Shown here one piece after another: positions 1 to 64,000 of a stretch of 64,000 bases of DNA. A program made the position numbers and the translations under genes. Location: the IMG/VR virus record IMGVR_UViG_3300028591_000121, positions 32,001 through 96,000 of that record. One strand, given 5' to 3'. The number at the start of each line of letters is the position of its first letter. The stretch's first letter is position 1. Under the pieces are notes generated by a model that ran no database searches, was not told the DNA's origin, and saw only the letters and a list, made by a program, of their open reading frames with translations. Source of the DNA: a virus (lineage: Duplodnaviria > Caudoviricetes).

Positions 1-327
1 AGGCAGCGAGTCCAGAATATACAGAGTCTCAAAGTCTACCGTAATACGATTAGCGGATTTGTCCCAGAAGATCAGACCGTAATCGTCGAGATTCTTCCTG
101 GCTCTCCTGAAGGAGTCCCTACTCATCCGCATAGACTTTTCGATATAGACCTCAGAAGGTCTGAACCCTTCATCCAGTTCTGTATAGAAAAGAAACAGCG
201 AGACAGCCTGAGCCTTGTTAGGCATCCTTCTCTTCTCCACAAGACTCTCAATCAGTTCGATCCGCTCTTCTTCAGAAGGACGGAATCCAACGAAGTGGAG
301 CTTCGGGGGTACTACGGATTTTCCCAA
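1..327 (-). CDS. Winged-helix DNA-binding protein, possible replication initiator (partial, runs off left edge)
   Basis: Manual translation from TTG at 327 after SD GAAAGGAG: MGKSVVPPKLHFVGFRPSEEE...GFRPSEVYIEKSMRMSRDSFRRARKNLDDYGLIFWDK...; wHTH-like pattern; absent from the ORF track because its stop is outside the window. Confidence 0.6.
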   Translation of the reverse strand, partial: MGKSVVPPKLHFVGFRPSEEERIELIESLVEKRRMPNKAQAVSLFLFYTELDEGFRPSEVYIEKSMRMSRDSFRRARKNLDDYGLIFWDKSANRITVDFETLYILDSLP

Positions 328-420
328 GAAGATAACTCCTTTCCGTATACAGATTACAGATATTCTGGAAAAGATAACCGGGAGATTACGAGAATCCGAA
401 GGCTAGTTTTTCTCCGGGTC

Positions 421-460
421 TCACTATATATAACGCTCCCTTTTTTTGACGATATTAACC
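421..460 (-). promoter_or_regulatory. Phage-specific promoter motif, copy 1 (GGTTAA-N19-CGTTATATA)
   Basis: Same motif and spacing at 17696 and 38012; all copies point into downstream genes. Confidence 0.7.
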
Positions 461-491
461 TGAGCCTAGAAAAAATTTTCAGTATTAAGCA

Positions 492-906
492 GTTAGTCAT
501 GTCTAACATTTCTGCACCCTATATAACTAATAAGTACGGCGTTTATTTTCTCAGACCCTGTATCGAGTTAGTCATAACTAATAAAGTTGCACCCCATATA
601 TATAATACCCGGCTCGAATTCTCTCCGCCGGGTAGATCGAACTCTTACTCAGACCCGTATAAAAGTACTCAGATATAGTTAGATATGTCTAACAAAGTTG
701 CACCCTATAATATATAGGGGACTCACGATTTTACTCCTGACTCTGGAACGAGGGGCGAGTTAAGAGTGAGTCCCCGCCTGATAAAAGTTACGTCTAGGTA
801 TAATTACTCTGTGTATCTTTTATTTAACCCGCATAAGAATTATTTCTCTTTCCGCATAGAAAAATATTATGTATAGTAGTTAGATATAACTAACAATGTT
901 GCACCC
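492..906. repeat. Four iteron-like repeats GTTAG-N6-CTAAY-N6-GCACCC (492, 567, 678, 879); putative origin region
   Basis: Exact spacing conserved in 4 copies; copies 3 and 4 head a diverged ~200-bp duplication; AT-only tract near 1160-1205. Confidence 0.65.
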
Positions 907-1401
907 CATAATATATAAGGGGGACGAACAATTTTTACTAAAGCTCCGAAACAGGCAACGTTTGACGGAATTGTGAGTCCCCCGTCAATAGCTAGGTTTC
1001 GTTGACGAGAGACGTATCTTGAGAAGTACTTCGTATACGGATATTTTTTCTCAGAGAATATATTCCGCATAGATAAAATAATTTAAGATGCGTGGAGATA
1101 TTAATACAGCCTAGTAGGTCTTTAATAACCTAGTAGGCTGTTTTATTCGTTTACGCAGCTTTTAATATATAACGTATTATATAATATATATTAATATATA
1201 GTTATAGAGATGAGTGTACTAGGTAGATAGTACACCTCTATTTTTAGGTCAATTTTTAGAAGGATATTATATCGGGAGTCGATATAGAGATCCCAGCGTT
1301 AAAGACCTGGGTTCAGGGACGTAGGGTGTATGTTTTTCTATTCTGCGGAATTTAAGTCTTCAATCTAAATATAATAATTATAAACAGAATGTAAACAGAA
1401 G

Positions 1402-1410
1402 TTATCCACA
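1402..1410 (+). promoter_or_regulatory. Consensus DnaA box TTATCCACA
   Basis: Exact 9-mer in the long non-coding interval; single copy, could be chance. Confidence 0.4.
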
Positions 1411-1602
1411 GGGTTATAGGTATAGATTTATAGGTTTCAAAATTGGGAGAGGTGTTGGAATAGAACAGCCTGGGCCGATCCGCACGAAGAAATCTTTTAG
1501 GAACGTAAAAAGATATTTTGTTCCATTTGTGTCATACTATAGTTGCGGAAGGGCAAAGCCCTTCTAGCTAATGGCTTGCAACCTACTGCAAGAGGTACAC
1601 AC

Positions 1603-2091
1603 ATGAACACATTCAAGACTGCAATCGAATCTTCCAAGCTCTTCACTATCCGCACGACAACCGGAACGACTAACGGCAAGGCATGGACCAAGGAAAGTGC
1701 CGTTGCTACTGCTGACGGCAAAAAGGCAATCAAAGAAGCTATGGCATCACTTCTCAATCATGACGGCGCGGGACTTGTCCCCGTGATGGCTGACCTTGGC
1801 GTGACGGCGTCCGCCGTGGAGTGCCATCGTGCTTTCCTGACCGCCTGCAAGGCTACCAAGCAGGATGATGATTCTATGGTCATCCTGCTCCGTGGCGATG
1901 GCGTGCACTCTGTCTCCAAGCTGATTCCCGTGATGTACGCACTTTTGGCAAAGGACGGCAAGGTTAACATCGTAGGCAAGAAGAGCGAGACGCTCCGTGG
2001 ACGGCTTGCCGACGCAGAAAAGAAGGCAACTAAGCTTGAGGCTCTGCTCAAGGCTCATCCCGAGCTTGCTGCAGAACTCGCCACCCTGTAA
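1603..2091 (+). CDS. First early gene, hypothetical protein with C-terminal coiled coil
   Basis: ATG at 1603 after AGAGGT; followed by an intrinsic terminator. Confidence 0.75.
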   Translation: MNTFKTAIESSKLFTIRTTTGTTNGKAWTKESAVATADGKKAIKEAMASLLNHDGAGLVPVMADLGVTASAVECHRAFLTACKATKQDDDSMVILLRGDGVHSVSKLIPVMYALLAKDGKVNIVGKKSETLRGRLADAEKKATKLEALLKAHPELAAELATL

Positions 2092-2094
2092 TGG

Positions 2095-2121
2095 GAAGCC
2101 CTTCGGGGCTTCTCTTTTTTT
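2095..2121 (+). terminator. Rho-independent terminator
   Basis: GAAGCCC-TTCG-GGGCTTC followed by a T-tract. Confidence 0.85.
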
Positions 2122-2282
2122 GGGCGTTTCTCCAGGAGCGATCTTGGAGATTCGCCTTATTTTTCGTCTGTTTTTTTCTGTCTCCGTTTTCGCTTCCGAA
2201 ACGGGGATGGACAAAAGCAGATGGGCTTCCGTCTGCTACATTTTTTATTTTAGGCGGTAACTCCGCCGGAAAGAGGTTCATT

Positions 2283-2585
2283 ATGGCTACTACTATCTTT
2301 TCTCTGATTGAAACCCTGACCTATAAGGTCAACACCATCGATGTTTGCAGAGACAATCATATGCTGACCGACTCCGACAAGGAGGGGATTCAGCAGAGGG
2401 CTAACGTTGCCCTCGTCAACGTCGTCGAGGCGGTCGAAAATGACCCTGTGCTCTCTCTGAACAGCGAAGCGATCTTCTCTCTTGTGAACACAATCATCGA
2501 GGGGATCGGGGACGGATATTATGCCGTCTACACCAAATACCTCGGCGAGGGTGGGAGATGGGAGATCAAGCGTCGTGGCGAGTAA
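2283..2585 (+). CDS. Early hypothetical protein
   Basis: ATG after GGAAAGAGG; TAA stop. Confidence 0.75.
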   Translation: MATTIFSLIETLTYKVNTIDVCRDNHMLTDSDKEGIQQRANVALVNVVEAVENDPVLSLNSEAIFSLVNTIIEGIGDGYYAVYTKYLGEGGRWEIKRRGE

Positions 2586-2750
2586 CTCCCAACGGGGAGA
2601 GTCAAATCCACTGGCTCTCCCCTTCCCCTGTCCTTTTTTTCGTATCCATTTCTCTCTGTCTCTGCTCGTCAGGGACAGAGACAAGTGGATATTCGTCTGT
2701 CCACTAATAAAAATATGTGTGTGGGTTACCCACACGGAAAGAGGTTCACT

Positions 2751-3038
2751 ATGACAAACAAGCGTGCACTAGCTCTCGTTGAATCCATCCTTGACCCCCT
2801 GTACAACGGGTCTGCTCCGACTGAAGAACAGCTGAACTCGGTTCTCCACGAGTTCGGAGTGACTTGCCCTGAAGACGAAAAGAATTCGTTCTGGGGCAAG
2901 GCTCTCCTCGAAACCATCGAGAGAGAGTATCAGACGAGAGTAACCTTCGCAAAGGGTACATACCGTCTCTTCGATTATGACGAGGATGGGCGGTATATCG
3001 ACCTGAATCAGCCTCTGGAAGAAGGTGACGATGAGTAA
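2751..3038 (+). CDS. Early hypothetical protein
   Basis: ATG after GGAAAGAGG; TAA stop. Confidence 0.75.
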   Translation: MTNKRALALVESILDPLYNGSAPTEEQLNSVLHEFGVTCPEDEKNSFWGKALLETIEREYQTRVTFAKGTYRLFDYDEDGRYIDLNQPLEEGDDE

Positions 3039-3208
3039 TATCTTCCGCTTTTCTCTCGACGGGATACGAGCCAGAAGACCCGTATCCCGTCTCTTTTGCG
3101 TGTCTATTTTCTTGTGTTCCTGCGAGTCAGGGACACACGAAAGTAGACATTTACTTTGTCTGCTTAATATTTTGTGTCGGTTTAACCGACGGAAAGGACG
3201 GTACTCAC

Positions 3209-3541
3209 ATGAAGTACTATTTCTTCGAAGAGGTCTCCTTGACCTTGATCAACTTTGCTCTCCGCTCTATCGGTGAACGGTCTGCTCGTGACACGTTCCC
3301 TCTGGAGACACGGACTCTCACGATTACCCATCGTAAGCCCCTGAAGAAGTGGGGTGACACCCTGATCATCACGATCTACGGTGATCGTACCGATTCCGAG
3401 GTCGAAATGACCGTGGAAACCAAGGATTTCCCTGTCGAGGATATCCTCGCTGATAGGGTTATCTGGTATTTCCTCGGATTGGATGGACTCGAAAATGTAA
3501 AGTCCATCGAACTGAACGAAACAAGTGAGGTGATTATCTGA
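3209..3541 (+). CDS. Early hypothetical protein
   Basis: ATG after GGAAAGG; TGA stop. Confidence 0.75.
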   Translation: MKYYFFEEVSLTLINFALRSIGERSARDTFPLETRTLTITHRKPLKKWGDTLIITIYGDRTDSEVEMTVETKDFPVEDILADRVIWYFLGLDGLENVKSIELNETSEVII

Positions 3542-4309
3542 TCTTATCTGATCTGATTTTCCATTCTGCTTTCGTTCTCTCCGAGTCTGTCTCCGCTTCC
3601 TGTTCCCTTTGAGTCTGTGTGTTAACTCAAGTCATGTCTGTCCGAGAGAGCACCGTAAGAGATTACACCGCTGTCTTACAGATGTAGACTAAGTTAACTA
3701 AGACTTCTGTGTGTATCTATATATCTGTTTACTATCCCGTATATAAATACTTATATATGTATACGGGTATAAAAATGAAAGGATGGTTATTTATTATGAT
3801 GCTATTTACGGATGTTTGTTATAGCGGTTACTTCCGCCTCCCTCTTTTGTGTCTTGCGTTTATCCTCAACTATTTCCCTTTTGTCGAAGATTTCTCTCAG
3901 GGGATTCGCATCTACAACGAGAAAGGGGAATTCCTCTTCTCTCTTGGGATGGTGCAAACGGATCTCAAGCAAAGCACCAATGACGTGTTTGGATGTAGGA
4001 ATTCCACGGATACTCTGATTTTCTCCAATAATGGGGAAATAGAAGTATCCGTCTGTGCGGAAATTCCGTCCGTTGCAGATAAAATGCGGAAAATTTGGCA
4101 ATACTGCCGTAAGAATAATATTAATACGGCAGATATGTATATGGATTCTTTTAGCAGAAATACTCTGCATAGAATCCTGATTACGGAATGTCAATGTGAT
4201 GATTGGGAATCTGAACAGTGGGAAGTAATTGGGATGCTCAAACAGGCAACTATCCCACAGTAATTCTGTCAGCAATTTCTCTGTAACCCGATGGAAATGT
4301 GATTGTCGC

Positions 4310-4371
4310 AAAACGTGTTTCTCGTAAAAACGTGTTTCTCGTAAAAACGTGTTTCTCGTAAAAACGTGTTT
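4310..4371. repeat. Tandem repeat of 17-bp unit AAAAACGTGTTTCTCGT (~3.7 copies)
   Basis: Direct reading; no spacers. Confidence 0.9.
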
Positions 4372-4413
4372 GTCACAATTTCCGTCGGGAATTTTTATGA
4401 AAGGAGAGTTTCT

Positions 4414-5533
4414 ATGTTTGAGTATGAACTTTGTCAGGACTCGTCATGCTTCTTGATCGATCTTTGTCGTGGATCGATCGGATCATGGCGGAAAGCCCGT
4501 GCGGAATTCCAGAGCAGAGGATACCACGGACAATACCTGCTGATTCGTAGGTCTTATTCGTGCGGAAATTTTAAGATCTGGAATATCAACATCTGATATT
4601 TCCGTTCGGAGGTTTCAGAGTAGGGAGCGATTAATGCGGAATCTTAATAATCGCTCCCCTCTTTGAGATCTCGGAAGAGTCTCAAATAAATATAAGGAGG
4701 CCGTTTACTATGGCAACCGCAAAAATGTTCTTCACAGTTCTCGTTCTCAACAACGAGAACACCCCAGTCAACAGAGGATACATCGAAGTATCCTCAGACC
4801 TGAAGTCCACTGATATATTCCGTGAACTTCGTCGCCAGAATTTCGTAACTCGGAATTTCGCACTTGAAATCATCTGGAAAAACGGTATCGCAACCGTCAC
4901 GATGTCCGGTCTGATCGACGATGACGGACAGAAGATCTGGAACTGTGCTTCGGTTGAAATCTGTCAGCTGAAGCGGATTCTTCCTGCTACAACGAGAAAG
5001 GCGGTGGCTTAATATGGCAAAGTTTTATATGAAGCCAGAACTGGAAGAAAAGGATGGTCATCTATTCAGTTTTAACGGTCTGGAAATTTCCTTTACCGTT
5101 AAGAGTCACGACCTTAACGGCAACCCCGTTCTCAAGGTTTTCGATAAATGGGGGAACTATGCATATGTCAAAGGAAGCGATGCGTATAGGTATTCATATG
5201 ACTACGACAAGTATGTCGGCAGTATGGGCAGTCTTTATCGCTTCAAAAGTCGCTGTCCAGAGATGGATAGGCTTGAAGCCTATCGCATCCAGACTTTTGC
5301 GGAAGACATGGGGCTGACGATCGAAGAATCCGCAAAGACCATAGAAAATTGGGGCGGAAATATCTGGAAATTCTCCCCTGATACCGTCCGTATTGCGAAG
5401 GGAGTGAAGCTGTATGAGTGAACGAGAACGCCATCGTCGGTACAAGAACAAGAGGGGAAAAGTATCTCAGGATACTGGATGGGACTTATTTAAAGTCACC
5501 CTCTTTATCCTCGGCATGGAGACTTTGTTCTTC
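4414..5533 (+). other. Four small early hypothetical genes (4414-4596, 4710-5012, 5014-5421, 5414-5533)
   Basis: SD sites, close packing, TAA/TGA stops. Confidence 0.65.
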
Positions 5534-5651
5534 TTTATGATTTTCAGTAAATGAAGATCAAAGTCAGTTTAAGTTTGTTGCTATTTGGTCTGGAATTGAA
5601 CCAGATCGTTTTTATTTTGAGCGGAATATTCCGCAGAAAAGGAGATTTACT

Positions 5652-6521
5652 ATGAAGATCAGTGAAATCCGTAAGCAGTATCCAACCAAGACCTATGAGG
5701 ATCGTGAGCAGACCGTCAACAAGATCCTCGCTCACAAGGAGTCCATGACCGTAATTGAACGGTTGGTTCTCCTGTTTATCGTAATCATTAATTTCCACAC
5801 TGGCGGAAAGATTGCAGGAATTTATTCCTGCGACTCTTCGGCTCATGGGTGTTCATTCTGTCAGAAGATGAAAAAAGCTGCAGAAAATATCTGTCTGCTT
5901 ATTTGCGGACTCTGCTACGATTATGAGCAGGAAATTCGCCGTCCTGCTGTCTTTAAAGGACACAACTTGAACCGAATTATCCTTTCGTCTGTCCTTTTTA
6001 CAGTTGAAGAATGGAAACAGCGACCGATTAAACTGCACAAGGACGCAGAAGATAAAGTTCTCCGTATTAATTCGTCTGGAGATACGGAAAACTTAATCCA
6101 TGCGGAAAATATGCTCAATTTAAGCTATGCAAATCCAGAATTTGATGTCGGATATTGGGCAAAGAACGTTCCTGCTGTAGAAGAAGCCATCCATACGGTC
6201 GGCAAACCAGAAAATGTAAGATTCGTACAGTCTTCTTTAAAGATTGGATTCGAAGACGAGATGTCTCCAGAAGCTGATCTTTTGTTCACTGTTTATCCAG
6301 ATGTCGAGACTTGTCTGGAAGCAATCCGCAAAGGTGGGAAGCCTTGTAATGGTCGTAAATGTGAGGAATGCGGAAAGAAGTGTTACAAGAAGCCGGAAAA
6401 TGGCGGTTGGGAGAAAGGAAGTAATGTTTGCGAACTTCTCCGTTGTTCTGAAGCGGAACGGAAGCTGATCATGGAAGCATACCTCAAAGAAAAAGCTCGT
6501 CGTGAAGCTTTGAACAAGTAA
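5652..6521 (+). CDS. Gp88-like Cys-rich phage protein
   Basis: CSFC/CGLCY, LRINSSGD, YWAKN and C-terminal CNGRKCEECGKKCY. Confidence 0.6.
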   Translation: MKISEIRKQYPTKTYEDREQTVNKILAHKESMTVIERLVLLFIVIINFHTGGKIAGIYSCDSSAHGCSFCQKMKKAAENICLLICGLCYDYEQEIRRPAVFKGHNLNRIILSSVLFTVEEWKQRPIKLHKDAEDKVLRINSSGDTENLIHAENMLNLSYANPEFDVGYWAKNVPAVEEAIHTVGKPENVRFVQSSLKIGFEDEMSPEADLLFTVYPDVETCLEAIRKGGKPCNGRKCEECGKKCYKKPENGGWEKGSNVCELLRCSEAERKLIMEAYLKEKARREALNK

Positions 6522-6606
6522 TTCGGCAGATACACATAAAGGGGACGAAACTCTCGTCCCTTTTAGTGTGTCTACGGACACAAATATTATGAAAGGAGTT
6601 GTGACT

Positions 6607-7230
6607 ATGAGCACAACAAAGAAAATCCTCGTAGCTTGCGAGGAATCACAGGCGGTCTGCAAAGCTTTCCGCAAACTTGGTGCGGAAGCTTATAGTGCAG
6701 ACATTCAAAGCTGTTCTGGAAGCCATCCAGAATGGCACATCAAAGGGGACGTTCTTCCTCTTCTGAATGGCGGACTGTTCAGGACTCAGGATGGGAAAGT
6801 ACACAAGGTGGATCATTGGGATCTAATAATAGCCCATCCGCCGTGTACTTATCTTACTCGATGCGGAGCAACGCATATGTATCCGCACGGACAACTGAAT
6901 CAGGAACGGTATCAGAAAGGACTTGAAGGTCGGAAGTTCTTCATGTCCTTTTTCAATTGCTCCGCTTCTCATCTCTGTATTGAGAATCCTACTCCATTGC
7001 GGATTTTTGAACTCCCCAAGGAATCCCAAGTCGTTCAACCCTTCGAATACGGAAATCCGTACACGAAACGGACTCTCCTATGGTTGAAGGGACTGCCGGA
7101 ACTCAAACCTACGAACATCGTCGACCCAATCGGCAGTTGGGTAGCGATGCATAAGACCCCTAAGCAGAGGTCAAAGACTTTTAGCGGAATTGCGGAAGCT
7201 ATGGCTTCCCAGTGGTTACCGCTGATTTAA
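6607..7230 (+). CDS. Short phage-type DNA (cytosine-5) methyltransferase
   Basis: ILVACEES, AHPPCTYL (catalytic PC), IENP, QPFEYG, KRTLLW, RSKTFSGIAEAMA. Confidence 0.85.
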   Translation: MSTTKKILVACEESQAVCKAFRKLGAEAYSADIQSCSGSHPEWHIKGDVLPLLNGGLFRTQDGKVHKVDHWDLIIAHPPCTYLTRCGATHMYPHGQLNQERYQKGLEGRKFFMSFFNCSASHLCIENPTPLRIFELPKESQVVQPFEYGNPYTKRTLLWLKGLPELKPTNIVDPIGSWVAMHKTPKQRSKTFSGIAEAMASQWLPLI

Positions 7231-7624
7231 GAAAGGAGAATCGGCATGACATGTAACTGGTTGACAACTAACGAGACAGAGAAAGTCCTCACATGCGGAG
7301 CAAACTTTGGCATTCCTCGCTCCGTAACTCGTCAGGCAATCGCTGCGTACTTTGAACGGGATGCGGAAAAATTCGACGATCTGCTCAGTGAATGGGCAGA
7401 TCAGGAAGCTGTCGAAGCGGTGGCAAATAAGTTGATGGAGTATACGAAGGGAGATTAATTATGGCACTTACTTGTAAGGACTGTCCTTATTGTTACAGGA
7501 CGGAAGATGACAAATATCCTTGCTGTCATTTTGAATCCCTAGGAGAGTGGGATAAAGCCCCGTGTGAATATGACGATGAGCCGGAAGAAGAGCCGGAAGA
7601 TTACAGCTATTTGGAGGAGTAAGT

Positions 7625-8113
7625 ATGGCAAAAAGATTCGTTGTAACCCGTAAGGGAAATCGTATTACCCGTTCCAAGTACGGAGTGGGCAAAGTCATGT
7701 GCTTTTGTGTGTATGCACACAAGAATTACGCACACAAGATTATCCCTATGGAAATCCTGATAAATGCGGAAGCTGTTCTGCATGAGAAGTATCCAGATTT
7801 CCAGTACAACTGTCTGAAATATGACACCAATACTCAGACGGTCAGCTTTCAGGAAGGGGCAGACTTTGACACTGCCCGTGAACCCGTTGTCGGGGACTAT
7901 GTTTCGGTTTTCCCTGACGGAAAGACTCGGAAAGGACATAGCGACTATATTTGGCATCATAAATGGCTCTGGGTCATGGACGATTACAAAGGCTTCGACG
8001 TTGAAGCCTCTTTTAATTGGAGTCAGAAGTGGCTGTCAGTACTGACGGAAACTGCGGACGGCAACGGTATTCAGAGATGGAAAGCCCAACTTAAAAGGTT
8101 CGGGCTTGAATAA
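7625..8113 (+). CDS. Protein resembling the C-terminal domain of the phosphorothioation-associated putative methyltransferase
   Basis: VGKVMCFCVYAHK, VSFQEGADFDTAREP, IWHHKWLWV resemble recalled GK..LYxH / SFLxYPDFD / ILHRKE motifs. Confidence 0.5.
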   Translation: MAKRFVVTRKGNRITRSKYGVGKVMCFCVYAHKNYAHKIIPMEILINAEAVLHEKYPDFQYNCLKYDTNTQTVSFQEGADFDTAREPVVGDYVSVFPDGKTRKGHSDYIWHHKWLWVMDDYKGFDVEASFNWSQKWLSVLTETADGNGIQRWKAQLKRFGLE

Positions 8114-8131
8114 GAAAGGAGATCAAAACTT

Positions 8132-8671
8132 ATGGCACAGCGTTACACGAGTAAGGACACATCGGTAAACACGGGAAAACTCCCCTTCCTCTTCTCTCAT
8201 CTGGAATCCCTAATTGGTAAGGCAGAAAAGCCAGACCATTACATTCTCGATATCGGATGCGGGAAAGAGACCGCCCATATCCGTGAAAAAGTGAAGTCTC
8301 TTGGATGGGGCTACATTGGATATGACCCCTACAATCAGGACGAAGACGAACAGGGCGTTGCTCGTCTTGCTATGGCTCTCTTCCCTATCTCGATTGCAAC
8401 GCTATCCAACGTTGTGAATGTGATCGATGATGATCAGGCAATGTTGGATGCCATCCGTATGGGAATCTACAATACTGCGTCCCATACCGTTCTGGTAACT
8501 ATCTATGAGGGAGATCGGACGGGAATTGGTCGTGTCACTAAGCGTGACTGTTATCAGCGGAATATGAAGAGGAAGGATTACCTTCCTCTTTTCAAATCCG
8601 CTGGACTCTATGCAATGCGGATTCCCAACGGGTTCGCACTGTCGGATGTACCCTTCAAGAAAAATATCTGA
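8132..8671 (+). CDS. SAM-dependent methyltransferase
   Basis: ILDIGCGK motif I, GYDPY, LSNVVNVI, IYEGDRTG..YQRN. Confidence 0.75.
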   Translation: MAQRYTSKDTSVNTGKLPFLFSHLESLIGKAEKPDHYILDIGCGKETAHIREKVKSLGWGYIGYDPYNQDEDEQGVARLAMALFPISIATLSNVVNVIDDDQAMLDAIRMGIYNTASHTVLVTIYEGDRTGIGRVTKRDCYQRNMKRKDYLPLFKSAGLYAMRIPNGFALSDVPFKKNI

Positions 8672-8684
8672 GAGGAGAATTGGT

Positions 8685-10731
8685 ATGACAAATTATGACG
8701 GCATCAGAGTCGGTCAGTTGATCGACAATCCTGAATTTAGTTTTAATGCCCCGTTCAGAATCTGCGAATATGTGGACACGACAACAGAAGAAGTCCTGAA
8801 GAATGGAGATGAACTGACAGGCGAGACGATTGTCTGGTATGACGATGCCAAAGACAAAAAGGATATCCCTGAAGACATCAAGCGGAGATGGATATCTGCA
8901 ATCAACATTGGGGATGACGGCGTTTTGGAAATTGAGTTTGTCCGGCTTTACGGAGAAGACTATCCGGCATAATTGAAAGGAGAATTGATTATGAATTGGT
9001 TGCCTATTGAATCTGGAAAAAGCGATTGGCTGTATTCCGGCAACGACAAGCAGGATTCGGAGCGTCGTTGTATTGGACATCTCCGTGGAGACTTCGGGAG
9101 AAGCGGGAAAGAGTTCTGGACGAGCTGGTTTGATCACGAAATGATCCTCAAGACTCAAGAATTCCGTGAGGAGTTTAACGAAGTCGTGGACGAACTTCGT
9201 GAAGGTTTACTCAGTGACTTCTATACCATGTATAAGGAATCCAGAACGGGACTTCTCCTTGAGAGAGATGAATACGGATTCCGTTCGGAATCTGAGCACT
9301 TCATTTACTGTCTTCGTTGCATCCCCAGAAAGGGAGACTACAACTTCTATATCTATTGTTACGACAAGGGGGTTAACTAAGATGGATGTTATTCGAATCT
9401 ATGGAGCGGATGAACAAGAATATCAGAATCTTGCTCGTGTTGCCCGTATCATGACTGCCCGTTCTCTGAACGGTACAAGATTTGAAGTCGGAGTTACCTA
9501 CTTTGACTTTGGGCAGGACTGGCGTTGGACAACCATCCTTGCCTACAAACAGGACAACGGCAGTTTCCAGTCCCTGACTCCTGCGGAACAGGAAAAAATT
9601 GTGACCGCAAATCCTGATGATCTTGAAACGGTCACTCAGGAACTGATGGACAAGTGTGAGAAGGAATATCCTCGCCTTTATTCCTTCCGTAAAGGCAAGA
9701 AAAAGTGGAAGGTTACCTATACGAGAACCGAATCCACGACGTTCACAGTAGAAGCGGATGACGAGGATGAAGCTCGTGAGGAAGCAGACCATTATGTGGA
9801 TGATCACAATGTGGAACTGGAAGAAGAGATGTGCGACAACGATTACATCTGTAGTTTCAGCGATATTAAGGAGGAAAAGTAAGATGGCAAAGCAGTATAT
9901 TGTGTCAGTTGGTAGAAGACCCTTCCAGATCACCGACAAGAAGGATAGAGCAATCGAAATAGCAAAGGATTGCTCCGCTCTGTACTGGAATACAGAGTGC
10001 AAAGTTTGCCATGCAAACTGGAATCAGGTCAAAGGAACGCCGATCTTTATGAATGGCATGAAGATTGATCTGGAAAAGATGACAAAGATTGGCGAACAGT
10101 ATCTGTTCGTCAGCAAGAACAGAAATGTACTCGGACAGCTGCACATTACCGTAATCACATTCAATGAGAACGGACTTCAGTACTACCTGACAGCCGATCT
10201 CTTCGGAAATAAAGACTACCCGGAAAATTGTTCCGCAATTTATAACTACGCAGTACCGATTATCGAGAAACTCGGTATCGGGAAGGAAACCCCTGATATG
10301 GTCAGAGACGGAGACGAGTTCTATCCCGTCTATGAGTTTGACATGAGCAAGTTGCCCATGTATACGGAAGGGGGTGAGGAATAATGTTCGCAGATCTAGC
10401 AGTAGCAATTGTAGAGCAGGCCGCAAGGGATTACATGACTGCAAAAAAGTACCTGATCGCACATAATTGTCCAGAGGACTTGGTGAAGCTTCGCCGTGAA
10501 GCCGTGAGCAAGTACAATACGGCTCGTTTGTACGGGGATGGTGCAGGAATGCATCATTACCGCATTCTGATCGATCAGTATGATATGTTTGCAAGAAGAC
10601 AGGAAGTCGTTGATGAAATCAGCGACTTTTTTCTTGACGGAAATCTTTCCATGTATGTAGATACGCCGGGAGAAAAGCTTCTGGAAGGTATCGAAGCAAA
10701 GATAAGCCGTAAGGCAAAGAAAGGAGCATAA
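8685..10731 (+). other. Five hypothetical genes (8685-8972, 8991-9380, 9382-9882, 9884-10384 with DUF4313-like C-terminus, 10384-10731)
   Basis: SD sites and abutting ORFs; IGHLRGDFG...GDYNFYIYCY family is common in Firmicutes mobile elements. Confidence 0.65.
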
Positions 10732-10733
10732 GT

Positions 10734-11621
10734 ATGAGTATTGATGTTTATGCAATGGTAACTGATCGCATTCTTTCCGCAATGGATAAGGGAATTATCC
10801 CGTGGAAGAAGCCTTGGAAGGGTGGAGATGCACGTTTCGCAATCTCCCATGTGACTGGAAAGAGATATAGCCTTCTGAACCAGTTATACCTAGGACTCAG
10901 ACCCGGAGAATACCTTACCTTCAAGCAGATTCAGAAGGAAAAGGGACGGGTTCGCAAGGGTGAGAAATCCAGCATCGTGGTTTACTGGAACTTCATTAAG
11001 GCAACCCAGACCGACAAGGAAACGGGCGAGGAAATCGTTAAGATGATCCCGATGCTGAAGTACTACAACGTTTTCCATGTCGATCAGTGCGAAGGTATTA
11101 AGCCTAGATTCACAGGAAGTCAGGAAACTATGAGTGTGGCTGAACTGAATGCGGAAGCTGACGAGATTATCGAAGATTATGTCAAGCGTTCCGGCGTAAC
11201 CTTCGAACAGAAGCTGTCTATGGAAGCCTACTACAATCGTGTACAGGACAAGGTTGTAGTTCCTGAGATCGGGCAGTTTTCTGAGACTGCTGAGTATTAC
11301 AGCACTGCTTTCCATGAGTTGACCCATTCGACGGGACATAAATCCAGACTGGATCGACTGGATGAGAACTCCAGATTCGGAAACGAAGTCTACTCCAAAG
11401 AAGAACTGGTTGCGGAGCTTGGAGCTTCTGCTCTGGTTAATTTCTGCGGACTGGAAACGGAAAGCAGTTTCCGCAATAACGCCGCCTACATTCAGGGGTG
11501 GAGCAAGGCACTTCAGGAAGACAAGAAAATGATCGTCTGGGCTGCAGGAAAGGCGGACAAAGCTGTCCGTCTTATTCTTGGTGACCGTGCAGAAGAAGAC
11601 GAGAAAGGGGGTGATAAGTAA
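10734..11621 (+). CDS. ardC: ArdC-family antirestriction protein (ssDNA-binding plus zincin domain)
   Basis: IPWKKPW, YSLLN, TFKQI, VRKGEK, YNVFHVDQ, FHELTHSTGH, YSKEELVAELG, YIQGW. Confidence 0.92.
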   Translation: MSIDVYAMVTDRILSAMDKGIIPWKKPWKGGDARFAISHVTGKRYSLLNQLYLGLRPGEYLTFKQIQKEKGRVRKGEKSSIVVYWNFIKATQTDKETGEEIVKMIPMLKYYNVFHVDQCEGIKPRFTGSQETMSVAELNAEADEIIEDYVKRSGVTFEQKLSMEAYYNRVQDKVVVPEIGQFSETAEYYSTAFHELTHSTGHKSRLDRLDENSRFGNEVYSKEELVAELGASALVNFCGLETESSFRNNAAYIQGWSKALQEDKKMIVWAAGKADKAVRLILGDRAEEDEKGGDK

Positions 11622-11936
11622 TGACGCAGGATTGCATTATTGAACGGGATGCGAAGTTGAAAGAAATCGCCGCCGATGTAACCGCAATGATCAAGAAATA
11701 TGGGAGACGGAAGGATGTTCACGTCTCTTATTTTCATGGGACGGAAGAAGATGTTGCAAAGTTTTCTGAATGGGATCGCAGAAGACTTTTCATCTGGCAG
11801 GACAGAGAAATCTTTCTTGTATACGAGGACAGCGGACATCTTTTGTACTCCGTTCACGTCGATGGCGATTCATACCTGACGGCACTTGATGAACTTGTTC
11901 GTCTGGTGTCTGCAAAATTCTGAAAGGAGAATAGTT

Positions 11937-12338
11937 ATGGAGAACAAAGACATTATGAATCTCCTCCATGCCAAGTACGGAATCTATATCCGTGGCGCAC
12001 ATATCGTGGAGATGATTATGAACGGGAGCAAGGTTATCGAAACCCGTACCCACGACAAACTCAAGAGATTTGTAGGGCAGTGGGTCGGAATTATTCATAC
12101 CGGCAGTGGAAAGCCAAAGCTCGTCGGATATGTGTTCATCCGTAGCCAGTATGAGTTCATAAGCGAAGAAAACTTCAGAGCGTATGAATTCTGCCACAGG
12201 ATTCCGAAAGGCAGCAAATACGACTGGAAGGATGGCAAAAAGAAATATGGATACCTATTAGGGGAGATCGTTAAACTCGACTCCCCTATTGAATTGGAAT
12301 CCGTCAAAGGAAATCGGATGTGGAGGGAATTGGAATGA
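11937..12338 (+). CDS. ASCH-domain protein
   Basis: IMNGSKVIETRT (GxKxxExR motif). Confidence 0.8.
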   Translation: MENKDIMNLLHAKYGIYIRGAHIVEMIMNGSKVIETRTHDKLKRFVGQWVGIIHTGSGKPKLVGYVFIRSQYEFISEENFRAYEFCHRIPKGSKYDWKDGKKKYGYLLGEIVKLDSPIELESVKGNRMWRELE

Positions 12339-15300
12339 CTGTTAAACAGCTGAAAAATGGCGAGTTCTTCACTCTGAAGCCCATCGCCGAACCCAAAGAG
12401 AACCAGGTCTTCATTCGTGGAGAATATGACCGCACAGAAAAGAAATATGAGTGCGGAAAATTCTCTGACATCAGCTACTCTCGCCTGTTAAAGGGTAATA
12501 CCGAAGTCTATACGGACTTTGTGTTCTAAGAAAGGAGAATAAATATGATCGAGATCGGAAAGAAATATCGTTTCCGCTATAACGGAGACGAGATCGACAC
12601 TGACACCCATGAACTACTGATTAAGGAGAACGGAAATTTCTGCACTCCGTATAGTTGGAACTCAACGCACGAATATCTTCTTGCGGTATTCGATGGGACA
12701 AACAATGACCTCTGCGTCCGTGAAGAAGAGCTTGAGGAGATTAAGGAAGGAGACAAGACTATGAGTAAGATTATTTTTAAGGAAGTTCCTGCTGTCCAGA
12801 TGGAAACTGATTGGTTCTTCGAAGACCAGGGTTTTTCCGGCGAAGAAAATGAGAAGGCTGAACTGTTTATTCTGCTTAATAACTGGCGTGGAGATTGGTA
12901 CGGATTCAATGCGGACGATTTCACAAAGATCGCTCGTGAAAACGACTTGGATCTGGATGACAAGGACATTATTGAGAAGGTCATCGCTGCGTTGAAGACC
13001 AAAACTGGAGCGAAGTGGAATTCTACGAGAGCCTATGGCTATTGTCAGGGCGAGATCGCTACAGTTATTGCCTGTGAGGACGTTTATACGGAAGACGAGG
13101 CAAGATCTTATGCGGAGATTTATCTCGGAGCTTGCAAGGAATTCCGTACTGAGGATGAATGCGGTTTTTATGTTGCGGATTGTCAGGTAACAAAGACTGA
13201 GGATTATAAAACAGTTCTTGCGGACATGGCTGGCTATGACGTTGAGGATGTAGAAGTCCAGATGATCTCCGGCGAAAAGACAGTAACCATCTACAGCTAC
13301 GAGACGATTTAAGGAGCGTGAAGACAATGAGTAACAGGATTTACTTCGTCGAGTTCGACACAAAAGAATGTCGCACTATCTATAACCATGTCTTCCATTG
13401 TATAGCTTCGAATGCGAAGGAAGCAAGAGAAAAAGCAAGAGAAGCATGGTACACAAACGGCGAGACCTGTCATATGTTTCACGTCTATGCTAAGAAATCT
13501 CTTATCAGCAATCCTGAGTATCTTAGGGTACGCAACTGCATGGGACAGGAGATCAAAGGAGCAAATGTGCTTGACCGCTTTATTCTCTACGATCTGAAGC
13601 CGTGGGACGGATTCCGTACACATAAGAAAGGAGAATGGACATGACAAGAGCGTATCAAGTTGTCTATCGGCTGTCCAAGAAGTACGGTTGCAAGTCTAAC
13701 TGGATCTGGGAACTCGTTGAGGAGAATTTCAATATGCGGAAAGGTCAGGGAGCTTTACTTGACCCAGCAGAAGTAATCAAGTTGGAAGAAATTATTGAGG
13801 AGTTGATCGTAGGATGAAGAAGCGTTACGGATGTCAGGAGACTGCATTGCATCTGTCCCCGGAAGCCCAGAAGATTTACAACGATACAGATCCTCTCAAT
13901 ATTTTCGAGAATGAGAACGGATTATACACCCTTACAGGAGCTATTGAAGCAGAAAATCTTACGGAAGGAGAAGTAAATGATGCTCTTATTAGTCTTGCTT
14001 GCGAGTGCTGGAGTTGATAATCTGGTCTCATTGTTCCGTCGGATGCCGAACTTCAAAATGATCTACCTATAAGACGAGAAGCGAACTGATCGCTTCCCGT
14101 TTTAAATTCCGCACAAACAAAAAGGAGAATGAATATGAACAATGTTATTTTTATCGAAAACACTATGCCTGACGGAACTCCCCTGACTCTTGAATCCTGC
14201 TCTGAATACAACCATGTCACGATTGAACCCAAGAAGAATGCCAAGACCTTCCCGATGACATTCAGTTTTCAGACAAGAGATGAAGCAGAAAAGTGCTTCT
14301 GCGAACTGATGAAAGGTACGGCACAGCCTTGGCAGTATCAGCCTCATCTGAGCAAGAGAGGAAAGACGATTATGAAGCAGTACAACGACACAGTCCAGTC
14401 CGATTTCACCGACGAACAGTGCAAACGGATTGATCAGGTTTATGACAAGGCAACAGAACTGTTCCTGTTCCTGACTGATGGGAGATTCAATGTGGAAGAT
14501 ACTCCCGTACTTGGAGAGCTTACAGAAACGATTGCGGAAACCCTGACTAAGGCAGGATATGCAGTCCACTTCCCTACTTGCATCGAAGAAGATGGGACGA
14601 CGAGGATTGTAGATATCTATGAGTAAGAAAGGAGAGATTGATATGGCAAACCCGAATGAAATGAAGACCCGTAAGGTTCTGGACATGTGTGAGCACGGCT
14701 TTTGGATCGTTGTGATCAAGAATTACAGCGATCTTGAGAATCCGTACTGGATTTACAGGAAGACATGGGGAAGCAAGCGTCTCCTCGTGAAGGTATCGGA
14801 TATGTGTCAGGTGACACACTTTCTTGACCGCACTTACATCTACGGAATGGATCAAGTCCCGCTTGAAGAGTACATCGAGTGGGCAAAGAGGAAAGACTGG
14901 AGATTCATCTGATCGGTTTGCTGTCCTATCGGCGTGACGGGGAGAAAGGATTCTATTCTGAGTGAGTATTCCAGCCGGATTATTTCCTGTATGGAAGAAC
15001 TTGTAGGAATAGCAAATGAAATGGAAGCGAAATCCTATGTCGAGGAAGCTGAGAAGCTTCGTGATCTCGCCGGAAGAGCAGAGAACCTAGCTCTTGACCT
15101 GACTTACAAAGCAATTTTTGAAAAGGAGAATTGATTATGAGGTTTATCGTTACGGAAATGGATATCTATCGCCACAATCCCGAAGTCGGTCAGCTTTTTA
15201 CTCTGGTTCGTCATGAGGATATCAGGACAGGCCATAGTTACTATCGTCTCGGCGGATCTCCTGAAGGAATAGGCGGAAATATGGATAGCTCAGTCAAACG

Positions 15301-17387
15301 CTATCATGGTTGGCGTGGTACAACAAACAATATCTCCGTCGAAGCATGTGGATTGAGAAGAATTGAGAAGATTCAGTGCTGCAAGAACGGGAATGCATGG
15401 ATTACTGTGTCCGACGATCTGAAGCCGGACGAAGATTGAAAGGAGAATGAGTATGAAGAAGCAGTTTGTTGGTCTGAAGAAAGGTTTCCTTCTGATCGAA
15501 GAGAGCCAGGACTCGAATTACCCCGGAGTTTATATAAGTTATGTGGAGAACGTTGAAGATGTTGGACAGACTCTCTGCCTGATTGAGGATGACACGAACT
15601 CCAAGACTAATGAAGCAGTTGCAATCCATATCTGGGGCGATTGCAGCGTTGATAACCCGACGGAAACCACGACGATCCGCAAGGCGAACTGGAATAATCT
15701 GTGCGAGTAAGGAGAATGGTTATGAAGAAGACTGAAGCAATTAATAAGTTTCGTACTGAGATCGAAGCAACAATGGTTGAGTCCTTCCGTTCCGTACTTG
15801 AATCCGAAGGAAGGATTCAGTACCAGATTTATATCTGGGAAGACGGACAAATTGAGAGATTGGAAGGGACTTACGGTGATCGTTCCTATCTCAGACCAAG
15901 AGACGATGAAGAACGTCAGTTGTTTTATATCTGTCGGGTTGATTGGGGCTATATGGGTGGAGCAGAAATTACTGACATTGATGAGATGGTTGAGGACTAC
16001 GAGAGCGATGTAGAAGAAATCCTCGACTATGTATATCTCGAAGCAGTCGACGAAGAGAGGTGGGACTGGTGAAGCTGTTGGTCTTTGCTTTGATGTACCT
16101 GTGTGTATCTGTGTTGGCTGAGATTGTAGAAAAGATGAGGAGAATTTAACTATGAAGAAGCTTTCTATCCCGGAATTCGCTAAAGTTCTGACTGAGAACC
16201 CTGAAAAGGAATTGTATATTGCTGCAAATTATGACGAAGAGATCGGGGCTTTTACCTCAGACTGTTGTGACACTTGGTTCGCCTTCGAAATTACATCTAT
16301 CGGTGACTGCCCTGTTCTTCTTGCGAACTACTGCGGTTCAACTGAGCCGTATGACATTGCTTCCTATCCTATCGCCGGATACTACGACAATCTGACTGGC
16401 GAAACTAATGATCTGGAACACGCCATTTCAAAATACATGCAGAAGATTGACGAGTTGCACTATTGCAACATGGACAACGTTGTCTACTTCGATGACGAAG
16501 CTGTCGAAATTTGAGAGGAGAAAACATTATGAAGATTATTTTTACGGCACTCAATCCCAAGGACGAGAACCAGGAATTCTACTTCGACAACGTTATCGGC
16601 ATGGAGAAAGTTACGGACTCCGCAAAGACTCCTTTCCTGCTTGTCAAGACTTCGGAATATCCGACCGTCGAAGTCAACCTGAAGAAGTATGACTTCAAGT
16701 TGGAGATTGAGTGATCTCACATCTGAGTACAGAAAATTGAGTACGATTTGCTACTGGGGAGACGAAGCTGAAGAAGTTTACGTCTCCCCTATTTCAGCTT
16801 AGAACTTCTGTTAATTCTCTACTGAGTACAGAAAGGAAAATTGTTATGAAAAAGTATTACAAGGATTTTTATGGGTGCATTGCCTCAATCAAATCGAATC
16901 GAGACGGGACTTACTTTTACCGGGTATGTAACGTATGGGGTAAGTTGGTGTGCAAAGGGCAGACCCGTACAGAACGTGGAGCTAAGATAGCCATCGGCCA
17001 GGTCACTGACGGCAGATGGAAAGAAGTAAGGTAACTATCTAGTCGGGAAATTTTTGTGCAACTTCCCAGCTGCGAAGATTGGCAGAACATGGTATAGTGT
17101 GTCTGAGGACATGAGATGAAAGGAGAACTCAACTATGACTAAAGGACAGAAGGCACAGATCAGGAGATGCTTTGAGAAGATTGAAGCAGAACTGGACAAG
17201 CTCCAAGCTATCGCTGACGAGTTGGAAGACAAGTATAGTGATATCCCGTTTGAGAAGTTGGACTCTGATAAAGCGAATCAATTGTTCCAAGAAATGACTG
17301 ACCTAGAACAAGCAATTAATGATACGAGCTTTGGAGTGAACGGTTGGACTCTTCAATATGGTGATTGATAAGGAACGTTTCGTAAGA

Positions 17388-17420
17388 GAGAAGACTCATC
17401 GTCGGGTCTTCTTTTCTTTT
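17388..17420 (+). terminator. Probable intrinsic terminator
   Basis: AGAAGACTC...GGGTCTTCT followed by a T-rich tract. Confidence 0.6.
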
Positions 17421-17695
17421 AATAAACGGATATAGGAGATATGATATATGTGTCGTAACATTTGGTCTCAGCTTCCGAGGAGCAAGAAGATGGTCTATGT
17501 ATGCAAGGGTGCTGTCTCTCATGCAGCCGTCATTATTGACAGCCAGAGAGTGGTACAGATCCCGTATCGTGATAACGGGAAAGGTGTACTGGTTGTACTA
17601 TCTGGCAGAATATCTTACCGTGACGCACAACGACTTGATAGAGCGAACAAGATTGTTTGGTTGAACCTAGACTTCGTAAGAAAATTTTCAGAAGA

Positions 17696-17729
17696 GGTTA
17701 ATATCCGCTGAAAAAGGGAGCGTTATATA
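17696..17729 (+). promoter_or_regulatory. Phage-specific promoter motif, copy 2
   Basis: GGTTAA-tatccgctgaaaaagggag-CGTTATATA. Confidence 0.7.
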
Positions 17730-18044
17730 AGTAGACGCACTTCACAAACGGGAGGAGAAGTAGATGAGAAAAATTCAGAACCTTGCAGTCGTGCGTGGGA
17801 GTAACGCAGAAAAGCACATGGTGGTTTCCACCGAATACGGAACGAGTTTCAGTGTTTCCGTATACACAGAGAAAGATTATACGGAAATCGGTGAAACGGC
17901 AACCCCAGCTGAATGGTACAGGGTAAACAATCGTGATGAATTGGATGCGACTTACGCATATCTCTGCACCAAGTATGGAGTTGTTATCTCCAGCACTGTC
18001 TGTATGACGGACTGTGACAACTAAGAAAGGATGAGAGAGAAAAG

Positions 18045-19382
18045 ATGTCCGACTATTGTGGTTACATTACAAGAATCAAAGGATTGACTCCTCTCCCAAA
18101 TTCGGATCGTCTTCTGATCGGACGCTGTTTCGATGACAACGTTATCGTGGATAACTCCTACAATGAGGGAGAACTGGTCGTCTACTTTATGGCCGGCACT
18201 CAGATCGGTGAAGAGTTTGCCGAGAAGAACAACCTGATCCGCAAAGTCGATGCGGAAGGTAAGAATGTTGGCGGTTACCTTGAGAAGTCTAGGGCGGTCA
18301 AAGCAATCAATATCAGAAAAAGCAAGTCCGACGGGCTTGCGCTCAAGCTTGAGAGTCTGGAAGGCTTCACTGATGTCTCCTCTCTGAAGGAAGGAGATCG
18401 GATTGAGGTTCTGAATGGGATCGTAATCGCTCAGAAGTATCTTCCCAAGATCACAGCGACCTCTGGAAAGAGTAACGGCAAAGAGAGTGCAGTGCCCAGG
18501 ATCAATTGTCCTCAGTTCGCTGAACATATTGACACGGCTCATCTCGACAAGTCTCTCTCTGCTTTCCGTCCCGGAGATACCGTCCAGATCACGGTTAAAC
18601 TGGATGGGACTTCGCATCGTACAGGCTACTTCCCCGTCACTCATGTTGCCAAGAGGAACTGGCTGCAGAAACTGCTCCATCTGAATGCCAAAACAACTAC
18701 GGACTGGGAAATTGTGAACGGAACACGACGTGTTGTTCTGAACTCGCCCGACGGTGGGTTCTATGGGAGCAACGAGTTCCGCTTTGCAATGGCGGACAAG
18801 TTAAAGGGCAAGCTCTACAAGGGCGAGGAAGTCTTCTACGAGATCGTCGGTTATGTTGGGAAAAACGGACATCCAATTCGTCCAACCGTTGACAACAAGA
18901 AACTGAACGACAAGGACTTTGTAAAACAGTATGGTGGCGTGTCCGAGTTTTCCTACGGGTGCAAGCAGGAGAACGGATACACTGATGATCCGCCTTGCTG
19001 CGAGATGTACGTCTATCGTATTACTCTGACTACGGAAGACGGACATGTGATGGAGTACAGCCCTGATCAGATCAAGGCACGGTGTGAAGACATGGGTGTC
19101 AAGTACGTGCCTGAGTGTGAGACCTTCCGTATTCCTGAAGACTGCGCTGATCCTGGCGAGTACGTAATGGAGAAAGCCAAGCAGTATTACGATGGGCCAG
19201 ATCCCATCGGTAAGACTCATGTCCGGGAAGGTGTGGTGCTCCGCATTGTGAACCGCAGAAGCTTTGCGGCTTACAAGTACAAGAACCACTCCTATAAGGT
19301 GCTTGCTGGAATCGCAGTTGATCAGCTTGTTGCTTCCGGCGAGATCAATGGTTTGTCTGCTGATACGATTGAGGAACTGTGA
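18045..19382 (+). CDS. ATP-dependent RNA ligase (Rnl2/DRB0094-like) with N-terminal tRNA-binding OB-like domain
   Basis: TVKLDGTS (KxDG motif I), FYEIVG, REGVVL, YKYKN; N-terminal PLPNSDRL...KSDGL. Confidence 0.85.
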   Translation: MSDYCGYITRIKGLTPLPNSDRLLIGRCFDDNVIVDNSYNEGELVVYFMAGTQIGEEFAEKNNLIRKVDAEGKNVGGYLEKSRAVKAINIRKSKSDGLALKLESLEGFTDVSSLKEGDRIEVLNGIVIAQKYLPKITATSGKSNGKESAVPRINCPQFAEHIDTAHLDKSLSAFRPGDTVQITVKLDGTSHRTGYFPVTHVAKRNWLQKLLHLNAKTTTDWEIVNGTRRVVLNSPDGGFYGSNEFRFAMADKLKGKLYKGEEVFYEIVGYVGKNGHPIRPTVDNKKLNDKDFVKQYGGVSEFSYGCKQENGYTDDPPCCEMYVYRITLTTEDGHVMEYSPDQIKARCEDMGVKYVPECETFRIPEDCADPGEYVMEKAKQYYDGPDPIGKTHVREGVVLRIVNRRSFAAYKYKNHSYKVLAGIAVDQLVASGEINGLSADTIEEL

Positions 19383-19939
19383 TATGAGGTATACGAGATA
19401 TGAAAATGGCTTCTGGCGTTAGCGTCAAATCATTCATCCGCAAGACAAATAAAGACATTTGCATTGCCTATTGCCGGAATTGCAACTGTCTGAGGACTTT
19501 GCAACGGCGTAGGGTATTATGGAAGACCTTCAATGTCTGCCCCTACTGTTACTCCACTTTTATTCTGCCAACTCTTCACTCTTAATTCAACTATTAGTTG
19601 AACTGGATGCAGCAAAATTTTATGCATTTTTGGCCTTCACAAGGGTAGCCCGGTATGTTAAGCTATCCTTGTTCCAAGATAATATAAGAAAGGAACGAGC
19701 TTATGAACGATATGTTTCAGACCACGAACCGCTACCTTGAACAGTTCCTCTTCGCTGTAGGAATCAAGGCAGTGAAGACTTCCAAGACGGAAGATTTTAT
19801 GACTTGCTGGTACTATCTGCGGACTCCTCGTCTGGAGAAAGCGGTCACCGCTTATGGCGAGATTGTCAGCACTCCTCATACTGCCGCCTAAACCAGTATT
19901 TTCCCTCTCACAAGCACGATTCACAAAGGAGAATGAGAT

Positions 19940-20890
19940 ATGAGCGATACTTCTAGAACTTATGGCGTTGGCGGTGCTCCGCATTATACGATGGTTGATT
20001 TCTATTGCCAGTCTCGCAAGCGCAAGGTCAATGAGAATACGATTAACCTTCAGCGCACTCGTCTCAACACTGTACTGAACGAATGGGAACAGAAATACAA
20101 CGTGATCATCCTGGAAAATCAGATCATTGGGCTGAACGGAATCATTGTTCAGCGGTGGTGCAATGACTGGAGCGAGACGAAAGCACCGTCGACAATGAAT
20201 AACTATATTTCTTTCCTTAACAACTTCCTCTACTGGGCTTTCAAGATTGGATTTGTACAAGAAGATTACTCAGGAATCCTTAATTCTCAGAAGCTCATTG
20301 ACCCGGAAACTCTTCCAGAAGACGAACGTCCTGTAGAAAAGTTCTATACGCATGAAGAAGTTGAAGCTCTGATTAAAGAGATCGAAAAGAGTCAGGACAG
20401 GAACTGGTTGAGAGACCGTGCAATGATCACACTGATTCTTTTCAGCGGACTCCGCAGAGAAGAGATTGCAAAGCTGACAATTAAACAGGTTCTCAACTAC
20501 GGAAAAGGATATGTTTACTGTCAGCGTAAAGGTGGAGCTTGGAGAATGGCTGAAGTTTCAGAAGAATGGTACAAGTATTTGCAACCTTACCTCGACAGCC
20601 GTGAAGATACTTATGATGACTCCCCTCTCTTCACCACTGAAGGCGGAACAGCCATTACAAAGAAGGGAATCTATAACACAATCCGCAAATATCAGGACAG
20701 GCTTGGACTTGTAAGAGGTTCTCACGTACTTCGCCATGTATTCATCTCCGAGGTTGAGAAGAACGGTGGGATTGCAGTCGCAAGAGACTGTGCAAATCAC
20801 AAACACATCCGTATTACTGACAGATATGATCACACGACAGCAGACCAGAGGAAAGTTGCAGTAAACGGGATCAATTACTTCGGTAAGTAA
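19940..20890 (+). CDS. Tyrosine recombinase (XerC/D-like)
   Basis: RDRAMITLILFSGLRREE, HVLRH, NH...TDRYDH catalytic set. Confidence 0.9.
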   Translation: MSDTSRTYGVGGAPHYTMVDFYCQSRKRKVNENTINLQRTRLNTVLNEWEQKYNVIILENQIIGLNGIIVQRWCNDWSETKAPSTMNNYISFLNNFLYWAFKIGFVQEDYSGILNSQKLIDPETLPEDERPVEKFYTHEEVEALIKEIEKSQDRNWLRDRAMITLILFSGLRREEIAKLTIKQVLNYGKGYVYCQRKGGAWRMAEVSEEWYKYLQPYLDSREDTYDDSPLFTTEGGTAITKKGIYNTIRKYQDRLGLVRGSHVLRHVFISEVEKNGGIAVARDCANHKHIRITDRYDHTTADQRKVAVNGINYFGK

Positions 20891-21117
20891 GCCTTGTTTG
20901 CCCCATCTTCCGGGACAGACTTAGACATACTGCTTACAACTACACACAAGCACAAACAACAAACACACAACGATTCACGATTAACAATTCACAAAACACA
21001 GCCACTGCGTGTTGGCGGGGCTGATGTTTAAAAGAATAAGTTAGCTGAAATTTGTTGATGTGTTTTTGTTTGTGCATTTTTTATGCCCAAGTGACCCAAG
21101 AAAGGATGAACAAATAT

Positions 21118-22116
21118 ATGGAAATGAAAAAAGCCCGGCGAGTACAAGCCAAGATCAAGCTTGCTATCGCAGGAATTTCTGGCAGTGGCAAGACGATGAG
21201 CGCACTGCTTATGGCTTACGGAATGGTGAAGGAATCTCATCCTGGCATTTCTGACAGTGAAGCATGGGAAAAGATCTGCCTGATCGATACCGAGAACGGC
21301 TCCGGCTCACTGTATTCGAAAGCCAAAGTCAAAGGAACAACAACAACGATTGGTGAGTACTACACCATCGACATTGAACCGCCCTTCACTGTTGACAAGT
21401 ACATCGAGTCAATCAAGACCGCAGAAGAAAACGGTATTGAGGTGCTGATTATTGACTCCGTATCCCATGCGTGGGCTGGCGAGGGTGGTGCTCTCGACAA
21501 ACAGGCTGCAATCGCTGCCAACTCTCCGTCAGGCAACTCCTACACTGCTTGGAGACAGCCGAAGAAGGATCAGAGTCAGCTGATGAACACGATTCTCCAG
21601 TGCAAGATGCACGTTATCTCCTGCATCCGTGCAAAGACTGAATATGTGCAGGACAAGGATGACAAGGGCAAGACCCGTGTTCGTAAGGTTGGTCTTGGGC
21701 TGATTACCCAGGGTGAAACCGACTACGAATACACCACAGTCTTCATGCTGAATCAGGAACACGTTGCTTCCAGTACTAAGGACAGGACTGGACGTTTCGA
21801 CGGGCAGTACTTTGTCATTACCCCTGACACGGGGCGTGAAGTGATTCGCTGGCTCGACGATGCTCCTGTCGAAGAGCCGAAGCCTGAGATTACGAAGACT
21901 GAGACCCCTGTTGAGACTGCTCCGGCTGATCCCGCAAGAATTGAAGCGGCTAAGAAGTCCATTAGCGATGTTGTTTCCAATCTCATGGAAGCAGGAAAGA
22001 CCAGAAGTGAAATTGCTGCGGTAACCAAGCAGTACTGCGGTGTAGCCAACTACCTCAAGGTAGACGATATCGAAAAACTGAAGGCCACGTACCTTGCGCT
22101 GGCCGCTATGGAATAA
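21118..22116 (+). CDS. Sak4-like AAA ATPase (ssDNA annealing)
   Basis: GISGSGKT Walker A, IDTENGS, LIIDSVSHAW; adjacent to SSB. Confidence 0.85.
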   Translation: MEMKKARRVQAKIKLAIAGISGSGKTMSALLMAYGMVKESHPGISDSEAWEKICLIDTENGSGSLYSKAKVKGTTTTIGEYYTIDIEPPFTVDKYIESIKTAEENGIEVLIIDSVSHAWAGEGGALDKQAAIAANSPSGNSYTAWRQPKKDQSQLMNTILQCKMHVISCIRAKTEYVQDKDDKGKTRVRKVGLGLITQGETDYEYTTVFMLNQEHVASSTKDRTGRFDGQYFVITPDTGREVIRWLDDAPVEEPKPEITKTETPVETAPADPARIEAAKKSISDVVSNLMEAGKTRSEIAAVTKQYCGVANYLKVDDIEKLKATYLALAAME

Positions 22117-22128
22117 GGAGAGATTTAT

Positions 22129-22539
22129 ATGGCAGTAAACAAGATTACAACCGTGGGTCGGCTCGTTGCAGACCCTGAAGCACGGCAGGCAGGAAGCTAT
22201 CCGATTGCGGAGATTCGTATTGCGAGTCCTACCGCAACAAAGCAGCGCAACTCTGAGGAGTATATCACCAATTTCTACCGTGTGACGATCTGGAACAAGA
22301 ACCGCTGTGAATACGTACTGAAGAACCTGAAACAGGGCGATATGGTGTGTGTCAGCGGTGACCTGACGATCAATATGTACAAGAAGACCGATGGAACGAC
22401 CGCAACTTCGATTGACATCACTGCAACCGATGTTGAACTGATGCGGCGTAAGGGTGACGGCAGTTCCTCTGCTCCTGCTGCAACTCCTGCTCCTACAAAG
22501 AGACCAGAGATTGCTATGGAAGACGATCTCCCCTTCTAA
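22129..22539 (+). CDS. ssb: Single-stranded DNA-binding protein
   Basis: NKITTVGRLVADPE; C-terminal DDLPF. Confidence 0.95.
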   Translation: MAVNKITTVGRLVADPEARQAGSYPIAEIRIASPTATKQRNSEEYITNFYRVTIWNKNRCEYVLKNLKQGDMVCVSGDLTINMYKKTDGTTATSIDITATDVELMRRKGDGSSSAPAATPAPTKRPEIAMEDDLPF

Positions 22540-22564
22540 TCCAAAAAACTAGGAGTACAAAGCG

Positions 22565-23110
22565 ATGACGAACGACGAACTCTTTGCAGAATGGCATCCG
22601 ATTATTCGTAGTTGTCTGAAGAGTTACATTGCGACGCATAAAGCTCTGTCAGCTTCCTATGAAGATCTGTATCAGGAATGTTTCGCCTATTTCCTTAGAC
22701 TTAGGCGGAACAACCCTGACTTTCATCCAGGATATCTCACTGTCAGGGATGTTATCAGGGAACACTTCATGACTACCAAAATGTTTACAGTACATAGGAT
22801 AGATAAGATCTGTACTGCGACAGTTGGTAAGAAAATTGATGAAATATGCGACCGTAGTCAGGATATTTCAGAGTTTGTCAATATCGAAGACAAGTCTTTG
22901 TCAAATACTTATAACGACGTTGACACTATGGTTGACTGGAATCACTTCTGTGAAATTCAGGGAGAGATTGATTCAAAAATTCTCTTTATGAAGGCTAAAG
23001 GGATGACAAATGTAAGTATTGCGAAAGAATTGGGGATCAGTTCTCCGGCTGTCCTCAAAAGACTCCGCAAACTGAGTGTTAAATACCATGAATGGCTTGA
23101 AGCCAGTTAA
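22565..23110 (+). CDS. Phage sigma-70-like factor
   Basis: YEDLYQE (region 2) and GMTNVSIAKELGISSPAVLKRL (region 4 HTH). Confidence 0.7.
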   Translation: MTNDELFAEWHPIIRSCLKSYIATHKALSASYEDLYQECFAYFLRLRRNNPDFHPGYLTVRDVIREHFMTTKMFTVHRIDKICTATVGKKIDEICDRSQDISEFVNIEDKSLSNTYNDVDTMVDWNHFCEIQGEIDSKILFMKAKGMTNVSIAKELGISSPAVLKRLRKLSVKYHEWLEAS

Positions 23111-23300
23111 GGAGACGAGTTATGTACCCTACTTACGTATGTACGATGACCAAGAAGCAGTACGACTATTACTTTACTGATGCGGGTGGTCGTATCCGTT
23201 CGAAAAAGGAACTGATCGAATACATTTCGCAGACTTCCGAGATGTTCGGCGAGTGTGTCGATATTAAGGTCGAGGATTAACGATAGAAAGGGTGTCCACT

Positions 23301-25151
23301 ATGGAATCTGTTGAAGAAACTGTAATGGATTATGCCAGAACCGCATTAGGGGAATACAAAACACGCCACACTGCGAATGGGACAGAGTTTGTTGCTAAAT
23401 ACTGTCCCATTTGTAACGGCGGAACCGGTAGCCACAGAGATATGTGGACATTCGCACTCTCTACTAACGGGGCTGCGAACTGTAAGCGTGGAACATGTGG
23501 TTTCCGAGGAACAATCAACGATTTACTCAAAATGGAAGGCAAAGAACCGATCAGGTTCAGGTTTTCAAAGATGGATATGACGAGTTCGAAGAAAAATTAC
23601 ACCCTTCCAAAGACAGAGACGGTGGAACTGACACAAAAGTGCCGTGATTACCTTCATACAAGAGGTTTTTCGGACAACACGATCAATGCGTTCCATTTGA
23701 ACAGCGATACCCAGGGAAATATCGTCTTCAACTTCATTCGGCATGGTCAGGTTGTGTATCAGAAGTTCCGTGCGCCTGAAAAATTCATTAAAGGCAACGG
23801 AAAACCCAAGGAATGGCAAGTTTCCAACACTGAACCGATCCTTTTGAACCTCGACGATATCTCTTTGAAGACTCCGCTCGTGATTACTGAGGGCGAATGC
23901 GATGCGATGGCTGTTTTTGAAGCCGGATACACCAATGTGACATCAGTTCCGTGTGGATGTGACAATCTGACGTGGATCGACAACTGTTGGGAGTTCCTGA
24001 TGATGGTTGACACCATTATTTTGTTCGGGGATGCCGATGAACCCGGTCAGAAGATGGTTGAGGACTTGAAAAACAGGCTTTCGATCTGCAATTTGCAGTT
24101 CATTCCGATTGAAGCCTACCCTACCCGCCCTGATGGAACAGTTTGCAAGGATGCAAACGAGATTCTGGTGCGGTATGGCAAGGAAAAGGTGTTGGAGATG
24201 ATCGGAAGCGCAGAATCCTGCGAAATTAAGGGTCTGATCGATTTCGCAGATATCCGGCGTAGCGATCCCAACAACAAAGTCCGCATCCCAATCGGTATTC
24301 CGGGCTTAGACAAGGCAACAGGCGGTCTTCAAGAGGGTGGAATTACTATTGTGACGGGCGATCCTGGCTCTGGTAAGTCAACTTCGATGGGGATCACGAT
24401 TATTAATGCAATTGAACACGGTTTCCCAGTCTGTGTGTACTCCGGCGAACTTTCCGCAGAGGATTTTCAGGAGTGGATCACGCTTCAGGCTGCCGGAGAT
24501 GAGTATGTCGGACTCCGATACGATGATTTCGAGAAGAGTTATGAGCCTTGGCTTGAGGATGACGTGTATAAGCGGATTTGCGAACACTTCAGGGGCAAGC
24601 TGAAGGTCTACGACAATGAATTGGATACGCCGGAAGGTATTCTGAAGGCGGTTACAGACCTTTTTGAGGGAGCATTTCGAAGATACGGCTCAAAGTTGTT
24701 CTTTGTAGACAACTTGATGAGCCTTGGGTGGGGTTCTTCTGGTGATGACAATGCAGTACAAGGTGAAATCATTCAAACGATGAAGCACTTCGCATTGAAG
24801 CACCACGTCCACGTTGTAATCGTTGCCCATCTTCGCAAAACAAGCCCTCTTGGACGGTCAAAAGTAACGCTGAACGATATTGCTGGCAACTCCATGTCCG
24901 TAAAGGCAGCCGACAACGTGTTTCTCGTCGAAAATCAGGCATTTAAGGTGCTGAAAAACCGCAAAAAAGGACGTTTCCCGATCACGGAGTTTTGTTTCTG
25001 CCCCGCATCAAGAAGAATTTATCAGGCGGATGTCGGAGACACGCTGGTTTGCAATTGGGATCGCAATGGAGCACCTCATCCGGCAAAAAGAGCAGACTCT
25101 TTGGACGATTACAAGATCAAGCCACCGCCAGTAACCAACGAACCGATCTAA
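23301..25151 (+). CDS. Bifunctional primase-helicase (T7 gp4/Twinkle-like)
   Basis: CPIC...CKRGTC Zn finger, ITEGECD and FGDADEPG TOPRIM, KDANE, GDPGSGKS, FVDNLM, VAHLRK. Confidence 0.92.
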   Translation: MESVEETVMDYARTALGEYKTRHTANGTEFVAKYCPICNGGTGSHRDMWTFALSTNGAANCKRGTCGFRGTINDLLKMEGKEPIRFRFSKMDMTSSKKNYTLPKTETVELTQKCRDYLHTRGFSDNTINAFHLNSDTQGNIVFNFIRHGQVVYQKFRAPEKFIKGNGKPKEWQVSNTEPILLNLDDISLKTPLVITEGECDAMAVFEAGYTNVTSVPCGCDNLTWIDNCWEFLMMVDTIILFGDADEPGQKMVEDLKNRLSICNLQFIPIEAYPTRPDGTVCKDANEILVRYGKEKVLEMIGSAESCEIKGLIDFADIRRSDPNNKVRIPIGIPGLDKATGGLQEGGITIVTGDPGSGKSTSMGITIINAIEHGFPVCVYSGELSAEDFQEWITLQAAGDEYVGLRYDDFEKSYEPWLEDDVYKRICEHFRGKLKVYDNELDTPEGILKAVTDLFEGAFRRYGSKLFFVDNLMSLGWGSSGDDNAVQGEIIQTMKHFALKHHVHVVIVAHLRKTSPLGRSKVTLNDIAGNSMSVKAADNVFLVENQAFKVLKNRKKGRFPITEFCFCPASRRIYQADVGDTLVCNWDRNGAPHPAKRADSLDDYKIKPPPVTNEPI

Positions 25152-25325
25152 GGAAGGGAAAAAGTATGAAAAAGAACGAGGTACGTGCAGGACAGAGGGT
25201 CAAGTTCGATACCCCGCACGGTATCGAAGAGGGTTATGTGATTTATGACACCTGTTTTGATGTTTATTTTCAGGTGAAAACAGATAAAGGACGCAATCTT
25301 TTGCTGTTGCCAGAGGAGTTGACGC

Positions 25326-26156
25326 TTGTTGAAGAAGACGGAGAGTAATCCCCACTATTCTTTCTCTGCTTTGACCTCTTTTCTCCAGTGCCCGATGAGT
25401 TTTTATCTCCATAATATCGAAGGAGTTCCAAGTGATGGTAATGCATTCTCTGATTACGGAAGTTATTGCCACAAACTCTTGGAAGACTGGGAGAAAGGAA
25501 CGATTCCGCTGTTTGCTTTGGCGGATGAGTATGAGGGAGGCTATCAGAGCAACGTTACCCATGCATTTCCTGCCTTCCCGAAAGGTATGCCTGAGAAATT
25601 CTTCCTCGCTGGACTGGAATACTTTGAAAACTTCAGCGGATTCGATGAGGATTATGAAATTCTTGAGGTTGAGAAGAAGTTTTCGATCCAGATCAGAGGA
25701 CATGAGATCCACGGAATCGCAGACGTTATCTGTCGGAACAAAAAGACAGGGAAGATTGAGGTGATCGACCACAAATCCAAGTCGAAAGCCTCGATGAAGA
25801 AAGAATATCAGATTTATAAGAAGCAACTTTATCTTTATGCGATCTACATCAAGCAGGAATACGGTGAGTGGCCGGCAAGACTCCGCTTCAATATGTTCAG
25901 AGAGGGCTACTGGATTACAGAAGACTTTGATGAAGCGTATGTGAAGGAGACTGAGGACTGGATTGAGGACACGATCAAGAAGATTGAAGCCACGAAGGAC
26001 TGGGCGATCTGCCCTAATTGGTTCTTCTGCTTGCAACTGTGCGATGTGATCGGTAGCTGCCCCGCAAGAGATGCGATTGTAACCGGGGCTGCATTCGAAA
26101 AGAAAGAGAAGAAAGGTAAAAAGGAAAAGGAGAAAGAGGAAAATGGCGATGCGTGA
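25326..26156 (+). CDS. PD-(D/E)XK nuclease (RecB/Cas4-like)
   Basis: YSFSALTSFLQCP, GIADV, IDHKS, QLYLYA, C-terminal Cys cluster. Confidence 0.88.
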   Translation: MLKKTESNPHYSFSALTSFLQCPMSFYLHNIEGVPSDGNAFSDYGSYCHKLLEDWEKGTIPLFALADEYEGGYQSNVTHAFPAFPKGMPEKFFLAGLEYFENFSGFDEDYEILEVEKKFSIQIRGHEIHGIADVICRNKKTGKIEVIDHKSKSKASMKKEYQIYKKQLYLYAIYIKQEYGEWPARLRFNMFREGYWITEDFDEAYVKETEDWIEDTIKKIEATKDWAICPNWFFCLQLCDVIGSCPARDAIVTGAAFEKKEKKGKKEKEKEENGDA

Positions 26157-26570
26157 ATTGACCTACTGGATTCCGCTCTACACATTCATCCTGACTTCGT
26201 TCTTCGCTCTCGTATTCGGTTATTACCATAACGAGAAGATGATTGAGACCGAGCAGTATGAACTGATGGTACAGCCTTGGAAGCCAATCCTGATTAACTG
26301 GGCGATCATTACGATCTTTATTCTGGGGGTGAGTCTTGGAGCATGACCGAGAAGCAGATAAGAACACATTCCGCTAGTGAGTGTCAGAGGATTTACTGTC
26401 AGGAGTACGGATTCCCCTGGGTCGCTCCGATTAAGTGTTGCCCTAGGTGTGGATTTGATATCTATGACCCTGAGAAAGGGTACACGAAAGAACAGGCAGC
26501 GACTCAGATGATTACCAGCTGTCCCCACTGTCATTACAGCTTTGTCGATTAAAGAAAAGGAGATTCAGTT

Positions 26571-27371
26571 ATGGGTAATGAGTTGAAGGTTTTCCAGAAC
26601 GAACAGTTTGGTCAGGTACGTGTGATGATGGTCGACAAGGATCCGTGGTTTGTTGCTGCGGATGTGTGCAAGGCACTTGAACTCAAGAACTACAACACGT
26701 CTCTCCAGCTTCTTGATGATGACGAAAAAATGACTATCCATAATGTGGATAGTCATTCAGGTCAGCGTGGTGGAGCGCAGTTCACAACACTTATTAACGA
26801 AGCAGGACTTTATTCTCTGATCCTTCGTTCCCGCAAGCCTGAAGCCAAAGCTTTCAAGCGTTGGGTAACTCACGAGGTGCTTCCGTCGATTCGTAAGCAC
26901 GGTATGTATGCGACTGACGAAACTCTTGATAAGATGATCGGAGATCCTGATTTTGCAATCAAGCTCTTTACGACTCTCAAGGAAGAGCGTGAGAAGAATA
27001 AGAAGCTTCAGGCTACCGTCGAAACTCAGGCTAAGAAGATCGAAGCTGACAAGCCCAAGGTTCGTTACTATGACATCATTCTCCAGTGTGAGGAACTCCT
27101 TACTCCTACTCAGATCGCCAAGGACTATGGCATGAGTGCGATCAAGTTTAACAGGTTGCTTAGTGAACAGCACATTCAGTTCCGTCAGGGTAAGAAGTGG
27201 ATTCTGTATCAGAAGTACGCAGACCTTGGATGGGGACAGAATCAGACCAGTGAATATTACACGGATTGGGGGTTCAATTGCGACACCGCTCTTCGCTACA
27301 CTCAGGTAGGACGCAGAGGAATCTATGACAAGCTCAAGGCTAATGGAATTCTCCCGATCTGTGAACGTTAA
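26571..27371 (+). CDS. BRO-N / KilA-C phage antirepressor
   Basis: PWFVAADVCKAL, INEAGLYSLI, FKRWVTHEVLPSIRKHG, TQIAKDYGMSA. Confidence 0.92.
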   Translation: MGNELKVFQNEQFGQVRVMMVDKDPWFVAADVCKALELKNYNTSLQLLDDDEKMTIHNVDSHSGQRGGAQFTTLINEAGLYSLILRSRKPEAKAFKRWVTHEVLPSIRKHGMYATDETLDKMIGDPDFAIKLFTTLKEEREKNKKLQATVETQAKKIEADKPKVRYYDIILQCEELLTPTQIAKDYGMSAIKFNRLLSEQHIQFRQGKKWILYQKYADLGWGQNQTSEYYTDWGFNCDTALRYTQVGRRGIYDKLKANGILPICER

Positions 27372-27394
27372 TTAATTTAGAACGGAGTATTGAA

Positions 27395-30300
27395 ATGCCA
27401 ACGATTGAATTCGAAAACTACCATTCTCACAGTTGTATCAGCAACGGTTCGTCCTTGGCAGATTCCCCGGTTCTCTATGATCAGTACGCAAAGGTATACA
27501 AGGAACGTGGAATGCACTGTCTCTTTGCTGTTGAACATGGAAACCGGGGAGACGTATTCCGCTGCTATTCTCTGACAGAACAGTATGCGGAACAGTCTGA
27601 ACCTTATAAACTCACAACTCTTGCAGGAGCGGAAGCTTACTTTGTAAACGACCGCAAAGCAAAAGATAGAACAAATGCCCATCTGATTCTGATTGCCAAA
27701 GATCAGGAAGGTTACTATGAACTGAATGAGATTCTCAGTGAGTCATATGAGACGGGTAAGTATCACAAGAATCGAATCGACTGGGAGTTACTTGAGCGGC
27801 TCGATCCAACCCATTTCGTGTGTACTACCGCATGTGTCGCTGGCCCAGTAGGTAAGATGGATGAGAGTGCGGTTTGCAGACTCGCCAGTATCTTCGGTAA
27901 GAACTTCTACCTTGAAGTCCAGGCACATCTTCAGGCTGATCAGATTGAGCATAACAAGAAAGTACTCTATCTCTACCATAAGTACGGTTATCCTCTGATC
28001 TTTGCTACTGACTCCCATTACATCGACAGCAAGGACAAGATTCTCCGTGATCAGATTCTCCTCTCTTCGCACATTACTTACGAGGACGAAGGAAGTTTCG
28101 ATTTGTTCCTTCCTACCGCTGAAGAAGCTTACGAACTGATGAAGACTCAGGGAGTACTTTCTGAAGCTCAGATTCGTGAAGCTTTCGACAACACGCTCCA
28201 GTTCCGGGATTACCCAGGCGTAACATTTACGCATGAGAAGAAGATTCCGAATATCTATCCCAAGCTTTCACAGGAGCAGAGGGACAAGATGTACTGGACG
28301 ATGTGTCATGAGAAGTACGAGGAGTTGTATGGAGATACACCAGACGAACAGAAGCTTGCCGAGTACGAAGATCTTGAGAACAACGAACTCCATCCCGTCA
28401 TCGAAACCCGCACAACAGATTACTTCTTGGATGTTAAAGCCACTATTGAAAAGGGCATTAAATACGGGGGAATCCTTACCCACACAGGAAGAGGTTCTGG
28501 CGTGTCGTTTGCTTCCAATCATCTTCTTGGTTTCACGTCAATCAACAGACTCCGCTGTCCAGTAACTCTTTATCCTGAGCGTTTCATTTCTGCGGAACGT
28601 CTTAAAGCCGGCAGTATTCCCGATCTGGATTTGAATATCGTAGCTCAAGAACCTTTCCAGAGAGCGGGACGTGAGATATTCGGAGAGTTTAGTTTCCTTC
28701 CGATGATTAAGTACGATACGAACAAAGCCGGGGCTGCGTTCAAAATGCTAGCTAGGGCTAATGACATTCCTTTTGAGACAGCGAATCTGGTATCCAAGCA
28801 GTTGAAGAGATACGATACTGAACTTGCTTATGCGGATGAAGATGAAAAGGACATGATTCAGCTTGAGGATTATGTCGAACCACGATTCCTTGATCTGGTT
28901 AAAGAATCAGAAGCTTACCGTGGAATCATAATGAGGTTTGGCGTACATCCTTGCGCTCATCTGATGGTTCAGGGAGATATCCGCAGACTCTTCGGTACAA
29001 TTATTATCGACTCAGAACACAGCAAGAAAGACCCAGTAAGATGTGCTTATATTACTGGTGATATGGCTGACAAATTTGGTTATGTTAAGCAAGACCTTCT
29101 GATAGTGGAGTGCGTGAAACTTGCAGAGATGGCTTATGAAGCCGCTGGGATTGAGATGCCTACGGTGGATAAGTTGATTGAGATTACTAAGAACGATAAA
29201 CCTACTTGGGATATCTACGCTAAAGGCTTGACCCTGGGTGTGAATCAGGTCGAGAAGCAGAAGACTTCCGACAGAGTGAAACAGTTCAAGCCCAAAAGTG
29301 TGTCTGAGATTTCCGCATTCATTGCTGCCATCAGACCGGGCTTCAAGACGATGCTCAATTCCTTCGTAGCACGAGAACCTTTTACTTACAACATTCCAAT
29401 CCTCGACAATATTCTCCAGACAAAAGATATGCCTTCCTCTTGGTTACTTTATCAGGAACACATTATGACAATAGCTAAGGTTGCGGGACTGACTCCGGCT
29501 GAAGCTTATGTTCTGATTAAGGCGATTTCGAAGAAGAAGAAGAAAGTTATCGAAGAGAAGAAGGAGAAGTTTATCAACGGTCTGACCGAGGTTCTTTGTT
29601 CTCAAACTCACGACTCAGTAGAGAAAAACAAAGACATTTCAATGCAAGTATGGCAGATCGTGGAAGATTCTGCGTCCTATATGTTCAACGCTTCTCACTC
29701 ATTTTCTGTAGCGTGTGACTCGTTATACGCCGCATATGTTAAGGCTCACTACCCTATCGAGTTTTACAAGACTCTGATTACTCTCTATGCGGATAAAGGT
29801 AAGAAGGACAAGATCGCTGAAGCTAGGACTGAAGCTTTGAAAGGATTTGGGATCAGGTTTGTACCGCCCAGATTCAGGCAGGACAACAGAACCTTCTCGA
29901 TCAATAAAGAAGAGAACACAATCTCCGACGTTCTTGTTTCCGCAAAGAGTATGGGTAAGCAGGCGGCTGCCGATCTCCTCAAATACAAGGACTACGATGG
30001 AAAGTACTTTGTTGATCTGGCTTACGATATCTCAAGAAACACATCGATCTCCAAGACTATGATGGAGATACTGATCAAGATGGATTACTTCCAGGAGTTT
30101 GGTTCTGCGGGTAAACTGATGGGTCTTTGGCAGGAACTCAGGGAAGGCAAGAACAAACTCAATGATAAGTTGATCGAAAAAACATTTAATGCGCGGCTTG
30201 AAATCCTGCATGAGATGGAAGACAAGATGCCCGAATCAGAGTTGCCAATGGGTTTCCGCATCAGGTTTGAGATTGAAACGTTTGGTACTCCGATCTCTAC

Positions 30301-30595
30301 ATTTCCTGATGCGAGAGGTATGTATGCGGTGACTTCAATCGATGACAAATATGGGATTAAGCTTGGACTTTACAATCTGCGGACAGGCACTGCTGGTATC
30401 GTAAAGGTGAAGAAGCCAATCTTTACCGCCCATCCTCTTTATGTTGGCGATGTGCTGCATCTTGATCTCTGGTTGCCACAGCCGGCCTATACATACAAGG
30501 ATGGTAAACGCCAGAAAATTGAAGGTTCGAAGGAATTATGGATTGAACAGTATACGGTTCTTACTGATCCCGTGTCTGGGGTCAAGGAAGAATAA
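27395..30595 (+). CDS. dnaE: DNA polymerase III alpha subunit (family C)
   Basis: PHP domain (NYHSHS, EHG, TDSHY), GRGSG, PDLDLN, HPCAH, LYQE, YMFNASH; 1066 aa with no TAG. Confidence 0.95.
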   Translation: MPTIEFENYHSHSCISNGSSLADSPVLYDQYAKVYKERGMHCLFAVEHGNRGDVFRCYSLTEQYAEQSEPYKLTTLAGAEAYFVNDRKAKDRTNAHLILIAKDQEGYYELNEILSESYETGKYHKNRIDWELLERLDPTHFVCTTACVAGPVGKMDESAVCRLASIFGKNFYLEVQAHLQADQIEHNKKVLYLYHKYGYPLIFATDSHYIDSKDKILRDQILLSSHITYEDEGSFDLFLPTAEEAYELMKTQGVLSEAQIREAFDNTLQFRDYPGVTFTHEKKIPNIYPKLSQEQRDKMYWTMCHEKYEELYGDTPDEQKLAEYEDLENNELHPVIETRTTDYFLDVKATIEKGIKYGGILTHTGRGSGVSFASNHLLGFTSINRLRCPVTLYPERFISAERLKAGSIPDLDLNIVAQEPFQRAGREIFGEFSFLPMIKYDTNKAGAAFKMLARANDIPFETANLVSKQLKRYDTELAYADEDEKDMIQLEDYVEPRFLDLVKESEAYRGIIMRFGVHPCAHLMVQGDIRRLFGTIIIDSEHSKKDPVRCAYITGDMADKFGYVKQDLLIVECVKLAEMAYEAAGIEMPTVDKLIEITKNDKPTWDIYAKGLTLGVNQVEKQKTSDRVKQFKPKSVSEISAFIAAIRPGFKTMLNSFVAREPFTYNIPILDNILQTKDMPSSWLLYQEHIMTIAKVAGLTPAEAYVLIKAISKKKKKVIEEKKEKFINGLTEVLCSQTHDSVEKNKDISMQVWQIVEDSASYMFNASHSFSVACDSLYAAYVKAHYPIEFYKTLITLYADKGKKDKIAEARTEALKGFGIRFVPPRFRQDNRTFSINKEENTISDVLVSAKSMGKQAAADLLKYKDYDGKYFVDLAYDISRNTSISKTMMEILIKMDYFQEFGSAGKLMGLWQELREGKNKLNDKLIEKTFNARLEILHEMEDKMPESELPMGFRIRFEIETFGTPISTFPDARGMYAVTSIDDKYGIKLGLYNLRTGTAGIVKVKKPIFTAHPLYVGDVLHLDLWLPQPAYTYKDGKRQKIEGSKELWIEQYTVLTDPVSGVKEE

Positions 30596-30610
30596 GAAAG
30601 GAATAATAAA

Positions 30611-31024
30611 ATGAATAAGATTTCTTTTCCATACTTTGTAGATGTAGGGTATGGGAATACATTCAACACGGATTGTATTTAGGGTGTAATCAGAGTAGGC
30701 ACAAGAGGTGCAGATCGTACCCTTGACTGGGCTAAGAAGAACAGAAAAGTCTGGGATTGCCGTATGAATAAGACTCTGAACTCTATCTTCCTGCTGACAA
30801 ATGGAGATGTGGTTATGTCCCACTTGTCACTGGAGACTGCGAGAAAGCGTCTCAACTCCGGCATTCGACTTGCTGCCGACCCACCCGTCGAAGATAACGA
30901 GTGTCGATACACGGAAGTTATTATCCCAGAGACTCCGATTGTATTCCCTAAGCCAGCCCCTAAAGTTATTGACACTGAAGATATTTTTGATGAGGACGAT
31001 TTCGAGGAGAGTGAAAATGAATGA
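30611..31024 (+). CDS. RemA/DUF370-like regulator; one in-frame TAG (30680)
   Basis: FVDVGYGN...CI*GVI...AKKNRKVWD...SIFLLTNGDVVMS.LSLETARKRL aligns by eye with recalled RemA ([38 protein letters not shown]). Confidence 0.7.
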
Positions 31025-31698
31025 TTGAACTGCAGCCTTGTGCGAGGATTTAGTTTCCGACAACACCAGAACAAGGAGTGGAGATGTAGAAACTGTGTGA
31101 GTATGCGGCAAGAAATTGCTACAACACTACAGCTAAGATGACTGAGACGAGCTACCAAAAGATGATCCCCGCCTAGCTTAAAAAAGGACACGAGTCTCCG
31201 ATTGAACACTCGCTTATGATTGCGGAGATTGTTACTGGGCGAGATGTTATGGCTGAACTGACCAGGCATCGACTGAACAGCTTCTCAATCCGCAGTCAGA
31301 GATATGTAGATGAATGCAAGACTGGCGATATTGCATTCTGTGTTCCGCATTTTGAAAGGTACGGAGAAGAGAAAGCCCATGTCCTGTATAGTCTCTGGAA
31401 AGAAGATTGTTTAGCTTGTGAGGAAAGCTACAAGTATCTGAAGGAAGCAGGAGCGATTAATGAGGACGCACGTAAGGTTCTGATTAACTCTACTGCTACT
31501 CAGATCATAATGAGCGGTAACCTTAGATCCTGGAGACATGTATTTCAACTGCGGACAGCGAAGGATGTGTATCCTGAGTGCAGGATCGTTATGTGTGAGT
31601 TGCTCGAAAAAGCCAAGCTGATGTATCCCACAGTGTTTGACGATATTATTCCTGATGCAGCAGAGGAGAACGACGATGGCAATAGTAAAGAATCCTAA
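31021..31698 (+). CDS. thyX: FAD-dependent thymidylate synthase; in-frame TAGs at 31051, 31087, 31174
   Basis: AARNCY, GHESPIEH, ELTRHR-x7-SQRYV, EDARKVL, NLRSWRH; ATGA overlap with upstream gene; 225 aa on read-through. Confidence 0.93.
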
Positions 31699-31888
31699 CA
31701 CGGAATTCCGCAAAGGGCTGAAGAAGCGGATCAAGTCAAATGGCGGTTATTGCCTGAATAAAGAGAAAGGCAATAAGGATAACAAGTGTCCGTGTAAAGA
31801 GTTTAAAGAGACTGGGGAATGTGAATGCGGGATGTACGTTACAATCCCCGACGAACTGCTTGGAGAGGAGTTCACAGAAGATGATTAA
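31676..31888 (+). CDS. Ferredoxin-thioredoxin reductase catalytic chain-like small protein
   Basis: GGYC...KCPCKEF...GECECGMY. Confidence 0.65.
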   Translation: MAIVKNPNTEFRKGLKKRIKSNGGYCLNKEKGNKDNKCPCKEFKETGECECGMYVTIPDELLGEEFTEDD

Positions 31889-32396
31889 GTTTGAAAAGGT
31901 TTCATTTGAACAGTTTTGTCATGATTTTGTAGTGATGACTGGTGAGAATAACGAGTTTGATGAGCAGACTATCCGTGGGATTTATGATTCGATTCAGCTT
32001 CCCAAGCGCAGTACTTCTCAGTCTGCCGGATATGATTTCTTTACTCCGTATCTGTGTCAGATTCAGACAGGGTGTGACGCTCGTATTCTCACAGGCATTC
32101 GTGCCATTATGGATCCAGGTTATGTGCTGATGATTTATCCCCGCTCAAGTCTGGGGATTAAGAGCGGTGTTACTCTTGCAAATAGCACCGGGATTATCGA
32201 TGCCGACTATGCAAATGCTAAGAACGAAGGACACATCCACATTGTACTGACTGCGAAGGAGAGTCCAGTAAAGCACTTTGTTACTCTTGCTCAGGGTGAC
32301 AGGGTTGCCCAGGGTGTGTTCCTCAAGTTCTTCACTACCGACGATGATGCGGCTGATGGTGTGAGGACTGGTGGCATGGGTTCTACTGGTAAGTAA
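31881..32396 (+). CDS. dut: Trimeric dUTPase
   Basis: SAGYDF, PRSSLG, GIIDADY, DRVAQG, RTGGMGSTG. Confidence 0.95.
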   Translation: MIKFEKVSFEQFCHDFVVMTGENNEFDEQTIRGIYDSIQLPKRSTSQSAGYDFFTPYLCQIQTGCDARILTGIRAIMDPGYVLMIYPRSSLGIKSGVTLANSTGIIDADYANAKNEGHIHIVLTAKESPVKHFVTLAQGDRVAQGVFLKFFTTDDDAADGVRTGGMGSTGK

Positions 32397-32525
32397 GATG
32401 TATATCTGGCATAACACAAGAGGTAAAGCGGATCAGTACTTTATTTGCAAAGGACAGAGAGTACTGATCCAGATCCCTAAATGGCTTGGAATGTTATTAA
32501 TTAAATTATAAGAGGTGTTGTATTT

Positions 32526-33068
32526 ATGGCTGAAAACATGGATTTTGATCCTATGAGTATCTTTGGAACTATGTTCCTTGATGCGATTGTCAACTTGAAC
32601 GAAGATGAAATGGACAAGATGTCTGAGGTGTTCTCTTCCGCCGCTAATCGACTGGCACAGGAACAGAAGGAAGCCGAAGAAAAAGATAGTAATAAGGAAG
32701 AAGAACTTCCTTGGAACAAAAAGAAGTCGACCGATGAGAAGGAAGAAGAACTTCCTTTCTGTGATGGCGATTGTGCGTCCTGCGAAGATCTTCCTTCCTG
32801 CGATGGAGACGATGAGTCTTGCGATGAAGAGGACGAGGAAGAAGCTGAGTATCCTATGAAGGACTTTGACGTGGATAAGATTTATATGAGCAAGAACAAG
32901 ATGACTGTTGTTTGGATGGACGGCACGAAGACCCACGTTGTTAATACCTTCGAAGAGAAGATGACTCCTTGGACAGGGTTCTGTGCTGCTGTTGCTGAAC
33001 GTCTGTACGAGTCGAAGGAAACGGCTCTGATGCAGCTTGAGTATGGTCTGGATCGGGGTGCAGTGTAA
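32526..33068 (+). CDS. Acidic hypothetical protein with CDGDCASC repeat
   Basis: ORF with SD; TVVWMDGTKT motif. Confidence 0.65.
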   Translation: MAENMDFDPMSIFGTMFLDAIVNLNEDEMDKMSEVFSSAANRLAQEQKEAEEKDSNKEEELPWNKKKSTDEKEEELPFCDGDCASCEDLPSCDGDDESCDEEDEEEAEYPMKDFDVDKIYMSKNKMTVVWMDGTKTHVVNTFEEKMTPWTGFCAAVAERLYESKETALMQLEYGLDRGAV

Positions 33069-33271
33069 TGATCAAGGTTTATTCTACTGGGTGTCCGCAG
33101 TGTCTTCTTCTCGAAAAGATGTTGAAAGATAAACATGTAGAGTACGAGATCATTAGTGACGAGGAGAGCTTGATGAAGCTCTCCTCTCCTAGCGTCCCTC
33201 AGATGGATTTATGTGACGGAACTCCGATTATGTTGTTCCCCCAAGCTCTACAGTATGTAAGGGGGCTTTGA
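33068..33271 (+). CDS. Glutaredoxin/NrdH-like redoxin
   Basis: VYSTGCPQC, SVPQ; next to nrdD. Confidence 0.85.
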   Translation: MIKVYSTGCPQCLLLEKMLKDKHVEYEIISDEESLMKLSSPSVPQMDLCDGTPIMLFPQALQYVRGL

Positions 33272-33272
33272 T

Positions 33273-35201
33273 ATGGCTATTGCACCAAATTACGAATTAA
33301 GAAGAAAGAACATTAACTTTATCAACAAATTTATTGGTGCTCAGAATACCGCATCAGGTAGCGAAGTAGATGCTAACTCTAATGTCAGCGGAAAGAATAT
33401 CGCTACTATGTCCCCTGAAGTACACAAGAAAGAGAACATAAAAACCAACCGCCTGATGATGTACGATAAGCTGAAGGAAATGTACGGCGAGACTATTGCC
33501 GATAAGTACATTGAACAGCTTGAGAAGCATGAGATTTATACACACGACGAAAGTACTTTCCCTTTTGCGGGTGTTCCTTATTGTGCCTCCATTACTCTGT
33601 ATCCTTATCTGTTTGACGGAATGACAAAGCTCTCCGGCACAACGATTGCTCCGAAGAATCTTGACTCATTCTGCGGTGGGTTTGTAAATCTCGTATTCGC
33701 TGTGGCTGCACAACTTAAAGGTGCGGTTGCTACGCCTGAGTTCCTTTCGTATATGGATTACTTCCTGAGAAAGCAATACGGAGATGATTATTATCTGAGA
33801 GCAAACGACGTGGTTGATTTGTCTAACAGACATGCAACTATCGATATGGTCATCACAGATCATTTCCAACAAGTAGTGTACAGCATTAATCAGCCCGCTG
33901 CTGCTCGTGGTTCCCAGTCAGTTTTTTGGAACGTGGCATATTTCGACAAGTATTATTTTAATGCGCTTTTTGAAGACTTCGTTTTCCCTGACGGTACACC
34001 GATGCAGTGGGAATCCGTTAGTTGGTTGCAGAAGCGGTTTATGAAATGGTTTAACAGAGAGCGACTCAAAGAAGTCTTAACTTTCCCCGTGGAGACCTTA
34101 TCACTTCTTAATGATGGCAAGGATTTCATGGACAAAGAGTGGGCTGACTTTGCTGCCGAGATGTATGCGGAAGGACATAGTTTCTTCACATACACAAGTG
34201 ACAGTGTTGATTCTCTTGCAAGCTGTTGCCGTCTTCGTAACGGTATCACAGAGAACCAGTTCTCATATACTCTTGGTGCTGGCGGTATTTCTACTGGCAG
34301 TAAGTGCGTGATCACGATGAACCTGAACCGTCTTGTTCAGAATAGAATGTGTGAACTCATGGACTGCAAACCGGGTGAAGAAGATATTGGTGAAATCAGA
34401 AGCGATAGTAACTTTGAACAGAACCTTAATGATATCTCTTATGCGGTAACAGAACAGACAAAACTTATCCATATGTATCTTTCCGCATATAATGAGATTG
34501 TTTTGGATATGACCCGTAAACATATGATCTCTATTTATGACGCTGGGTTTATTAGTCCTGAGAAAGAATATCTTACTGTCGGGATTAATGGTGCGGTTGA
34601 AGGTGCTGAGTATCTGGGTATTGACATCAGCAATAACGAGAAGTACAAGGCTTACATTAATGCGATCCTTAAACCTATCTATGAACTAGATAAGAAGGAT
34701 AAAACCGCAGATAGAATGTTTAACTGTGAATTTGTGCCAGCGGAGAACCTTGGAGTTAAGAATGCCAAGTGGGATAAGGAAGATGGATATGAAGTGCCTC
34801 GTCCCTGTTACAACTCTTACTTCTATATTGTAGAAGATGAGAAGACGAACCCAATTGATAAGTTCAGGCTTCACGGCAGAGAATTTACTCAGTACCTTGA
34901 TGGCGGTTCTGCTCTGCACTGTAACCTCAGCGAACATTTGAGTAAAGCCCAGTATGAATTCCTGCTGAGATATGCCATTGTGACGGGTTGTAATTATTTT
35001 ACCTTCAATATCCCCAATACAATCTGTAATGACTGTGGTCATATTTCGAAGCACAAGCTTGAGAGATGTACCAAGTGTGGCTCTGAAAATCTTGACTACG
35101 CTACAAGAGTAATTGGATATCTTACCCGTATCTCAAAGTGGTCTGCCGATAGACAGATCGAACAGGCGAAACGCTACTATGCTCCGTCAAATTGTGTCTG
35201 A
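33273..35201 (+). CDS. nrdD: Anaerobic (class III) ribonucleoside-triphosphate reductase
   Basis: IYTHDE, PYCAS, LTFPV, SCCRL, VPAENL, CNDC/CTKC, TRVIGYL glycyl-radical motif. Confidence 0.95.
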   Translation: MAIAPNYELRRKNINFINKFIGAQNTASGSEVDANSNVSGKNIATMSPEVHKKENIKTNRLMMYDKLKEMYGETIADKYIEQLEKHEIYTHDESTFPFAGVPYCASITLYPYLFDGMTKLSGTTIAPKNLDSFCGGFVNLVFAVAAQLKGAVATPEFLSYMDYFLRKQYGDDYYLRANDVVDLSNRHATIDMVITDHFQQVVYSINQPAAARGSQSVFWNVAYFDKYYFNALFEDFVFPDGTPMQWESVSWLQKRFMKWFNRERLKEVLTFPVETLSLLNDGKDFMDKEWADFAAEMYAEGHSFFTYTSDSVDSLASCCRLRNGITENQFSYTLGAGGISTGSKCVITMNLNRLVQNRMCELMDCKPGEEDIGEIRSDSNFEQNLNDISYAVTEQTKLIHMYLSAYNEIVLDMTRKHMISIYDAGFISPEKEYLTVGINGAVEGAEYLGIDISNNEKYKAYINAILKPIYELDKKDKTADRMFNCEFVPAENLGVKNAKWDKEDGYEVPRPCYNSYFYIVEDEKTNPIDKFRLHGREFTQYLDGGSALHCNLSEHLSKAQYEFLLRYAIVTGCNYFTFNIPNTICNDCGHISKHKLERCTKCGSENLDYATRVIGYLTRISKWSADRQIEQAKRYYAPSNCV

Positions 35202-35222
35202 TAACCGTTAGAGGAGAATGTA

Positions 35223-35717
35223 ATGATTTATTGTGCCGGATATACTGTTTCATTTCAGGAAGTACCAGATGAGGTGAGTCTGGTACTCCTGATTTCTGAT
35301 TGTCAGCATCATTGCCCCGGTTGTCACTCACCAGAGCTTCAGAAGAAAACAGGGAAAGTACTTAGCGAAGAATATATTGACAAGCTTCTTTCTGAATATA
35401 AATCAGGCGTTAGCTGCGTCTGTTTCATGGGAGAAGGGGATAATCTTCCTGAGCTTTGTCGCTACGCTAGATACATTCATTCCGCTTACAATCTGAGGAC
35501 TTGTCTTTATACGGGGACTGATGAGGTGACATGTTTCAGTAAGTGGTTTGACGATATAAATGGAAGTCTTGATTATCTGAAATGCGGGGAATACATTGCC
35601 GATCTTGGTGGGTTGGACTCCCCTACTACGAACCAGAAAATGTATAAGCTTGAAAGATTTGATGGTGAGTTTCGGATGATGAATATTACTTCAAGATTTC
35701 TCAAGAATTACAATTGA
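35223..35717 (+). CDS. nrdG: Anaerobic RNR activating radical-SAM enzyme
   Basis: FQEVPDEVSL, CQHHCPGCHS, FMGEG, LYTG, TTNQK. Confidence 0.92.
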   Translation: MIYCAGYTVSFQEVPDEVSLVLLISDCQHHCPGCHSPELQKKTGKVLSEEYIDKLLSEYKSGVSCVCFMGEGDNLPELCRYARYIHSAYNLRTCLYTGTDEVTCFSKWFDDINGSLDYLKCGEYIADLGGLDSPTTNQKMYKLERFDGEFRMMNITSRFLKNYN

Positions 35718-35878
35718 GGAAACTTATGAATAATACACTTTGCATTAAATAGGGGTTTGTTATGTGGAGAAAGTTTTACGATGGATGGTTTGAATACTAC
35801 TACAATATTGAAACTGGTGAGCGTAAATTCAAACTTGAGCCTAGCGATAAATTGGTGGATTAAATAGGAGGATAAAAC

Positions 35879-36199
35879 ATGAAGGTTATGTTATCTCAGC
35901 CGATGGCTGGAAAGACAGATGAAGAAATCGTAGCAACCAGAGAACGAGCAATAAAAGTGCTTGAAGCGAAGGGCTATGAGGTTGTGAATACCCTGTTCAC
36001 GGATGAATGGTATTCCAATGAAAAGATGAAAGAGCGTGGCGTGGTTCAAATCCCGCTGTGTTTCCTTGCAAAGTCTCTTGAAAACATGAGCCTGTGCCAT
36101 GCAGTCTATTTCTGCAAGGGGTGGGAAAATGCCAGAGGATGTAAGATTGAGCATGATGCCGCTGTCGCATACGGGCTTGAAATCATTTATGAGGAATGA
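35879..36199 (+). CDS. DUF4406 / nucleoside deoxyribosyltransferase-like protein
   Basis: MLSQPMAG, GWENARGCKIEH. Confidence 0.75.
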   Translation: MKVMLSQPMAGKTDEEIVATRERAIKVLEAKGYEVVNTLFTDEWYSNEKMKERGVVQIPLCFLAKSLENMSLCHAVYFCKGWENARGCKIEHDAAVAYGLEIIYEE

Positions 36200-36696
36200 C
36201 ACATGGAAAACAATCTTGAATATTGCGAATGCGAATGTTGCGGAAGGCTTGTGATTTGTAGAAAAATAGATGGCAAAATGTTATGCGACCGATGTTTCAC
36301 AGAATACAAAGTTATTCACTGGAGCAAATCAAAGGACATGTATGACGAAACAAGAGGCTATTAATGAGATTGAAGAATATTTACGTGATGCGGATAAAGC
36401 AATCTCAGAAGACGAAGAGTATATCAGGGGCTGGAAGTCCGCTATGTTAACAGCCCTTGAGATTGTGTATAAATTACAAAGCACCGGGGATGAGGATGAA
36501 TGAGCCTTGACAAAGCTATTAAATACGGCAAGGAACACCGCAAACAGTACTACGGTAGTAAGGCTTTTGATAAGACTTGTCGGAATCACGGAAGCTGTAA
36601 GTGGTGCGAAATGAACAGAAAGCATAAATTCCGTGACAAACATCCGCAGGACAAATATCCGCAGAAAGAAAGTAAGTATGACATGAGGTGAGAAGA

Positions 36697-36948
36697 ATGA
36701 ATGTTGTTGTTATTACGTTGAAGGACGGTAAGGTTGATATTACCAAGGAAGAACTCGAAAAGATGTAGAATGATGCGTATGACAGGGGATATCGTAAAGC
36801 AAAGAATGAGGTATGGGCTATAACCTATCCTACATATCCTTACGTAAGTCCTACTTGTGGGGAGACTGTAACCAACATTACAGTAGACTCCGATAAGATT
36901 ACGCTCAACCCAGATTTGCAAACTCACTCTACTAAGATTACATGTTAA
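36697..36948 (+). CDS. Hypothetical phage protein; in-frame TAG at 36766
   Basis: DGKVDITKEELEKM*NDAYDRGY...; SD GAGGTG; fills a gap in the ORF track. Confidence 0.75.
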
Positions 36949-37118
36949 GGAGAAATGAGAATGGCGGATGAACAAGCATTAAAAGTTGCCAAGACAATAA
37001 GGACTCCGTACATGGAACACCCGGAGAGAGAACTCCGCTATCAACATCTGTGAAATCCATAGGAGTTGCGTGTGATTGAAACTGCACACTCCGCCATCTA
37101 TATTTAAAGGAGATAACT

Positions 37119-37454
37119 ATGAACGATAATATTCTTTAGGGCGTAATGCCCGACGCTCCCGTCGTAGAAAATGAACAGGGTGGCAAGCAGTCTGCTTCGC
37201 CGTATGCATTCGAATTGCTCCCGCCTTCTGCTCTTTTGGCGGCTGCCGAGGTTGCCAGACAGGGAGCAGATAAGTACGGTGAGACTTTAGAAAGTAGGAA
37301 CTATACAAAAATTCCCTACGAATCCCATCTCAACCATGCAATCGCCCACATCTATGCATATCTCGCAGGAGACAGAAGTGACGAACATCTTGCCCATGCT
37401 ATCGTAAGACTTATGTTTGCTTATGATACTCGTCCTGAGAAAGTTGGTCTATAA
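37119..37454 (+). CDS. dATP/dGTP diphosphohydrolase-domain (DUF5664-like) protein; in-frame TAG at 37137
   Basis: FELLPPSALL, GADKYG..RNY, HLNHAIAH, EHLAHA; SD AAAGGAG precedes ATG 37119. Confidence 0.72.
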
Positions 37455-37456
37455 GA

Positions 37457-38005
37457 ATGGATATGGAATAGACAACAGGACAAGTATCCGCATATGAGAA
37501 TGAGTCCCCAACCATCCTGCTTTTCTGTGCGGATTAGTCCCTGAGATGCCCAGGGTTTGCGTAGCTTGAGTTTAATAAGGAAACAAAAGAAGTAAAGCTA
37601 CTCCGCAAATCCAATGTAGATAATCATGGAGCGAGGAAAGCACACGGACAGATGCTGGCTGAGATAGCCTAGGAAATCAAGAGCTATCTCAAGTCCGCAG
37701 AAGGAATGGTACTAGTTAGAGAGCGGGGGTTCTACAGAACTCCGAATGAAACGATAGCTCTGGCTAAGGTCGCTGGGATTGCAGACCTTTATGCGTACAG
37801 TTATAAACAGGCAACCTTCGACGAGATCGCCCCGGTGTCCATCAAGAAGACAGTGACGGGCAACCATAAAGCAGACAAGGATGAGGTGGCTCGTTGTGTT
37901 GAAAGGTACGTTGGAGTACAGCAGTATAAGACCGATGATGAGTCTGATGCTGTAGCCGTGGGGATCGCTTGGCTGATCCAACAGGGATACCTAGAGAAAA
38001 TTTAA
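37457..38005 (+). CDS. ruvC: RuvC-like Holliday junction resolvase; in-frame TAGs at 37469, 37535, 37562, 37670
   Basis: LFCAD*SLRCPGFA (first catalytic Asp lies upstream of three TAGs), VRE, PVSIKKTVTGNHKADK, DDESDAVAVG. Confidence 0.85.
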
Positions 38006-38011
38006 TAGGGC

Positions 38012-38045
38012 GGTTAATTTCCCTAGAAAAAGGGAGCGTTATATA
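38012..38045 (+). promoter_or_regulatory. Phage-specific promoter motif, copy 3
   Basis: GGTTAA-tttccctagaaaaagggag-CGTTATATA. Confidence 0.7.
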
Positions 38046-38050
38046 TAGTG

Positions 38051-38078
38051 AGGAGCGAGTGAAAACCCGCTCCTTTTT
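38051..38078 (+). terminator. Intrinsic terminator-like hairpin
   Basis: AGGAGCG...CGCTCCT followed by T-tract. Confidence 0.7.
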
Positions 38079-38114
38079 CTTATCTAAAAACACGGGAGAA
38101 AGGGGGCTGCGTGG

Positions 38115-38324
38115 ATGACGAACATGGAAGCGTTCAAGCGACTGACGCTCGATACCGTTGACCCAGTGATCTTTATGGAATGGTAGTGTTCAGTACAGAA
38201 GTCCTGCGACGGATGCAAGTTCAAAGAACGTAAGCCCGAATGGTACACAGGGCCTTGCATCTGGTACTGGTAGGAACAGGAATTTGAAACAGGAGTTGAC
38301 GATCTTGAACGAACGGATGATTAA
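38115..38324 (+). CDS. Small Cys-containing phage protein; in-frame TAGs at 38184, 38271
   Basis: MTNMEAF...FMEW*CS..SCDGC...CIWYW*EQE matches the recalled MTN...EWLC...WL(Q/E)xE family. Confidence 0.78.
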
Positions 38325-39291
38325 CCTCTTTACCCACACAGATCTTGATGGCTTGGGATGTTCCGTACTGATACATCTGCATGCTGCCCAGACCTATAAC
38401 ACTTCCCTCTCCGTTGCCTATTGTGACTACGACAATATTAATAAGAAGGTTTCCGACTTTATTGATCTGCTTGTGATGAGCGACGAAGCCGGAGTAACCA
38501 AGCCGACTCATAGGGAAATCATTATTACCGATCTCAGTCTCGACGAAGAGACCGCCAAGAAACTGGATGACTACTGCCTTGCCCATTCCTTCACGACAAC
38601 GATCCATCTTCTCGACCATCATAAGACGGCTGAGTGGATGAGCGAGAAGTATCCCTGGGCATACGTGAATACTCATCCTGAAGTCTGCGGTACATCCCTT
38701 GTCTACGACAAATATTTCCATCAGTGTCTCGACGCTCTGGATGAGTTTGTGAATGCGGTGAGTCTCTACGATACATGGCGGTTCGACCAGAACAAGCTCT
38801 GCCTTTCCAAGCAGTTGAACTATCTCGCTTATCTGTATGAGCATGAGGAGTTTGTAAATTACGCTATCGGTCAGATTGTTAACACTGATGCGTATGGGAT
38901 GAGGATTTGCAGTCCGCACTTTGTTCTGTCTGACGAACTCTGGGGCATTACCTACAGTTACGATCAGCGGGTTCAGAAGTACATTGATCAGCGGGTTGCT
39001 CAGTCAAATACCATCTTCGTCAACAACTACTATTCCGTAGCAGTTGCTACAGCCTCTGGTCATTATTCTCAGATCGGAAATAAGTTGGTTGAGAAGTATC
39101 CCGATGCCGACTTTGCGATTGTTCTGGATTTTGAGAACGGCAAGGCTCATCTGCGTGGCGGAGAGAAATGCCCTAATCTTGGAGAGTTTGCCAAGAAGTA
39201 CGGCGGTGGCGGACATCCTAAAGCGGCTTCGTTCCCGTTTGCGATTGACGATCATGACATCAAGGACATCCTGTTCCGTGACAATATTTAA
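38317..39291 (+). CDS. DHH/DHHA1 phosphoesterase (NrnB-like)
   Basis: THTDLDG, IITDLS, LLDHHKT, YDTW, GGGGHPKAA. Confidence 0.9.
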   Translation: MINLFTHTDLDGLGCSVLIHLHAAQTYNTSLSVAYCDYDNINKKVSDFIDLLVMSDEAGVTKPTHREIIITDLSLDEETAKKLDDYCLAHSFTTTIHLLDHHKTAEWMSEKYPWAYVNTHPEVCGTSLVYDKYFHQCLDALDEFVNAVSLYDTWRFDQNKLCLSKQLNYLAYLYEHEEFVNYAIGQIVNTDAYGMRICSPHFVLSDELWGITYSYDQRVQKYIDQRVAQSNTIFVNNYYSVAVATASGHYSQIGNKLVEKYPDADFAIVLDFENGKAHLRGGEKCPNLGEFAKKYGGGGHPKAASFPFAIDDHDIKDILFRDNI

Positions 39292-39306
39292 AAAGGAAGT
39301 AAAAAG

Positions 39307-40008
39307 ATGAAGCTTGGAAGTTTGTTCGATGGATCAGGGGGATTTCCTCTTGCTGGGACTATGAACGGCATTGAGCCTGTCTGGGCTTCGGAGATTGAAC
39401 CGTATCCGATCAGTGTTACTTCTGCGAGGTTTCCGCATATGAAACACCTTGGAGACATTACCAAGATCGACGGGTCTCAGATTGAGCCAGTGGATATCGT
39501 CTGCTTCGGGAGTCCGTGTCAGGATATTTCCACTGCCGGAAAGATGGTGGGGTTGCAGGACGGAAAGCGTTCCAGTCTTTTCTTTGAAGCAATCCGCATC
39601 ATAAAAGAAATGAGGGATGCAACTAATGGAGAGTATCCAAAATATGTCTGCTTCGAAAACGTGCCGGGAATCTTCTCGTCCAACAAAGGCGAAGACTTCC
39701 GTGCGGCTCTCGAAAACTTCTGCTCGATCAAAGGCGGAGAAGTTTCAATTCCTCTCCCTGAAAAAGGGAAGTGGCAACCAGCGGGAGCCATCATGGGAGA
39801 TGGGTACACAGTGGCTTGGCGGACAGTCAATGCAGTTTACTGGGGAACACCCCAGCGTAGACGTAGAGTGTACGCTCTCATCAATCTTACAGACGGATCT
39901 GCCGAATCTTGCTCGTTACTGTTTGAGCAAGAGAGCATGCCAGGGAATTCTCCGACGGTCGAGGGAACGTGGGAAAACGCTTCCCGATATGTTGCGAGAA
40001 GCACTTGA
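39307..40008 (+). CDS. DNA (cytosine-5) methyltransferase, N-terminal polypeptide (motifs I-VIII)
   Basis: SLFDGSGG, GSPCQD, FENVPG, PQRRRR; ends in TGA. Confidence 0.9.
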   Translation: MKLGSLFDGSGGFPLAGTMNGIEPVWASEIEPYPISVTSARFPHMKHLGDITKIDGSQIEPVDIVCFGSPCQDISTAGKMVGLQDGKRSSLFFEAIRIIKEMRDATNGEYPKYVCFENVPGIFSSNKGEDFRAALENFCSIKGGEVSIPLPEKGKWQPAGAIMGDGYTVAWRTVNAVYWGTPQRRRRVYALINLTDGSAESCSLLFEQESMPGNSPTVEGTWENASRYVARST

Positions 40009-40051
40009 AGAGGTGGTCAACGATGGAGAAGAAGAAGGTAATCAGCCTTGA
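39617..40051 (+). CDS. Alternative-frame methyltransferase beta-like polypeptide (M.EcoHK31I beta type); start uncertain
   Basis: GEHPSVDVECTLSSILQ...YCLSKRACQGILRRSRERGKTLP. Confidence 0.7.
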   Translation: MQLMESIQNMSASKTCRESSRPTKAKTSVRLSKTSARSKAEKFQFLSLKKGSGNQREPSWEMGTQWLGGQSMQFTGEHPSVDVECTLSSILQTDLPNLARYCLSKRACQGILRRSRERGKTLPDMLREALEEVVNDGEEEGNQP

Positions 40052-41102
40052 AGGTAACGGCTCACGCCCTTCCCATCGTGGCACAGGCTACTCTGAAAGC
40101 GGAGAGATGTTCACGCTGAACACGATTGACCGACACGCAGTTTGTTACCCTGTTGATTCTCACCCGATGGACGGAAGAATCAGTATTGCGGAAGACGGTG
40201 TAGTCCCAACGCTGACTGATAAGTTGAGGAAAGGGAGCGCAGATGGGCCTTTGGTTCTGATCTACCGCCCTACATCCTGCAACTGTACGGGCTACGAAGA
40301 ATCCGAAACTTCCGCAAGCCTCACTACTAAATACCATTACGGTCAGGGCGGAGACGCTGCGTTGATTGTACAAAGGAGTCCAGATGAGATGAAATCATAT
40401 GCCGTAGAAAACCATCCCGCTGACAGCAGAGTAAAGATTTGTGAAGACGATAAAGTCCAGACCCTCTCCTCAAGGATGGGGACTGGTGGAAATAATGTCC
40501 CGCTTGTGATGCATGTGAGAGAGGGAGAAGAAGACATGGAATACTACGATATGCAACGGATTGGAGAGTACGGTAACAGCGGAACAGCAAGCACTCTCAA
40601 ACAGCGGGACTATAAAGATCATACCGATCTGATCGTCGATAAGAATAAGGATCGTAAATATATTATCCGCCGTCTTACGCCAACGGAGTGTGCAAGACTT
40701 CAGGGTTTCCCTGACTGGTGGACAGAAGGAGTCAAGGGTTCTGATTCAGCGGAGTATCGCATGTGGGGCAACGGTGTCTGTCTTCAGAATTGCTTTTATA
40801 TCTTGAACCGCATCGTGGAATATGAGAAGCGGAAGCAGAATTCTCCCGGCGTGAAAGAAACTCCTTACGCCCTTTATAAATTCAGCGGATATATGGGTGA
40901 GCTTCCGACTGATCCTAATAAGTATCTGCTGATCGCCGGAAACGTAGCAGACGATGACGAAGCCTGTAAACTTATCCGCAAGAGAGAAGACACTATCCCC
41001 TATCTCCGAATGATGGGGCCGGATATGGACACAGGAAGCTACTGGTTCGACTTCGGTTCTTACACACAATTCTATCTGCTGACTAAGAATTATCTGGGGT
41101 GA
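40023..41102 (+). CDS. Methyltransferase C-terminal polypeptide (TRD repeats, motifs IX-X) plus extra domain
   Basis: SD GAGGTG; repeated PTL/TL units; IRRLTPTECARLQGFPDWW; YRMWGNGV. Confidence 0.85.
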   Translation: MEKKKVISLEGNGSRPSHRGTGYSESGEMFTLNTIDRHAVCYPVDSHPMDGRISIAEDGVVPTLTDKLRKGSADGPLVLIYRPTSCNCTGYEESETSASLTTKYHYGQGGDAALIVQRSPDEMKSYAVENHPADSRVKICEDDKVQTLSSRMGTGGNNVPLVMHVREGEEDMEYYDMQRIGEYGNSGTASTLKQRDYKDHTDLIVDKNKDRKYIIRRLTPTECARLQGFPDWWTEGVKGSDSAEYRMWGNGVCLQNCFYILNRIVEYEKRKQNSPGVKETPYALYKFSGYMGELPTDPNKYLLIAGNVADDDEACKLIRKREDTIPYLRMMGPDMDTGSYWFDFGSYTQFYLLTKNYLG

Positions 41103-43939
41103 TGAGAATGGAAACAACATTCGATTACACGACGAAAGAGGTTGCTTACTTCTCCTCTGATGAGAACCGTTGGATCAAGAAGATCAGGAGTCTCGCTGAA
41201 CAGTATCCTGATCTCGTGCGGATTACTCAGAACCCAGAAACAAATGATCACTGTATTTGTGCAGAAGTTCCTGTTTCCTGGTTCAAACTTTCTCCCCCTA
41301 GGAAAGTATTAGTCGACGATAAAGGACGAGCAGATCGTATCAGAAACTTACAACTCGCCAGAGAAAAGAAGGCAGAAAAGAAAGCCAGAGAAGGAGCGGG
41401 GCAATGACAGTAACCACTTACACGGCAAGGGGAAACAATTCCGCTATTAAAGTTCGTAGGCTGCCCAAAAAAGTTCTGCTGAATAATCTCTACTTCAGGT
41501 ACGACAAGGGCGAGAAAGCTTATATCTACGAACAGGACTTGAAGAGTGCACCGGGACATGTGTTCTGTTTCTGCATTTACAGTGACGGAGAGTGGTTCAT
41601 CAGAGTCTACGATGGATACGGTAATACATCTCATTATCAAGATGTGCTGCGTGATCTGGTTGACTCGTCACCGACTGAGTACAGACAGGCGATGCGTATC
41701 AGGCGTGAAGTTGAACAAATAATGACATGGCTTACTGTTCAGCGGGTTATTACAGGACATGTTCCGGGGGCGATTATATGATTGAGAAAACGATCTACAT
41801 TACAGATGACGGGCAGGAGTTCGAGGACGAGGACGAAGCCAGAAAACACGAGAACAGCAGTTTCCTGAATCGTGTCCATGTTGCGTTTCTGGGCGAAGAC
41901 AAGAAACCTTCAAATTATGCAGACATTAACGACACAAGCATTATTATTATCTGCGATATATCAGATGAAGATTTGAGTACGCTATATAAAATTCTCGAAG
42001 ACGAGATTGGTTATGACATGAGTCGGTGGATGTTTACTCCGCATTCATTGATTTACTGGGATAAGTACAAAGATAAATGGACTGCATGGGGAGCGGAAAG
42101 CGAAGCACAACTTTCGTATCTTCAGTCTCTTAAAGAACTGTACGAGAAGGTGAAGCCTGATGGAGACACGTAAAGAGATTTACTGCAACATCTACGGTGG
42201 TTGGGAGAAGGCTAAAGTCCAGAACGAGAAGCGGGTTTACTGCTCCCACTCCGATGAATGTTCTTTGTATCAGAAGGGAATGTGCGCTGGGCTTCCGGGA
42301 ATCTTCAAGTCTGATTGTCCGTATAGTCGAATTGAGACTTATCCAGGCTATTCACAGAGAGCCATGAAGTATACCGATTGGGCTAAGTCAATTAAGGAGC
42401 GGGATACTTTTAATGCTTTGAAACCTACGACTGGGTACTATATCGCAACCGTAGGAACAAAGATGATGAGTACGATGTACTGCGGAATCTACTACGATGA
42501 GGAGTACAAAAGGTGGAAGGGGCCGAATCTGTTTGGTGGATTGACTACAGTTCTTGAGTGGGAAGAGGTTACTTCCGAGCTTCTGTATCAGCTATACAAA
42601 TATGCTCCATTTTCCATTTTTGATTCCGCTCCAGTAAAAGGTTGGCAAGACCATCGGAAAGTCTGGTTCAATGTTCTCGCTCACACATATCCTGAGAAGT
42701 ATAAACAGTTCCTTGCGGATTACCCCGATGTTGATCTGAGCTACAGCCACATCGGTATGAGAGCTAAGATCGGCGAACTGAGAGATGGAGCGGTATTCAA
42801 ATCCGGCAACAACACATGGACAATTACTGGGGATAAGGTTGTTTGTGATGATTATCACGGCGGACTGTATGCGTTCTATGGAGCTGCCCCTAGCACACGC
42901 TATGAACTGACTTGTAACCTGGCGGATATCGCAGAGATTCCGATCACGATTACGAGTGACGATCAGGTAGATGAAGAGACAACCTACCTTTAAGGAGAGT
43001 TTATGGATGACAATTACGCTTGGTATCACGAGTTAAAATATCAAATCCATCAATGGAAATCGACCTTTTATCTGAAGTTGAGCGGTGTATTCATTAAAAT
43101 TGCTTCCTTCTTTTCCGACGCTGCGGACAAACATATTGAGGGCATGAAAGAGTATGCCGCGATGTTGAAAAGATCCGCTATGAAAAAGGAGATGATTAAG
43201 TGGATTACACAGAAAGAGTCGACGGATTCCAAATCAGAGACCTCACCTACTTCTTCCCAAGAAAAGAGCGGGAAACACGGATAAAGAACTTCGATATTGT
43301 GAAGTGGCAAAGCTTCAGTACTCCGCATAAAACGTTTGCCTATAATGACAAGACCAACAAGATTGAGGATACAATGGTTAATGAGAGTTGCTACTCAATA
43401 GCTACTCTGGACTGGAATGAGAAAGAAGACGATTTCGAACTGAATCCAGTCGGCTTGAGAATATTCACATCAGGACTTACTCAAGCTGCGATGGATATGA
43501 TTGTGCGGTTTGCAAAAGTAAAGGCTAGGGAGCTTCAGAGCGATGGCTAACAGACGAGTAACCAACTGCCCCAACTGTGGGGGTCCGCTTCCTGTCAGCG
43601 GATTGAAGTGTCAGTTCTGCGGAACAAGAGTTGTTGATTTGACAATGATTGATTTCGAAGAAAAAGATCCAACGATGTATGTGTTCAGGTTACCGAGCCG
43701 CATGGTTACACAGACAGGAGTCGGCGAAGGATACTATTACTTCTCAGTCTGGGCTAGACCAGAATTGCTCAACCTCAACAATGAGTGTGAGACTAGAGAA
43801 GTTACTGCGATAGGGCCTACAGGGGTAGAGCATTTTTCTCTCCCAACAAAGAGATCAGTATCTTTCGACCTGACGTTGAAGGCTTATGAAAATCCTGAGA
43901 CTCGTGAGATATTCAAGGTTTTATACAAGGAGTAAAGAT

Positions 43940-44431
43940 ATGGTAAAGATTGTGAAACATACTGAGGGAGACACCCGGACAGCGACAAAAATTCCTACGA
44001 TTACCGAGTTCAATGAAGCGAATGAATCGCATTACCGTGATGTAAACAACGTCGCAAAAAGGTTCTGGGAGATGGCAACAAAGCAATTCTCGTCGCACGA
44101 TCATACGAAGCGGTTTGACCCTGAGCGCAGCGAGTTCTACCGTGACCTGTGTTCCGCAATTGACGGGATGCTGAAATTCGACAAAGGGACATGGTATCCC
44201 AAGCACTGCAAACTGGAACGCCATCATCTCGACGAGAATGTTCCGCTGGGAGTAAACATGATCGACGTACTCGAAATGATTTTTGACCGTGTTGCTGCGG
44301 GGATGGCAAGAGGGGGTACGATCTACCCCATCAAACTCCCAGAAGATGTTCTTAACCAGGCTATCCAGAATACGGTTGAGATACTTAAAGATGAGATTGA
44401 GGTAGTCGATGGCGAACACGACAAGTCTTAA
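43940..44431 (+). CDS. HD-domain DUF5662-like protein
   Basis: HDHTK, HCKLERHH, DVLEMIFD. Confidence 0.6.
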   Translation: MVKIVKHTEGDTRTATKIPTITEFNEANESHYRDVNNVAKRFWEMATKQFSSHDHTKRFDPERSEFYRDLCSAIDGMLKFDKGTWYPKHCKLERHHLDENVPLGVNMIDVLEMIFDRVAAGMARGGTIYPIKLPEDVLNQAIQNTVEILKDEIEVVDGEHDKS

Positions 44432-45512
44432 AACATTTATCCTCACACGGTTGGATGACATGAGAATGTTTGCGGATATCACTCTGCATCCTGTTGTCAG
44501 CCCAGATAACTGGAGTGTGTATTCCGATTTGTGCGATCTGATCGACAATACAAGGAATGAGATTGAAAAGAATTACAGCGAGGAAGCAGAGGGCTAAGGA
44601 ATGATTATCAGTGTAAGCACAGGATTAAAGATCATTGTTGCTTTGATCCTGATCGCAACCATAGCAAGCATGTTCATAATGATCGAAGTAACGCACGACC
44701 GATATAATGGATGGCTTTGCAGAGGAATTAAACATTTCAAGTGCGGAGCTATTCACGGTCACGTTTATCACAATGGAGAATGTCTCCGCTGCGGTAAACA
44801 GGAACATCAGGAGAAACGACATGAATAACGATACTTGGATAGAGATCTTCCTTGCCGTGGTAGCTATTATCCTACTGGGCATCAACTGGTACATCAGTAG
44901 TAATGGCGATGATGAAGTTGATGTAATGGACGAGGATTTTGATCTGGATGAGGATTTGAATGACTGAGATTATTAGAGATATCGTGACCTTCATTACCGT
45001 ATTTCTGTTCCTCGCTGGTGTTGCCCTCTTCGGTTCGTTCTTCGGATACAGGAAGAGAGCCGAAGAAGAAATGACTGACTATTACAAAGCACAGCAGAGA
45101 CAGTACAACGAAGGTCATCGGAACGGATTCGACGAGGGTAGGAAGAGGACGGTTGATAATCTGGTTAAGCTTGGATACATCAGCCGGAAGCAAGCCCAGA
45201 AGTTATACAGGAAATGGGATGAGTTAAAGTGACGGAACGAGAAGCCTTTATTTTACAGTTCGAAGAGCAAGTAAATGCTATGTGGCGTGGTACTTCTAAG
45301 AACTTCGTTGTTCTCTCTCCTTTCGAAGCGTTGACGATATTGAGATTTCTGAAGGAGCGGGAAGAGCCTGAACCCATACAGTGGATTCCAATGTACAGAG
45401 GACACAAAGTTGACTGGGTTTGTCCAGACTGTACAAAGTTACTGTATCCGGGCATCGAAACCAAATACTGCGCCGTATGTGGTGCACGGATAAATAAAAA
45501 AGGTGAAGAAAA

Positions 45513-45866
45513 ATGAGATTAATTGATGCCGACAAATTGATGACGGATGTACTCTGTCTGACAAATACAGAAAGCAATTCCAGATTTGTCGAATAGCTGA
45601 CGAGTCTTATCGCAGACGCTCCGACTGTTACGCTTTATGATCGGAAGGAAGGAACATGGATTCTTGATCCAGACGGAATGGATTGGGGTATTCCAGGGTG
45701 GATTTGTTCAGTCTGCCGTAGTCGAAACGATGGGCTGCCGACCGGGGAAGATATTACTCCTGAAAACATTATGCGGTGGTCGGACAGTAAGTTCTGTCCT
45801 CACTGCGGAGCGAAAATGTTGAAGGGAGCATACAGGATTTATCCGCATGTAGACGGGGTGTTCTGA
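45513..45866 (+). CDS. MRLIDAD-family Zn-ribbon protein; in-frame TAG at 45594
   Basis: MRLIDADKL...FVE*LTSLIADAPTV...WICSVC...FCPHCGAKM; ATGA overlap with upstream gene. Confidence 0.8.
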
Positions 45867-48800
45867 AATGGGTTGGATATATGGACTGATTTGCCTTGGA
45901 GTGGTTACTTCCCTTGCTCTTGGTTATCTCTGGGGTTGGAGTCGTAGCTTTGATAAGCAAGAAGAAGCTTACAAAGAAGAGTACGAACGAAGATATAGGA
46001 TCGGATATGAGAACGGATTCCAAGCCGGGAAGAAATATGTATACGACATGATACAAAGTAAGAAATATCTTACTAAGCATCAGATAGAAAAGATGGAGCG
46101 AAGATGGATAAGAGACAACTCAGGAATAATCTTGCGTGTTACGAATCCGACGCTAAAGTCAACCCGGACTTTAAAATAAGCGGACAAATCGTAATTGACA
46201 TGATCGAGTATTTGGATTCTCTGAAACCAGTAAAGCCTAATCTGGCACAGATCGAAGGATACGGGTTGTCCTACTACAGATGCTTCTGCCCAAAGTGTGG
46301 TAACCACGTAGGCTATGTGATCAACGGCAAGGTAGTAGGTGTAGGTATGGGATATGAAAAGTTCTGTAGCAATTGCGGTCAGGAGATTGATTGGGATGAG
46401 TTCAGCTGAGTATGAATTTGTTTACGGTGTAGCTAATGGAGAAGATAACGTCTTTATCGTATCCAAGTCAAAGTTCAGTGAGATCGAAGCTGATAAGTTG
46501 TTCGTCGAAAAGCAAAAGCTTCCGCTTGAAAAAGCCAGAAAGATAACTGGTTGGTTCTATTGTGGATTCGCCTATAACGAAGACAACGAAGAAGTTTTAG
46601 GATGTTGGTTCAGTAGGAAACCGCTTGGCAGATGCGCTCAGGAAGTATACGCCTACGTTTATTGAGGAGATGAGTGAGATGTGCTGGCTTAAAGACGGAT
46701 GTCCGGGGAAGACCGCTGCATGTTACAACTGCCAACCAACTGACGAGGGCTGTCCAGTCTATCGTTGGTTCAGAGAACTGATCCTTGAGAAAGAGAAGAA
46801 GATCGATGAGAAACTGGCGTGATGATCCGATAACGGAGAAACAACAGCAACTCATTAATGATATGCGGGAGTTTTCAGAGTATCCCCTTCCCCTGTTCTC
46901 CGGGACTACAAAAGGTGAAGCGTGTGATTATATCGACAAATGGATCAGCAAGTCACATGAGACGGTACTGGATTGTTGGGATACATCGCAAGGTATACCG
47001 TGACGATCATTTACCTGACACTACGAAAATGATCAGAGGTTGAGTGAGATGCGCTGTAAAGAAGATGTGATAAATAGTCTTGAGATTTGCTTGTACCCGC
47101 CATCGAAATGTGAGAACTGCTCGTATTACGAAGATGAAGAATGCAACGACGATCTGTGCAGAGACGTATTGGAGTTGCTGAAGAAACAGCCTGAGATCGT
47201 ACATTGCAAAGATTGCAAACATCTCTTTGACGGAGAGAACGACGAGAACTGCTGCGCTGTACTGATGGAGAAAGCTCGTTGGATTATTCCGATACAGGTT
47301 GATCCCAATTGGTTCTGCGGAAGCGGAGAAAGGAAAACCCAGGATGGATAAAGCTGAGATTATCCGTAGGCTTGAACAGATATCAAGCCACGCCGTACAT
47401 ACGGTTGGCGAAGAGCCTTTCGTTATGAGTCTCGATGACGGGATAGCGATTAAGGAAGCTATTAATTTGATTAAGCAACAGCCACAGTGGATCAGCGTGG
47501 AAGACAAGTTGCCAGGCAAATGCACCAACTATCTTGTGTATTTCGGAAAAGGTATCGGAACGACAACGAAAACAGCAGTCTGGTTGCCAGAAAAACGAAT
47601 ATGGAAGGGCGCAGAAGCATACAGTACATTAAACGGCATAACGCACTGGATGCCAACACCAAGACCACCTGAAGAGGAGAAGCAGGATGGCTGACAGAGA
47701 AGAAGTGCTGAAGGGGCTTGAACATCACAGACACCTTGAAGCAAGCCGCAATGAATTAGGCCATGATGAATGTTTCGATTGTCCGTATAGGCCGTACGGG
47801 GAAGATACATGCGCTTCGTTGGATCGCATGATTGATGATGCTCTGGAACTGCTGAAAGAGCAGGAAGCACAGATCGAACGGTTAGAGCATGATTTGGCTG
47901 TTACTCAAAACAATCTGAATTATTACGTGAATGGGAATGATTAACAGAAAGGCGGTGAAGTTGGAATGACTGATAGAGAAACGATTATATACGGAATAAA
48001 GGCTGACTTGAAAGGCGATTGTTCCTCATGCCCGTACTCAGAAGAGAATGCGAAAAAGACTGGTACTTATAAGGAAGGCAGATGTATCGGTCATCTGTTA
48101 GAGGATATTCTGGAATTCCTTGAAGAGCCGCCAGAAGAAAGACTTACCTACGACGAGAAGATGGATATGTTAACCACTCTGTGGAAAGGTTTTGATCTTA
48201 CTGACCACGAGTACATGACGCTGAGAGATAGATTGTACAAGAAAGCAAAGTTGAAAGGCGAAGTCGTATGAGCGATGTTAAAGAAGTTATAAGTGGATTG
48301 CAAGAGCTTCGTGGATCAGTAGAAACAATGGAACTTTTATCAGAGACTGTCTCTTTGCTGAACAGATACATACCTCTTCAGCCGATAACAAGACTGGATA
48401 TGGATGGATGGACAGAATACTACTGCGGTAGCTGTAAACAGTATCTTCTGAATTATAAGCCTGGGTTGAATATACAGCTTGATTATCAGAAGTACTGCTG
48501 CGTATGTGGGCAGGCGGTGAAATGGGAATGAAAGTCAGCTATTGCGAGAAATGCAAATGTTACGAGCGTAGAAAATGGAGCGATTATTACACGCCGAAGA
48601 ATTATCACCCAATTGGAATGAGCCACGGATATGGATATTGTAAATTGTATTGTATGCGATGCAGTGAAATCAAGCCGTACATTTGCAGCGGAAGATTGCT
48701 GATTGATGAGCGGGACGGGCGGTGAAGTGGGATGAGTAAGACTTATATTCCTCTGGATATACAATGCTTTTGGTGTAATGGGCGAATGAAACGTGGAGTT

Positions 48801-50749
48801 TCACACTCTGGTTCTGATTTCGACCATGTGACTTACTTCTGCAAGGACTGCGGTGCTGTCTCACATTTTGCAGTCAATCATAAATTTCCTATCGATTCAA
48901 TTAGCGTTGAGTATCTTACGACTAAGAAACCGGGTGAAGAACACGATGACTGATGTTAGTAAGACAATCGCAGAGCTTGAAGGAATCGCTGATTATTTCT
49001 TCGACATTTATGCCAAAGATAGAAATAAGGAAGCGGAACGAAGAATGCTTACTGTTGACCGGGCAGTAAATATTATTCGGTCACAGAGAACCGCACTTAA
49101 TGAAATCGCAGACATTGTAAAGAAGGTTGACAAATAATGCCTAGGTTTATTCAGGTTAAAGAGAGGAATCAGAGTACTCCTACGTGGATTAATACGGATC
49201 AAATCTTGTACTTTTTCTATAACCCGCAATATGACAATACCAATATTTATGTCACCAATCCCGAAACTGAATTTGTTGTTGAAGGCGATATGACGGATGA
49301 AATCCTTGGGGTTAAGAAAGCCTGTTGGGTAAAGATGACTGGGATGATGCCGCCGGAGTATCATGGGCATTATGAGTGTAGTAAATGTGGATGGCATGGA
49401 AAGAACTTTGAGAAAGAGCTTGAATTTGATCACTGCCCAGGGTGCGGCGCAAAGATGAGGGAAACGATATAACAGATGATTGAGACATTGTGTATTGTTA
49501 TGTTGATCTTTGGACTGACTTGCATCAGTGTGTACTGTATACTCAGTCCTTTCTTCGAAGAATGAGGTAAAGAGATGGACACAAGAGATCTGATTGAGAT
49601 GTTGGAGACTTGCTCTGGTAAAACCGATGAGCGGGTTTGCAGAGAATGTCGGTATTCCGCAGAAGGTAAAGCAAACGGCGGGTCTTGTATAAGTAATCTG
49701 ATGCGACAGGCAGCGAACACGTTGCGAAGAGAGACTGGGTACATGAGGGTGTGAGAGTAATGAATAAATTAAACATGATCAAAGGTCTTACGGATGTACG
49801 AGGAAATGTTCCAGTTATTTGCTTGGATACTCAAAACAATATATATGAAATCGTTTCTCTCAAGCGCGTGGCTGGCTCTCAAGATGAAACAATGGCAATC
49901 CTCGCTTACATAAAGAAGGATGGTGAGGACAATGGAGTTTGTGAGAGCAATACAAGAGAATCCTTATGTGGCAACTGCGATCATGGGAATCCTTCTGGGT
50001 CTGGGATACTGGATTATTTGCTTGGCGTTCGATGAGGAGTAAAACATATGACAAGAGATAAGCTTACCGCTCAGGAAGTAATTAAGCTTGTGAGCAATAT
50101 AGTTGGCGAGGTCGAACCAGATGAAGACTGCGACCACGATGAGAACTCAAAGCGGTATGAAAACCTTTGCGTTATGATCAGGCTCACTGACTGGTGCATC
50201 GACAATATCATCAGGGCAACATGGGGTGGCAGTCTCGACATCAGTGAGCAGCGTATCAACGACGAAGCAGATAAAGCTTTGGAAATATGGTACAAAACAT
50301 TGCAAAAAGAGGTAGAGCTTAATGCCGTATATTAAAACGCCGGAAGGCGAAAAGTATGTCGATGACTTTATCAGTACAATAAAAGTTGGCGATAAGATTT
50401 ACGCATTGCAAGCCAGTATTGTTGAAGTCAAGGAAATTAAATGCAAGAACTGCGGTCACCCACTGAAGCTGGAGTATGGAGAAGGGACATGCGAGATGTG
50501 CGGCTCACATTACAGTACACATTTCGAAATTGTGCAATGTTGATCTTCGAAGAGAAATACGTCTACGGCGAAACGCCAACCAGGCAGCAATTAGAAGATG
50601 CGCTTCAGGTTCTGAAGTGCGAGAGGTACGCACGATGGCAGTCAATGATGACTGATCAGGAACGAGAAGAGATTGAACAAGCTCATTACTTGTGCATGTA
50701 TTTGCTTAGAAAAACTCTGACAGAATATTCCTGAACGGATAGATAAATA

Positions 50750-50857
50750 TATGCGGTGTTGGAAGAGGTAAACAAAAACAGAAACAGTTGAGATGGCGGG
50801 TTACCGACGGGGACTTGAGATTCCGTCTCCTATCAGGTGCAAATCCTGATCCGCATA
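50750..50857 (+). ncRNA. tRNA-like RNA A1
   Basis: TATGCGG/CCGCATA stem; D arm TTG-GAAGAGGTAAA-CAA; T arm ATCAGG-TGCAAAT-CCTGAT; no anticodon loop. Confidence 0.75.
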
Positions 50858-50962
50858 AGAATAACGGCTGCTTTCTTCGGAGAGCAGGAAGGATGAAAAC
50901 CACTTCCGTCGAGGTATCGGCAGCAGCAAACACTCATGCGTAGGTAAAGGCAAATACCAAAT

Positions 50963-51109
50963 TGTGTGGTGACGGAAGAGGTAAACGGGCTAGAGGGAGA
51001 TAGCCACGAAAGCGGAGTTAACGTTACCGCTTGAGAATAAGGACTAACGTCGTGCGACCCTACATCTGCGAAAAGGCTATCCTGTTAGGTGCAAATCCTA
51101 ACCCACACA
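50963..51109 (+). ncRNA. tRNA-like RNA A2
   Basis: TGTGTGG/CCACACA; D arm ACG-GAAGAGGTAAA-CGG; GATAGCC/GGCTATC stem; GTTAGG-TGCAAAT-CCTAAC. Confidence 0.75.
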
Positions 51110-51938
51110 TTCTTATATTCAGTTTAGGAGAATCAGCGTATGTGGTTTAAGAAATTTCTTGCAAGACATAAGAAGTACGATCTTCGGAAAGAGCTTGGCG
51201 ATTGGGTTGAGAAAAACCTTGGTGCTGAGTATGTTGATGAAGCACTTGAGAAATACGATAAGTTAAACAGCGGTGTTCCTATCGGCGGATTCCAAGAAAC
51301 GATGTTGTTTGTTGATATGGTCGAGACGGTGAAGGCGGAGTTGTCTAAATGAGTGAACCGAATTGTTATGGTTGTAAGCATGTGATGGATGTGTTTGGTA
51401 ACTATGTCGAGTGCGGGGAACTTGCCAAGACTGGAACACACATGTTTGTTAACTGGTATTACTGGCGAGACGGCAGCCCTGACGAGTGTCCGCTGAAAGC
51501 TAAAGCAGACAAGAAGGAAGAGCCGAAACGTTGGAAGGATGTCTTCCATTACGGGTTTGGTTATACAGTTTGCCCGTATTGTGGAGATGAGACTGGTTGG
51601 TATAACCCGGCAAGCGAACGTTTCCAGTCTGATCTCGAAAACAATCAGCGGGAACGTTGCCCGAAGTGTGGTAAGCGAGTTTATGCAAGAAAGGGCTGGA
51701 TTATGAATCAGCCCCCAGGAGATTGAGTTGTTATGGCACAAGATTTGCATTATGACATGAGAGATTATCCGCCGGACGATCCGTTCTGGACGGAGTCAAC
51801 AGAGCCAGTGATTGTACGTTGTAAAGATTGTAAGTACGGCGAGGAGTGTATACCCCCGTGTGATGATCGTTACTGTCGTTTATATGATCAACGTCATCCC
51901 AGTCATTGGTTTTGTGCGGATGGTGATACAGACGATTA

Positions 51939-52161
51939 AATGCGGTGGCGGAATAGATTACCATCATTCCTGCGGAGAGTAGATAAGGACGTGTCTCTCA
52001 ATTAAGTACACCTGATCACAGGGGCGCAGGTCACGGTTAAAGTAGACGCTTAAAGGGGAGTCAGAGGCGGCATAGCTATAACGAGAGTATAGCCATAGAA
52101 ATGTGCGAAGCGAACAGCCCGAAGTGCTTTGACATGTGAGGTGCAAATCCTCACCCGCATT
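51939..52161 (+). ncRNA. tRNA-like RNA A3 with structured D-loop insertion
   Basis: AATGCGG/CCGCATT; GCG-GAATAG[insert]GTAGA-CGC; GTCAGAG/CTTTGAC stem; GTGAGG-TGCAAAT-CCTCAC. Confidence 0.75.
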
Positions 52162-52167
52162 GATTGT

Positions 52168-52296
52168 ATATGGCTAAGATCAGAAAGGAGATCTGAATCA
52201 GCACAGGGTCTGGTGACTGCTTCTATTTCTCGTAACCGTGAGAGTTAAGTCACGGGGATGCACAAGGTTCGATTCCTTGTTGTGCTGAAGCCATAT
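52168..52296 (+). ncRNA. T-arm-containing structured RNA B
   Basis: ATATGGCT/AGCCATAT outer stem; TCAGCACA/TGTGCTGA; GTGACT/AGTCAC; ACAAGG-TTCGATT-CCTTGT. Confidence 0.65.
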
Positions 52297-52619
52297 TATT
52301 TAAGAAAATTAAGGAGAGAGAAAGATGGACTGGGGATCATTTCTTTTAGGATACTGTTCTGGGGTCATTATAACTTGGGCGGTTTGTTTCCTTGTATTCA
52401 TTTCCGTACTCAAGGACGAGATGAAAAACGAAAGAAGGAACAAGAGATGAGCGAGTTCAAAGAAGGCTTCCAGGCTTATCTGCTGAATCAGCCGTTCTTA
52501 ACATATAAGTCAAGAGAGTGGAAGGCTGGGTTTCTCAACGCTGCTTATACGTGGGTACATGAGTATCAGAGAACGAGCAACGGAGAGCCTGAGACAGAGA
52601 AAGAAGAGCAGTAATAAAT

Positions 52620-52726
52620 GACACGTTGCCTCATTGGTAACAGGGCATCCCGGGACAGGGGTGGCAGACCGTTCGAGTCGGTATTGGGCGAGGCAGACCA
52701 ATGCAAGTTCGATTCTTGTACGTGTC
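52620..52726 (+). ncRNA. tRNA-like RNA C with two T-loops
   Basis: GACACGT/ACGTGTC; D-like arm with TGGTAA; ACCG-TTCGAGT-CGGT; ATTGG/CCAAT hairpin; GCAAG-TTCGATT-CTTGT. Confidence 0.7.
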
Positions 52727-53142
52727 GGAAAGGAAGAGATCGGATGAGGTTTATTGATTGCGGGGACATGTAGCTGTTCCTTTGGATGGAAGATCTTCTG
52801 ACAGACGCAGAGTATTACAGAGCAATTGATCGGTTTAACAAACGACTTATAAAGGAGAAGAACAATGGAAGTAGTGGTAACGCTTGAACTGGACACTCAG
52901 CATATCTTGTCCGCAGAAGAAATTGAACAGGACTTGCGGTTGAACGAACACAATATCGGGTGGGATTATGACTACAAGATCAAAGAGGTAACGATCCCTG
53001 ATTATGAAAAGAGAGTCAGTCTGTGTGACCATTGTAAGTGGTGTGATAAAGACTCTCCTCACCCGTGTGAGAAAGACCCAGATGAAGCGTGTGTTGAGGT
53101 TCTGATGTGTTTCGATTTTGAACATAAAACGGGGGATAAGAA

Positions 53143-53436
53143 ATGAATCAGAAGAAAGAGAAGCGGACAGTCTCCGCTGTATAGAATGTCAGGCTGTCGA
53201 TGGATTTCTACAGTGAGGAAGCAAATGAGCAAACAATCTGCACTTATATTCAACAGCTTCTTGAAGAGTGTGCGGATAACGTCAAAGTATCTTTAGTAGA
53301 GGATGCCACAAGTACAACGAAGGGGGAATCGCCTTGTTTGTGGAGTGCAGAGAATGTATACACTATGCCTCATGTCCAGCCGGTTACAGTCACGGTAATG
53401 CTGCCTGTCTCACTCTGGCAGAGAAGCGAAAACTAA
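53143..53436 (+). CDS. Hypothetical protein; in-frame TAG at 53182
   Basis: ATGA overlap; VSAV*NVRLSMDF has alternating hydrophobic beta-strand pattern. Confidence 0.7.
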
Positions 53437-53471
53437 GAAGAAAAATATCGTTTGGGGATGTGTTTAAGTAT

Positions 53472-54035
53472 ATGGGAACAAGACATTAGATTGCTGTCCA
53501 GTATAAAGGACGTTATTGGGTTGCCCAGTATGGGCAGTGGGATGGATATCCCAGTGGACAGGGCATTGCAGTACTTGAGTTTCTGCGGGATCAGATGGAT
53601 GAGAAGATCTTTCTCAACAACTTGGTCAATGTCCGTGAGATGAACGACAACGAATACCGCACGTTGTTCTCGTTTACCGGGGACAGAGTCAACGCTTTAA
53701 GAGAAATCTTCCCTGAGTTTGATCGTGATACGAGCGCAGATATTCTTCCGATTATTCAGCGGGGCAACTGCTTCCGTATTTCTAATCAGCTTAGGTTTGC
53801 TGCCGACTCCCTGTTCTGTGAGTGGGCATATGTGATCGATTTTGATAAGCGGACATTTGAAGTCTATCAGGGATTTAATAAAGAACCGCTGACTCCAGAG
53901 GATAGGTTTTATGAACTGCGGGAACATGAAGAACTCCCCTACCACGGCGTTAAGCTTGCCAAGTCTTGGAGTCTTGACGAGTTGCCGACGAATGAAGAGT
54001 TCATTTCCGCACTTGAAAAAGAGGATGAAGAATGA
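53472..54035 (+). CDS. Conserved phage protein (MGTRxL...QWDGYP family); in-frame TAG at 53487
   Basis: MGTRH*IAVQYKGRYWVAQYGQWDGYPSGQG...DSLFCEWAYVIDFD. Confidence 0.88.
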
Positions 54036-57000
54036 CGGATATAGAGAAGCAGATTCTTGACAATCAGGAAACTATAACTCTGGCTTTAAGTCAATTAATG
54101 TTGCACGGTATGGACGGCAGAGACCTCAATGACATAACTATACGCAACAGGCTTATAGACAATTACCACAAAACAAGAATGTTGTTGGGCAAGGACTATA
54201 TCAAGAGGTGGTAATGTGAGTCTTGAATTGTTCGCTGCGATCGGATGGTATCTCTTTATCATCTCACCTATATTGTGGCGTTTCGTCTTTAATTATCTCG
54301 ATGACAAGTATGAGGAATAAGAATGGATATTGCTGCTTACGATTCAACGGTTTGTAAGGAATGCAAAGAACTCTGCGATTACTACCTCGATGAATTTTGG
54401 AACTGTCAGGGTGAGTCTGAGCCTTGCCCTGACTTCTTTAACCGCAAGGAGTTCTTCAACCGTAGTAAGACAACGACTGTGAGAAGTTGCTTGGGTTGTC
54501 CGATGCATGATGAGCTTGAAGGATGTTATGCGGATGACCCTGGGGAACACTGTGACGAAGTTGCTCAGGAGATGGAAGATTACTGTACGGGATACGAAGA
54601 GTCTTACGATCCTGAAGATGGGAGTATGTAATATGTATAAGAAAGATATGATCGAACAATTGAAGGGAGTATATGGAAATGTACCCGTCATTTGTATGGA
54701 TCCCAATAAAAAAGTTTATCAAATAACTTCTTTGACCATTGTTCAAGCGAAAGGCGTACCGATTGCTGTACTTGCTGACATAGCATTAACGGAGGATGAG
54801 AAGAATGGGATGTGTTAAAACAATTAGTGCCTTTAGTTTTCCAATGCAAAGCGAGTATGTAAACAGAAGATGCGAAGTATGTTTCCATTACGATACCACA
54901 GTTAAGTTCTTCGGAACGATTATTCGGGATGACCGGGCAGATCCTTTTGAGACTTTGATTAAGCTTGACGATGGGAGAGTAATCAGGGCAACAGAATGTC
55001 AGTATTCAATTAAAGGCCCTGATGTAGTAGTAGCAGAATGAATAATCTGGATGAGATGCCTAGGATTTGCCATGACTGCCCCGCTTGGGAGATATGCGAT
55101 CCGCCTTATATATGTATAGCCACGGAGCAGAAACTTGAAGAGATGAGGAAGGAATCCGCCAATGAAAAAGGTTAAGAATTGGGAAGACATGCCGATGACT
55201 GAAAGGCAGAAAATTATAATCGAAAATTTGTATGAATATGCGGAACATCGTATCCCAAAATTTGTAGGTACGACACAGGGAGAAGCCAGTGAGTACATCA
55301 ATACGTACCTTGGTCACTCACCGCAGGAGATTATCAGATATCCGAAGGAGAATTGATATGGATTTTAGTTTGTTTACTGAAAGAGACAGAGCAGTTGCGG
55401 TTCTTGGGATTATGTCTGCGATGAGTGATGAAGGCAGTGCTGGGCATGAAGCAATCCAATATGCGCTGAATGCGATTAAACGGCTGACTCCTACTGCTCC
55501 GACTGGTGATCCGCCACATTTCTATTCTTGTCCTCATTGCTCAAGACCTATTCTTAAATCTGCTGCAGACGGAGAGCCTAGGCACTGTGAGAATTGTGGA
55601 CAGGCGATCCTTTGGGAGTGAGAAGTATGACGAGCAGAATGACGGCAGAAGAAAAGAAAAAGTTTGTTCAGGATATTACTGAGTTACTTAAATGCGACGT
55701 GTTACAAAAAGAAGATTACTACAAGATTATGAGGATTATCATAAGTGCTTGTAACAGAACGCTCAAGTCTATTGATGATCCGTATGAAGGATATCCTTGC
55801 AGAGAGTGTGATCTGAGTACACGTTCAAGCTGTACTGGCTGTCCAAAAGAAAAGGCATGGAGAGTCAAGCACCCGGATAACGAAGCACTGACTCAGGATG
55901 ATTATGCGGAGAAAGAATTCCACTCCCTGAACGCTGAGTTCAAGAAAGCACTTGATGCCTACGGTGACGATGCGTTCGATAAGACAAGTGCAGTGGAAGC
56001 TTTAAAAGATTCCGTATTCGAGATTTTAATGAGAAGAGGATAAGAGAATGTGGGATATGTATTATAACGGAGACGAGATTAAGAAAAAGATTTATGACTT
56101 TCAGATGGATTGCAAACACTGTAAGCGGGTCAAGGTAGACAAGGACGGAGACAGGGTGACTGTCTGTGCCAGAGATAACCGTGAACACAATGTTGACCAG
56201 GGTCGTTGCTTTGGCTATTGCAGAGATCAGGTATACAGCCCTAAGACTGTGGCTGATGCACTGAAGCAACTCAGCTACGATGCTTACAATTGGCATATTA
56301 ATGAGCGGGTTGTCGGTATGGATGTGAAGGAGTTTGAACTGCTGATGGATACCGCAGCAGATATGATTATGAAGAGGTGTCCGCAGGATGACAACTGAGA
56401 AGCTGCTCAATTGTGGGTATCCCTTACTTACGGGAATGAATCCGATCTGCGATGAGAAGTGCGAGACTTGTGCCTACTCTTTGGATGAGATATGCAGAAG
56501 GTATGAAGAGATGGGTGGAGATGAAGAAGAGTGATTGTGTTTGAATTGACGATGCCCAACGTTGGTTCTTGGAACGGACGGTGGTCAGGCGAGAAGGATT
56601 TGCACGTAAGAATCCGTCAGAACAAAGCTGTCCCCAAGGAATACTGGAACAAAGACTTCTTCTATTCGTGGCCTGATGGATGGACAGCCTGCGTAGAAAC
56701 CCGCAAAGTCTCAGCCAGTGAAGCGAGGAAACTGGAGAACAGATCAATTGGATTCTGCGGGTATGACTGGATGATTGAGTCGATTATTAAGAACGGGAAG
56801 ATTATCTCCCCTAACGAAAAGAAGGTGTAAGGTATGCCAGGTTTTCTTGTGTTTTAGTGGTTGTTTTTGTCCTTCCTGATTGGGATGGCTACGATGTGTG
56901 TTTTTAATATGGATGAAGAGATCAGACCTGATCAGCAAAACGGGTATATCAACAGACCGATTAAGTATTTCAAATGCGGTGCTTTTAATGGACATATTTG

Positions 57001-57075
57001 GGAAGTCCGCATAGATGAAGAGACTGGGATGAAACATTACTACTGTAAGAGATGTGGAAAGGTACGGTGGAAATC

Positions 57076-57276
57076 ATGAGCAATAACAAAGGTGGAAGTA
57101 GTGCAGGAATGGGATAGGCTGATGTCCTGCTGATTATCTTTATTGTGTTAAAGCTTTGCGGAGTAATCAGTTGGTCTTGGGTATGGGTACTCAGTCCGCT
57201 GTGGATTACCGTAGGTATTGCGTTACTCGCTCTTGGTTGTGCATGTGTATGGGAGAAGTATTATGACAGTAAATGA
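57076..57276 (+). CDS. Small phage membrane protein; in-frame TAG at 57115
   Basis: GMG*ADVLLIIFIVLKLCGVISWSWVWVLSPLWI; ATGA overlap. Confidence 0.85.
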
Positions 57277-57481
57277 TGTGACCTTTGAAATCGACAAGGC
57301 TCGAATGTATGCAAAGTTTATCGATAGCTATATGGAAGATGTGAAGGATGAGCATATGTACGACGCATTCAAAGAGACGAGTGCTATCCTCACGAAGTAT
57401 GCGATGCTGCTTTCCAGTCTTCCTGTTAACTGTGACTTTAAATTCTAACTTTTTATCTTTATCTTAAAGCTGGTGAATAGT

Positions 57482-57985
57482 ATGAGACATAAGCGTAAGT
57501 ATATTAATCAGGGTGTCCGCAATTAGGTATTCAAGCGGTATGAGGGACACTGTGCCTACTGTGGATGTGTACTGAATAAGGATGAGATGGTCGTTGATCA
57601 CTTCTTCCCTGTGAGTAGATGGAAGCGTTCCCACAAGGAAGGAGATGTAGACGATGTGCTGAACCTGATGCCTTCCTGTAAGTCCTGTAATTATTGGAAG
57701 GGAGCTAAGTCTCCGGGCGGGTTCAAGGATTTCCTGAACAAGCAGTTTGATATCGTATATAAAGAGTCTGCGGGATTCCGTAATCTCCTGAGATATGGTC
57801 AGGTCTATCAGACTAACTCCCGCAGAGGAATTAAGTTCTATTATCAGAATAACTGTGAGTCTCTGGAATGGTGTGAGGAGACTGGATTCTCTCCTGAGAT
57901 TCAGCCCTGGTATAAAGACTGTGAGCCAGTTACGACTGATGCGAGATATGAAAAGAAAGAAGATGAGGACGTTGGGGAATCCTAA
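57482..57985 (+). CDS. HNH endonuclease; in-frame TAG at 57524
   Basis: VRN*VFKRYEGHCAYCG...VDHFFP...NLMPSCKSCNYWK. Confidence 0.88.
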
Positions 57986-58515
57986 ACCTATCCCGATCAC
58001 TGCTTGTCCGTTTTGCGGAAAAGAGTTTTCATCGGAAGACAGGATGGTGATTGCTGAAAAGCTCGTCGAAAAGGATGCAAATGGTAAGTATCTTTACCCT
58101 ACTTACCTTATTGTTTGTACGCATTGTCACGGAGACATGAGACTATCCCGCTACAGCCACTATTACGATGATGAGAGTGTGCCACCGACATGACGAACTA
58201 CGAATATATAATGGCGGGGCTTGACGATAGAAGACTGGCTGAACTGTTTAACGAAGGATGGAAAGGGTCGGAGTTTAAATCCAAAGTCTGGGATGCCTTC
58301 AATAAATGGACAGACAGTCTCCCCTATCATCAGGGGAATATCTATAATCCTCAGAGCGGACTCAATGGGCTTGATCCGAATCCTTTCGTCTTTAATAAGG
58401 TGTTTATTAAAAACTCTGATAATACACAGAGTTTTGGACGCAGTTTCTGCGTTGCTTTTCAGGACTGGTTGTTGTCCCAGTATGATCCTACTCAATGGGA
58501 ATGAGGTAAAAAAAT

Positions 58516-58725
58516 ATGATGTGGCTAGTGAAAATTACACGAAAGAATTCCGATCAAGTCCAGTTCGGGAATCTTCCCAACTGCCCCTACTCTGAAGCTA
58601 AGAAGTTTATCGAGCAAGCCAGGCAGAGCGATAGCGATATCGCTTCCGCAGATTAGTAGACTCCTGCTGTAGATGGGTCTGGTCAGTGGATTGAGATAGT
58701 TGAAATAGAAGGAGTAGTTATATGA
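58516..58725 (+). CDS. Hypothetical protein with tandem in-frame TAG TAG (58654-58659)
   Basis: SD GAGGT; IASAD**TPAVDGSGQWIEIVEIEGVVI; terminal TGA forms ATGA overlap with the next gene. Confidence 0.65.
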
Positions 58726-59879
58726 ATTGGGTAGCTTGTATTGTTTTGACTTTGGTGTTTCTTCTTTTGATTATAATCAGTTGGTGGTCAGGACATAACG
58801 AAGGGGTAAGAGAAGGAAGCCGTGAGCGTGATTGCGAATCAGCGACATGGGTTCGTATTCCGGGGCTGTCCTACAGAGAAGATGACGATACCGTACATAC
58901 GATATGTGAGTGTCCGAGATGTGGATTCAAACATGAGTTCATAGACGGGCTTGCTTACCAGTATAGGTATTGTCCGCAGTGCAGACTTAAATTGAACGGA
59001 GAAATAAAATGAGATACAGTACATTTCTGAAGAACCAAGAGACCGCTACTCATTATGCGAATCAGGCAAACTGCCGTAGATGTGCCTACGGAGAATGGGT
59101 CAGGACATCCGCTTTCTGTTCAGGCTTCGGGAGATCCAAGAAGATCCCGTACAAGAGTTGGGATACAGACAAAGTCGGTTACTGTAGTAAGTTTATTCCA
59201 AAGTCATCGAAAGAGGTGAAACAGGATGAAGCTACAGGTTGAATTTCAAGACTTGCGTAGAATGCTCAAAGAAAAATGCGAGGAAATTATCAGAGATAAA
59301 AAACTCGCATATGAGTTTTATTGTAGGATCTGCGAAATCGAAGAAGATGAAAGATTTGTTGTTGTTAAGGGACAGCCCAAGCAGGAGGCAAAACCGATGA
59401 CGGAATACGACGATGGATGGAATTGCCCTAGATGTGGATTAAAACTAATAGGAAAAACAGCAAGTGGATATCCGTGTGATGTGTTGGATTTACCAAATGA
59501 TGAAATTGTGAAGTATTGCCCAGTATGCGGACAGGCGGTGAAGTGGGATGAGACTGATTGACGCAGATGAACTTGAACAGAATATGTACGAGATGAGCGT
59601 GTACGCCGGGAACAACTACTATAAGGAAGCGGTTGCTTCTGCTGTAGCCGAGATTATTAACAACGCTCCGACTTATACGATTGAGCCGAGAGATAAAGAT
59701 AAGCTCCGCAGAGAAGTCGACCACGCCAAGATTCTGAATCAGGAGTACAAGGAACAAGTCAAGGCTGTTATCCGTGACTATATTACCTTCCTCGATCCTA
59801 CGACCGAAGAAAAAGAATATGAGACAGCGGAATGGATTCTGACTTTAATTGACGGTATCCCGGATTAACCATTGTATAT

Positions 59880-59921
59880 AACCTCTATGCGGCTATAATA
59901 AACCGTGTAGAGGTTCTTTTT
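59880..59921 (+). terminator. Terminator-like hairpin ending the long operon; loop contains TATAAT
   Basis: AACCTCTATGCGG-CTATAATAAA-CCGTGTAGAGGTT-CTTTTT. Confidence 0.65.
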
Positions 59922-60001
59922 GAAAGGGCTGATAACGTTTTATGAAACTTGAAAATTCTATATGGGTTCACGACTGCTGCTAGGATGAAGGGAGCAGTCC
60001 A

Positions 60002-61090
60002 ATGAAAAAGCGTCAGCGTTTCCACGTAACACTTATCAACGGAGAACAAGTCTGGATCACAGGCTACACAATCGACGAAGTATTTGATACCGCATTCAGG
60101 AAGTACGGGTATCTGTATCAGGATGTAATGGAGAAGCCCGCATCAAACGCCCCTACAATCGGCGAGTACATTAATAAGTGGCTCAATGAGTACCGCAGTA
60201 AGAAGATTGCGGGTAAGCGTTATATCAGTCTGAGTTCTATTATCAAGTCTCATATCGAACCCGCAATTGGAGATATGCACTTGGATGAGATGGACTCAGA
60301 TAAGGCAATGTGGTTTATTAATTCGTTAGAGGAATTGGAGAGTATTCAGTTCCTTGTCCTGTGGATTATGAAGAACTTGTATGAGTACGCAATTGAGGAT
60401 GGATATCTTAACAAGAATCCATTCAAGAGTTCCAAGATCTCCGTCACAAACCCGAATGCCAAGAGACGCTCGATGACTACAGAAGAAGTAGAAGATATGC
60501 TTAACAGAATTCCAGATCTTCCGCTGATGAAACAGTTGATAGTAGTTATCCCGCTATATACAGGCATGCGACTAGGAGAAGTCTTTGCTCTGGACTGGGA
60601 AGATATCGACTTTGACAAGAAGCTGATCCATGTAACGAAGACTCTGAGTCTTGACAAGGATAACACCCCGATTATTAAAGCTCCGAAGACAGATGCGGGT
60701 ATCAGGTATGTTCCTCTCCTGCCAGAACTTGAGGAGTATCTTCTGAAAGCTAGGCAACCGAGCGGAAGAGTGATCGTTTCCAAGAAGGGAAAACCTTACA
60801 ATTCTGGAGGAGCTACGGTCGAAGGGAACAGGACATTAAAGAAGCTCAACGTTCCGAAGGACATTACTTACCACTGCCTTCGTCATACCTTTGCTACGAT
60901 GATGGCAACACGTATTAATGCCAAGACTCTCCAGACAATTCTTGGTCATTCAGACTTCATGATCACGATGAATACCTACGTGGATACCACAAAAGAGCAG
61001 ACGGAAGACGTTGCAAAATTATGCGATAAACTCTATCAGAAAGTTGACACAAAATTGACAGAGAAAAGTTCTGAAAGCGTTGCGGTGTAA
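60002..61090 (+). CDS. int: Phage tyrosine integrase
   Basis: YTGMRLGEVFALDWEDIDF, PKTDAGIR, HCLRHTFAT, LGHSDFMITMNTY. Confidence 0.93.
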   Translation: MKKRQRFHVTLINGEQVWITGYTIDEVFDTAFRKYGYLYQDVMEKPASNAPTIGEYINKWLNEYRSKKIAGKRYISLSSIIKSHIEPAIGDMHLDEMDSDKAMWFINSLEELESIQFLVLWIMKNLYEYAIEDGYLNKNPFKSSKISVTNPNAKRRSMTTEEVEDMLNRIPDLPLMKQLIVVIPLYTGMRLGEVFALDWEDIDFDKKLIHVTKTLSLDKDNTPIIKAPKTDAGIRYVPLLPELEEYLLKARQPSGRVIVSKKGKPYNSGGATVEGNRTLKKLNVPKDITYHCLRHTFATMMATRINAKTLQTILGHSDFMITMNTYVDTTKEQTEDVAKLCDKLYQKVDTKLTEKSSESVAV

Positions 61091-61361
61091 GGAGTCCAGG
61101 CATAATTAATTAATATGCAATTGACATTTCGATGTCAACAACGAGATAAAAACGAGCCAGATCCCTTGTAAATAAACAAAGGTCTAAAACAGTGAATCTT
61201 CAATACACGAAAAGAACTTGAATAATTATGCATAATATGTGAATAAAACATAAGCAATAACCAGCATAAGTGAATCCATATAGGATAATTTCCACCAGCT
61301 CAAGAATCTTTAATTTATTTTTCAAGTGTCTACGCTTGGTCTGCTGAAAGTTATTCTAGTG

Positions 61362-61370
61362 TGATATAAT
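61362..61370 (+). promoter_or_regulatory. Extended -10 promoter (TGnTATAAT) for the RM operon
   Basis: TGATATAAT about 30 nt upstream of the methyltransferase start. Confidence 0.55.
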
Positions 61371-61401
61371 AGTTGCGAAACCGCAAGGAAGGAAACTAAG
61401 G

Positions 61402-62691
61402 ATGAGTGAGATAAGATTTATTGACTTGTTCGCTGGCATCGGGGGAATCCGTAAAGGCCTGGAACTGGCCTGTGAAGAGAGAGGGATCAAGACTCAGTGT
61501 GTATTCACGAGCGAGATCAAGCCCCATGCGATAGAGATTCTGAAACAGAACCACCCCGACGAAGAAATCCACGGAGATATTACTAAGATTTCTACGGATG
61601 AGATTCCGCAGTTTGATATTCTGCTTGGCGGGTTTCCGTGTCAGGCTTTCTCCGCTGCGGGTAAGAGACTTGGGTTCTACGATACCAGAGGTACTCTGTT
61701 CTTTGAAGTCGAACGTATTCTTGCTGAGAAGAAACCGTTCGGGTTTATCCTTGAGAACGTAGAGGGTCTCGTCAACCACGACAAAGAGAATCCAAAAGAC
61801 AAGATCGGACGTACACTGACAATTATTCTGGATCGACTCGTGAGTCTGGGATACAAGGTGAACTGGAAAGTTCTCAACGCCAAGGACTTTGGAGTTCCGC
61901 AGGACAGAAAGCGTATCTATATTATCGGAACTCTTAAAGAGACTCCAGATATGAGTCGGTTTCCGCATAAAGAAAAGTATGTACGGGATATTCTTGAACA
62001 GGGATTAGAGACGGAGACTAGTCCGTTTATTAATAAACTCCTCGCCCACTATAAACTCGAAGAACTTCCCGGAATGTCGATTAAAGACAAGCGTGGCGGA
62101 GATAATAATATCCACAGTTGGGATATCGGACTGAAGGGCGAAATCACGGAACGCCAGAGAACTCTCCTGAACATGATGATGACGGAGAGACGGAAGAAGA
62201 AGTGGGCAGAGATTTACGGGATCGACTGGATGGACGGTATGCCACTGACTCTGGGCATGATCAGGACTTTCTTTGATGCGGATGACTTGGAAGAGATGTT
62301 GGAAGATCTGGCTTCCAAGAAGTATGTCAGGAAGGAACACCCTAAAAAGAAAGTGGGACTCTTGCGAGTCCCAGATGAAGAGTTGCCTGTTGGCTATAAT
62401 ATTGTTGCGGGTAAGATGAGCTTTCAGGTGAGCAAAGTACTTGATCCTGATTCTATCTCTCCTACTCTGGTCGCTATGGATATGGAGCATCTGTATGTGA
62501 GAGACGGAGACGGGATTAGAAAGCTGAGTCTCAGAGAAGGACTCCGCCTGTTCGGATACCCAGAGGATTACAAGTTTGATATCGATAGAAACCTTGGATA
62601 TGATCTGCTTGGGAACACAGTCGTTGTTCCTGTAATCAAAGCTGTTGCGGGTAAAGTACTTGACATTTATCAAGGAGATAAATAGAAATGA
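61402..62691 (+). CDS. Type II C5 methyltransferase, M.NlaIV/NgoBV-like (ends 62685 if TAG is a stop)
   Basis: DLFAGIGG, GFPCQAFS, ENVEGL, PQDRKR, RKLSLREGLRLFGYP, LLGNTV; strong resemblance to recalled M.NlaIV; ends TAG-AAA-TGA. Confidence 0.92.
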
Positions 62692-63425
62692 TCAGGATGT
62701 CTGCACAGGAAGTATATGAAGCCCTGTTGAGTGAGGAACGGATTACAGAGATCGAAGGTCAGATAAGATTCTATCTGGGGACAGTAGATATAGTTGTCCG
62801 GCAGAGAGATGTAGTTGGCAATATAATTCAGGAGTGGCTACAGGGTTGGTTTGACACGCATGAGGTTTTATACTGTACGAATGACAACTCTCAGATGCCC
62901 CCGGATTTCTTTCTGAATCCGCAGAACAGAAAGACTGATATGTTGGAAGTCAAGGCGTTTAATATAGAAGCCTCTCCGGGATTTGATATTGCGGACTTCA
63001 ATATGTATCAGCAGGAGATCGTAGAGAAACCGTGGATGTTATATGTGGATTACCTGATCTTCGGGTATGAGATGATGGCAGACGGAACTGTTTTGATCAG
63101 AGACTTATGGCTGAAGAAAGTCTGGGAGATTACCAGACGAATGAAGGAGTGGCCTATTAATCTCCAGATCAAAGACAGAGTCGTACATAAGATTCGCCCA
63201 GGGGTTTTCTATAAGCGGATCGGATATCCTCCCTTCCAATGCCTTGAAGACTTTATCAGCGCAATCGAGGAAACCGTATATAAGAATCCAAAGACTCACG
63301 ATATAGCAGGACAGTGGCTCAACCAATTCCTTGGAAATTATGAGTACCATTACGGGGTTCGTCTGAATGTCCCAAGATGGAGAGACATAGCGGATACCTA
63401 CCAAGCCTTACCAAGGGGTATATAA
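62688..63425 (+). CDS. NgoBV/NlaIV-family type II restriction endonuclease (probably GGNNCC)
   Basis: VVGNIIQEWL, PPDFFL, LEVKAF, FDIADF, DYLIFGY, LKKVWEI; coupled to the methyltransferase. Confidence 0.85.
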   Translation: MIRMSAQEVYEALLSEERITEIEGQIRFYLGTVDIVVRQRDVVGNIIQEWLQGWFDTHEVLYCTNDNSQMPPDFFLNPQNRKTDMLEVKAFNIEASPGFDIADFNMYQQEIVEKPWMLYVDYLIFGYEMMADGTVLIRDLWLKKVWEITRRMKEWPINLQIKDRVVHKIRPGVFYKRIGYPPFQCLEDFISAIEETVYKNPKTHDIAGQWLNQFLGNYEYHYGVRLNVPRWRDIADTYQALPRGI

Positions 63426-63427
63426 AC

Positions 63428-63472
63428 AAAAAAATGGGGAGTAGACCAATTAAGATCTACTCCCCTAATTTT
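63428..63472. terminator. Bidirectional terminator between convergent RM and lysis genes
   Basis: A-tract, GGGGAGTAGA/TCTACTCCCC stem, T-rich tail. Confidence 0.85.
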
Positions 63473-63779
63473 ATTCTGCGGGTTTAATACCGGCTGCGAT
63501 CTGATCGATATCGAGTTGTTTCCATGCGGCTTGTAATGCGTTCATGACTTCCGCCGTGTTCACATTAAAACCTTTATTCTTCATAATCTCCAAAGCCTCC
63601 TTGAGCTTATCGCTTCCATGCCCACGCCCGTAAATAGCTTCGGCTGCCTACACTGCGTACTTAGCGACAGCCATAAGGTTGTTTTCCTTCAGCCACGGGA
63701 CAACATAACGCCGTAAAAGTTCCTCAAATAAAACTGCCTACAATGTAATTAGTGCAACTAACACAGGTGTCCAATTCAT
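63471..63779 (-). CDS. LL-H-family holin; in-frame TAGs at codons 14 and 44
   Basis: MNWTPVLVALITL*AVLFEELLRRYVVPWLK...YAV*AAEAIYGRGHGSDKLKEA...; SD GGGAG; 102 aa; absent from the ORF track. Confidence 0.85.
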
Positions 63780-63886
63780 ATTACTCACTCCCGTATACTT
63801 TATTTAAAAATTCCTAGTCATCCGCAGAAGCAACGTCCTCTGTATGAGAGAGGATCTCTGACGAGATACCTCTCCGATTCTTTAAT

Positions 63887-64000
63887 TTAGCCTACGCTCT
63901 CATCTATAATCTGATTATCTACAATTGACTTCGCTTCCTGATATGCATTCTTAATCTTAGATGTATTCTCTACTCCTGCCTTGACACTGTAGTTTGTAAT
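63887..64000 (-). CDS. C-terminal end of a late gene (partial; possibly lysis-module membrane protein)
   Basis: ...ITNYSVKAGVENTSKIKNAY...ESVG followed by TAA. Confidence 0.5.
   Translation of the reverse strand: MTNYSVKAGVENTSKIKNAYQEAKSIVDNQIIDESVG

Follow-up and report, generated by a model that had tools for sequence, protein, structure and literature searches.

Gene content of the window and its in-frame TAG codons

The window, a stretch of 64,000 nt, comes from a phage contig of 119,416 bp. It holds a TAG-free early/replication block on the plus strand, plus-strand genes in which TAG occurs in frame, and the opening of a minus-strand late/lysis block:

1543..30595, plus strand: TAG-free block of early/replication genes, with ORFs of primase-helicase and DnaE size among them; read-through not required
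30611..31024, plus strand: RemA-like gene; TAG at 30680-30682 (residue 24); Pfam PF04025 (E 1.1e-8, residues 9-81)
31021..31698, plus strand: ThyX, flavin-dependent thymidylate synthase; TAG at 31051, 31087 and 31174 (residues 11, 23 and 52); PF02511 (E 8.5e-40, residues 23-203)
36688..36948, plus strand: small hypothetical gene; TAG at 36766, frame open across it; Pfam and the homologue comparison gave no family match and no homologue column
37119..37454, plus strand: dATP/dGTP diphosphohydrolase N-domain protein (dGTP_diPhyd_N); TAG at 37137 (residue 7); PF18909 (E 4.9e-18)
37457..38005, plus strand: RuvC-like Holliday junction resolvase; TAG at 37469, 37535, 37562 and 37670 (residues 5, 27, 36 and 72); PF02075 (E 2.6e-11, residues 28-171)
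38124..38324, plus strand: small Cys-rich gene; TAG at 38184 and 38271 (EW*C, YW*EQE), frame open across both
45513..45866, plus strand: zinc-ribbon protein; TAG at 45594, open frame; weak, sub-cut-off zinc-ribbon Pfam matches
53143..53436, plus strand: hypothetical gene; TAG at 53182, open frame; no family match in the Pfam search
53472..54035, plus strand: widespread conserved hypothetical gene (MGTRH-L-IAV); TAG at 53487; 3676 database homologues
57052..57276, plus strand: small membrane protein; TAG at 57115, open frame; column V2, S1, F1 in four relatives
57473..57985, plus strand: HNH endonuclease; TAG at 57524 (residue 18); PF01844 (E 2.7e-6, residues 27-77)
58516..58725, plus strand: small gene; tandem TAG TAG at 58654 and 58657; read-through leads to an ATGA overlap with the next ATG at 58722
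61402..62691, plus strand: C5 cytosine DNA methyltransferase (motifs FAGIGG, GFPCQAFS, ENV); TAG at 62683, then two codons to TGA
63471..63788, minus strand: holin (Phage_holin_6_1); TAG at 63738-63740 and 63648-63650 (residues 17 and 47); PF09682 (E 6e-6, residues 7-72)
63781..64000, minus strand: ORF opening the dense late/lysis block and continuing beyond the window end; 98 aa with six TAG, five of them in the window

The early/replication block forms the contrast to the recoded part of the genome: it contains long ORFs that are intact under table 11 (27395-30595, 1066 aa; 23292-25151, 619 aa), and no TAG has to be read through between 1.5 and 30.6 kb of the window. TAG is enriched in late virion and lysis genes, at 5.2 per 1000 codons in the late arms versus 1.0 in plus-strand genes. 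Across the whole contig there are ∼155 in-frame TAGs, most closely spaced in the virion and lysis genes on the minus strand beyond the window, and the virion genes with TAG include TerL, the portal and a 1655-aa tail protein with 10 TAG.

A preliminary description of the window had listed 22 in-frame TAGs, and a TAG triplet lies in frame at every one of these positions. All 20 plus-strand coordinates start a TAG whose frame is open from the preceding TAA or TGA to the next, while the two minus-strand sites, those of the holin, had been listed by the highest coordinate of the codon. Pfam matches extend across TAGs in the RemA-like gene, in ThyX (residues 23 and 52 lie inside the match), in RuvC (residues 36 and 72 within, residue 27 directly before) and in the holin, where residue 17 sits within a hydrophobic segment; the HNH and dGTP_diPhyd_N matches are downstream of their respective TAGs. 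Read-through also restores ATGA overlaps between neighboring genes, as had been described: the ORF coordinates place them at 31021-31024 (TGA stop of the RemA-like gene and ATG of thyX), 58722-58725 and 62688-62691 (methyltransferase stop and the next ATG at 62688). Further candidate TAGs at 45847, 46339, 50226, 55232 and 59942 lie in doubtful N-terminal extensions; the ORF at 50692-51021 is probably not a gene.

TAG as a sense codon

In a gene model that treats TAG as sense, all 159 complete genes end in TAA (90) or TGA (69), just as the gene ends inspected earlier had indicated. Under table 11, TAG ends 27 of 143 coding-strand ORFs, and since 23 of these run on for at least 160 codons past the TAG, they are fragments of larger genes. 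Just four meet TAA or TGA within 30 codons, and these near-terminal TAGs may still act as stops; one of them, the methyltransferase TAG at 62683, is indistinguishable from a real stop and stays ambiguous between a stop and a near-terminal Leu.

Stops falling inside HSPs give a similar picture. On the coding strand of the phage genome we counted 43 distinct TAG versus 9 TGA and 5 TAA, the latter two groups having weak support or lying at gene ends, and in relatives the counts were 563 TAG, 29 TGA and 15 TAA, so that by this comparison only TAG is bridged by homology. For 61 of 61 sense codons the expected residue was the top residue in homologue columns. TAA and TGA would thus be the sole remaining stops, with the 61 other codons standard.

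If the TAGs were instead real stops, reflecting pseudogenes, split genes, or assembly or base-calling errors, the genes would simply be broken, as they are under table 11. This explanation would require that essential genes (TerL, the portal and the 1655-aa tail protein) are all dead. It must also contend with the finding that TAG alone, never TAA or TGA, interrupts conserved genes, and with identical TAGs in independent assemblies of other samples: those at 30680, 31051, 31087 and 31174 are kept in two independent assemblies, L194 and L195 (92-94% and 86% nucleotide identity), and the portal TAGs are conserved in three other metagenome contigs. Since the same TAGs recur in independent assemblies, they are not assembly errors. 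In addition, the pattern is repeated in dozens of related phages and the phage encodes a matching tRNA(CUA), leaving hardly any probability for real stops.

The amino acid at TAG

Residues opposite TAG were tabulated in a Codetta-like comparison with over 140 related viral loci plus several hundred homologues from databases, an analysis that the preliminary description had proposed, and the outcome was Leu. In a likelihood comparison over 38 TAG sites, Leu was best, with Met 13.6, Ile 21.9 and Gln 57.4 nats below it, and it remained best in 2000 of 2000 bootstraps over these sites. Compared with the related viral loci, TAG columns contain L at a frequency of 0.52, M at 0.06 and I at 0.06, and the columns of the six Leu codons contain L at 0.38-0.52, which amounts to the same residue profile. 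About one third of TAG sites fall in variable or polar columns (e.g. portal residues 32 and 60), but the same holds for ordinary Leu codons: L is the plurality residue at 63% of TAG sites versus 56% of Leu-codon sites. The relatives have 564 TAG sites, with L the plurality residue at 389, and at TAG columns each of the six Leu codons occurs among them in its usual proportion, along with 16% TAG. Comparative data of this kind would miss a low level of termination, or of a different residue, at TAG.

Where homologue columns are available, individual sites bear out the family patterns cited in the preliminary description. At 53487 (MGTR[HN]L) the column has L in 115 of 118 homologues, the remaining three being Q from table-15 translations in 80%-identical proteins. 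Of the three ThyX sites, 31174 (PA*LKKGHES) has L in 109 of 114 homologues and I, I or C in solved ThyX structures, 31087 has L in 73 of 93, and 31051 is split between I (26) and L (25). RuvC residue 27 (37535, D*SL) has L in 13 and F in one of 14 sequences, plus TAG in three relatives, and the column of the RemA-like site at 30680 (CI*GVI) is Ile in the solved RemA structures 7bm2/7bme. Sites previously called neutral are indeed variable, namely RuvC residues 36 (37562) and 72 (37670) and the dGTPase site at 37137 (T, F, L and others, n=8-9), and the HNH site at 57524 has V in the single aligned relative. The comparison yielded no homologue columns for the TAGs at 38184, 38271, 45594, 53182, 58654 and 58657. 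Beyond the window, the TerL columns read L 116/120, L 84 with M 34, and A 70 with V 40, and TerL proteins of 81% identity have L at all three sites; among 150 portal representatives, L is the most frequent residue at 5 of 8 TAG sites, and in the 93%-identical L006 two of the portal TAGs are instead TTG and TTT.

Prodigal-gv and similar gene callers assume genetic code 15, in which TAG is read as glutamine. For phages that depart from the code of their host, the Borges et al. preprint and Peters et al. report no other TAG reassignment, and public proteins of close relatives (P0001, P0271, P0391-P0393) do have Q at TAG sites. However, such Q are table-15 translations of TAG—the L195 gene translates to the query when TAG is taken as Q—and homologues with a sense codon have L, with Q at 0-3 per ∼100 sequences per site, all or nearly all of them table-15 proteins. 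Columns of Gln codons contain Q at 0.26-0.30, a profile that TAG columns do not match, and the phage tRNA has A73 and G1-U72, whereas host-type tRNA-Gln carries G73. With Leu ahead of Gln by 57 nats in homologue columns, glutamine is extremely improbable, and the earlier proposal that TAG stands for Leu and not Gln is supported.

The probable suppressor tRNA and its relation to known codes

The single tRNA with a CUA anticodon, detected with ARAGORN and Rfam (54.8 bits), lies on the minus strand at contig positions 29149-29224, 2.8 kb before the window. A long-variable-arm tRNA-Leu(CUA) had been anticipated; a tRNA(CUA) does exist, outside the window, but its variable arm is shortened to a 7-nt variable loop, giving it a class I shape and leaving it without the long arm typical of bacterial tRNA-Leu. 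The arm is long in relatives, whose tRNA(CUA) are 84-89-nt class II genes nearest to tRNA-Leu. With the variable region removed, the phage tRNA matches tRNA-Leu(CAA) best, tied with Gly at 0.68 identity, and similarity alone would assign it to Leu only weakly. Its D arm is equal in length and pattern to that of host-type tRNA-Leu and, together with A73, A15 with U before the T stem and no G3-U70, would fit a Leu identity. A73 is found in 24 of 24 distinct tRNA(CUA) of relatives, and the tRNAs nearest to those of the phage and its relatives are Leu, never Gln. Neither a release factor gene, including RF2, nor a class Ia synthetase gene was found in the phage genome.

Some of these features could also suit a non-Leu suppressor inserting another hydrophobic residue, Met or Ile, or a mixture: the tRNA has a class I shape, by sequence it resembles tRNA-Leu only slightly more than Gly or Thr, and several TAG columns contain I, M or V. 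Isotype models of Kienbeck et al. 2024 assign Ile to some suppressors, with the 'Ile' isotype predicted for 10% of phage tRNA-Sup genes. Nevertheless, Met and Ile fall below Leu in the likelihood comparison and in every bootstrap, genuine Ile codon columns have I 0.43, V 0.18 and L 0.12, unlike those of TAG, and the same column pattern is seen in phages with a clear long-arm tRNA-Leu-type suppressor. IleRS and MetRS moreover read the anticodon, so charging of a CUA tRNA by them is not expected. We therefore consider Met, Ile or a mixture unlikely.

LeuRS, in contrast, does not read the anticodon. In E. coli supP (leuX), tRNA-Leu(CAA) mutated to CUA inserts Leu at UAG for this reason, and the phage tRNA resembles it in having a CUA anticodon and, as we infer, a Leu identity. 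Unlike supP, a laboratory suppressor allele in a host gene whose long variable arm is normal, the phage tRNA is natural, phage-borne and clade-conserved, with its 7-nt variable loop. We put the probability that TAG is a Leu codon in this phage, i.e. the content of NCBI table 16 in a bacterial virus, at roughly 0.88. In the mechanism we propose, which follows the preliminary description in this point, host LeuRS, blind to the anticodon, would charge the phage tRNA(CUA) with leucine, and the charged tRNA would compete at UAG with host release factor 1. The TAG-free early/replication genes would be translatable by an unmodified host, while genes that follow dnaE, such as the RemA-like gene, thyX and ruvC, and most of all those for virion and lysis on the minus strand, would yield full-length product only with the suppressor tRNA. 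This could give the recoding a timing or regulatory role.

The phage probably infects gut or rumen Clostridia. A related prophage, likewise carrying a tRNA(CUA), resides in a 300-kb Eubacteriales contig bearing ordinary bacterial genes; prfA, the RF1 gene, is intact in that genome (515 bits), which belongs to the host of a relative. Many relatives likewise place TAG at Leu columns. By TerL, the nearest cultured relatives are c-st (32% identity) and SPbeta, phi3T and the Goe phages (27%). The phage shares a YOMG N-terminal domain in its tail protein and a genome of 120-130 kb with the large temperate SPbeta-like and c-st-like siphoviruses of Firmicutes, yet it is very distant from them, and we know of no such phage that is recoded.

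Three reports describe gut phages with code 15, which reassigns TAG to Gln; these are crAss-like, Lak, Garnet, Amethyst, Topaz, Agate and phAss-1 (10.1101/2021.08.26.457843; PMC9523058; PMC10607447). As in those phages, in-frame TAGs are concentrated in structural and lysis genes with early/replication genes free or nearly so, a tRNA(CUA) is phage-encoded, the host may use the standard code, and one clade contains recoded and non-recoded members as well as prophages. The difference is that leucine is specified here, that the exploited synthetase would be LeuRS, and that there is no RF2 gene. Where the codes of phage and host differ, Borges et al. (10.1101/2021.08.26.457843) found no changes other than TAG to Q and TGA to W, and explained this restriction by properties of GlnRS and TrpRS. 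UAG is known as Leu from NCBI codes 16 and 22 (chlorophycean and Scenedesmus mitochondria), chytrid mitochondria and phyllopharyngean ciliates (PMC6551751, PMC6131824, PMC11687900). The phage resembles table 16 in that TAG is Leu, TAA is kept as a stop and other codons are standard; those, however, are organelle or eukaryotic nuclear codes, fixed across an entire genome that has its own translation machinery, whereas here a virus would impose the meaning, in part of its genes only, on a bacterial host in which RF1 is retained.

In keeping with the preliminary description, whose author knew of no TAG=Leu phage code, we found no description of one in the searchable literature. It seems likely that this phage belongs to a large and widespread clade of ∼90-126-kb temperate phages of gut/rumen Clostridia in which TAG is a seventh Leu codon, that this is the first reassignment of a stop to Leu in viruses or in any bacterial translation system, and that it is driven by phage tRNA(CUA) genes, which have diversified from long-arm tRNA-Leu to class-I-shaped, arm-less forms. 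For published recoded phages and current annotation pipelines, unlike for this phage, TAG means glutamine. If the leucine reading is true, phages would be able to hijack LeuRS as well as GlnRS and TrpRS, and public pipelines that use table 15 would be placing glutamine at thousands of leucine positions in proteins of this clade.

In-frame TAG codons and their distribution

The preliminary description listed 22 in-frame TAGs in the window, and all 22 coordinates proved to be TAG triplets in frames that are open between TAA or TGA stops, including the two sites in the holin gene:

63738–63740, minus strand, TAG in the holin gene
63648–63650, minus strand, TAG in the holin gene

Pfam domains cross the TAGs of the RemA-like, ThyX, RuvC and holin genes, and the HNH domain and the dGTP diphosphohydrolase N-domain lie just 3′ of their own TAGs. 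Read-through was also said to restore ATGA overlaps, and three gene ends do overlap the start of the following gene, at 31021, 58722 and 62688. The methyltransferase TAG at 62683 lies two codons 5′ of a TGA and is indistinguishable from a true stop.

Across the whole contig (119,416 bp, rated 100% complete by CheckV), from which the window takes bases 32001–96000, the TAG-sense gene model, in which TAG is a codon and TAA and TGA are stops, contains ∼155 in-frame TAGs. Outside the window on the minus strand, 27 fall in one 3783-aa ORF, 10 in a 1655-aa tail protein, 8 in a portal-size protein and 3 in TerL, and the density is 5.2 TAGs per 1000 codons in the minus-strand late arms versus 1.0 in the plus-strand middle, while the early block at 1.5–30.6 kb of the window requires no read-through. 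Under the standard bacterial code (table 11), TAG ends 27 of 143 coding-strand ORFs, but 23 of these 27 run on for at least 160 codons, so true TAG stops are possible in at most four genes.

Contig-wide, TAG positions are skewed toward the first third of genes, as 75 of the 155 fall in deciles one to three; N-terminal extensions drawn too long by the crude gene model may account for part of this skew, and a real skew would make the products of unsuppressed translation short. One 109-aa TAG-sense ORF with four TAGs (50692–51021) is probably non-coding and was omitted from the gene list.

Coding density could not single out TAG, since freeing any stop lengthens ORFs: greedy ORF tilings for TAG-, TGA- and TAA-sense codes covered 90.8, 89.0 and 89.8%, compared with 85.2%, without discrimination. 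We therefore used homology, limiting this specificity control to the coding strand because antisense and off-frame table-11 ORFs of relatives spoil an unrestricted alignment. On the phage's own coding strand, homology bridged 43 TAGs versus 9 TGAs and 5 TAAs, with the TGA and TAA cases either weakly supported or at gene ends, and in relatives the bridged stops numbered 563 TAG, 29 TGA and 15 TAA. TAG alone among the stops is bridged by homology.

The TAGs are not errors, as they recur in independent assemblies. In the portal gene, all eight are present in the related viral contig L005, six of eight in L006 and all four covered ones in the partial contig L007, and a Logan contig (92–94% nucleotide identity) and an ENA scaffold (86%) both carry TAG at the RemA and ThyX sites. 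A separate difference between relatives concerns dnaE, which is a single 1066-aa ORF here (27395–30595), unlike the 92–94%-identical locus L194 (4901–9380), where a DUF2726 ORF separates two dnaE ORFs of 570 and 530 aa; this split could reflect a break in the L194 contig, an inserted segment, or an intein or intron.

Homologue columns at TAG sites

To find the amino acid at TAG, we carried out a small Codetta-like analysis in which all predicted proteins, with TAG as X, were compared by tblastn with 62, later 144, related viral loci, and the aligned columns were tabulated per codon. TAG columns held L at a frequency of 0.52, followed by M and I at 0.06 each and A at 0.05. For comparison, the six leucine codons gave L at 0.38–0.52, CAA and CAG gave Q at 0.26–0.30 together with E and K, and the standard residue topped the columns of every sense codon, ATA included. 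When 38 TAG sites were each counted as a single observation, leucine had the highest likelihood, with methionine at −13.6, isoleucine at −21.9, valine at −25.9 and glutamine at −57.4 nats relative to it, and leucine ranked first in 2000 of 2000 bootstraps. At these columns the ordinary proportions of the six leucine codons are seen in relatives, together with 16% TAG, so that TAG acts as a seventh leucine codon.

Individual proteins show the same preference. Among 120 database homologues of TerL, the three TAG columns hold L in 116; L in 84 with M in 34; and A in 70 with V in 40, and homologues 81% identical to this TerL have L at all three sites. The plurality residue among 150 portal representatives is L at five of eight TAG sites, and in the 93%-identical portal of L006 TTG replaces TAG at one site and TTT at another. 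Columns in the window are listed below; its other TAG sites have few or no homologues.

Homologue columns at TAG sites in the window (position, protein, residues)
30680, RemA-like, Ile in solved RemA
31051, ThyX, I 26, L 25
31087, ThyX, L 73 of 93
31174, ThyX, L 109 of 114
37535, RuvC, L 13, F 1
37562, RuvC, variable column
37670, RuvC, variable column
53487, conserved hypothetical, L 115 of 118

Solved RuvC structures align to the C-terminal part only and are uninformative for the TAG sites. Taken as comparative evidence, which is strong, the columns, likelihoods and bootstraps support the interpretation of TAG as leucine, the reading first suggested from family motifs.

Candidate suppressor tRNAs in the phage and its relatives

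ARAGORN and Rfam place four tRNAs in the contig, all outside the window, one of which carries the anticodon CUA:

contig 29149–29224, minus strand, tRNA with anticodon CUA (Rfam 54.8 bits, ARAGORN)

A tRNA-Leu(CUA) with a long variable arm had been anticipated. A CUA tRNA is indeed encoded, but it has a 7-nt variable loop, and the long-armed, class II forms occur in relatives instead. It is 76 nt long, with G1–U72, G3–C70 and discriminator A73, and its D arm, GCAG-AACGGCCUA-UGC, is equal in length and pattern to that of the tRNA-Leu genes in a related host-type genome, GCGG-AAUGGCAGA-CGC. Whole-length similarity of the short tRNA(CUA) assigned no isotype, as Lys, Leu and Gly came top at similar scores. 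In a comparison that left out the variable region and masked the anticodon, tRNA-Leu(CAA) was best at 0.68, tied with Gly, only a slight improvement, and by similarity alone a leucine assignment is weak. The ARAGORN label ‘tRNA-Pyl’ could be taken to suggest pyrrolysine, but this label is the name given to any CUA anticodon, and the columns at TAG are leucine.

Recognition by LeuRS, SerRS and AlaRS is independent of the anticodon. Serine identity requires G73 and the long arm and alanine identity G3–U70, while leucine identity depends on A73 and on D-arm and tertiary features rather than on the long arm. Given these identity elements, a CUA tRNA of this shape would most plausibly be a LeuRS substrate, with LeuRS as the charging enzyme. 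Neither a release factor (PF00472) nor a class Ia synthetase (PF00133) gene was found in the phage.

Relatives encode 24 distinct tRNA(CUA) sequences of 76–92 nt, all with A73; those of 84–89 nt have the class II form and resemble tRNA-Leu most closely. TAGs on leucine columns occur in phages with every tRNA(CUA) form. Two of the loci, L030 and L060, have sense tRNA-Leu (UAA, CAA) of 75–76 nt without the long variable arm, showing that arm loss is not peculiar to the suppressor. In L063 and L040 the 88-nt tRNA(CUA) is nearest to phage tRNA-Tyr(GUA), not tRNA-Leu, and 12 of 14 TAGs in L063 are on leucine columns; either similarity is a poor guide for these tRNAs or leucine identity has been gained by a Tyr-type body.

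In-frame TAGs were found in 65 of the 144 related loci and in none of the others. L013, L015, L016 and L060 have a 76-nt tRNA(CUA), yet only 0–1 in-frame TAG in 1.7–4.2 k aligned codons, and may represent a stage before or after recoding. Recoded and non-recoded relatives side by side offer material on how a code change starts, and the naturally occurring tRNA(CUA) genes, 76–92 nt in length, could serve as a series for LeuRS requirements and as a source of Firmicutes amber suppressors.

Two further features lie near the tRNA genes, outside the window, on the stretch of the contig designated L002:

contig 27044–27233 (L002:9044–9233), minus strand, borderline group I intron adjoining the tRNA cluster (Rfam 49.9 bits, gathering 50, E 1.1e-10)
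contig 26864–26952 (L002:8865–8952), minus strand, 89-nt tRNA(UAU), which reads ATA

Apart from this intron, no theta/HDV-like ribozyme or other non-tRNA Rfam family was found in contig 24.0–30.5 kb, the stretch containing the four tRNA genes. The tRNA(UAU) has a 17–20-nt extra arm, yet a 4-bp D stem of class I type; ATA columns are still Ile-like (I 0.36, n=28), and the tRNA(UAU) of relatives is ordinary, at 74–76 nt.

Hosts, public translations and implications

The cultured phages closest in TerL are Clostridium phage c-st (32%) and then SPbeta-like Bacillus phages (27%). The TerL relatives do not share the window's accessory genes; among 31 large records of related phages, the gene at 53472 has a single match. 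Several related contigs fall in MAG bins of Clostridia, from the gut of sheep, rabbit and human, and these binned relatives have TAG opposite this phage's L or I. In one, the 300-kb contig C59 of a Eubacteriales MAG, a lacto-N-biose phosphorylase, full chromosomal DnaE, AraC regulator and GH5 cellulase are followed further along by a homologue of TerL and a Leu-like tRNA(CUA) of 86 nt, so that this relative is a prophage; its MAG has an intact prfA (515 bits). Three related contigs are listed as proviruses in IMG/VR. Together with the MAG bins, these data from relatives point to standard-code Clostridia as the likely hosts.

Glutamine at TAG columns was found only in the public predicted proteins P0001, P0271 and P0391–P0393, which are 80–97% identical to this phage's proteins and carry Q at every TAG site. 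The gene of P0271 (L195:1216–1887, in a related locus) yields the query protein when TAG is translated as Q. These residues are table-15 (TAG to Gln) translations of TAG, and public collections thus hold glutamine where the evidence says leucine; on this comparison, Q in all five proteins should read L. Gene callers whose sole option for TAG-recoded phages is table 15 place glutamine at leucine positions, including those in conserved cores and catalytic neighbourhoods, to the detriment of homology searches, structure prediction and expression of these genes.

Described phage recoding comprises TAG to Gln and TGA to Trp (or Gly if the host does likewise), and table 15 has been used in phAss-1, jumbo-phage and annotation papers. 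For most cases, Borges et al. (preprint, bioRxiv 10.1101/2021.08.26.457843) reported that TAG ‘aligned best with glutamine’, and where phage and host codes differ they describe two changes only, TAG to Q and TGA to W; the explanation proposed is that hijacking is unusually easy with GlnRS and TrpRS. Kienbeck et al. predicted the tRNA-Sup isotypes Gln, Trp, Ile and Tyr, with Leu not among them. Our search for TAG or UAG reassigned to leucine, with most subscription papers outside its reach, returned mitochondria, ciliates and unrelated matches and no phage report. Recoding itself is known, and the comparative data support leucine instead of glutamine as what would be new in phage stop-codon recoding by suppressor tRNA. 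A TAG=Leu clade would mean that the range of hijackable synthetases is wider than proposed and may take in any anticodon-blind one, of which LeuRS is the most obvious.

What the first reader, a model, noticed from the sequence alone, without database searches (positions are those of the whole stretch)
50750..52161. Family of three tRNA-shaped RNAs with no anticodon arm
Seen: A1 (50750-50857), A2 (50963-51109) and A3 (51939-52161) share a 7-bp acceptor-like stem, a TG linker, a tRNA-Leu/Ser-like D arm (GGAAKAG-GTARAC), a purine-rich linker, a long stem with a variable insert in place of the anticodon and variable arms, and a 6-bp T stem with invariant loop TGCAAAT. Stems covary between copies (D: TTG/CAA versus GCG/CGC; T: ATCAGG/CCTGAT, GTTAGG/CCTAAC, GTGAGG/CCTCAC). 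The 7/6 geometry differs from the canonical 7/5 and no CCA is encoded. Inference: tRNA-elbow mimics (decoys for anticodon nucleases or tRNA-binding proteins, RNase P/Z processing signals, or precursors). Their Leu-like D arm in a TAG=Leu genome is suggestive but unproven.
Basis: partly seen in the sequence, partly recalled or inferred. Interest (0 to 1): 0.8.

Follow-up and report, generated by a model that had tools for sequence, protein, structure and literature searches.

The report
Anticodon-less tRNA-Leu look-alike phage RNAs
Three neighbouring genes in this 119-kb rumen phage encode RNAs that keep the upper half of a leucine tRNA but have no anticodon arm; they belong to a large, unannotated RNA family of phages that infect Bacillota (including model phage SPP1), and its function is unknown.

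Summary
A1 (50750-50857), A2 (50963-51109) and A3 (51939-52161) share:
- a 7-bp acceptor stem followed by UG;
- a leucine-type D arm;
- a linker and one long helix that ends 2 nt before a 6-bp T stem;
- the T loop UGCAAAU.

None has an anticodon stem-loop. ARAGORN and Rfam 15 find nothing here.

A covariance model built from relatives hits the window only at these three places (72, 62 and 53 bits). I found more than 100 distinct relatives in IMG/VR and 52 places in bacterial genomes, nearly all Bacillota. Model-confirmed copies occur in the cultured phages SPP1, Leuconostoc Ln-9, Bacillus Goe17 and, more divergent, Listeria A511. All are unannotated.

All three stems covary (97.8% of cells paired against 80% in shuffles; 0 of 500 shuffles reach the covariation score). 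Many members sit inside phage tRNA arrays, 2-9 nt from real tRNAs. The central part is hypervariable and is swapped between relatives, and A3 carries an 85-nt module inserted in its D loop.

The closest described analogue is T5 RNA1, annotated 'tRNA-like stable RNA with unknown functions'. T4 rnaC and rnaD are similar in placement.

TAG is indeed read as leucine in this phage. However, the family is common in phages with no sign of recoding, so I see no link.

The function is not established. I read these as non-decoding tRNA-Leu mimics matured by the tRNA-processing enzymes. The scan has reported this family before in other genomes.

The parts
50750..50857 (+). A1, 108-nt family member. It has a 7-bp acceptor, UG, a 3-bp D stem with loop GAAGAGGUAAA, a 14-nt linker AAACAGAAACAGUU, a long helix (50790-96 / 50823-29), CU, and a 6-bp T stem with loop UGCAAAU. 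The base after the acceptor stem is A.
   Evidence: Sequence. The minimum-energy fold reproduces the acceptor, D and T stems. Model R1 scores it 72.1 bits, but A1 was one of the 45 sequences the model was built from, so this is not an independent test. Core homologues L004 and L161 show compensatory changes at two core pairs.
50963..51109 (+). A2, 147-nt family member with the same frame. The D stem is ACG/CGG with an A.G mismatch; alternatively the model closes it at CGU after a 38-nt insert. The long helix is 50999-51005 / 51075-81. The base after the acceptor stem is U.
   Evidence: Sequence. R1 scores it 62.2 bits. No homologue of its core was found among the fetched loci.
51939..52161 (+). 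A3, 223-nt family member with the same frame, plus an insertion in the D loop. The base after the acceptor stem is G.
   Evidence: Sequence. R1 scores it 53.2 bits, with a 90-nt insert placed in the D loop. Its core resembles that of L091 at 73% identity.
51957..52041 (+). An 85-nt structured module inserted between GGAAUAG and GUAGA of the A3 D loop. It contains the stem CCUGCG/CGCAGG, the hairpins GAGAG..CUCUC and CCUG-AUCA-CAGG, and the conserved stretch AAGUACA.
   Evidence: The same module, at 78-93% identity, sits at the same D-loop site in L005, L097, L120, L025 and L172-L176, which have different cores and acceptor stems. Relatives carrying the A3 core but no insert join GGCGGAATAG directly to 52042 (loose ends in X20 and X19). 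About 25 members have insertions at this site.
50858..50962 (+). The 105-nt spacer between A1 and A2. It is non-coding, holds the hairpin CTGCTTTC-TTCG-GAGAGCAG, and has no terminator.
   Evidence: Sequence. No terminator-like site was found. It has the highest contig depth in RNA run X18. It may be part of the same precursor.
52168..52296 (+). A4, a fourth structured RNA of a different type. It has an outer stem ATATGGCT/AGCCATAT, an 8-9-bp inner stem, a normal T arm CAAGG-TTCGATT-CCTTG, and no recognisable anticodon arm. It is not a member of the family.
   Evidence: Fold z = -3.1, with 0 of 200 shuffles as stable. It is not hit by R1 or by ARAGORN. It is covered by an RNA-run contig.

Best explanation
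A1, A2 and A3 are genes for non-decoding RNAs derived from a class II leucine tRNA.

**What is kept and what is replaced**
- They keep the acceptor stem, U8, the Leu-type D arm, the last two bases before the T stem (usually AU, the U in the place of U48) and a T arm. So they should fold into the tRNA 'top half' with its elbow.
- The anticodon arm is replaced by a short linker.
- The variable arm is enlarged into a long domain that is exchanged freely between relatives.

**Inferred mechanism**
1. They are transcribed within a long operon or a tRNA array.
2. They are cut out by RNase P and a 3' tRNA-processing nuclease, and probably receive CCA.
3. The 13-bp acceptor/T stack and G55 keep them out of translation.
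4. The conserved top half acts as a mimic that occupies a host protein which reads tRNA-Leu shape. Candidates are LeuRS or a tRNA-targeting defence enzyme.

**Shown:** the family, its structure, its derivation from tRNA-Leu, its inability to decode, and its placement among tRNAs.

**Inferred:** the processing, the stability, the binding partner and the benefit to the phage.
For: **Family size and distribution**
- More than 100 distinct members came from one capped IMG/VR scan.
- The model gave 112 hits in 100 loci.
- There were 52 hits in bacterial genomes, nearly all Bacillota.
- Cultured phages SPP1 (78 bits), Ln-9 (85), Goe17 (72) and A511 (39) carry it.

**Structure**
- 97.8% of cells are paired against 80% in shuffles, and slid controls give 31-48%.
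- The covariation score is 0.489 against 0.128, reached by 0 of 500 shuffles.
- Nine of the 16 pairs show changes on both sides.
- The 5' side of the T stem was not in the search pattern, yet it pairs 6 of 6 in nearly all hits.

**Derivation from tRNA-Leu**
- The D arm GGAAUAGGUAGAC is the same as in adjacent phage tRNA-Leu(UAA) genes. Those genes score 27-37 bits on the model.

**Non-decoding**
- ARAGORN calls no member a tRNA.
- Rfam's tRNA model does not match.
- The 82 non-redundant cores share no motif apart from the 3' YCAU.

**Processing context**
- Members lie on the same strand as tRNAs and 2-9 nt from them in several arrays.
- No promoter or terminator lies near A1-A3.
- In one RNA library, contigs cover the RNA elements and the spacer but not the ORFs between them. 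This is weak evidence.

**LeuRS plausibility**
- In Aquifex, deleting the anticodon arm of tRNA-Leu keeps charging at 0.45 relative efficiency. U8-A14, G19-C56 and variable-arm orientation are critical there, and all are retained in this family (PMC2377443).

**No partner gene**
- No phage protein is a regular neighbour (at most 11 of 98 loci). This points to a host partner.
Against: - No experiment shows that these RNAs are stable, processed, CCA-tailed or bound by any protein.
- The discriminator is A in only 56% of members, and A2 has U and A3 has G. A73 is required for leucylation, so charging cannot be the general function.
- G55 replaces U55, and the G18-U55 contact is reported as critical for LeuRS.
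- The arms are far longer than LeuRS tolerated in that study.
- Core folding energies are mostly no better than shuffled sequence (median z -0.65). The variable part could therefore be tolerated filler rather than functional.
- A1-A3 lie about 53 kb from this phage's own tRNA cluster.
Confidence: 0.5

Rival explanations
1. A natural 'tRNA scaffold'. The conserved frame serves only for excision and stability. The exchangeable arm, and the D-loop module, is the working part and differs between phages: an aptamer, a sponge or a regulator.
For: - The cores are hypervariable and are exchanged as modules between otherwise similar members.
- The A1-type core keeps its helix through compensatory changes, and its 14-nt linker is conserved.
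- The D-loop module is 78-93% identical across members whose other parts differ.
Against: - Most cores fold no better than shuffled sequence.
- No motif is shared between cores.
- The A1-A3 cores have no antisense target in their own genome; the best matches are 12 nt at E about 0.5.
- The frame is conserved in sequence well beyond what excision alone should need.
Confidence: 0.2
2. Cis-acting punctuation. The tRNA-like fold only marks sites where RNase P and 3' nucleases cut a polycistronic transcript, which sets mRNA ends. The released RNA itself has no role.
For: - A1-A3 lie between small ORFs in one long + strand operon with no promoters or terminators nearby.
- In Ln-9 the element ends the early operon.
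- In SPP1 it lies between late genes 9 and 11.
Against: - A minimal hairpin would be enough for this purpose. Instead, 84-265-nt elements with conserved D loops and conserved inserted modules are maintained.
- Many members lie inside pure tRNA arrays, where there is no mRNA to punctuate.
- There are tandem copies with only a spacer between them (A1 and A2).
Confidence: 0.12
3. Y-RNA-like partners of the phage's Ro-like protein (DUF2828/DUF7788, genome 27315-28805, minus strand).
For: - This phage encodes the Ro-like 'RNA-binding protein' (phrog_850, E 2e-128).
- Bacterial Y RNAs mimic tRNA, according to Chen et al. 2014 as cited in PMC12282133.
Against: - DUF2828 is present in only 3 of 50 member-bearing virus records, and in 0 of 24 that are at least 90% complete.
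- The gene lies 55 kb from A1-A3.
- From my own knowledge, the ends of YrlA lie in the Ro-binding stem and not in the acceptor stem.
- No Y RNA family in Rfam matches.
Confidence: 0.05
4. Working tRNAs, or precursors of them, with an intron or an odd anticodon domain. In this phage, for example, they could be extra leucine suppressors for TAG.
For: - The D arm is Leu-type and the genome reads TAG as Leu.
- Some members lie next to tRNA(CUA) genes.
Against: - No member has a 5-bp stem with a 7-nt loop in the right place.
- Removing the core leaves no anticodon.
- The phage already has a separate tRNA(CUA).
- The family is common in SPP1, the Leuconostoc phages and A511, where nothing suggests recoding.
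- A 13-bp acceptor/T stack is known to disfavour EF-Tu, as in tRNA-Sec. This last point is from my own knowledge.
Confidence: 0.03
5. Decaying tRNA-Leu pseudogenes, or recombination scars, with no function.
For: - The middle part is variable.
- Homing endonuclease genes (HNH, GIY-YIG) are nearby in some loci.
Against: - The family has hallmarks that differ from tRNA-Leu: the UGCAAAU loop and the 6-bp T stem.
- Compensatory changes are maintained across hundreds of sequences in unrelated phage lineages, including 28-kb lytic phages.
Confidence: 0.03

Closest known systems
Phage T5 RNA1 (NC_005859 30501-30644, annotated 'tRNA-like stable RNA with unknown functions')
   Same: It lies in a phage tRNA region. 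It has an acceptor stem and a Leu-type D arm (CCGGAAUUGGUAGACGG), about 85 nt in place of the anticodon and variable arms, and then a T arm. It scores 26 bits on model R1.
   Different: It has a normal 5-bp T stem with loop UUCAACU (U55) and a 7/5 geometry. Its host is a proteobacterium. Its score is no higher than that of real tRNA-Leu genes, so it is an analogue or a very distant relative, not a member.
Phage T4 species 1 and 2 RNAs (rnaC, rnaD; NC_000866 70908-71171)
   Same: They are small stable RNAs of unknown function, encoded directly after tRNA-Arg in the phage tRNA cluster. rnaC ends with a T-arm-like hairpin.
   Different: R1 does not hit them. They have no Leu-type D arm, and the acceptor pairing is imperfect.
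Class II tRNA-Leu, especially phage tRNA-Leu(UAA)
   Same: It has the same D arm sequence, U8, a 7-bp acceptor stem, and a long arm that ends just before the T stem.
   Different: tRNA-Leu has an anticodon arm, a 5-bp T stem and the loop UUCAAGU. It is found by ARAGORN and by Rfam.
tmRNA tRNA-like domain
   Same: It has an acceptor stem and a T arm, with a large insert in place of the anticodon arm.
   Different: tmRNA is 260-400 nt and has G3.U70, pseudoknots and a tag reading frame. Here pair 3:70 is UA, AU or CG, and ARAGORN finds no tmRNA.
Bacterial and phage Y RNAs (YrlA) with Ro60
   Same: They mimic tRNA and are non-decoding. This phage encodes a Ro-like protein.
   Different: The topology differs, and there is no co-occurrence with the Ro-like gene across the family.

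Membership tests
Canonical tRNA (Rfam RF00005) | Anticodon stem (5 bp) with a 7-nt loop between the D arm and the variable region | tested here: not met
   A1-A3 have none, and neither do any of the more than 100 relatives.
Canonical tRNA (Rfam RF00005) | Detected by tRNA finders or by the Rfam tRNA model | tested here: not met
   ARAGORN finds 0 genes in the window. Rfam gives no match even at E up to 10.
Canonical tRNA (Rfam RF00005) | 7-bp acceptor stem plus a 5-bp T stem with a UUC-type loop | tested here: not met
   The geometry is 7 + 6 bp and the loop is UGCAAAU.
   R1 scores 72.1, 62.2 and 53.2 bits. A1 was in the training set. The positions were read directly from the sequence.
   The acceptor pairs were used to set the ends of each member, so that helix is partly circular. 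The D and T stems were not used in this way.
Phage 'tRNA-like stable RNAs' (T5 RNA1, T4 rnaC/rnaD) | Encoded within or next to the phage tRNA cluster | tested here: not met
   This holds for many family members. A1-A3 themselves lie about 53 kb from this phage's tRNAs.
Phage 'tRNA-like stable RNAs' (T5 RNA1, T4 rnaC/rnaD) | Accumulates as a discrete stable RNA | not testable with these tools
   Only contigs from RNA libraries were available. They cover the elements but cannot show RNA ends or levels.
tmRNA | G3.U70, a tag reading frame, pseudoknots, and detection by ARAGORN | tested here: not met
   
Y RNA / YrlA | Co-occurrence with a Ro-type protein gene, and an Rfam match | tested here: not met
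   DUF2828 is present in 3 of 50 member-bearing records. There is no Rfam match.

The most novel reading that the evidence does not exclude
Phages of Bacillota use a dedicated tRNA-Leu-derived chassis to display fast-evolving RNA domains, or to offer a decoy. The chassis is kept out of translation by a 13-bp acceptor/T stack and G55. Its conserved top half captures a specific host factor, either LeuRS or an anti-phage enzyme that attacks tRNA acceptor ends or elbows. That would make this a widespread RNA-based counter-defence or host-takeover device, present even in 28-kb lytic dairy phages and in SPP1.
Probability: 0.2. Interest if true: 0.85.

Novelty: new variant of a known kind. Interest (0 to 1): 0.7.

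Why it matters
Stable tRNA-like RNAs of unknown function are annotated in the GenBank records of T4 and T5. This family shows that such RNAs are widespread:
- It has hundreds of members with a sharply defined architecture.
- It is found across phages and prophages of Bacillota from rumen, gut, dairy and soil.
- It is present in tractable systems (SPP1 with B. subtilis, Leuconostoc dairy phages, Listeria A511).
- It is missing from Rfam 15 and from every GenBank annotation I checked.

That makes the question 'what are non-decoding phage tRNA mimics for?' directly testable by genetics. On the practical side, these genes are currently read as empty intergenic space, or as spurious small ORFs such as SPP1 'gene 10'.

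Tried and rejected
- **Rfam.** Neither gathering nor E-value mode gave a real match. The only hit was Giardia U6 at E 0.21 on the A1 linker, which I judge to be chance.
- **Whole-region BLAST against cultured phages.** No match. Only a short member used as query found relatives.
- **Conserved neighbouring protein.** None found.
- **DUF2828 Ro-like protein as partner.** Rejected, because it is present in only 3 of 50 member-bearing records.
- **Antisense targets of A1-A4 in their own genome.** Only chance-level matches.
- **The abundant unannotated RNAs of Listeria phage CKA15 (PMC12282133).** I checked whether these were family members. They are not, and CKA15 lacks the A511 copy.
- **T4 rnaC and rnaD.** Not hit by the model.
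- **Search for relatives of A4 through its T arm.** This found a different mini tRNA-like element instead.
- **Literature searches.** Searches on tRNA-like RNAs lacking an anticodon, on the sequence strings themselves, and on the SPP1 genome paper found no description of the family. The csRNA catalogue of PMC10690425 may contain it, but its sequences are not held.
- **RNA-library contigs.**
  - The parts without cover, and the joint 52049->52153, could not be interpreted.
  - They cannot show RNA ends, CCA addition or expression level.

Full report
**Observation**

The window is bases 32001-96000 of a complete 119,416-bp IMG/VR virus record. Related DNA occurs in sheep, goat and bovine gut or rumen samples.

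A1, A2 and A3 lie on the + strand in two non-coding gaps of a long operon of small ORFs. No promoter-like or terminator-like site lies nearby.

Each element has:
- a 7-bp acceptor stem, then UG;
- a 3-bp D stem with a GGAAKAGGUARA-type loop;
- a linker of 8-14 nt;
- a long helix whose 3' strand ends exactly 2 nt before a 6-bp T stem;
- the loop UGCAAAU, and the 3' acceptor strand directly after the T stem.

A3 also has an 85-nt insertion (51957-52041) between GGAAUAG and GUAGA of its D loop.

The 13-mer around the T loop occurs three times against 0.1 expected. ARAGORN finds no tRNA or tmRNA in the window. Rfam 15 gives nothing at gathering scores, and nothing meaningful up to E = 10. Single-sequence folding energies are ordinary.

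**A large family**

- In almost all of them, the three bases 5' of the pattern were not searched for, yet they complete a 6-bp T stem. An acceptor partner followed by UG and the Leu-type D arm lies 84-265 nt upstream. That gave 105 distinct sequences.
- On an alignment of 45 short members, the frame structure pairs 97.8% of cells. Shuffles give 80% and slid controls give 31-48%.
- The covariation score is 0.489 against 0.128, reached by 0 of 500 shuffles.
- Five acceptor pairs, two D pairs and two T pairs show changes on both sides.
- The acceptor pairs were used to define the ends of each member, so that helix is partly circular. The D and T stems are not.
- A covariance model from this alignment hits the window and the whole genome only at A1, A2 and A3. 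A1 was among the 45 training sequences; A2 and A3 were not.
- The model gives 112 hits in 100 IMG/VR loci. These include copies that the pattern missed, with other T-stem sequences but the same loop.

**Where the family occurs**

- A stricter pattern found 52 places in bacterial genome assemblies. Nearly all are Bacillota: Lachnospiraceae, Oscillospiraceae, Leuconostoc, Levilactobacillus, Fructobacillus, Oceanobacillus, Neobacillus, Alicyclobacillus and Flavonifractor.
- BLAST with one member found about 114 records of cultured phages of Bacillus, Enterococcus, Lactobacillus, Leuconostoc, Listeria and Weissella. In the 40 records listed, no RNA feature lies under the match; most have no feature there at all and a few have a CDS. 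Some of these hits touch only the D arm and may be real tRNA-Leu genes.
- The model confirms Leuconostoc phage Ln-9 at 84.6 bits. There the element follows the HNH gene at the genome end.
- It confirms Bacillus phage Goe17 at 72.3 bits, in the tRNA region.
- It confirms SPP1 at 78.3 bits, at 6647-6755 between genes 9 and 11, under the doubtful minus-strand 'gene 10'. The 2018 SPP1 genome paper does not mention it.
- It finds a divergent copy in Listeria phage A511 at 38.9 bits, 3 nt upstream of tRNA-Asn.

**Context**

- ARAGORN never calls a member a tRNA.
- Members often lie inside phage tRNA arrays on the same strand, 2-9 nt from real tRNAs.
- Adjacent phage tRNA-Leu(UAA) genes carry the same D arm, but they have a normal anticodon arm and a 5-bp T stem with loop UUCAAGU. 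The family therefore derives from, or copies, tRNA-Leu.
- No protein family is a regular neighbour. The most frequent are terminases, portal, primase, SSB and homing endonucleases, in at most 11 of 98 loci.

**The variable part**

- Of 96 cores, 82 are non-redundant.
- They share only the 3' end YCAU.
- Most consist of a short linker, or a mini-hairpin of the form UUA..UAA, followed by one long branched helix. That helix stands where the variable arm of a class II tRNA stands.
- Their folding energies are mostly no better than shuffled sequence.
- Some modules are clearly constrained:
  - The A1-type core recurs in L004 and L161, with two compensatory pairs and a conserved linker.
  - The A3 D-loop module recurs at 78-93% identity in nine other members with different cores and acceptor stems.
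- Contigs from related phages carry the A3 core without the D-loop module, and carry other family members in the place of A1 and A2. The parts are therefore exchanged as modules.

**Expression**

Only contigs of public runs could be laid on the region. In one sheep-gut RNA library, contigs cover 50860-51077, 51940-52049 and 52153-52266, but not the ORFs at 51110-51939. This is a weak hint and does not show transcription.

**Mechanism**

Shown:
- a structured RNA family derived from tRNA-Leu;
- it cannot decode;
- it is placed like a tRNA gene.

Inferred:
- release by RNase P and a 3' nuclease, followed by CCA addition;
- exclusion from translation by the 13-bp stack and G55;
- action as a mimic of the tRNA-Leu top half.

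[quoted passage not shown] All are kept here. The anticodon arm, which LeuRS does not need for charging, is gone (PMC2377443).

Against charging as the general function:
- A73 is present in only 56% of members, and A2 and A3 lack it.
- U55 is replaced by G55.
- The arms are very long.

Binding without charging, or another protein that reads the top half, therefore remains the better guess.

**Rivals**

- A scaffold for cargo RNAs.
- Pure processing punctuation.
- Y-RNA-like partners of the phage's Ro-like DUF2828 protein. I rejected this as a general explanation, because the protein occurs in only 3 of 50 member-bearing records.
- Odd decoding tRNAs.
- Pseudogenes.

**Known relatives**

- T5 RNA1 is annotated as a 'tRNA-like stable RNA with unknown functions'. 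It has a Leu-type D arm, no anticodon arm and a normal T arm, and scores 26 bits.
- T4 rnaC and rnaD lie directly after tRNA-Arg but do not match the model.

The kind of RNA is therefore annotated in public records. This family is a distinct variant that I did not find described. It is defined by 7/6 geometry, the UGCAAAU loop, swappable arms and D-loop modules.

**TAG recoding**

- Late genes on the minus strand carry many in-frame TAGs: 8 in portal, 5 in a tail protein and 10 in a 1659-aa ORF.
- In a 120-homologue portal alignment, with the three closest homologues set aside, 4 of the 8 TAG columns are Leu in 78-98% of the other 117. One more is Ile/Leu and one is Thr/Leu.
- The genome has a 76-nt tRNA(CUA).
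- The family also occurs in SPP1, the Leuconostoc phages and A511, where nothing suggests recoding. I see no specific link.

**Earlier notes of this scan**

After I had reached this reading, I found that the scan has reported the same family in at least eight other genomes, and TAG=Leu in this genome. From those notes I took the leads to SPP1 and to T5 RNA1, and I checked both here.

Noticed in passing
G000 20270-22006 (-), outside the window; also late genes at 98-119 kb: TAG is read as a sense codon in the late genes. In the portal alignment, TAG columns are overwhelmingly Leu in homologues. The + strand genes around A1-A3 have no in-frame TAG.
   Followed up: partly
G000 29149-29224 (-), 2.8 kb before the window: A 76-nt tRNA with anticodon CUA, a 3-bp D stem, a 7-nt variable loop and A73. 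It is the likely leucine amber suppressor, even though it lacks a long variable arm.
   Followed up: partly
G000 27315-28805 (-) = L181 9316-10806: A Ro-like 'RNA-binding protein' (DUF2828 + DUF7788, phrog_850) next to the tRNA cluster. The family is in 701 cultured phage records.
   Followed up: partly
L181 9045-9234 (-) = G000 about 27044-27233: A group I intron match (Rfam RF00028) at 49.9 bits, just under the gathering score of 50. It lies between the DUF2828 gene and an 89-nt 'tRNA-Ile(UAU)'.
   Followed up: no
window 52168-52296 (+): A4, a well-folded RNA (z -3.1) with an outer 8-bp stem, an inner 8-9-bp stem and a normal T arm, but no anticodon arm. Its 5' hairpin holds an AAGGAG sequence. 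It does not belong to the family.
   Followed up: partly
window 52049 -> 52153: One RNA-library contig joins the end of the A3 D arm to the last bases of the T stem, skipping the core and most of the T arm with a single A in between. It could be a deletion variant, an RNA product or an assembly error. I could not tell which.
   Followed up: no
L191 (Listeria phage A511) about 28890-29035 (-): A second unannotated tRNA-like element, with a normal T arm (TAAGG-TTCGACT-CCTTA), a 6-of-7 acceptor pairing and no anticodon arm. It lies upstream of the A511 family member.
   Followed up: no
L197-L208 and about 80 other IMG/VR loci: A different mini tRNA-like element, AAGCGG..ACAAGG-TTCGATT-CCTTGT-GCCGCT, nearly identical across many gut phage contigs and not called by ARAGORN.
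   Followed up: no
L175, L103, L076, L170 cores: Some family members carry a second, normal-looking T-arm hairpin (GGTTCGAATCC type) inside their variable arm. In L175 it comes with a 7-bp acceptor-like pairing, so it looks like a tRNA-like fold nested inside another.
   Followed up: no
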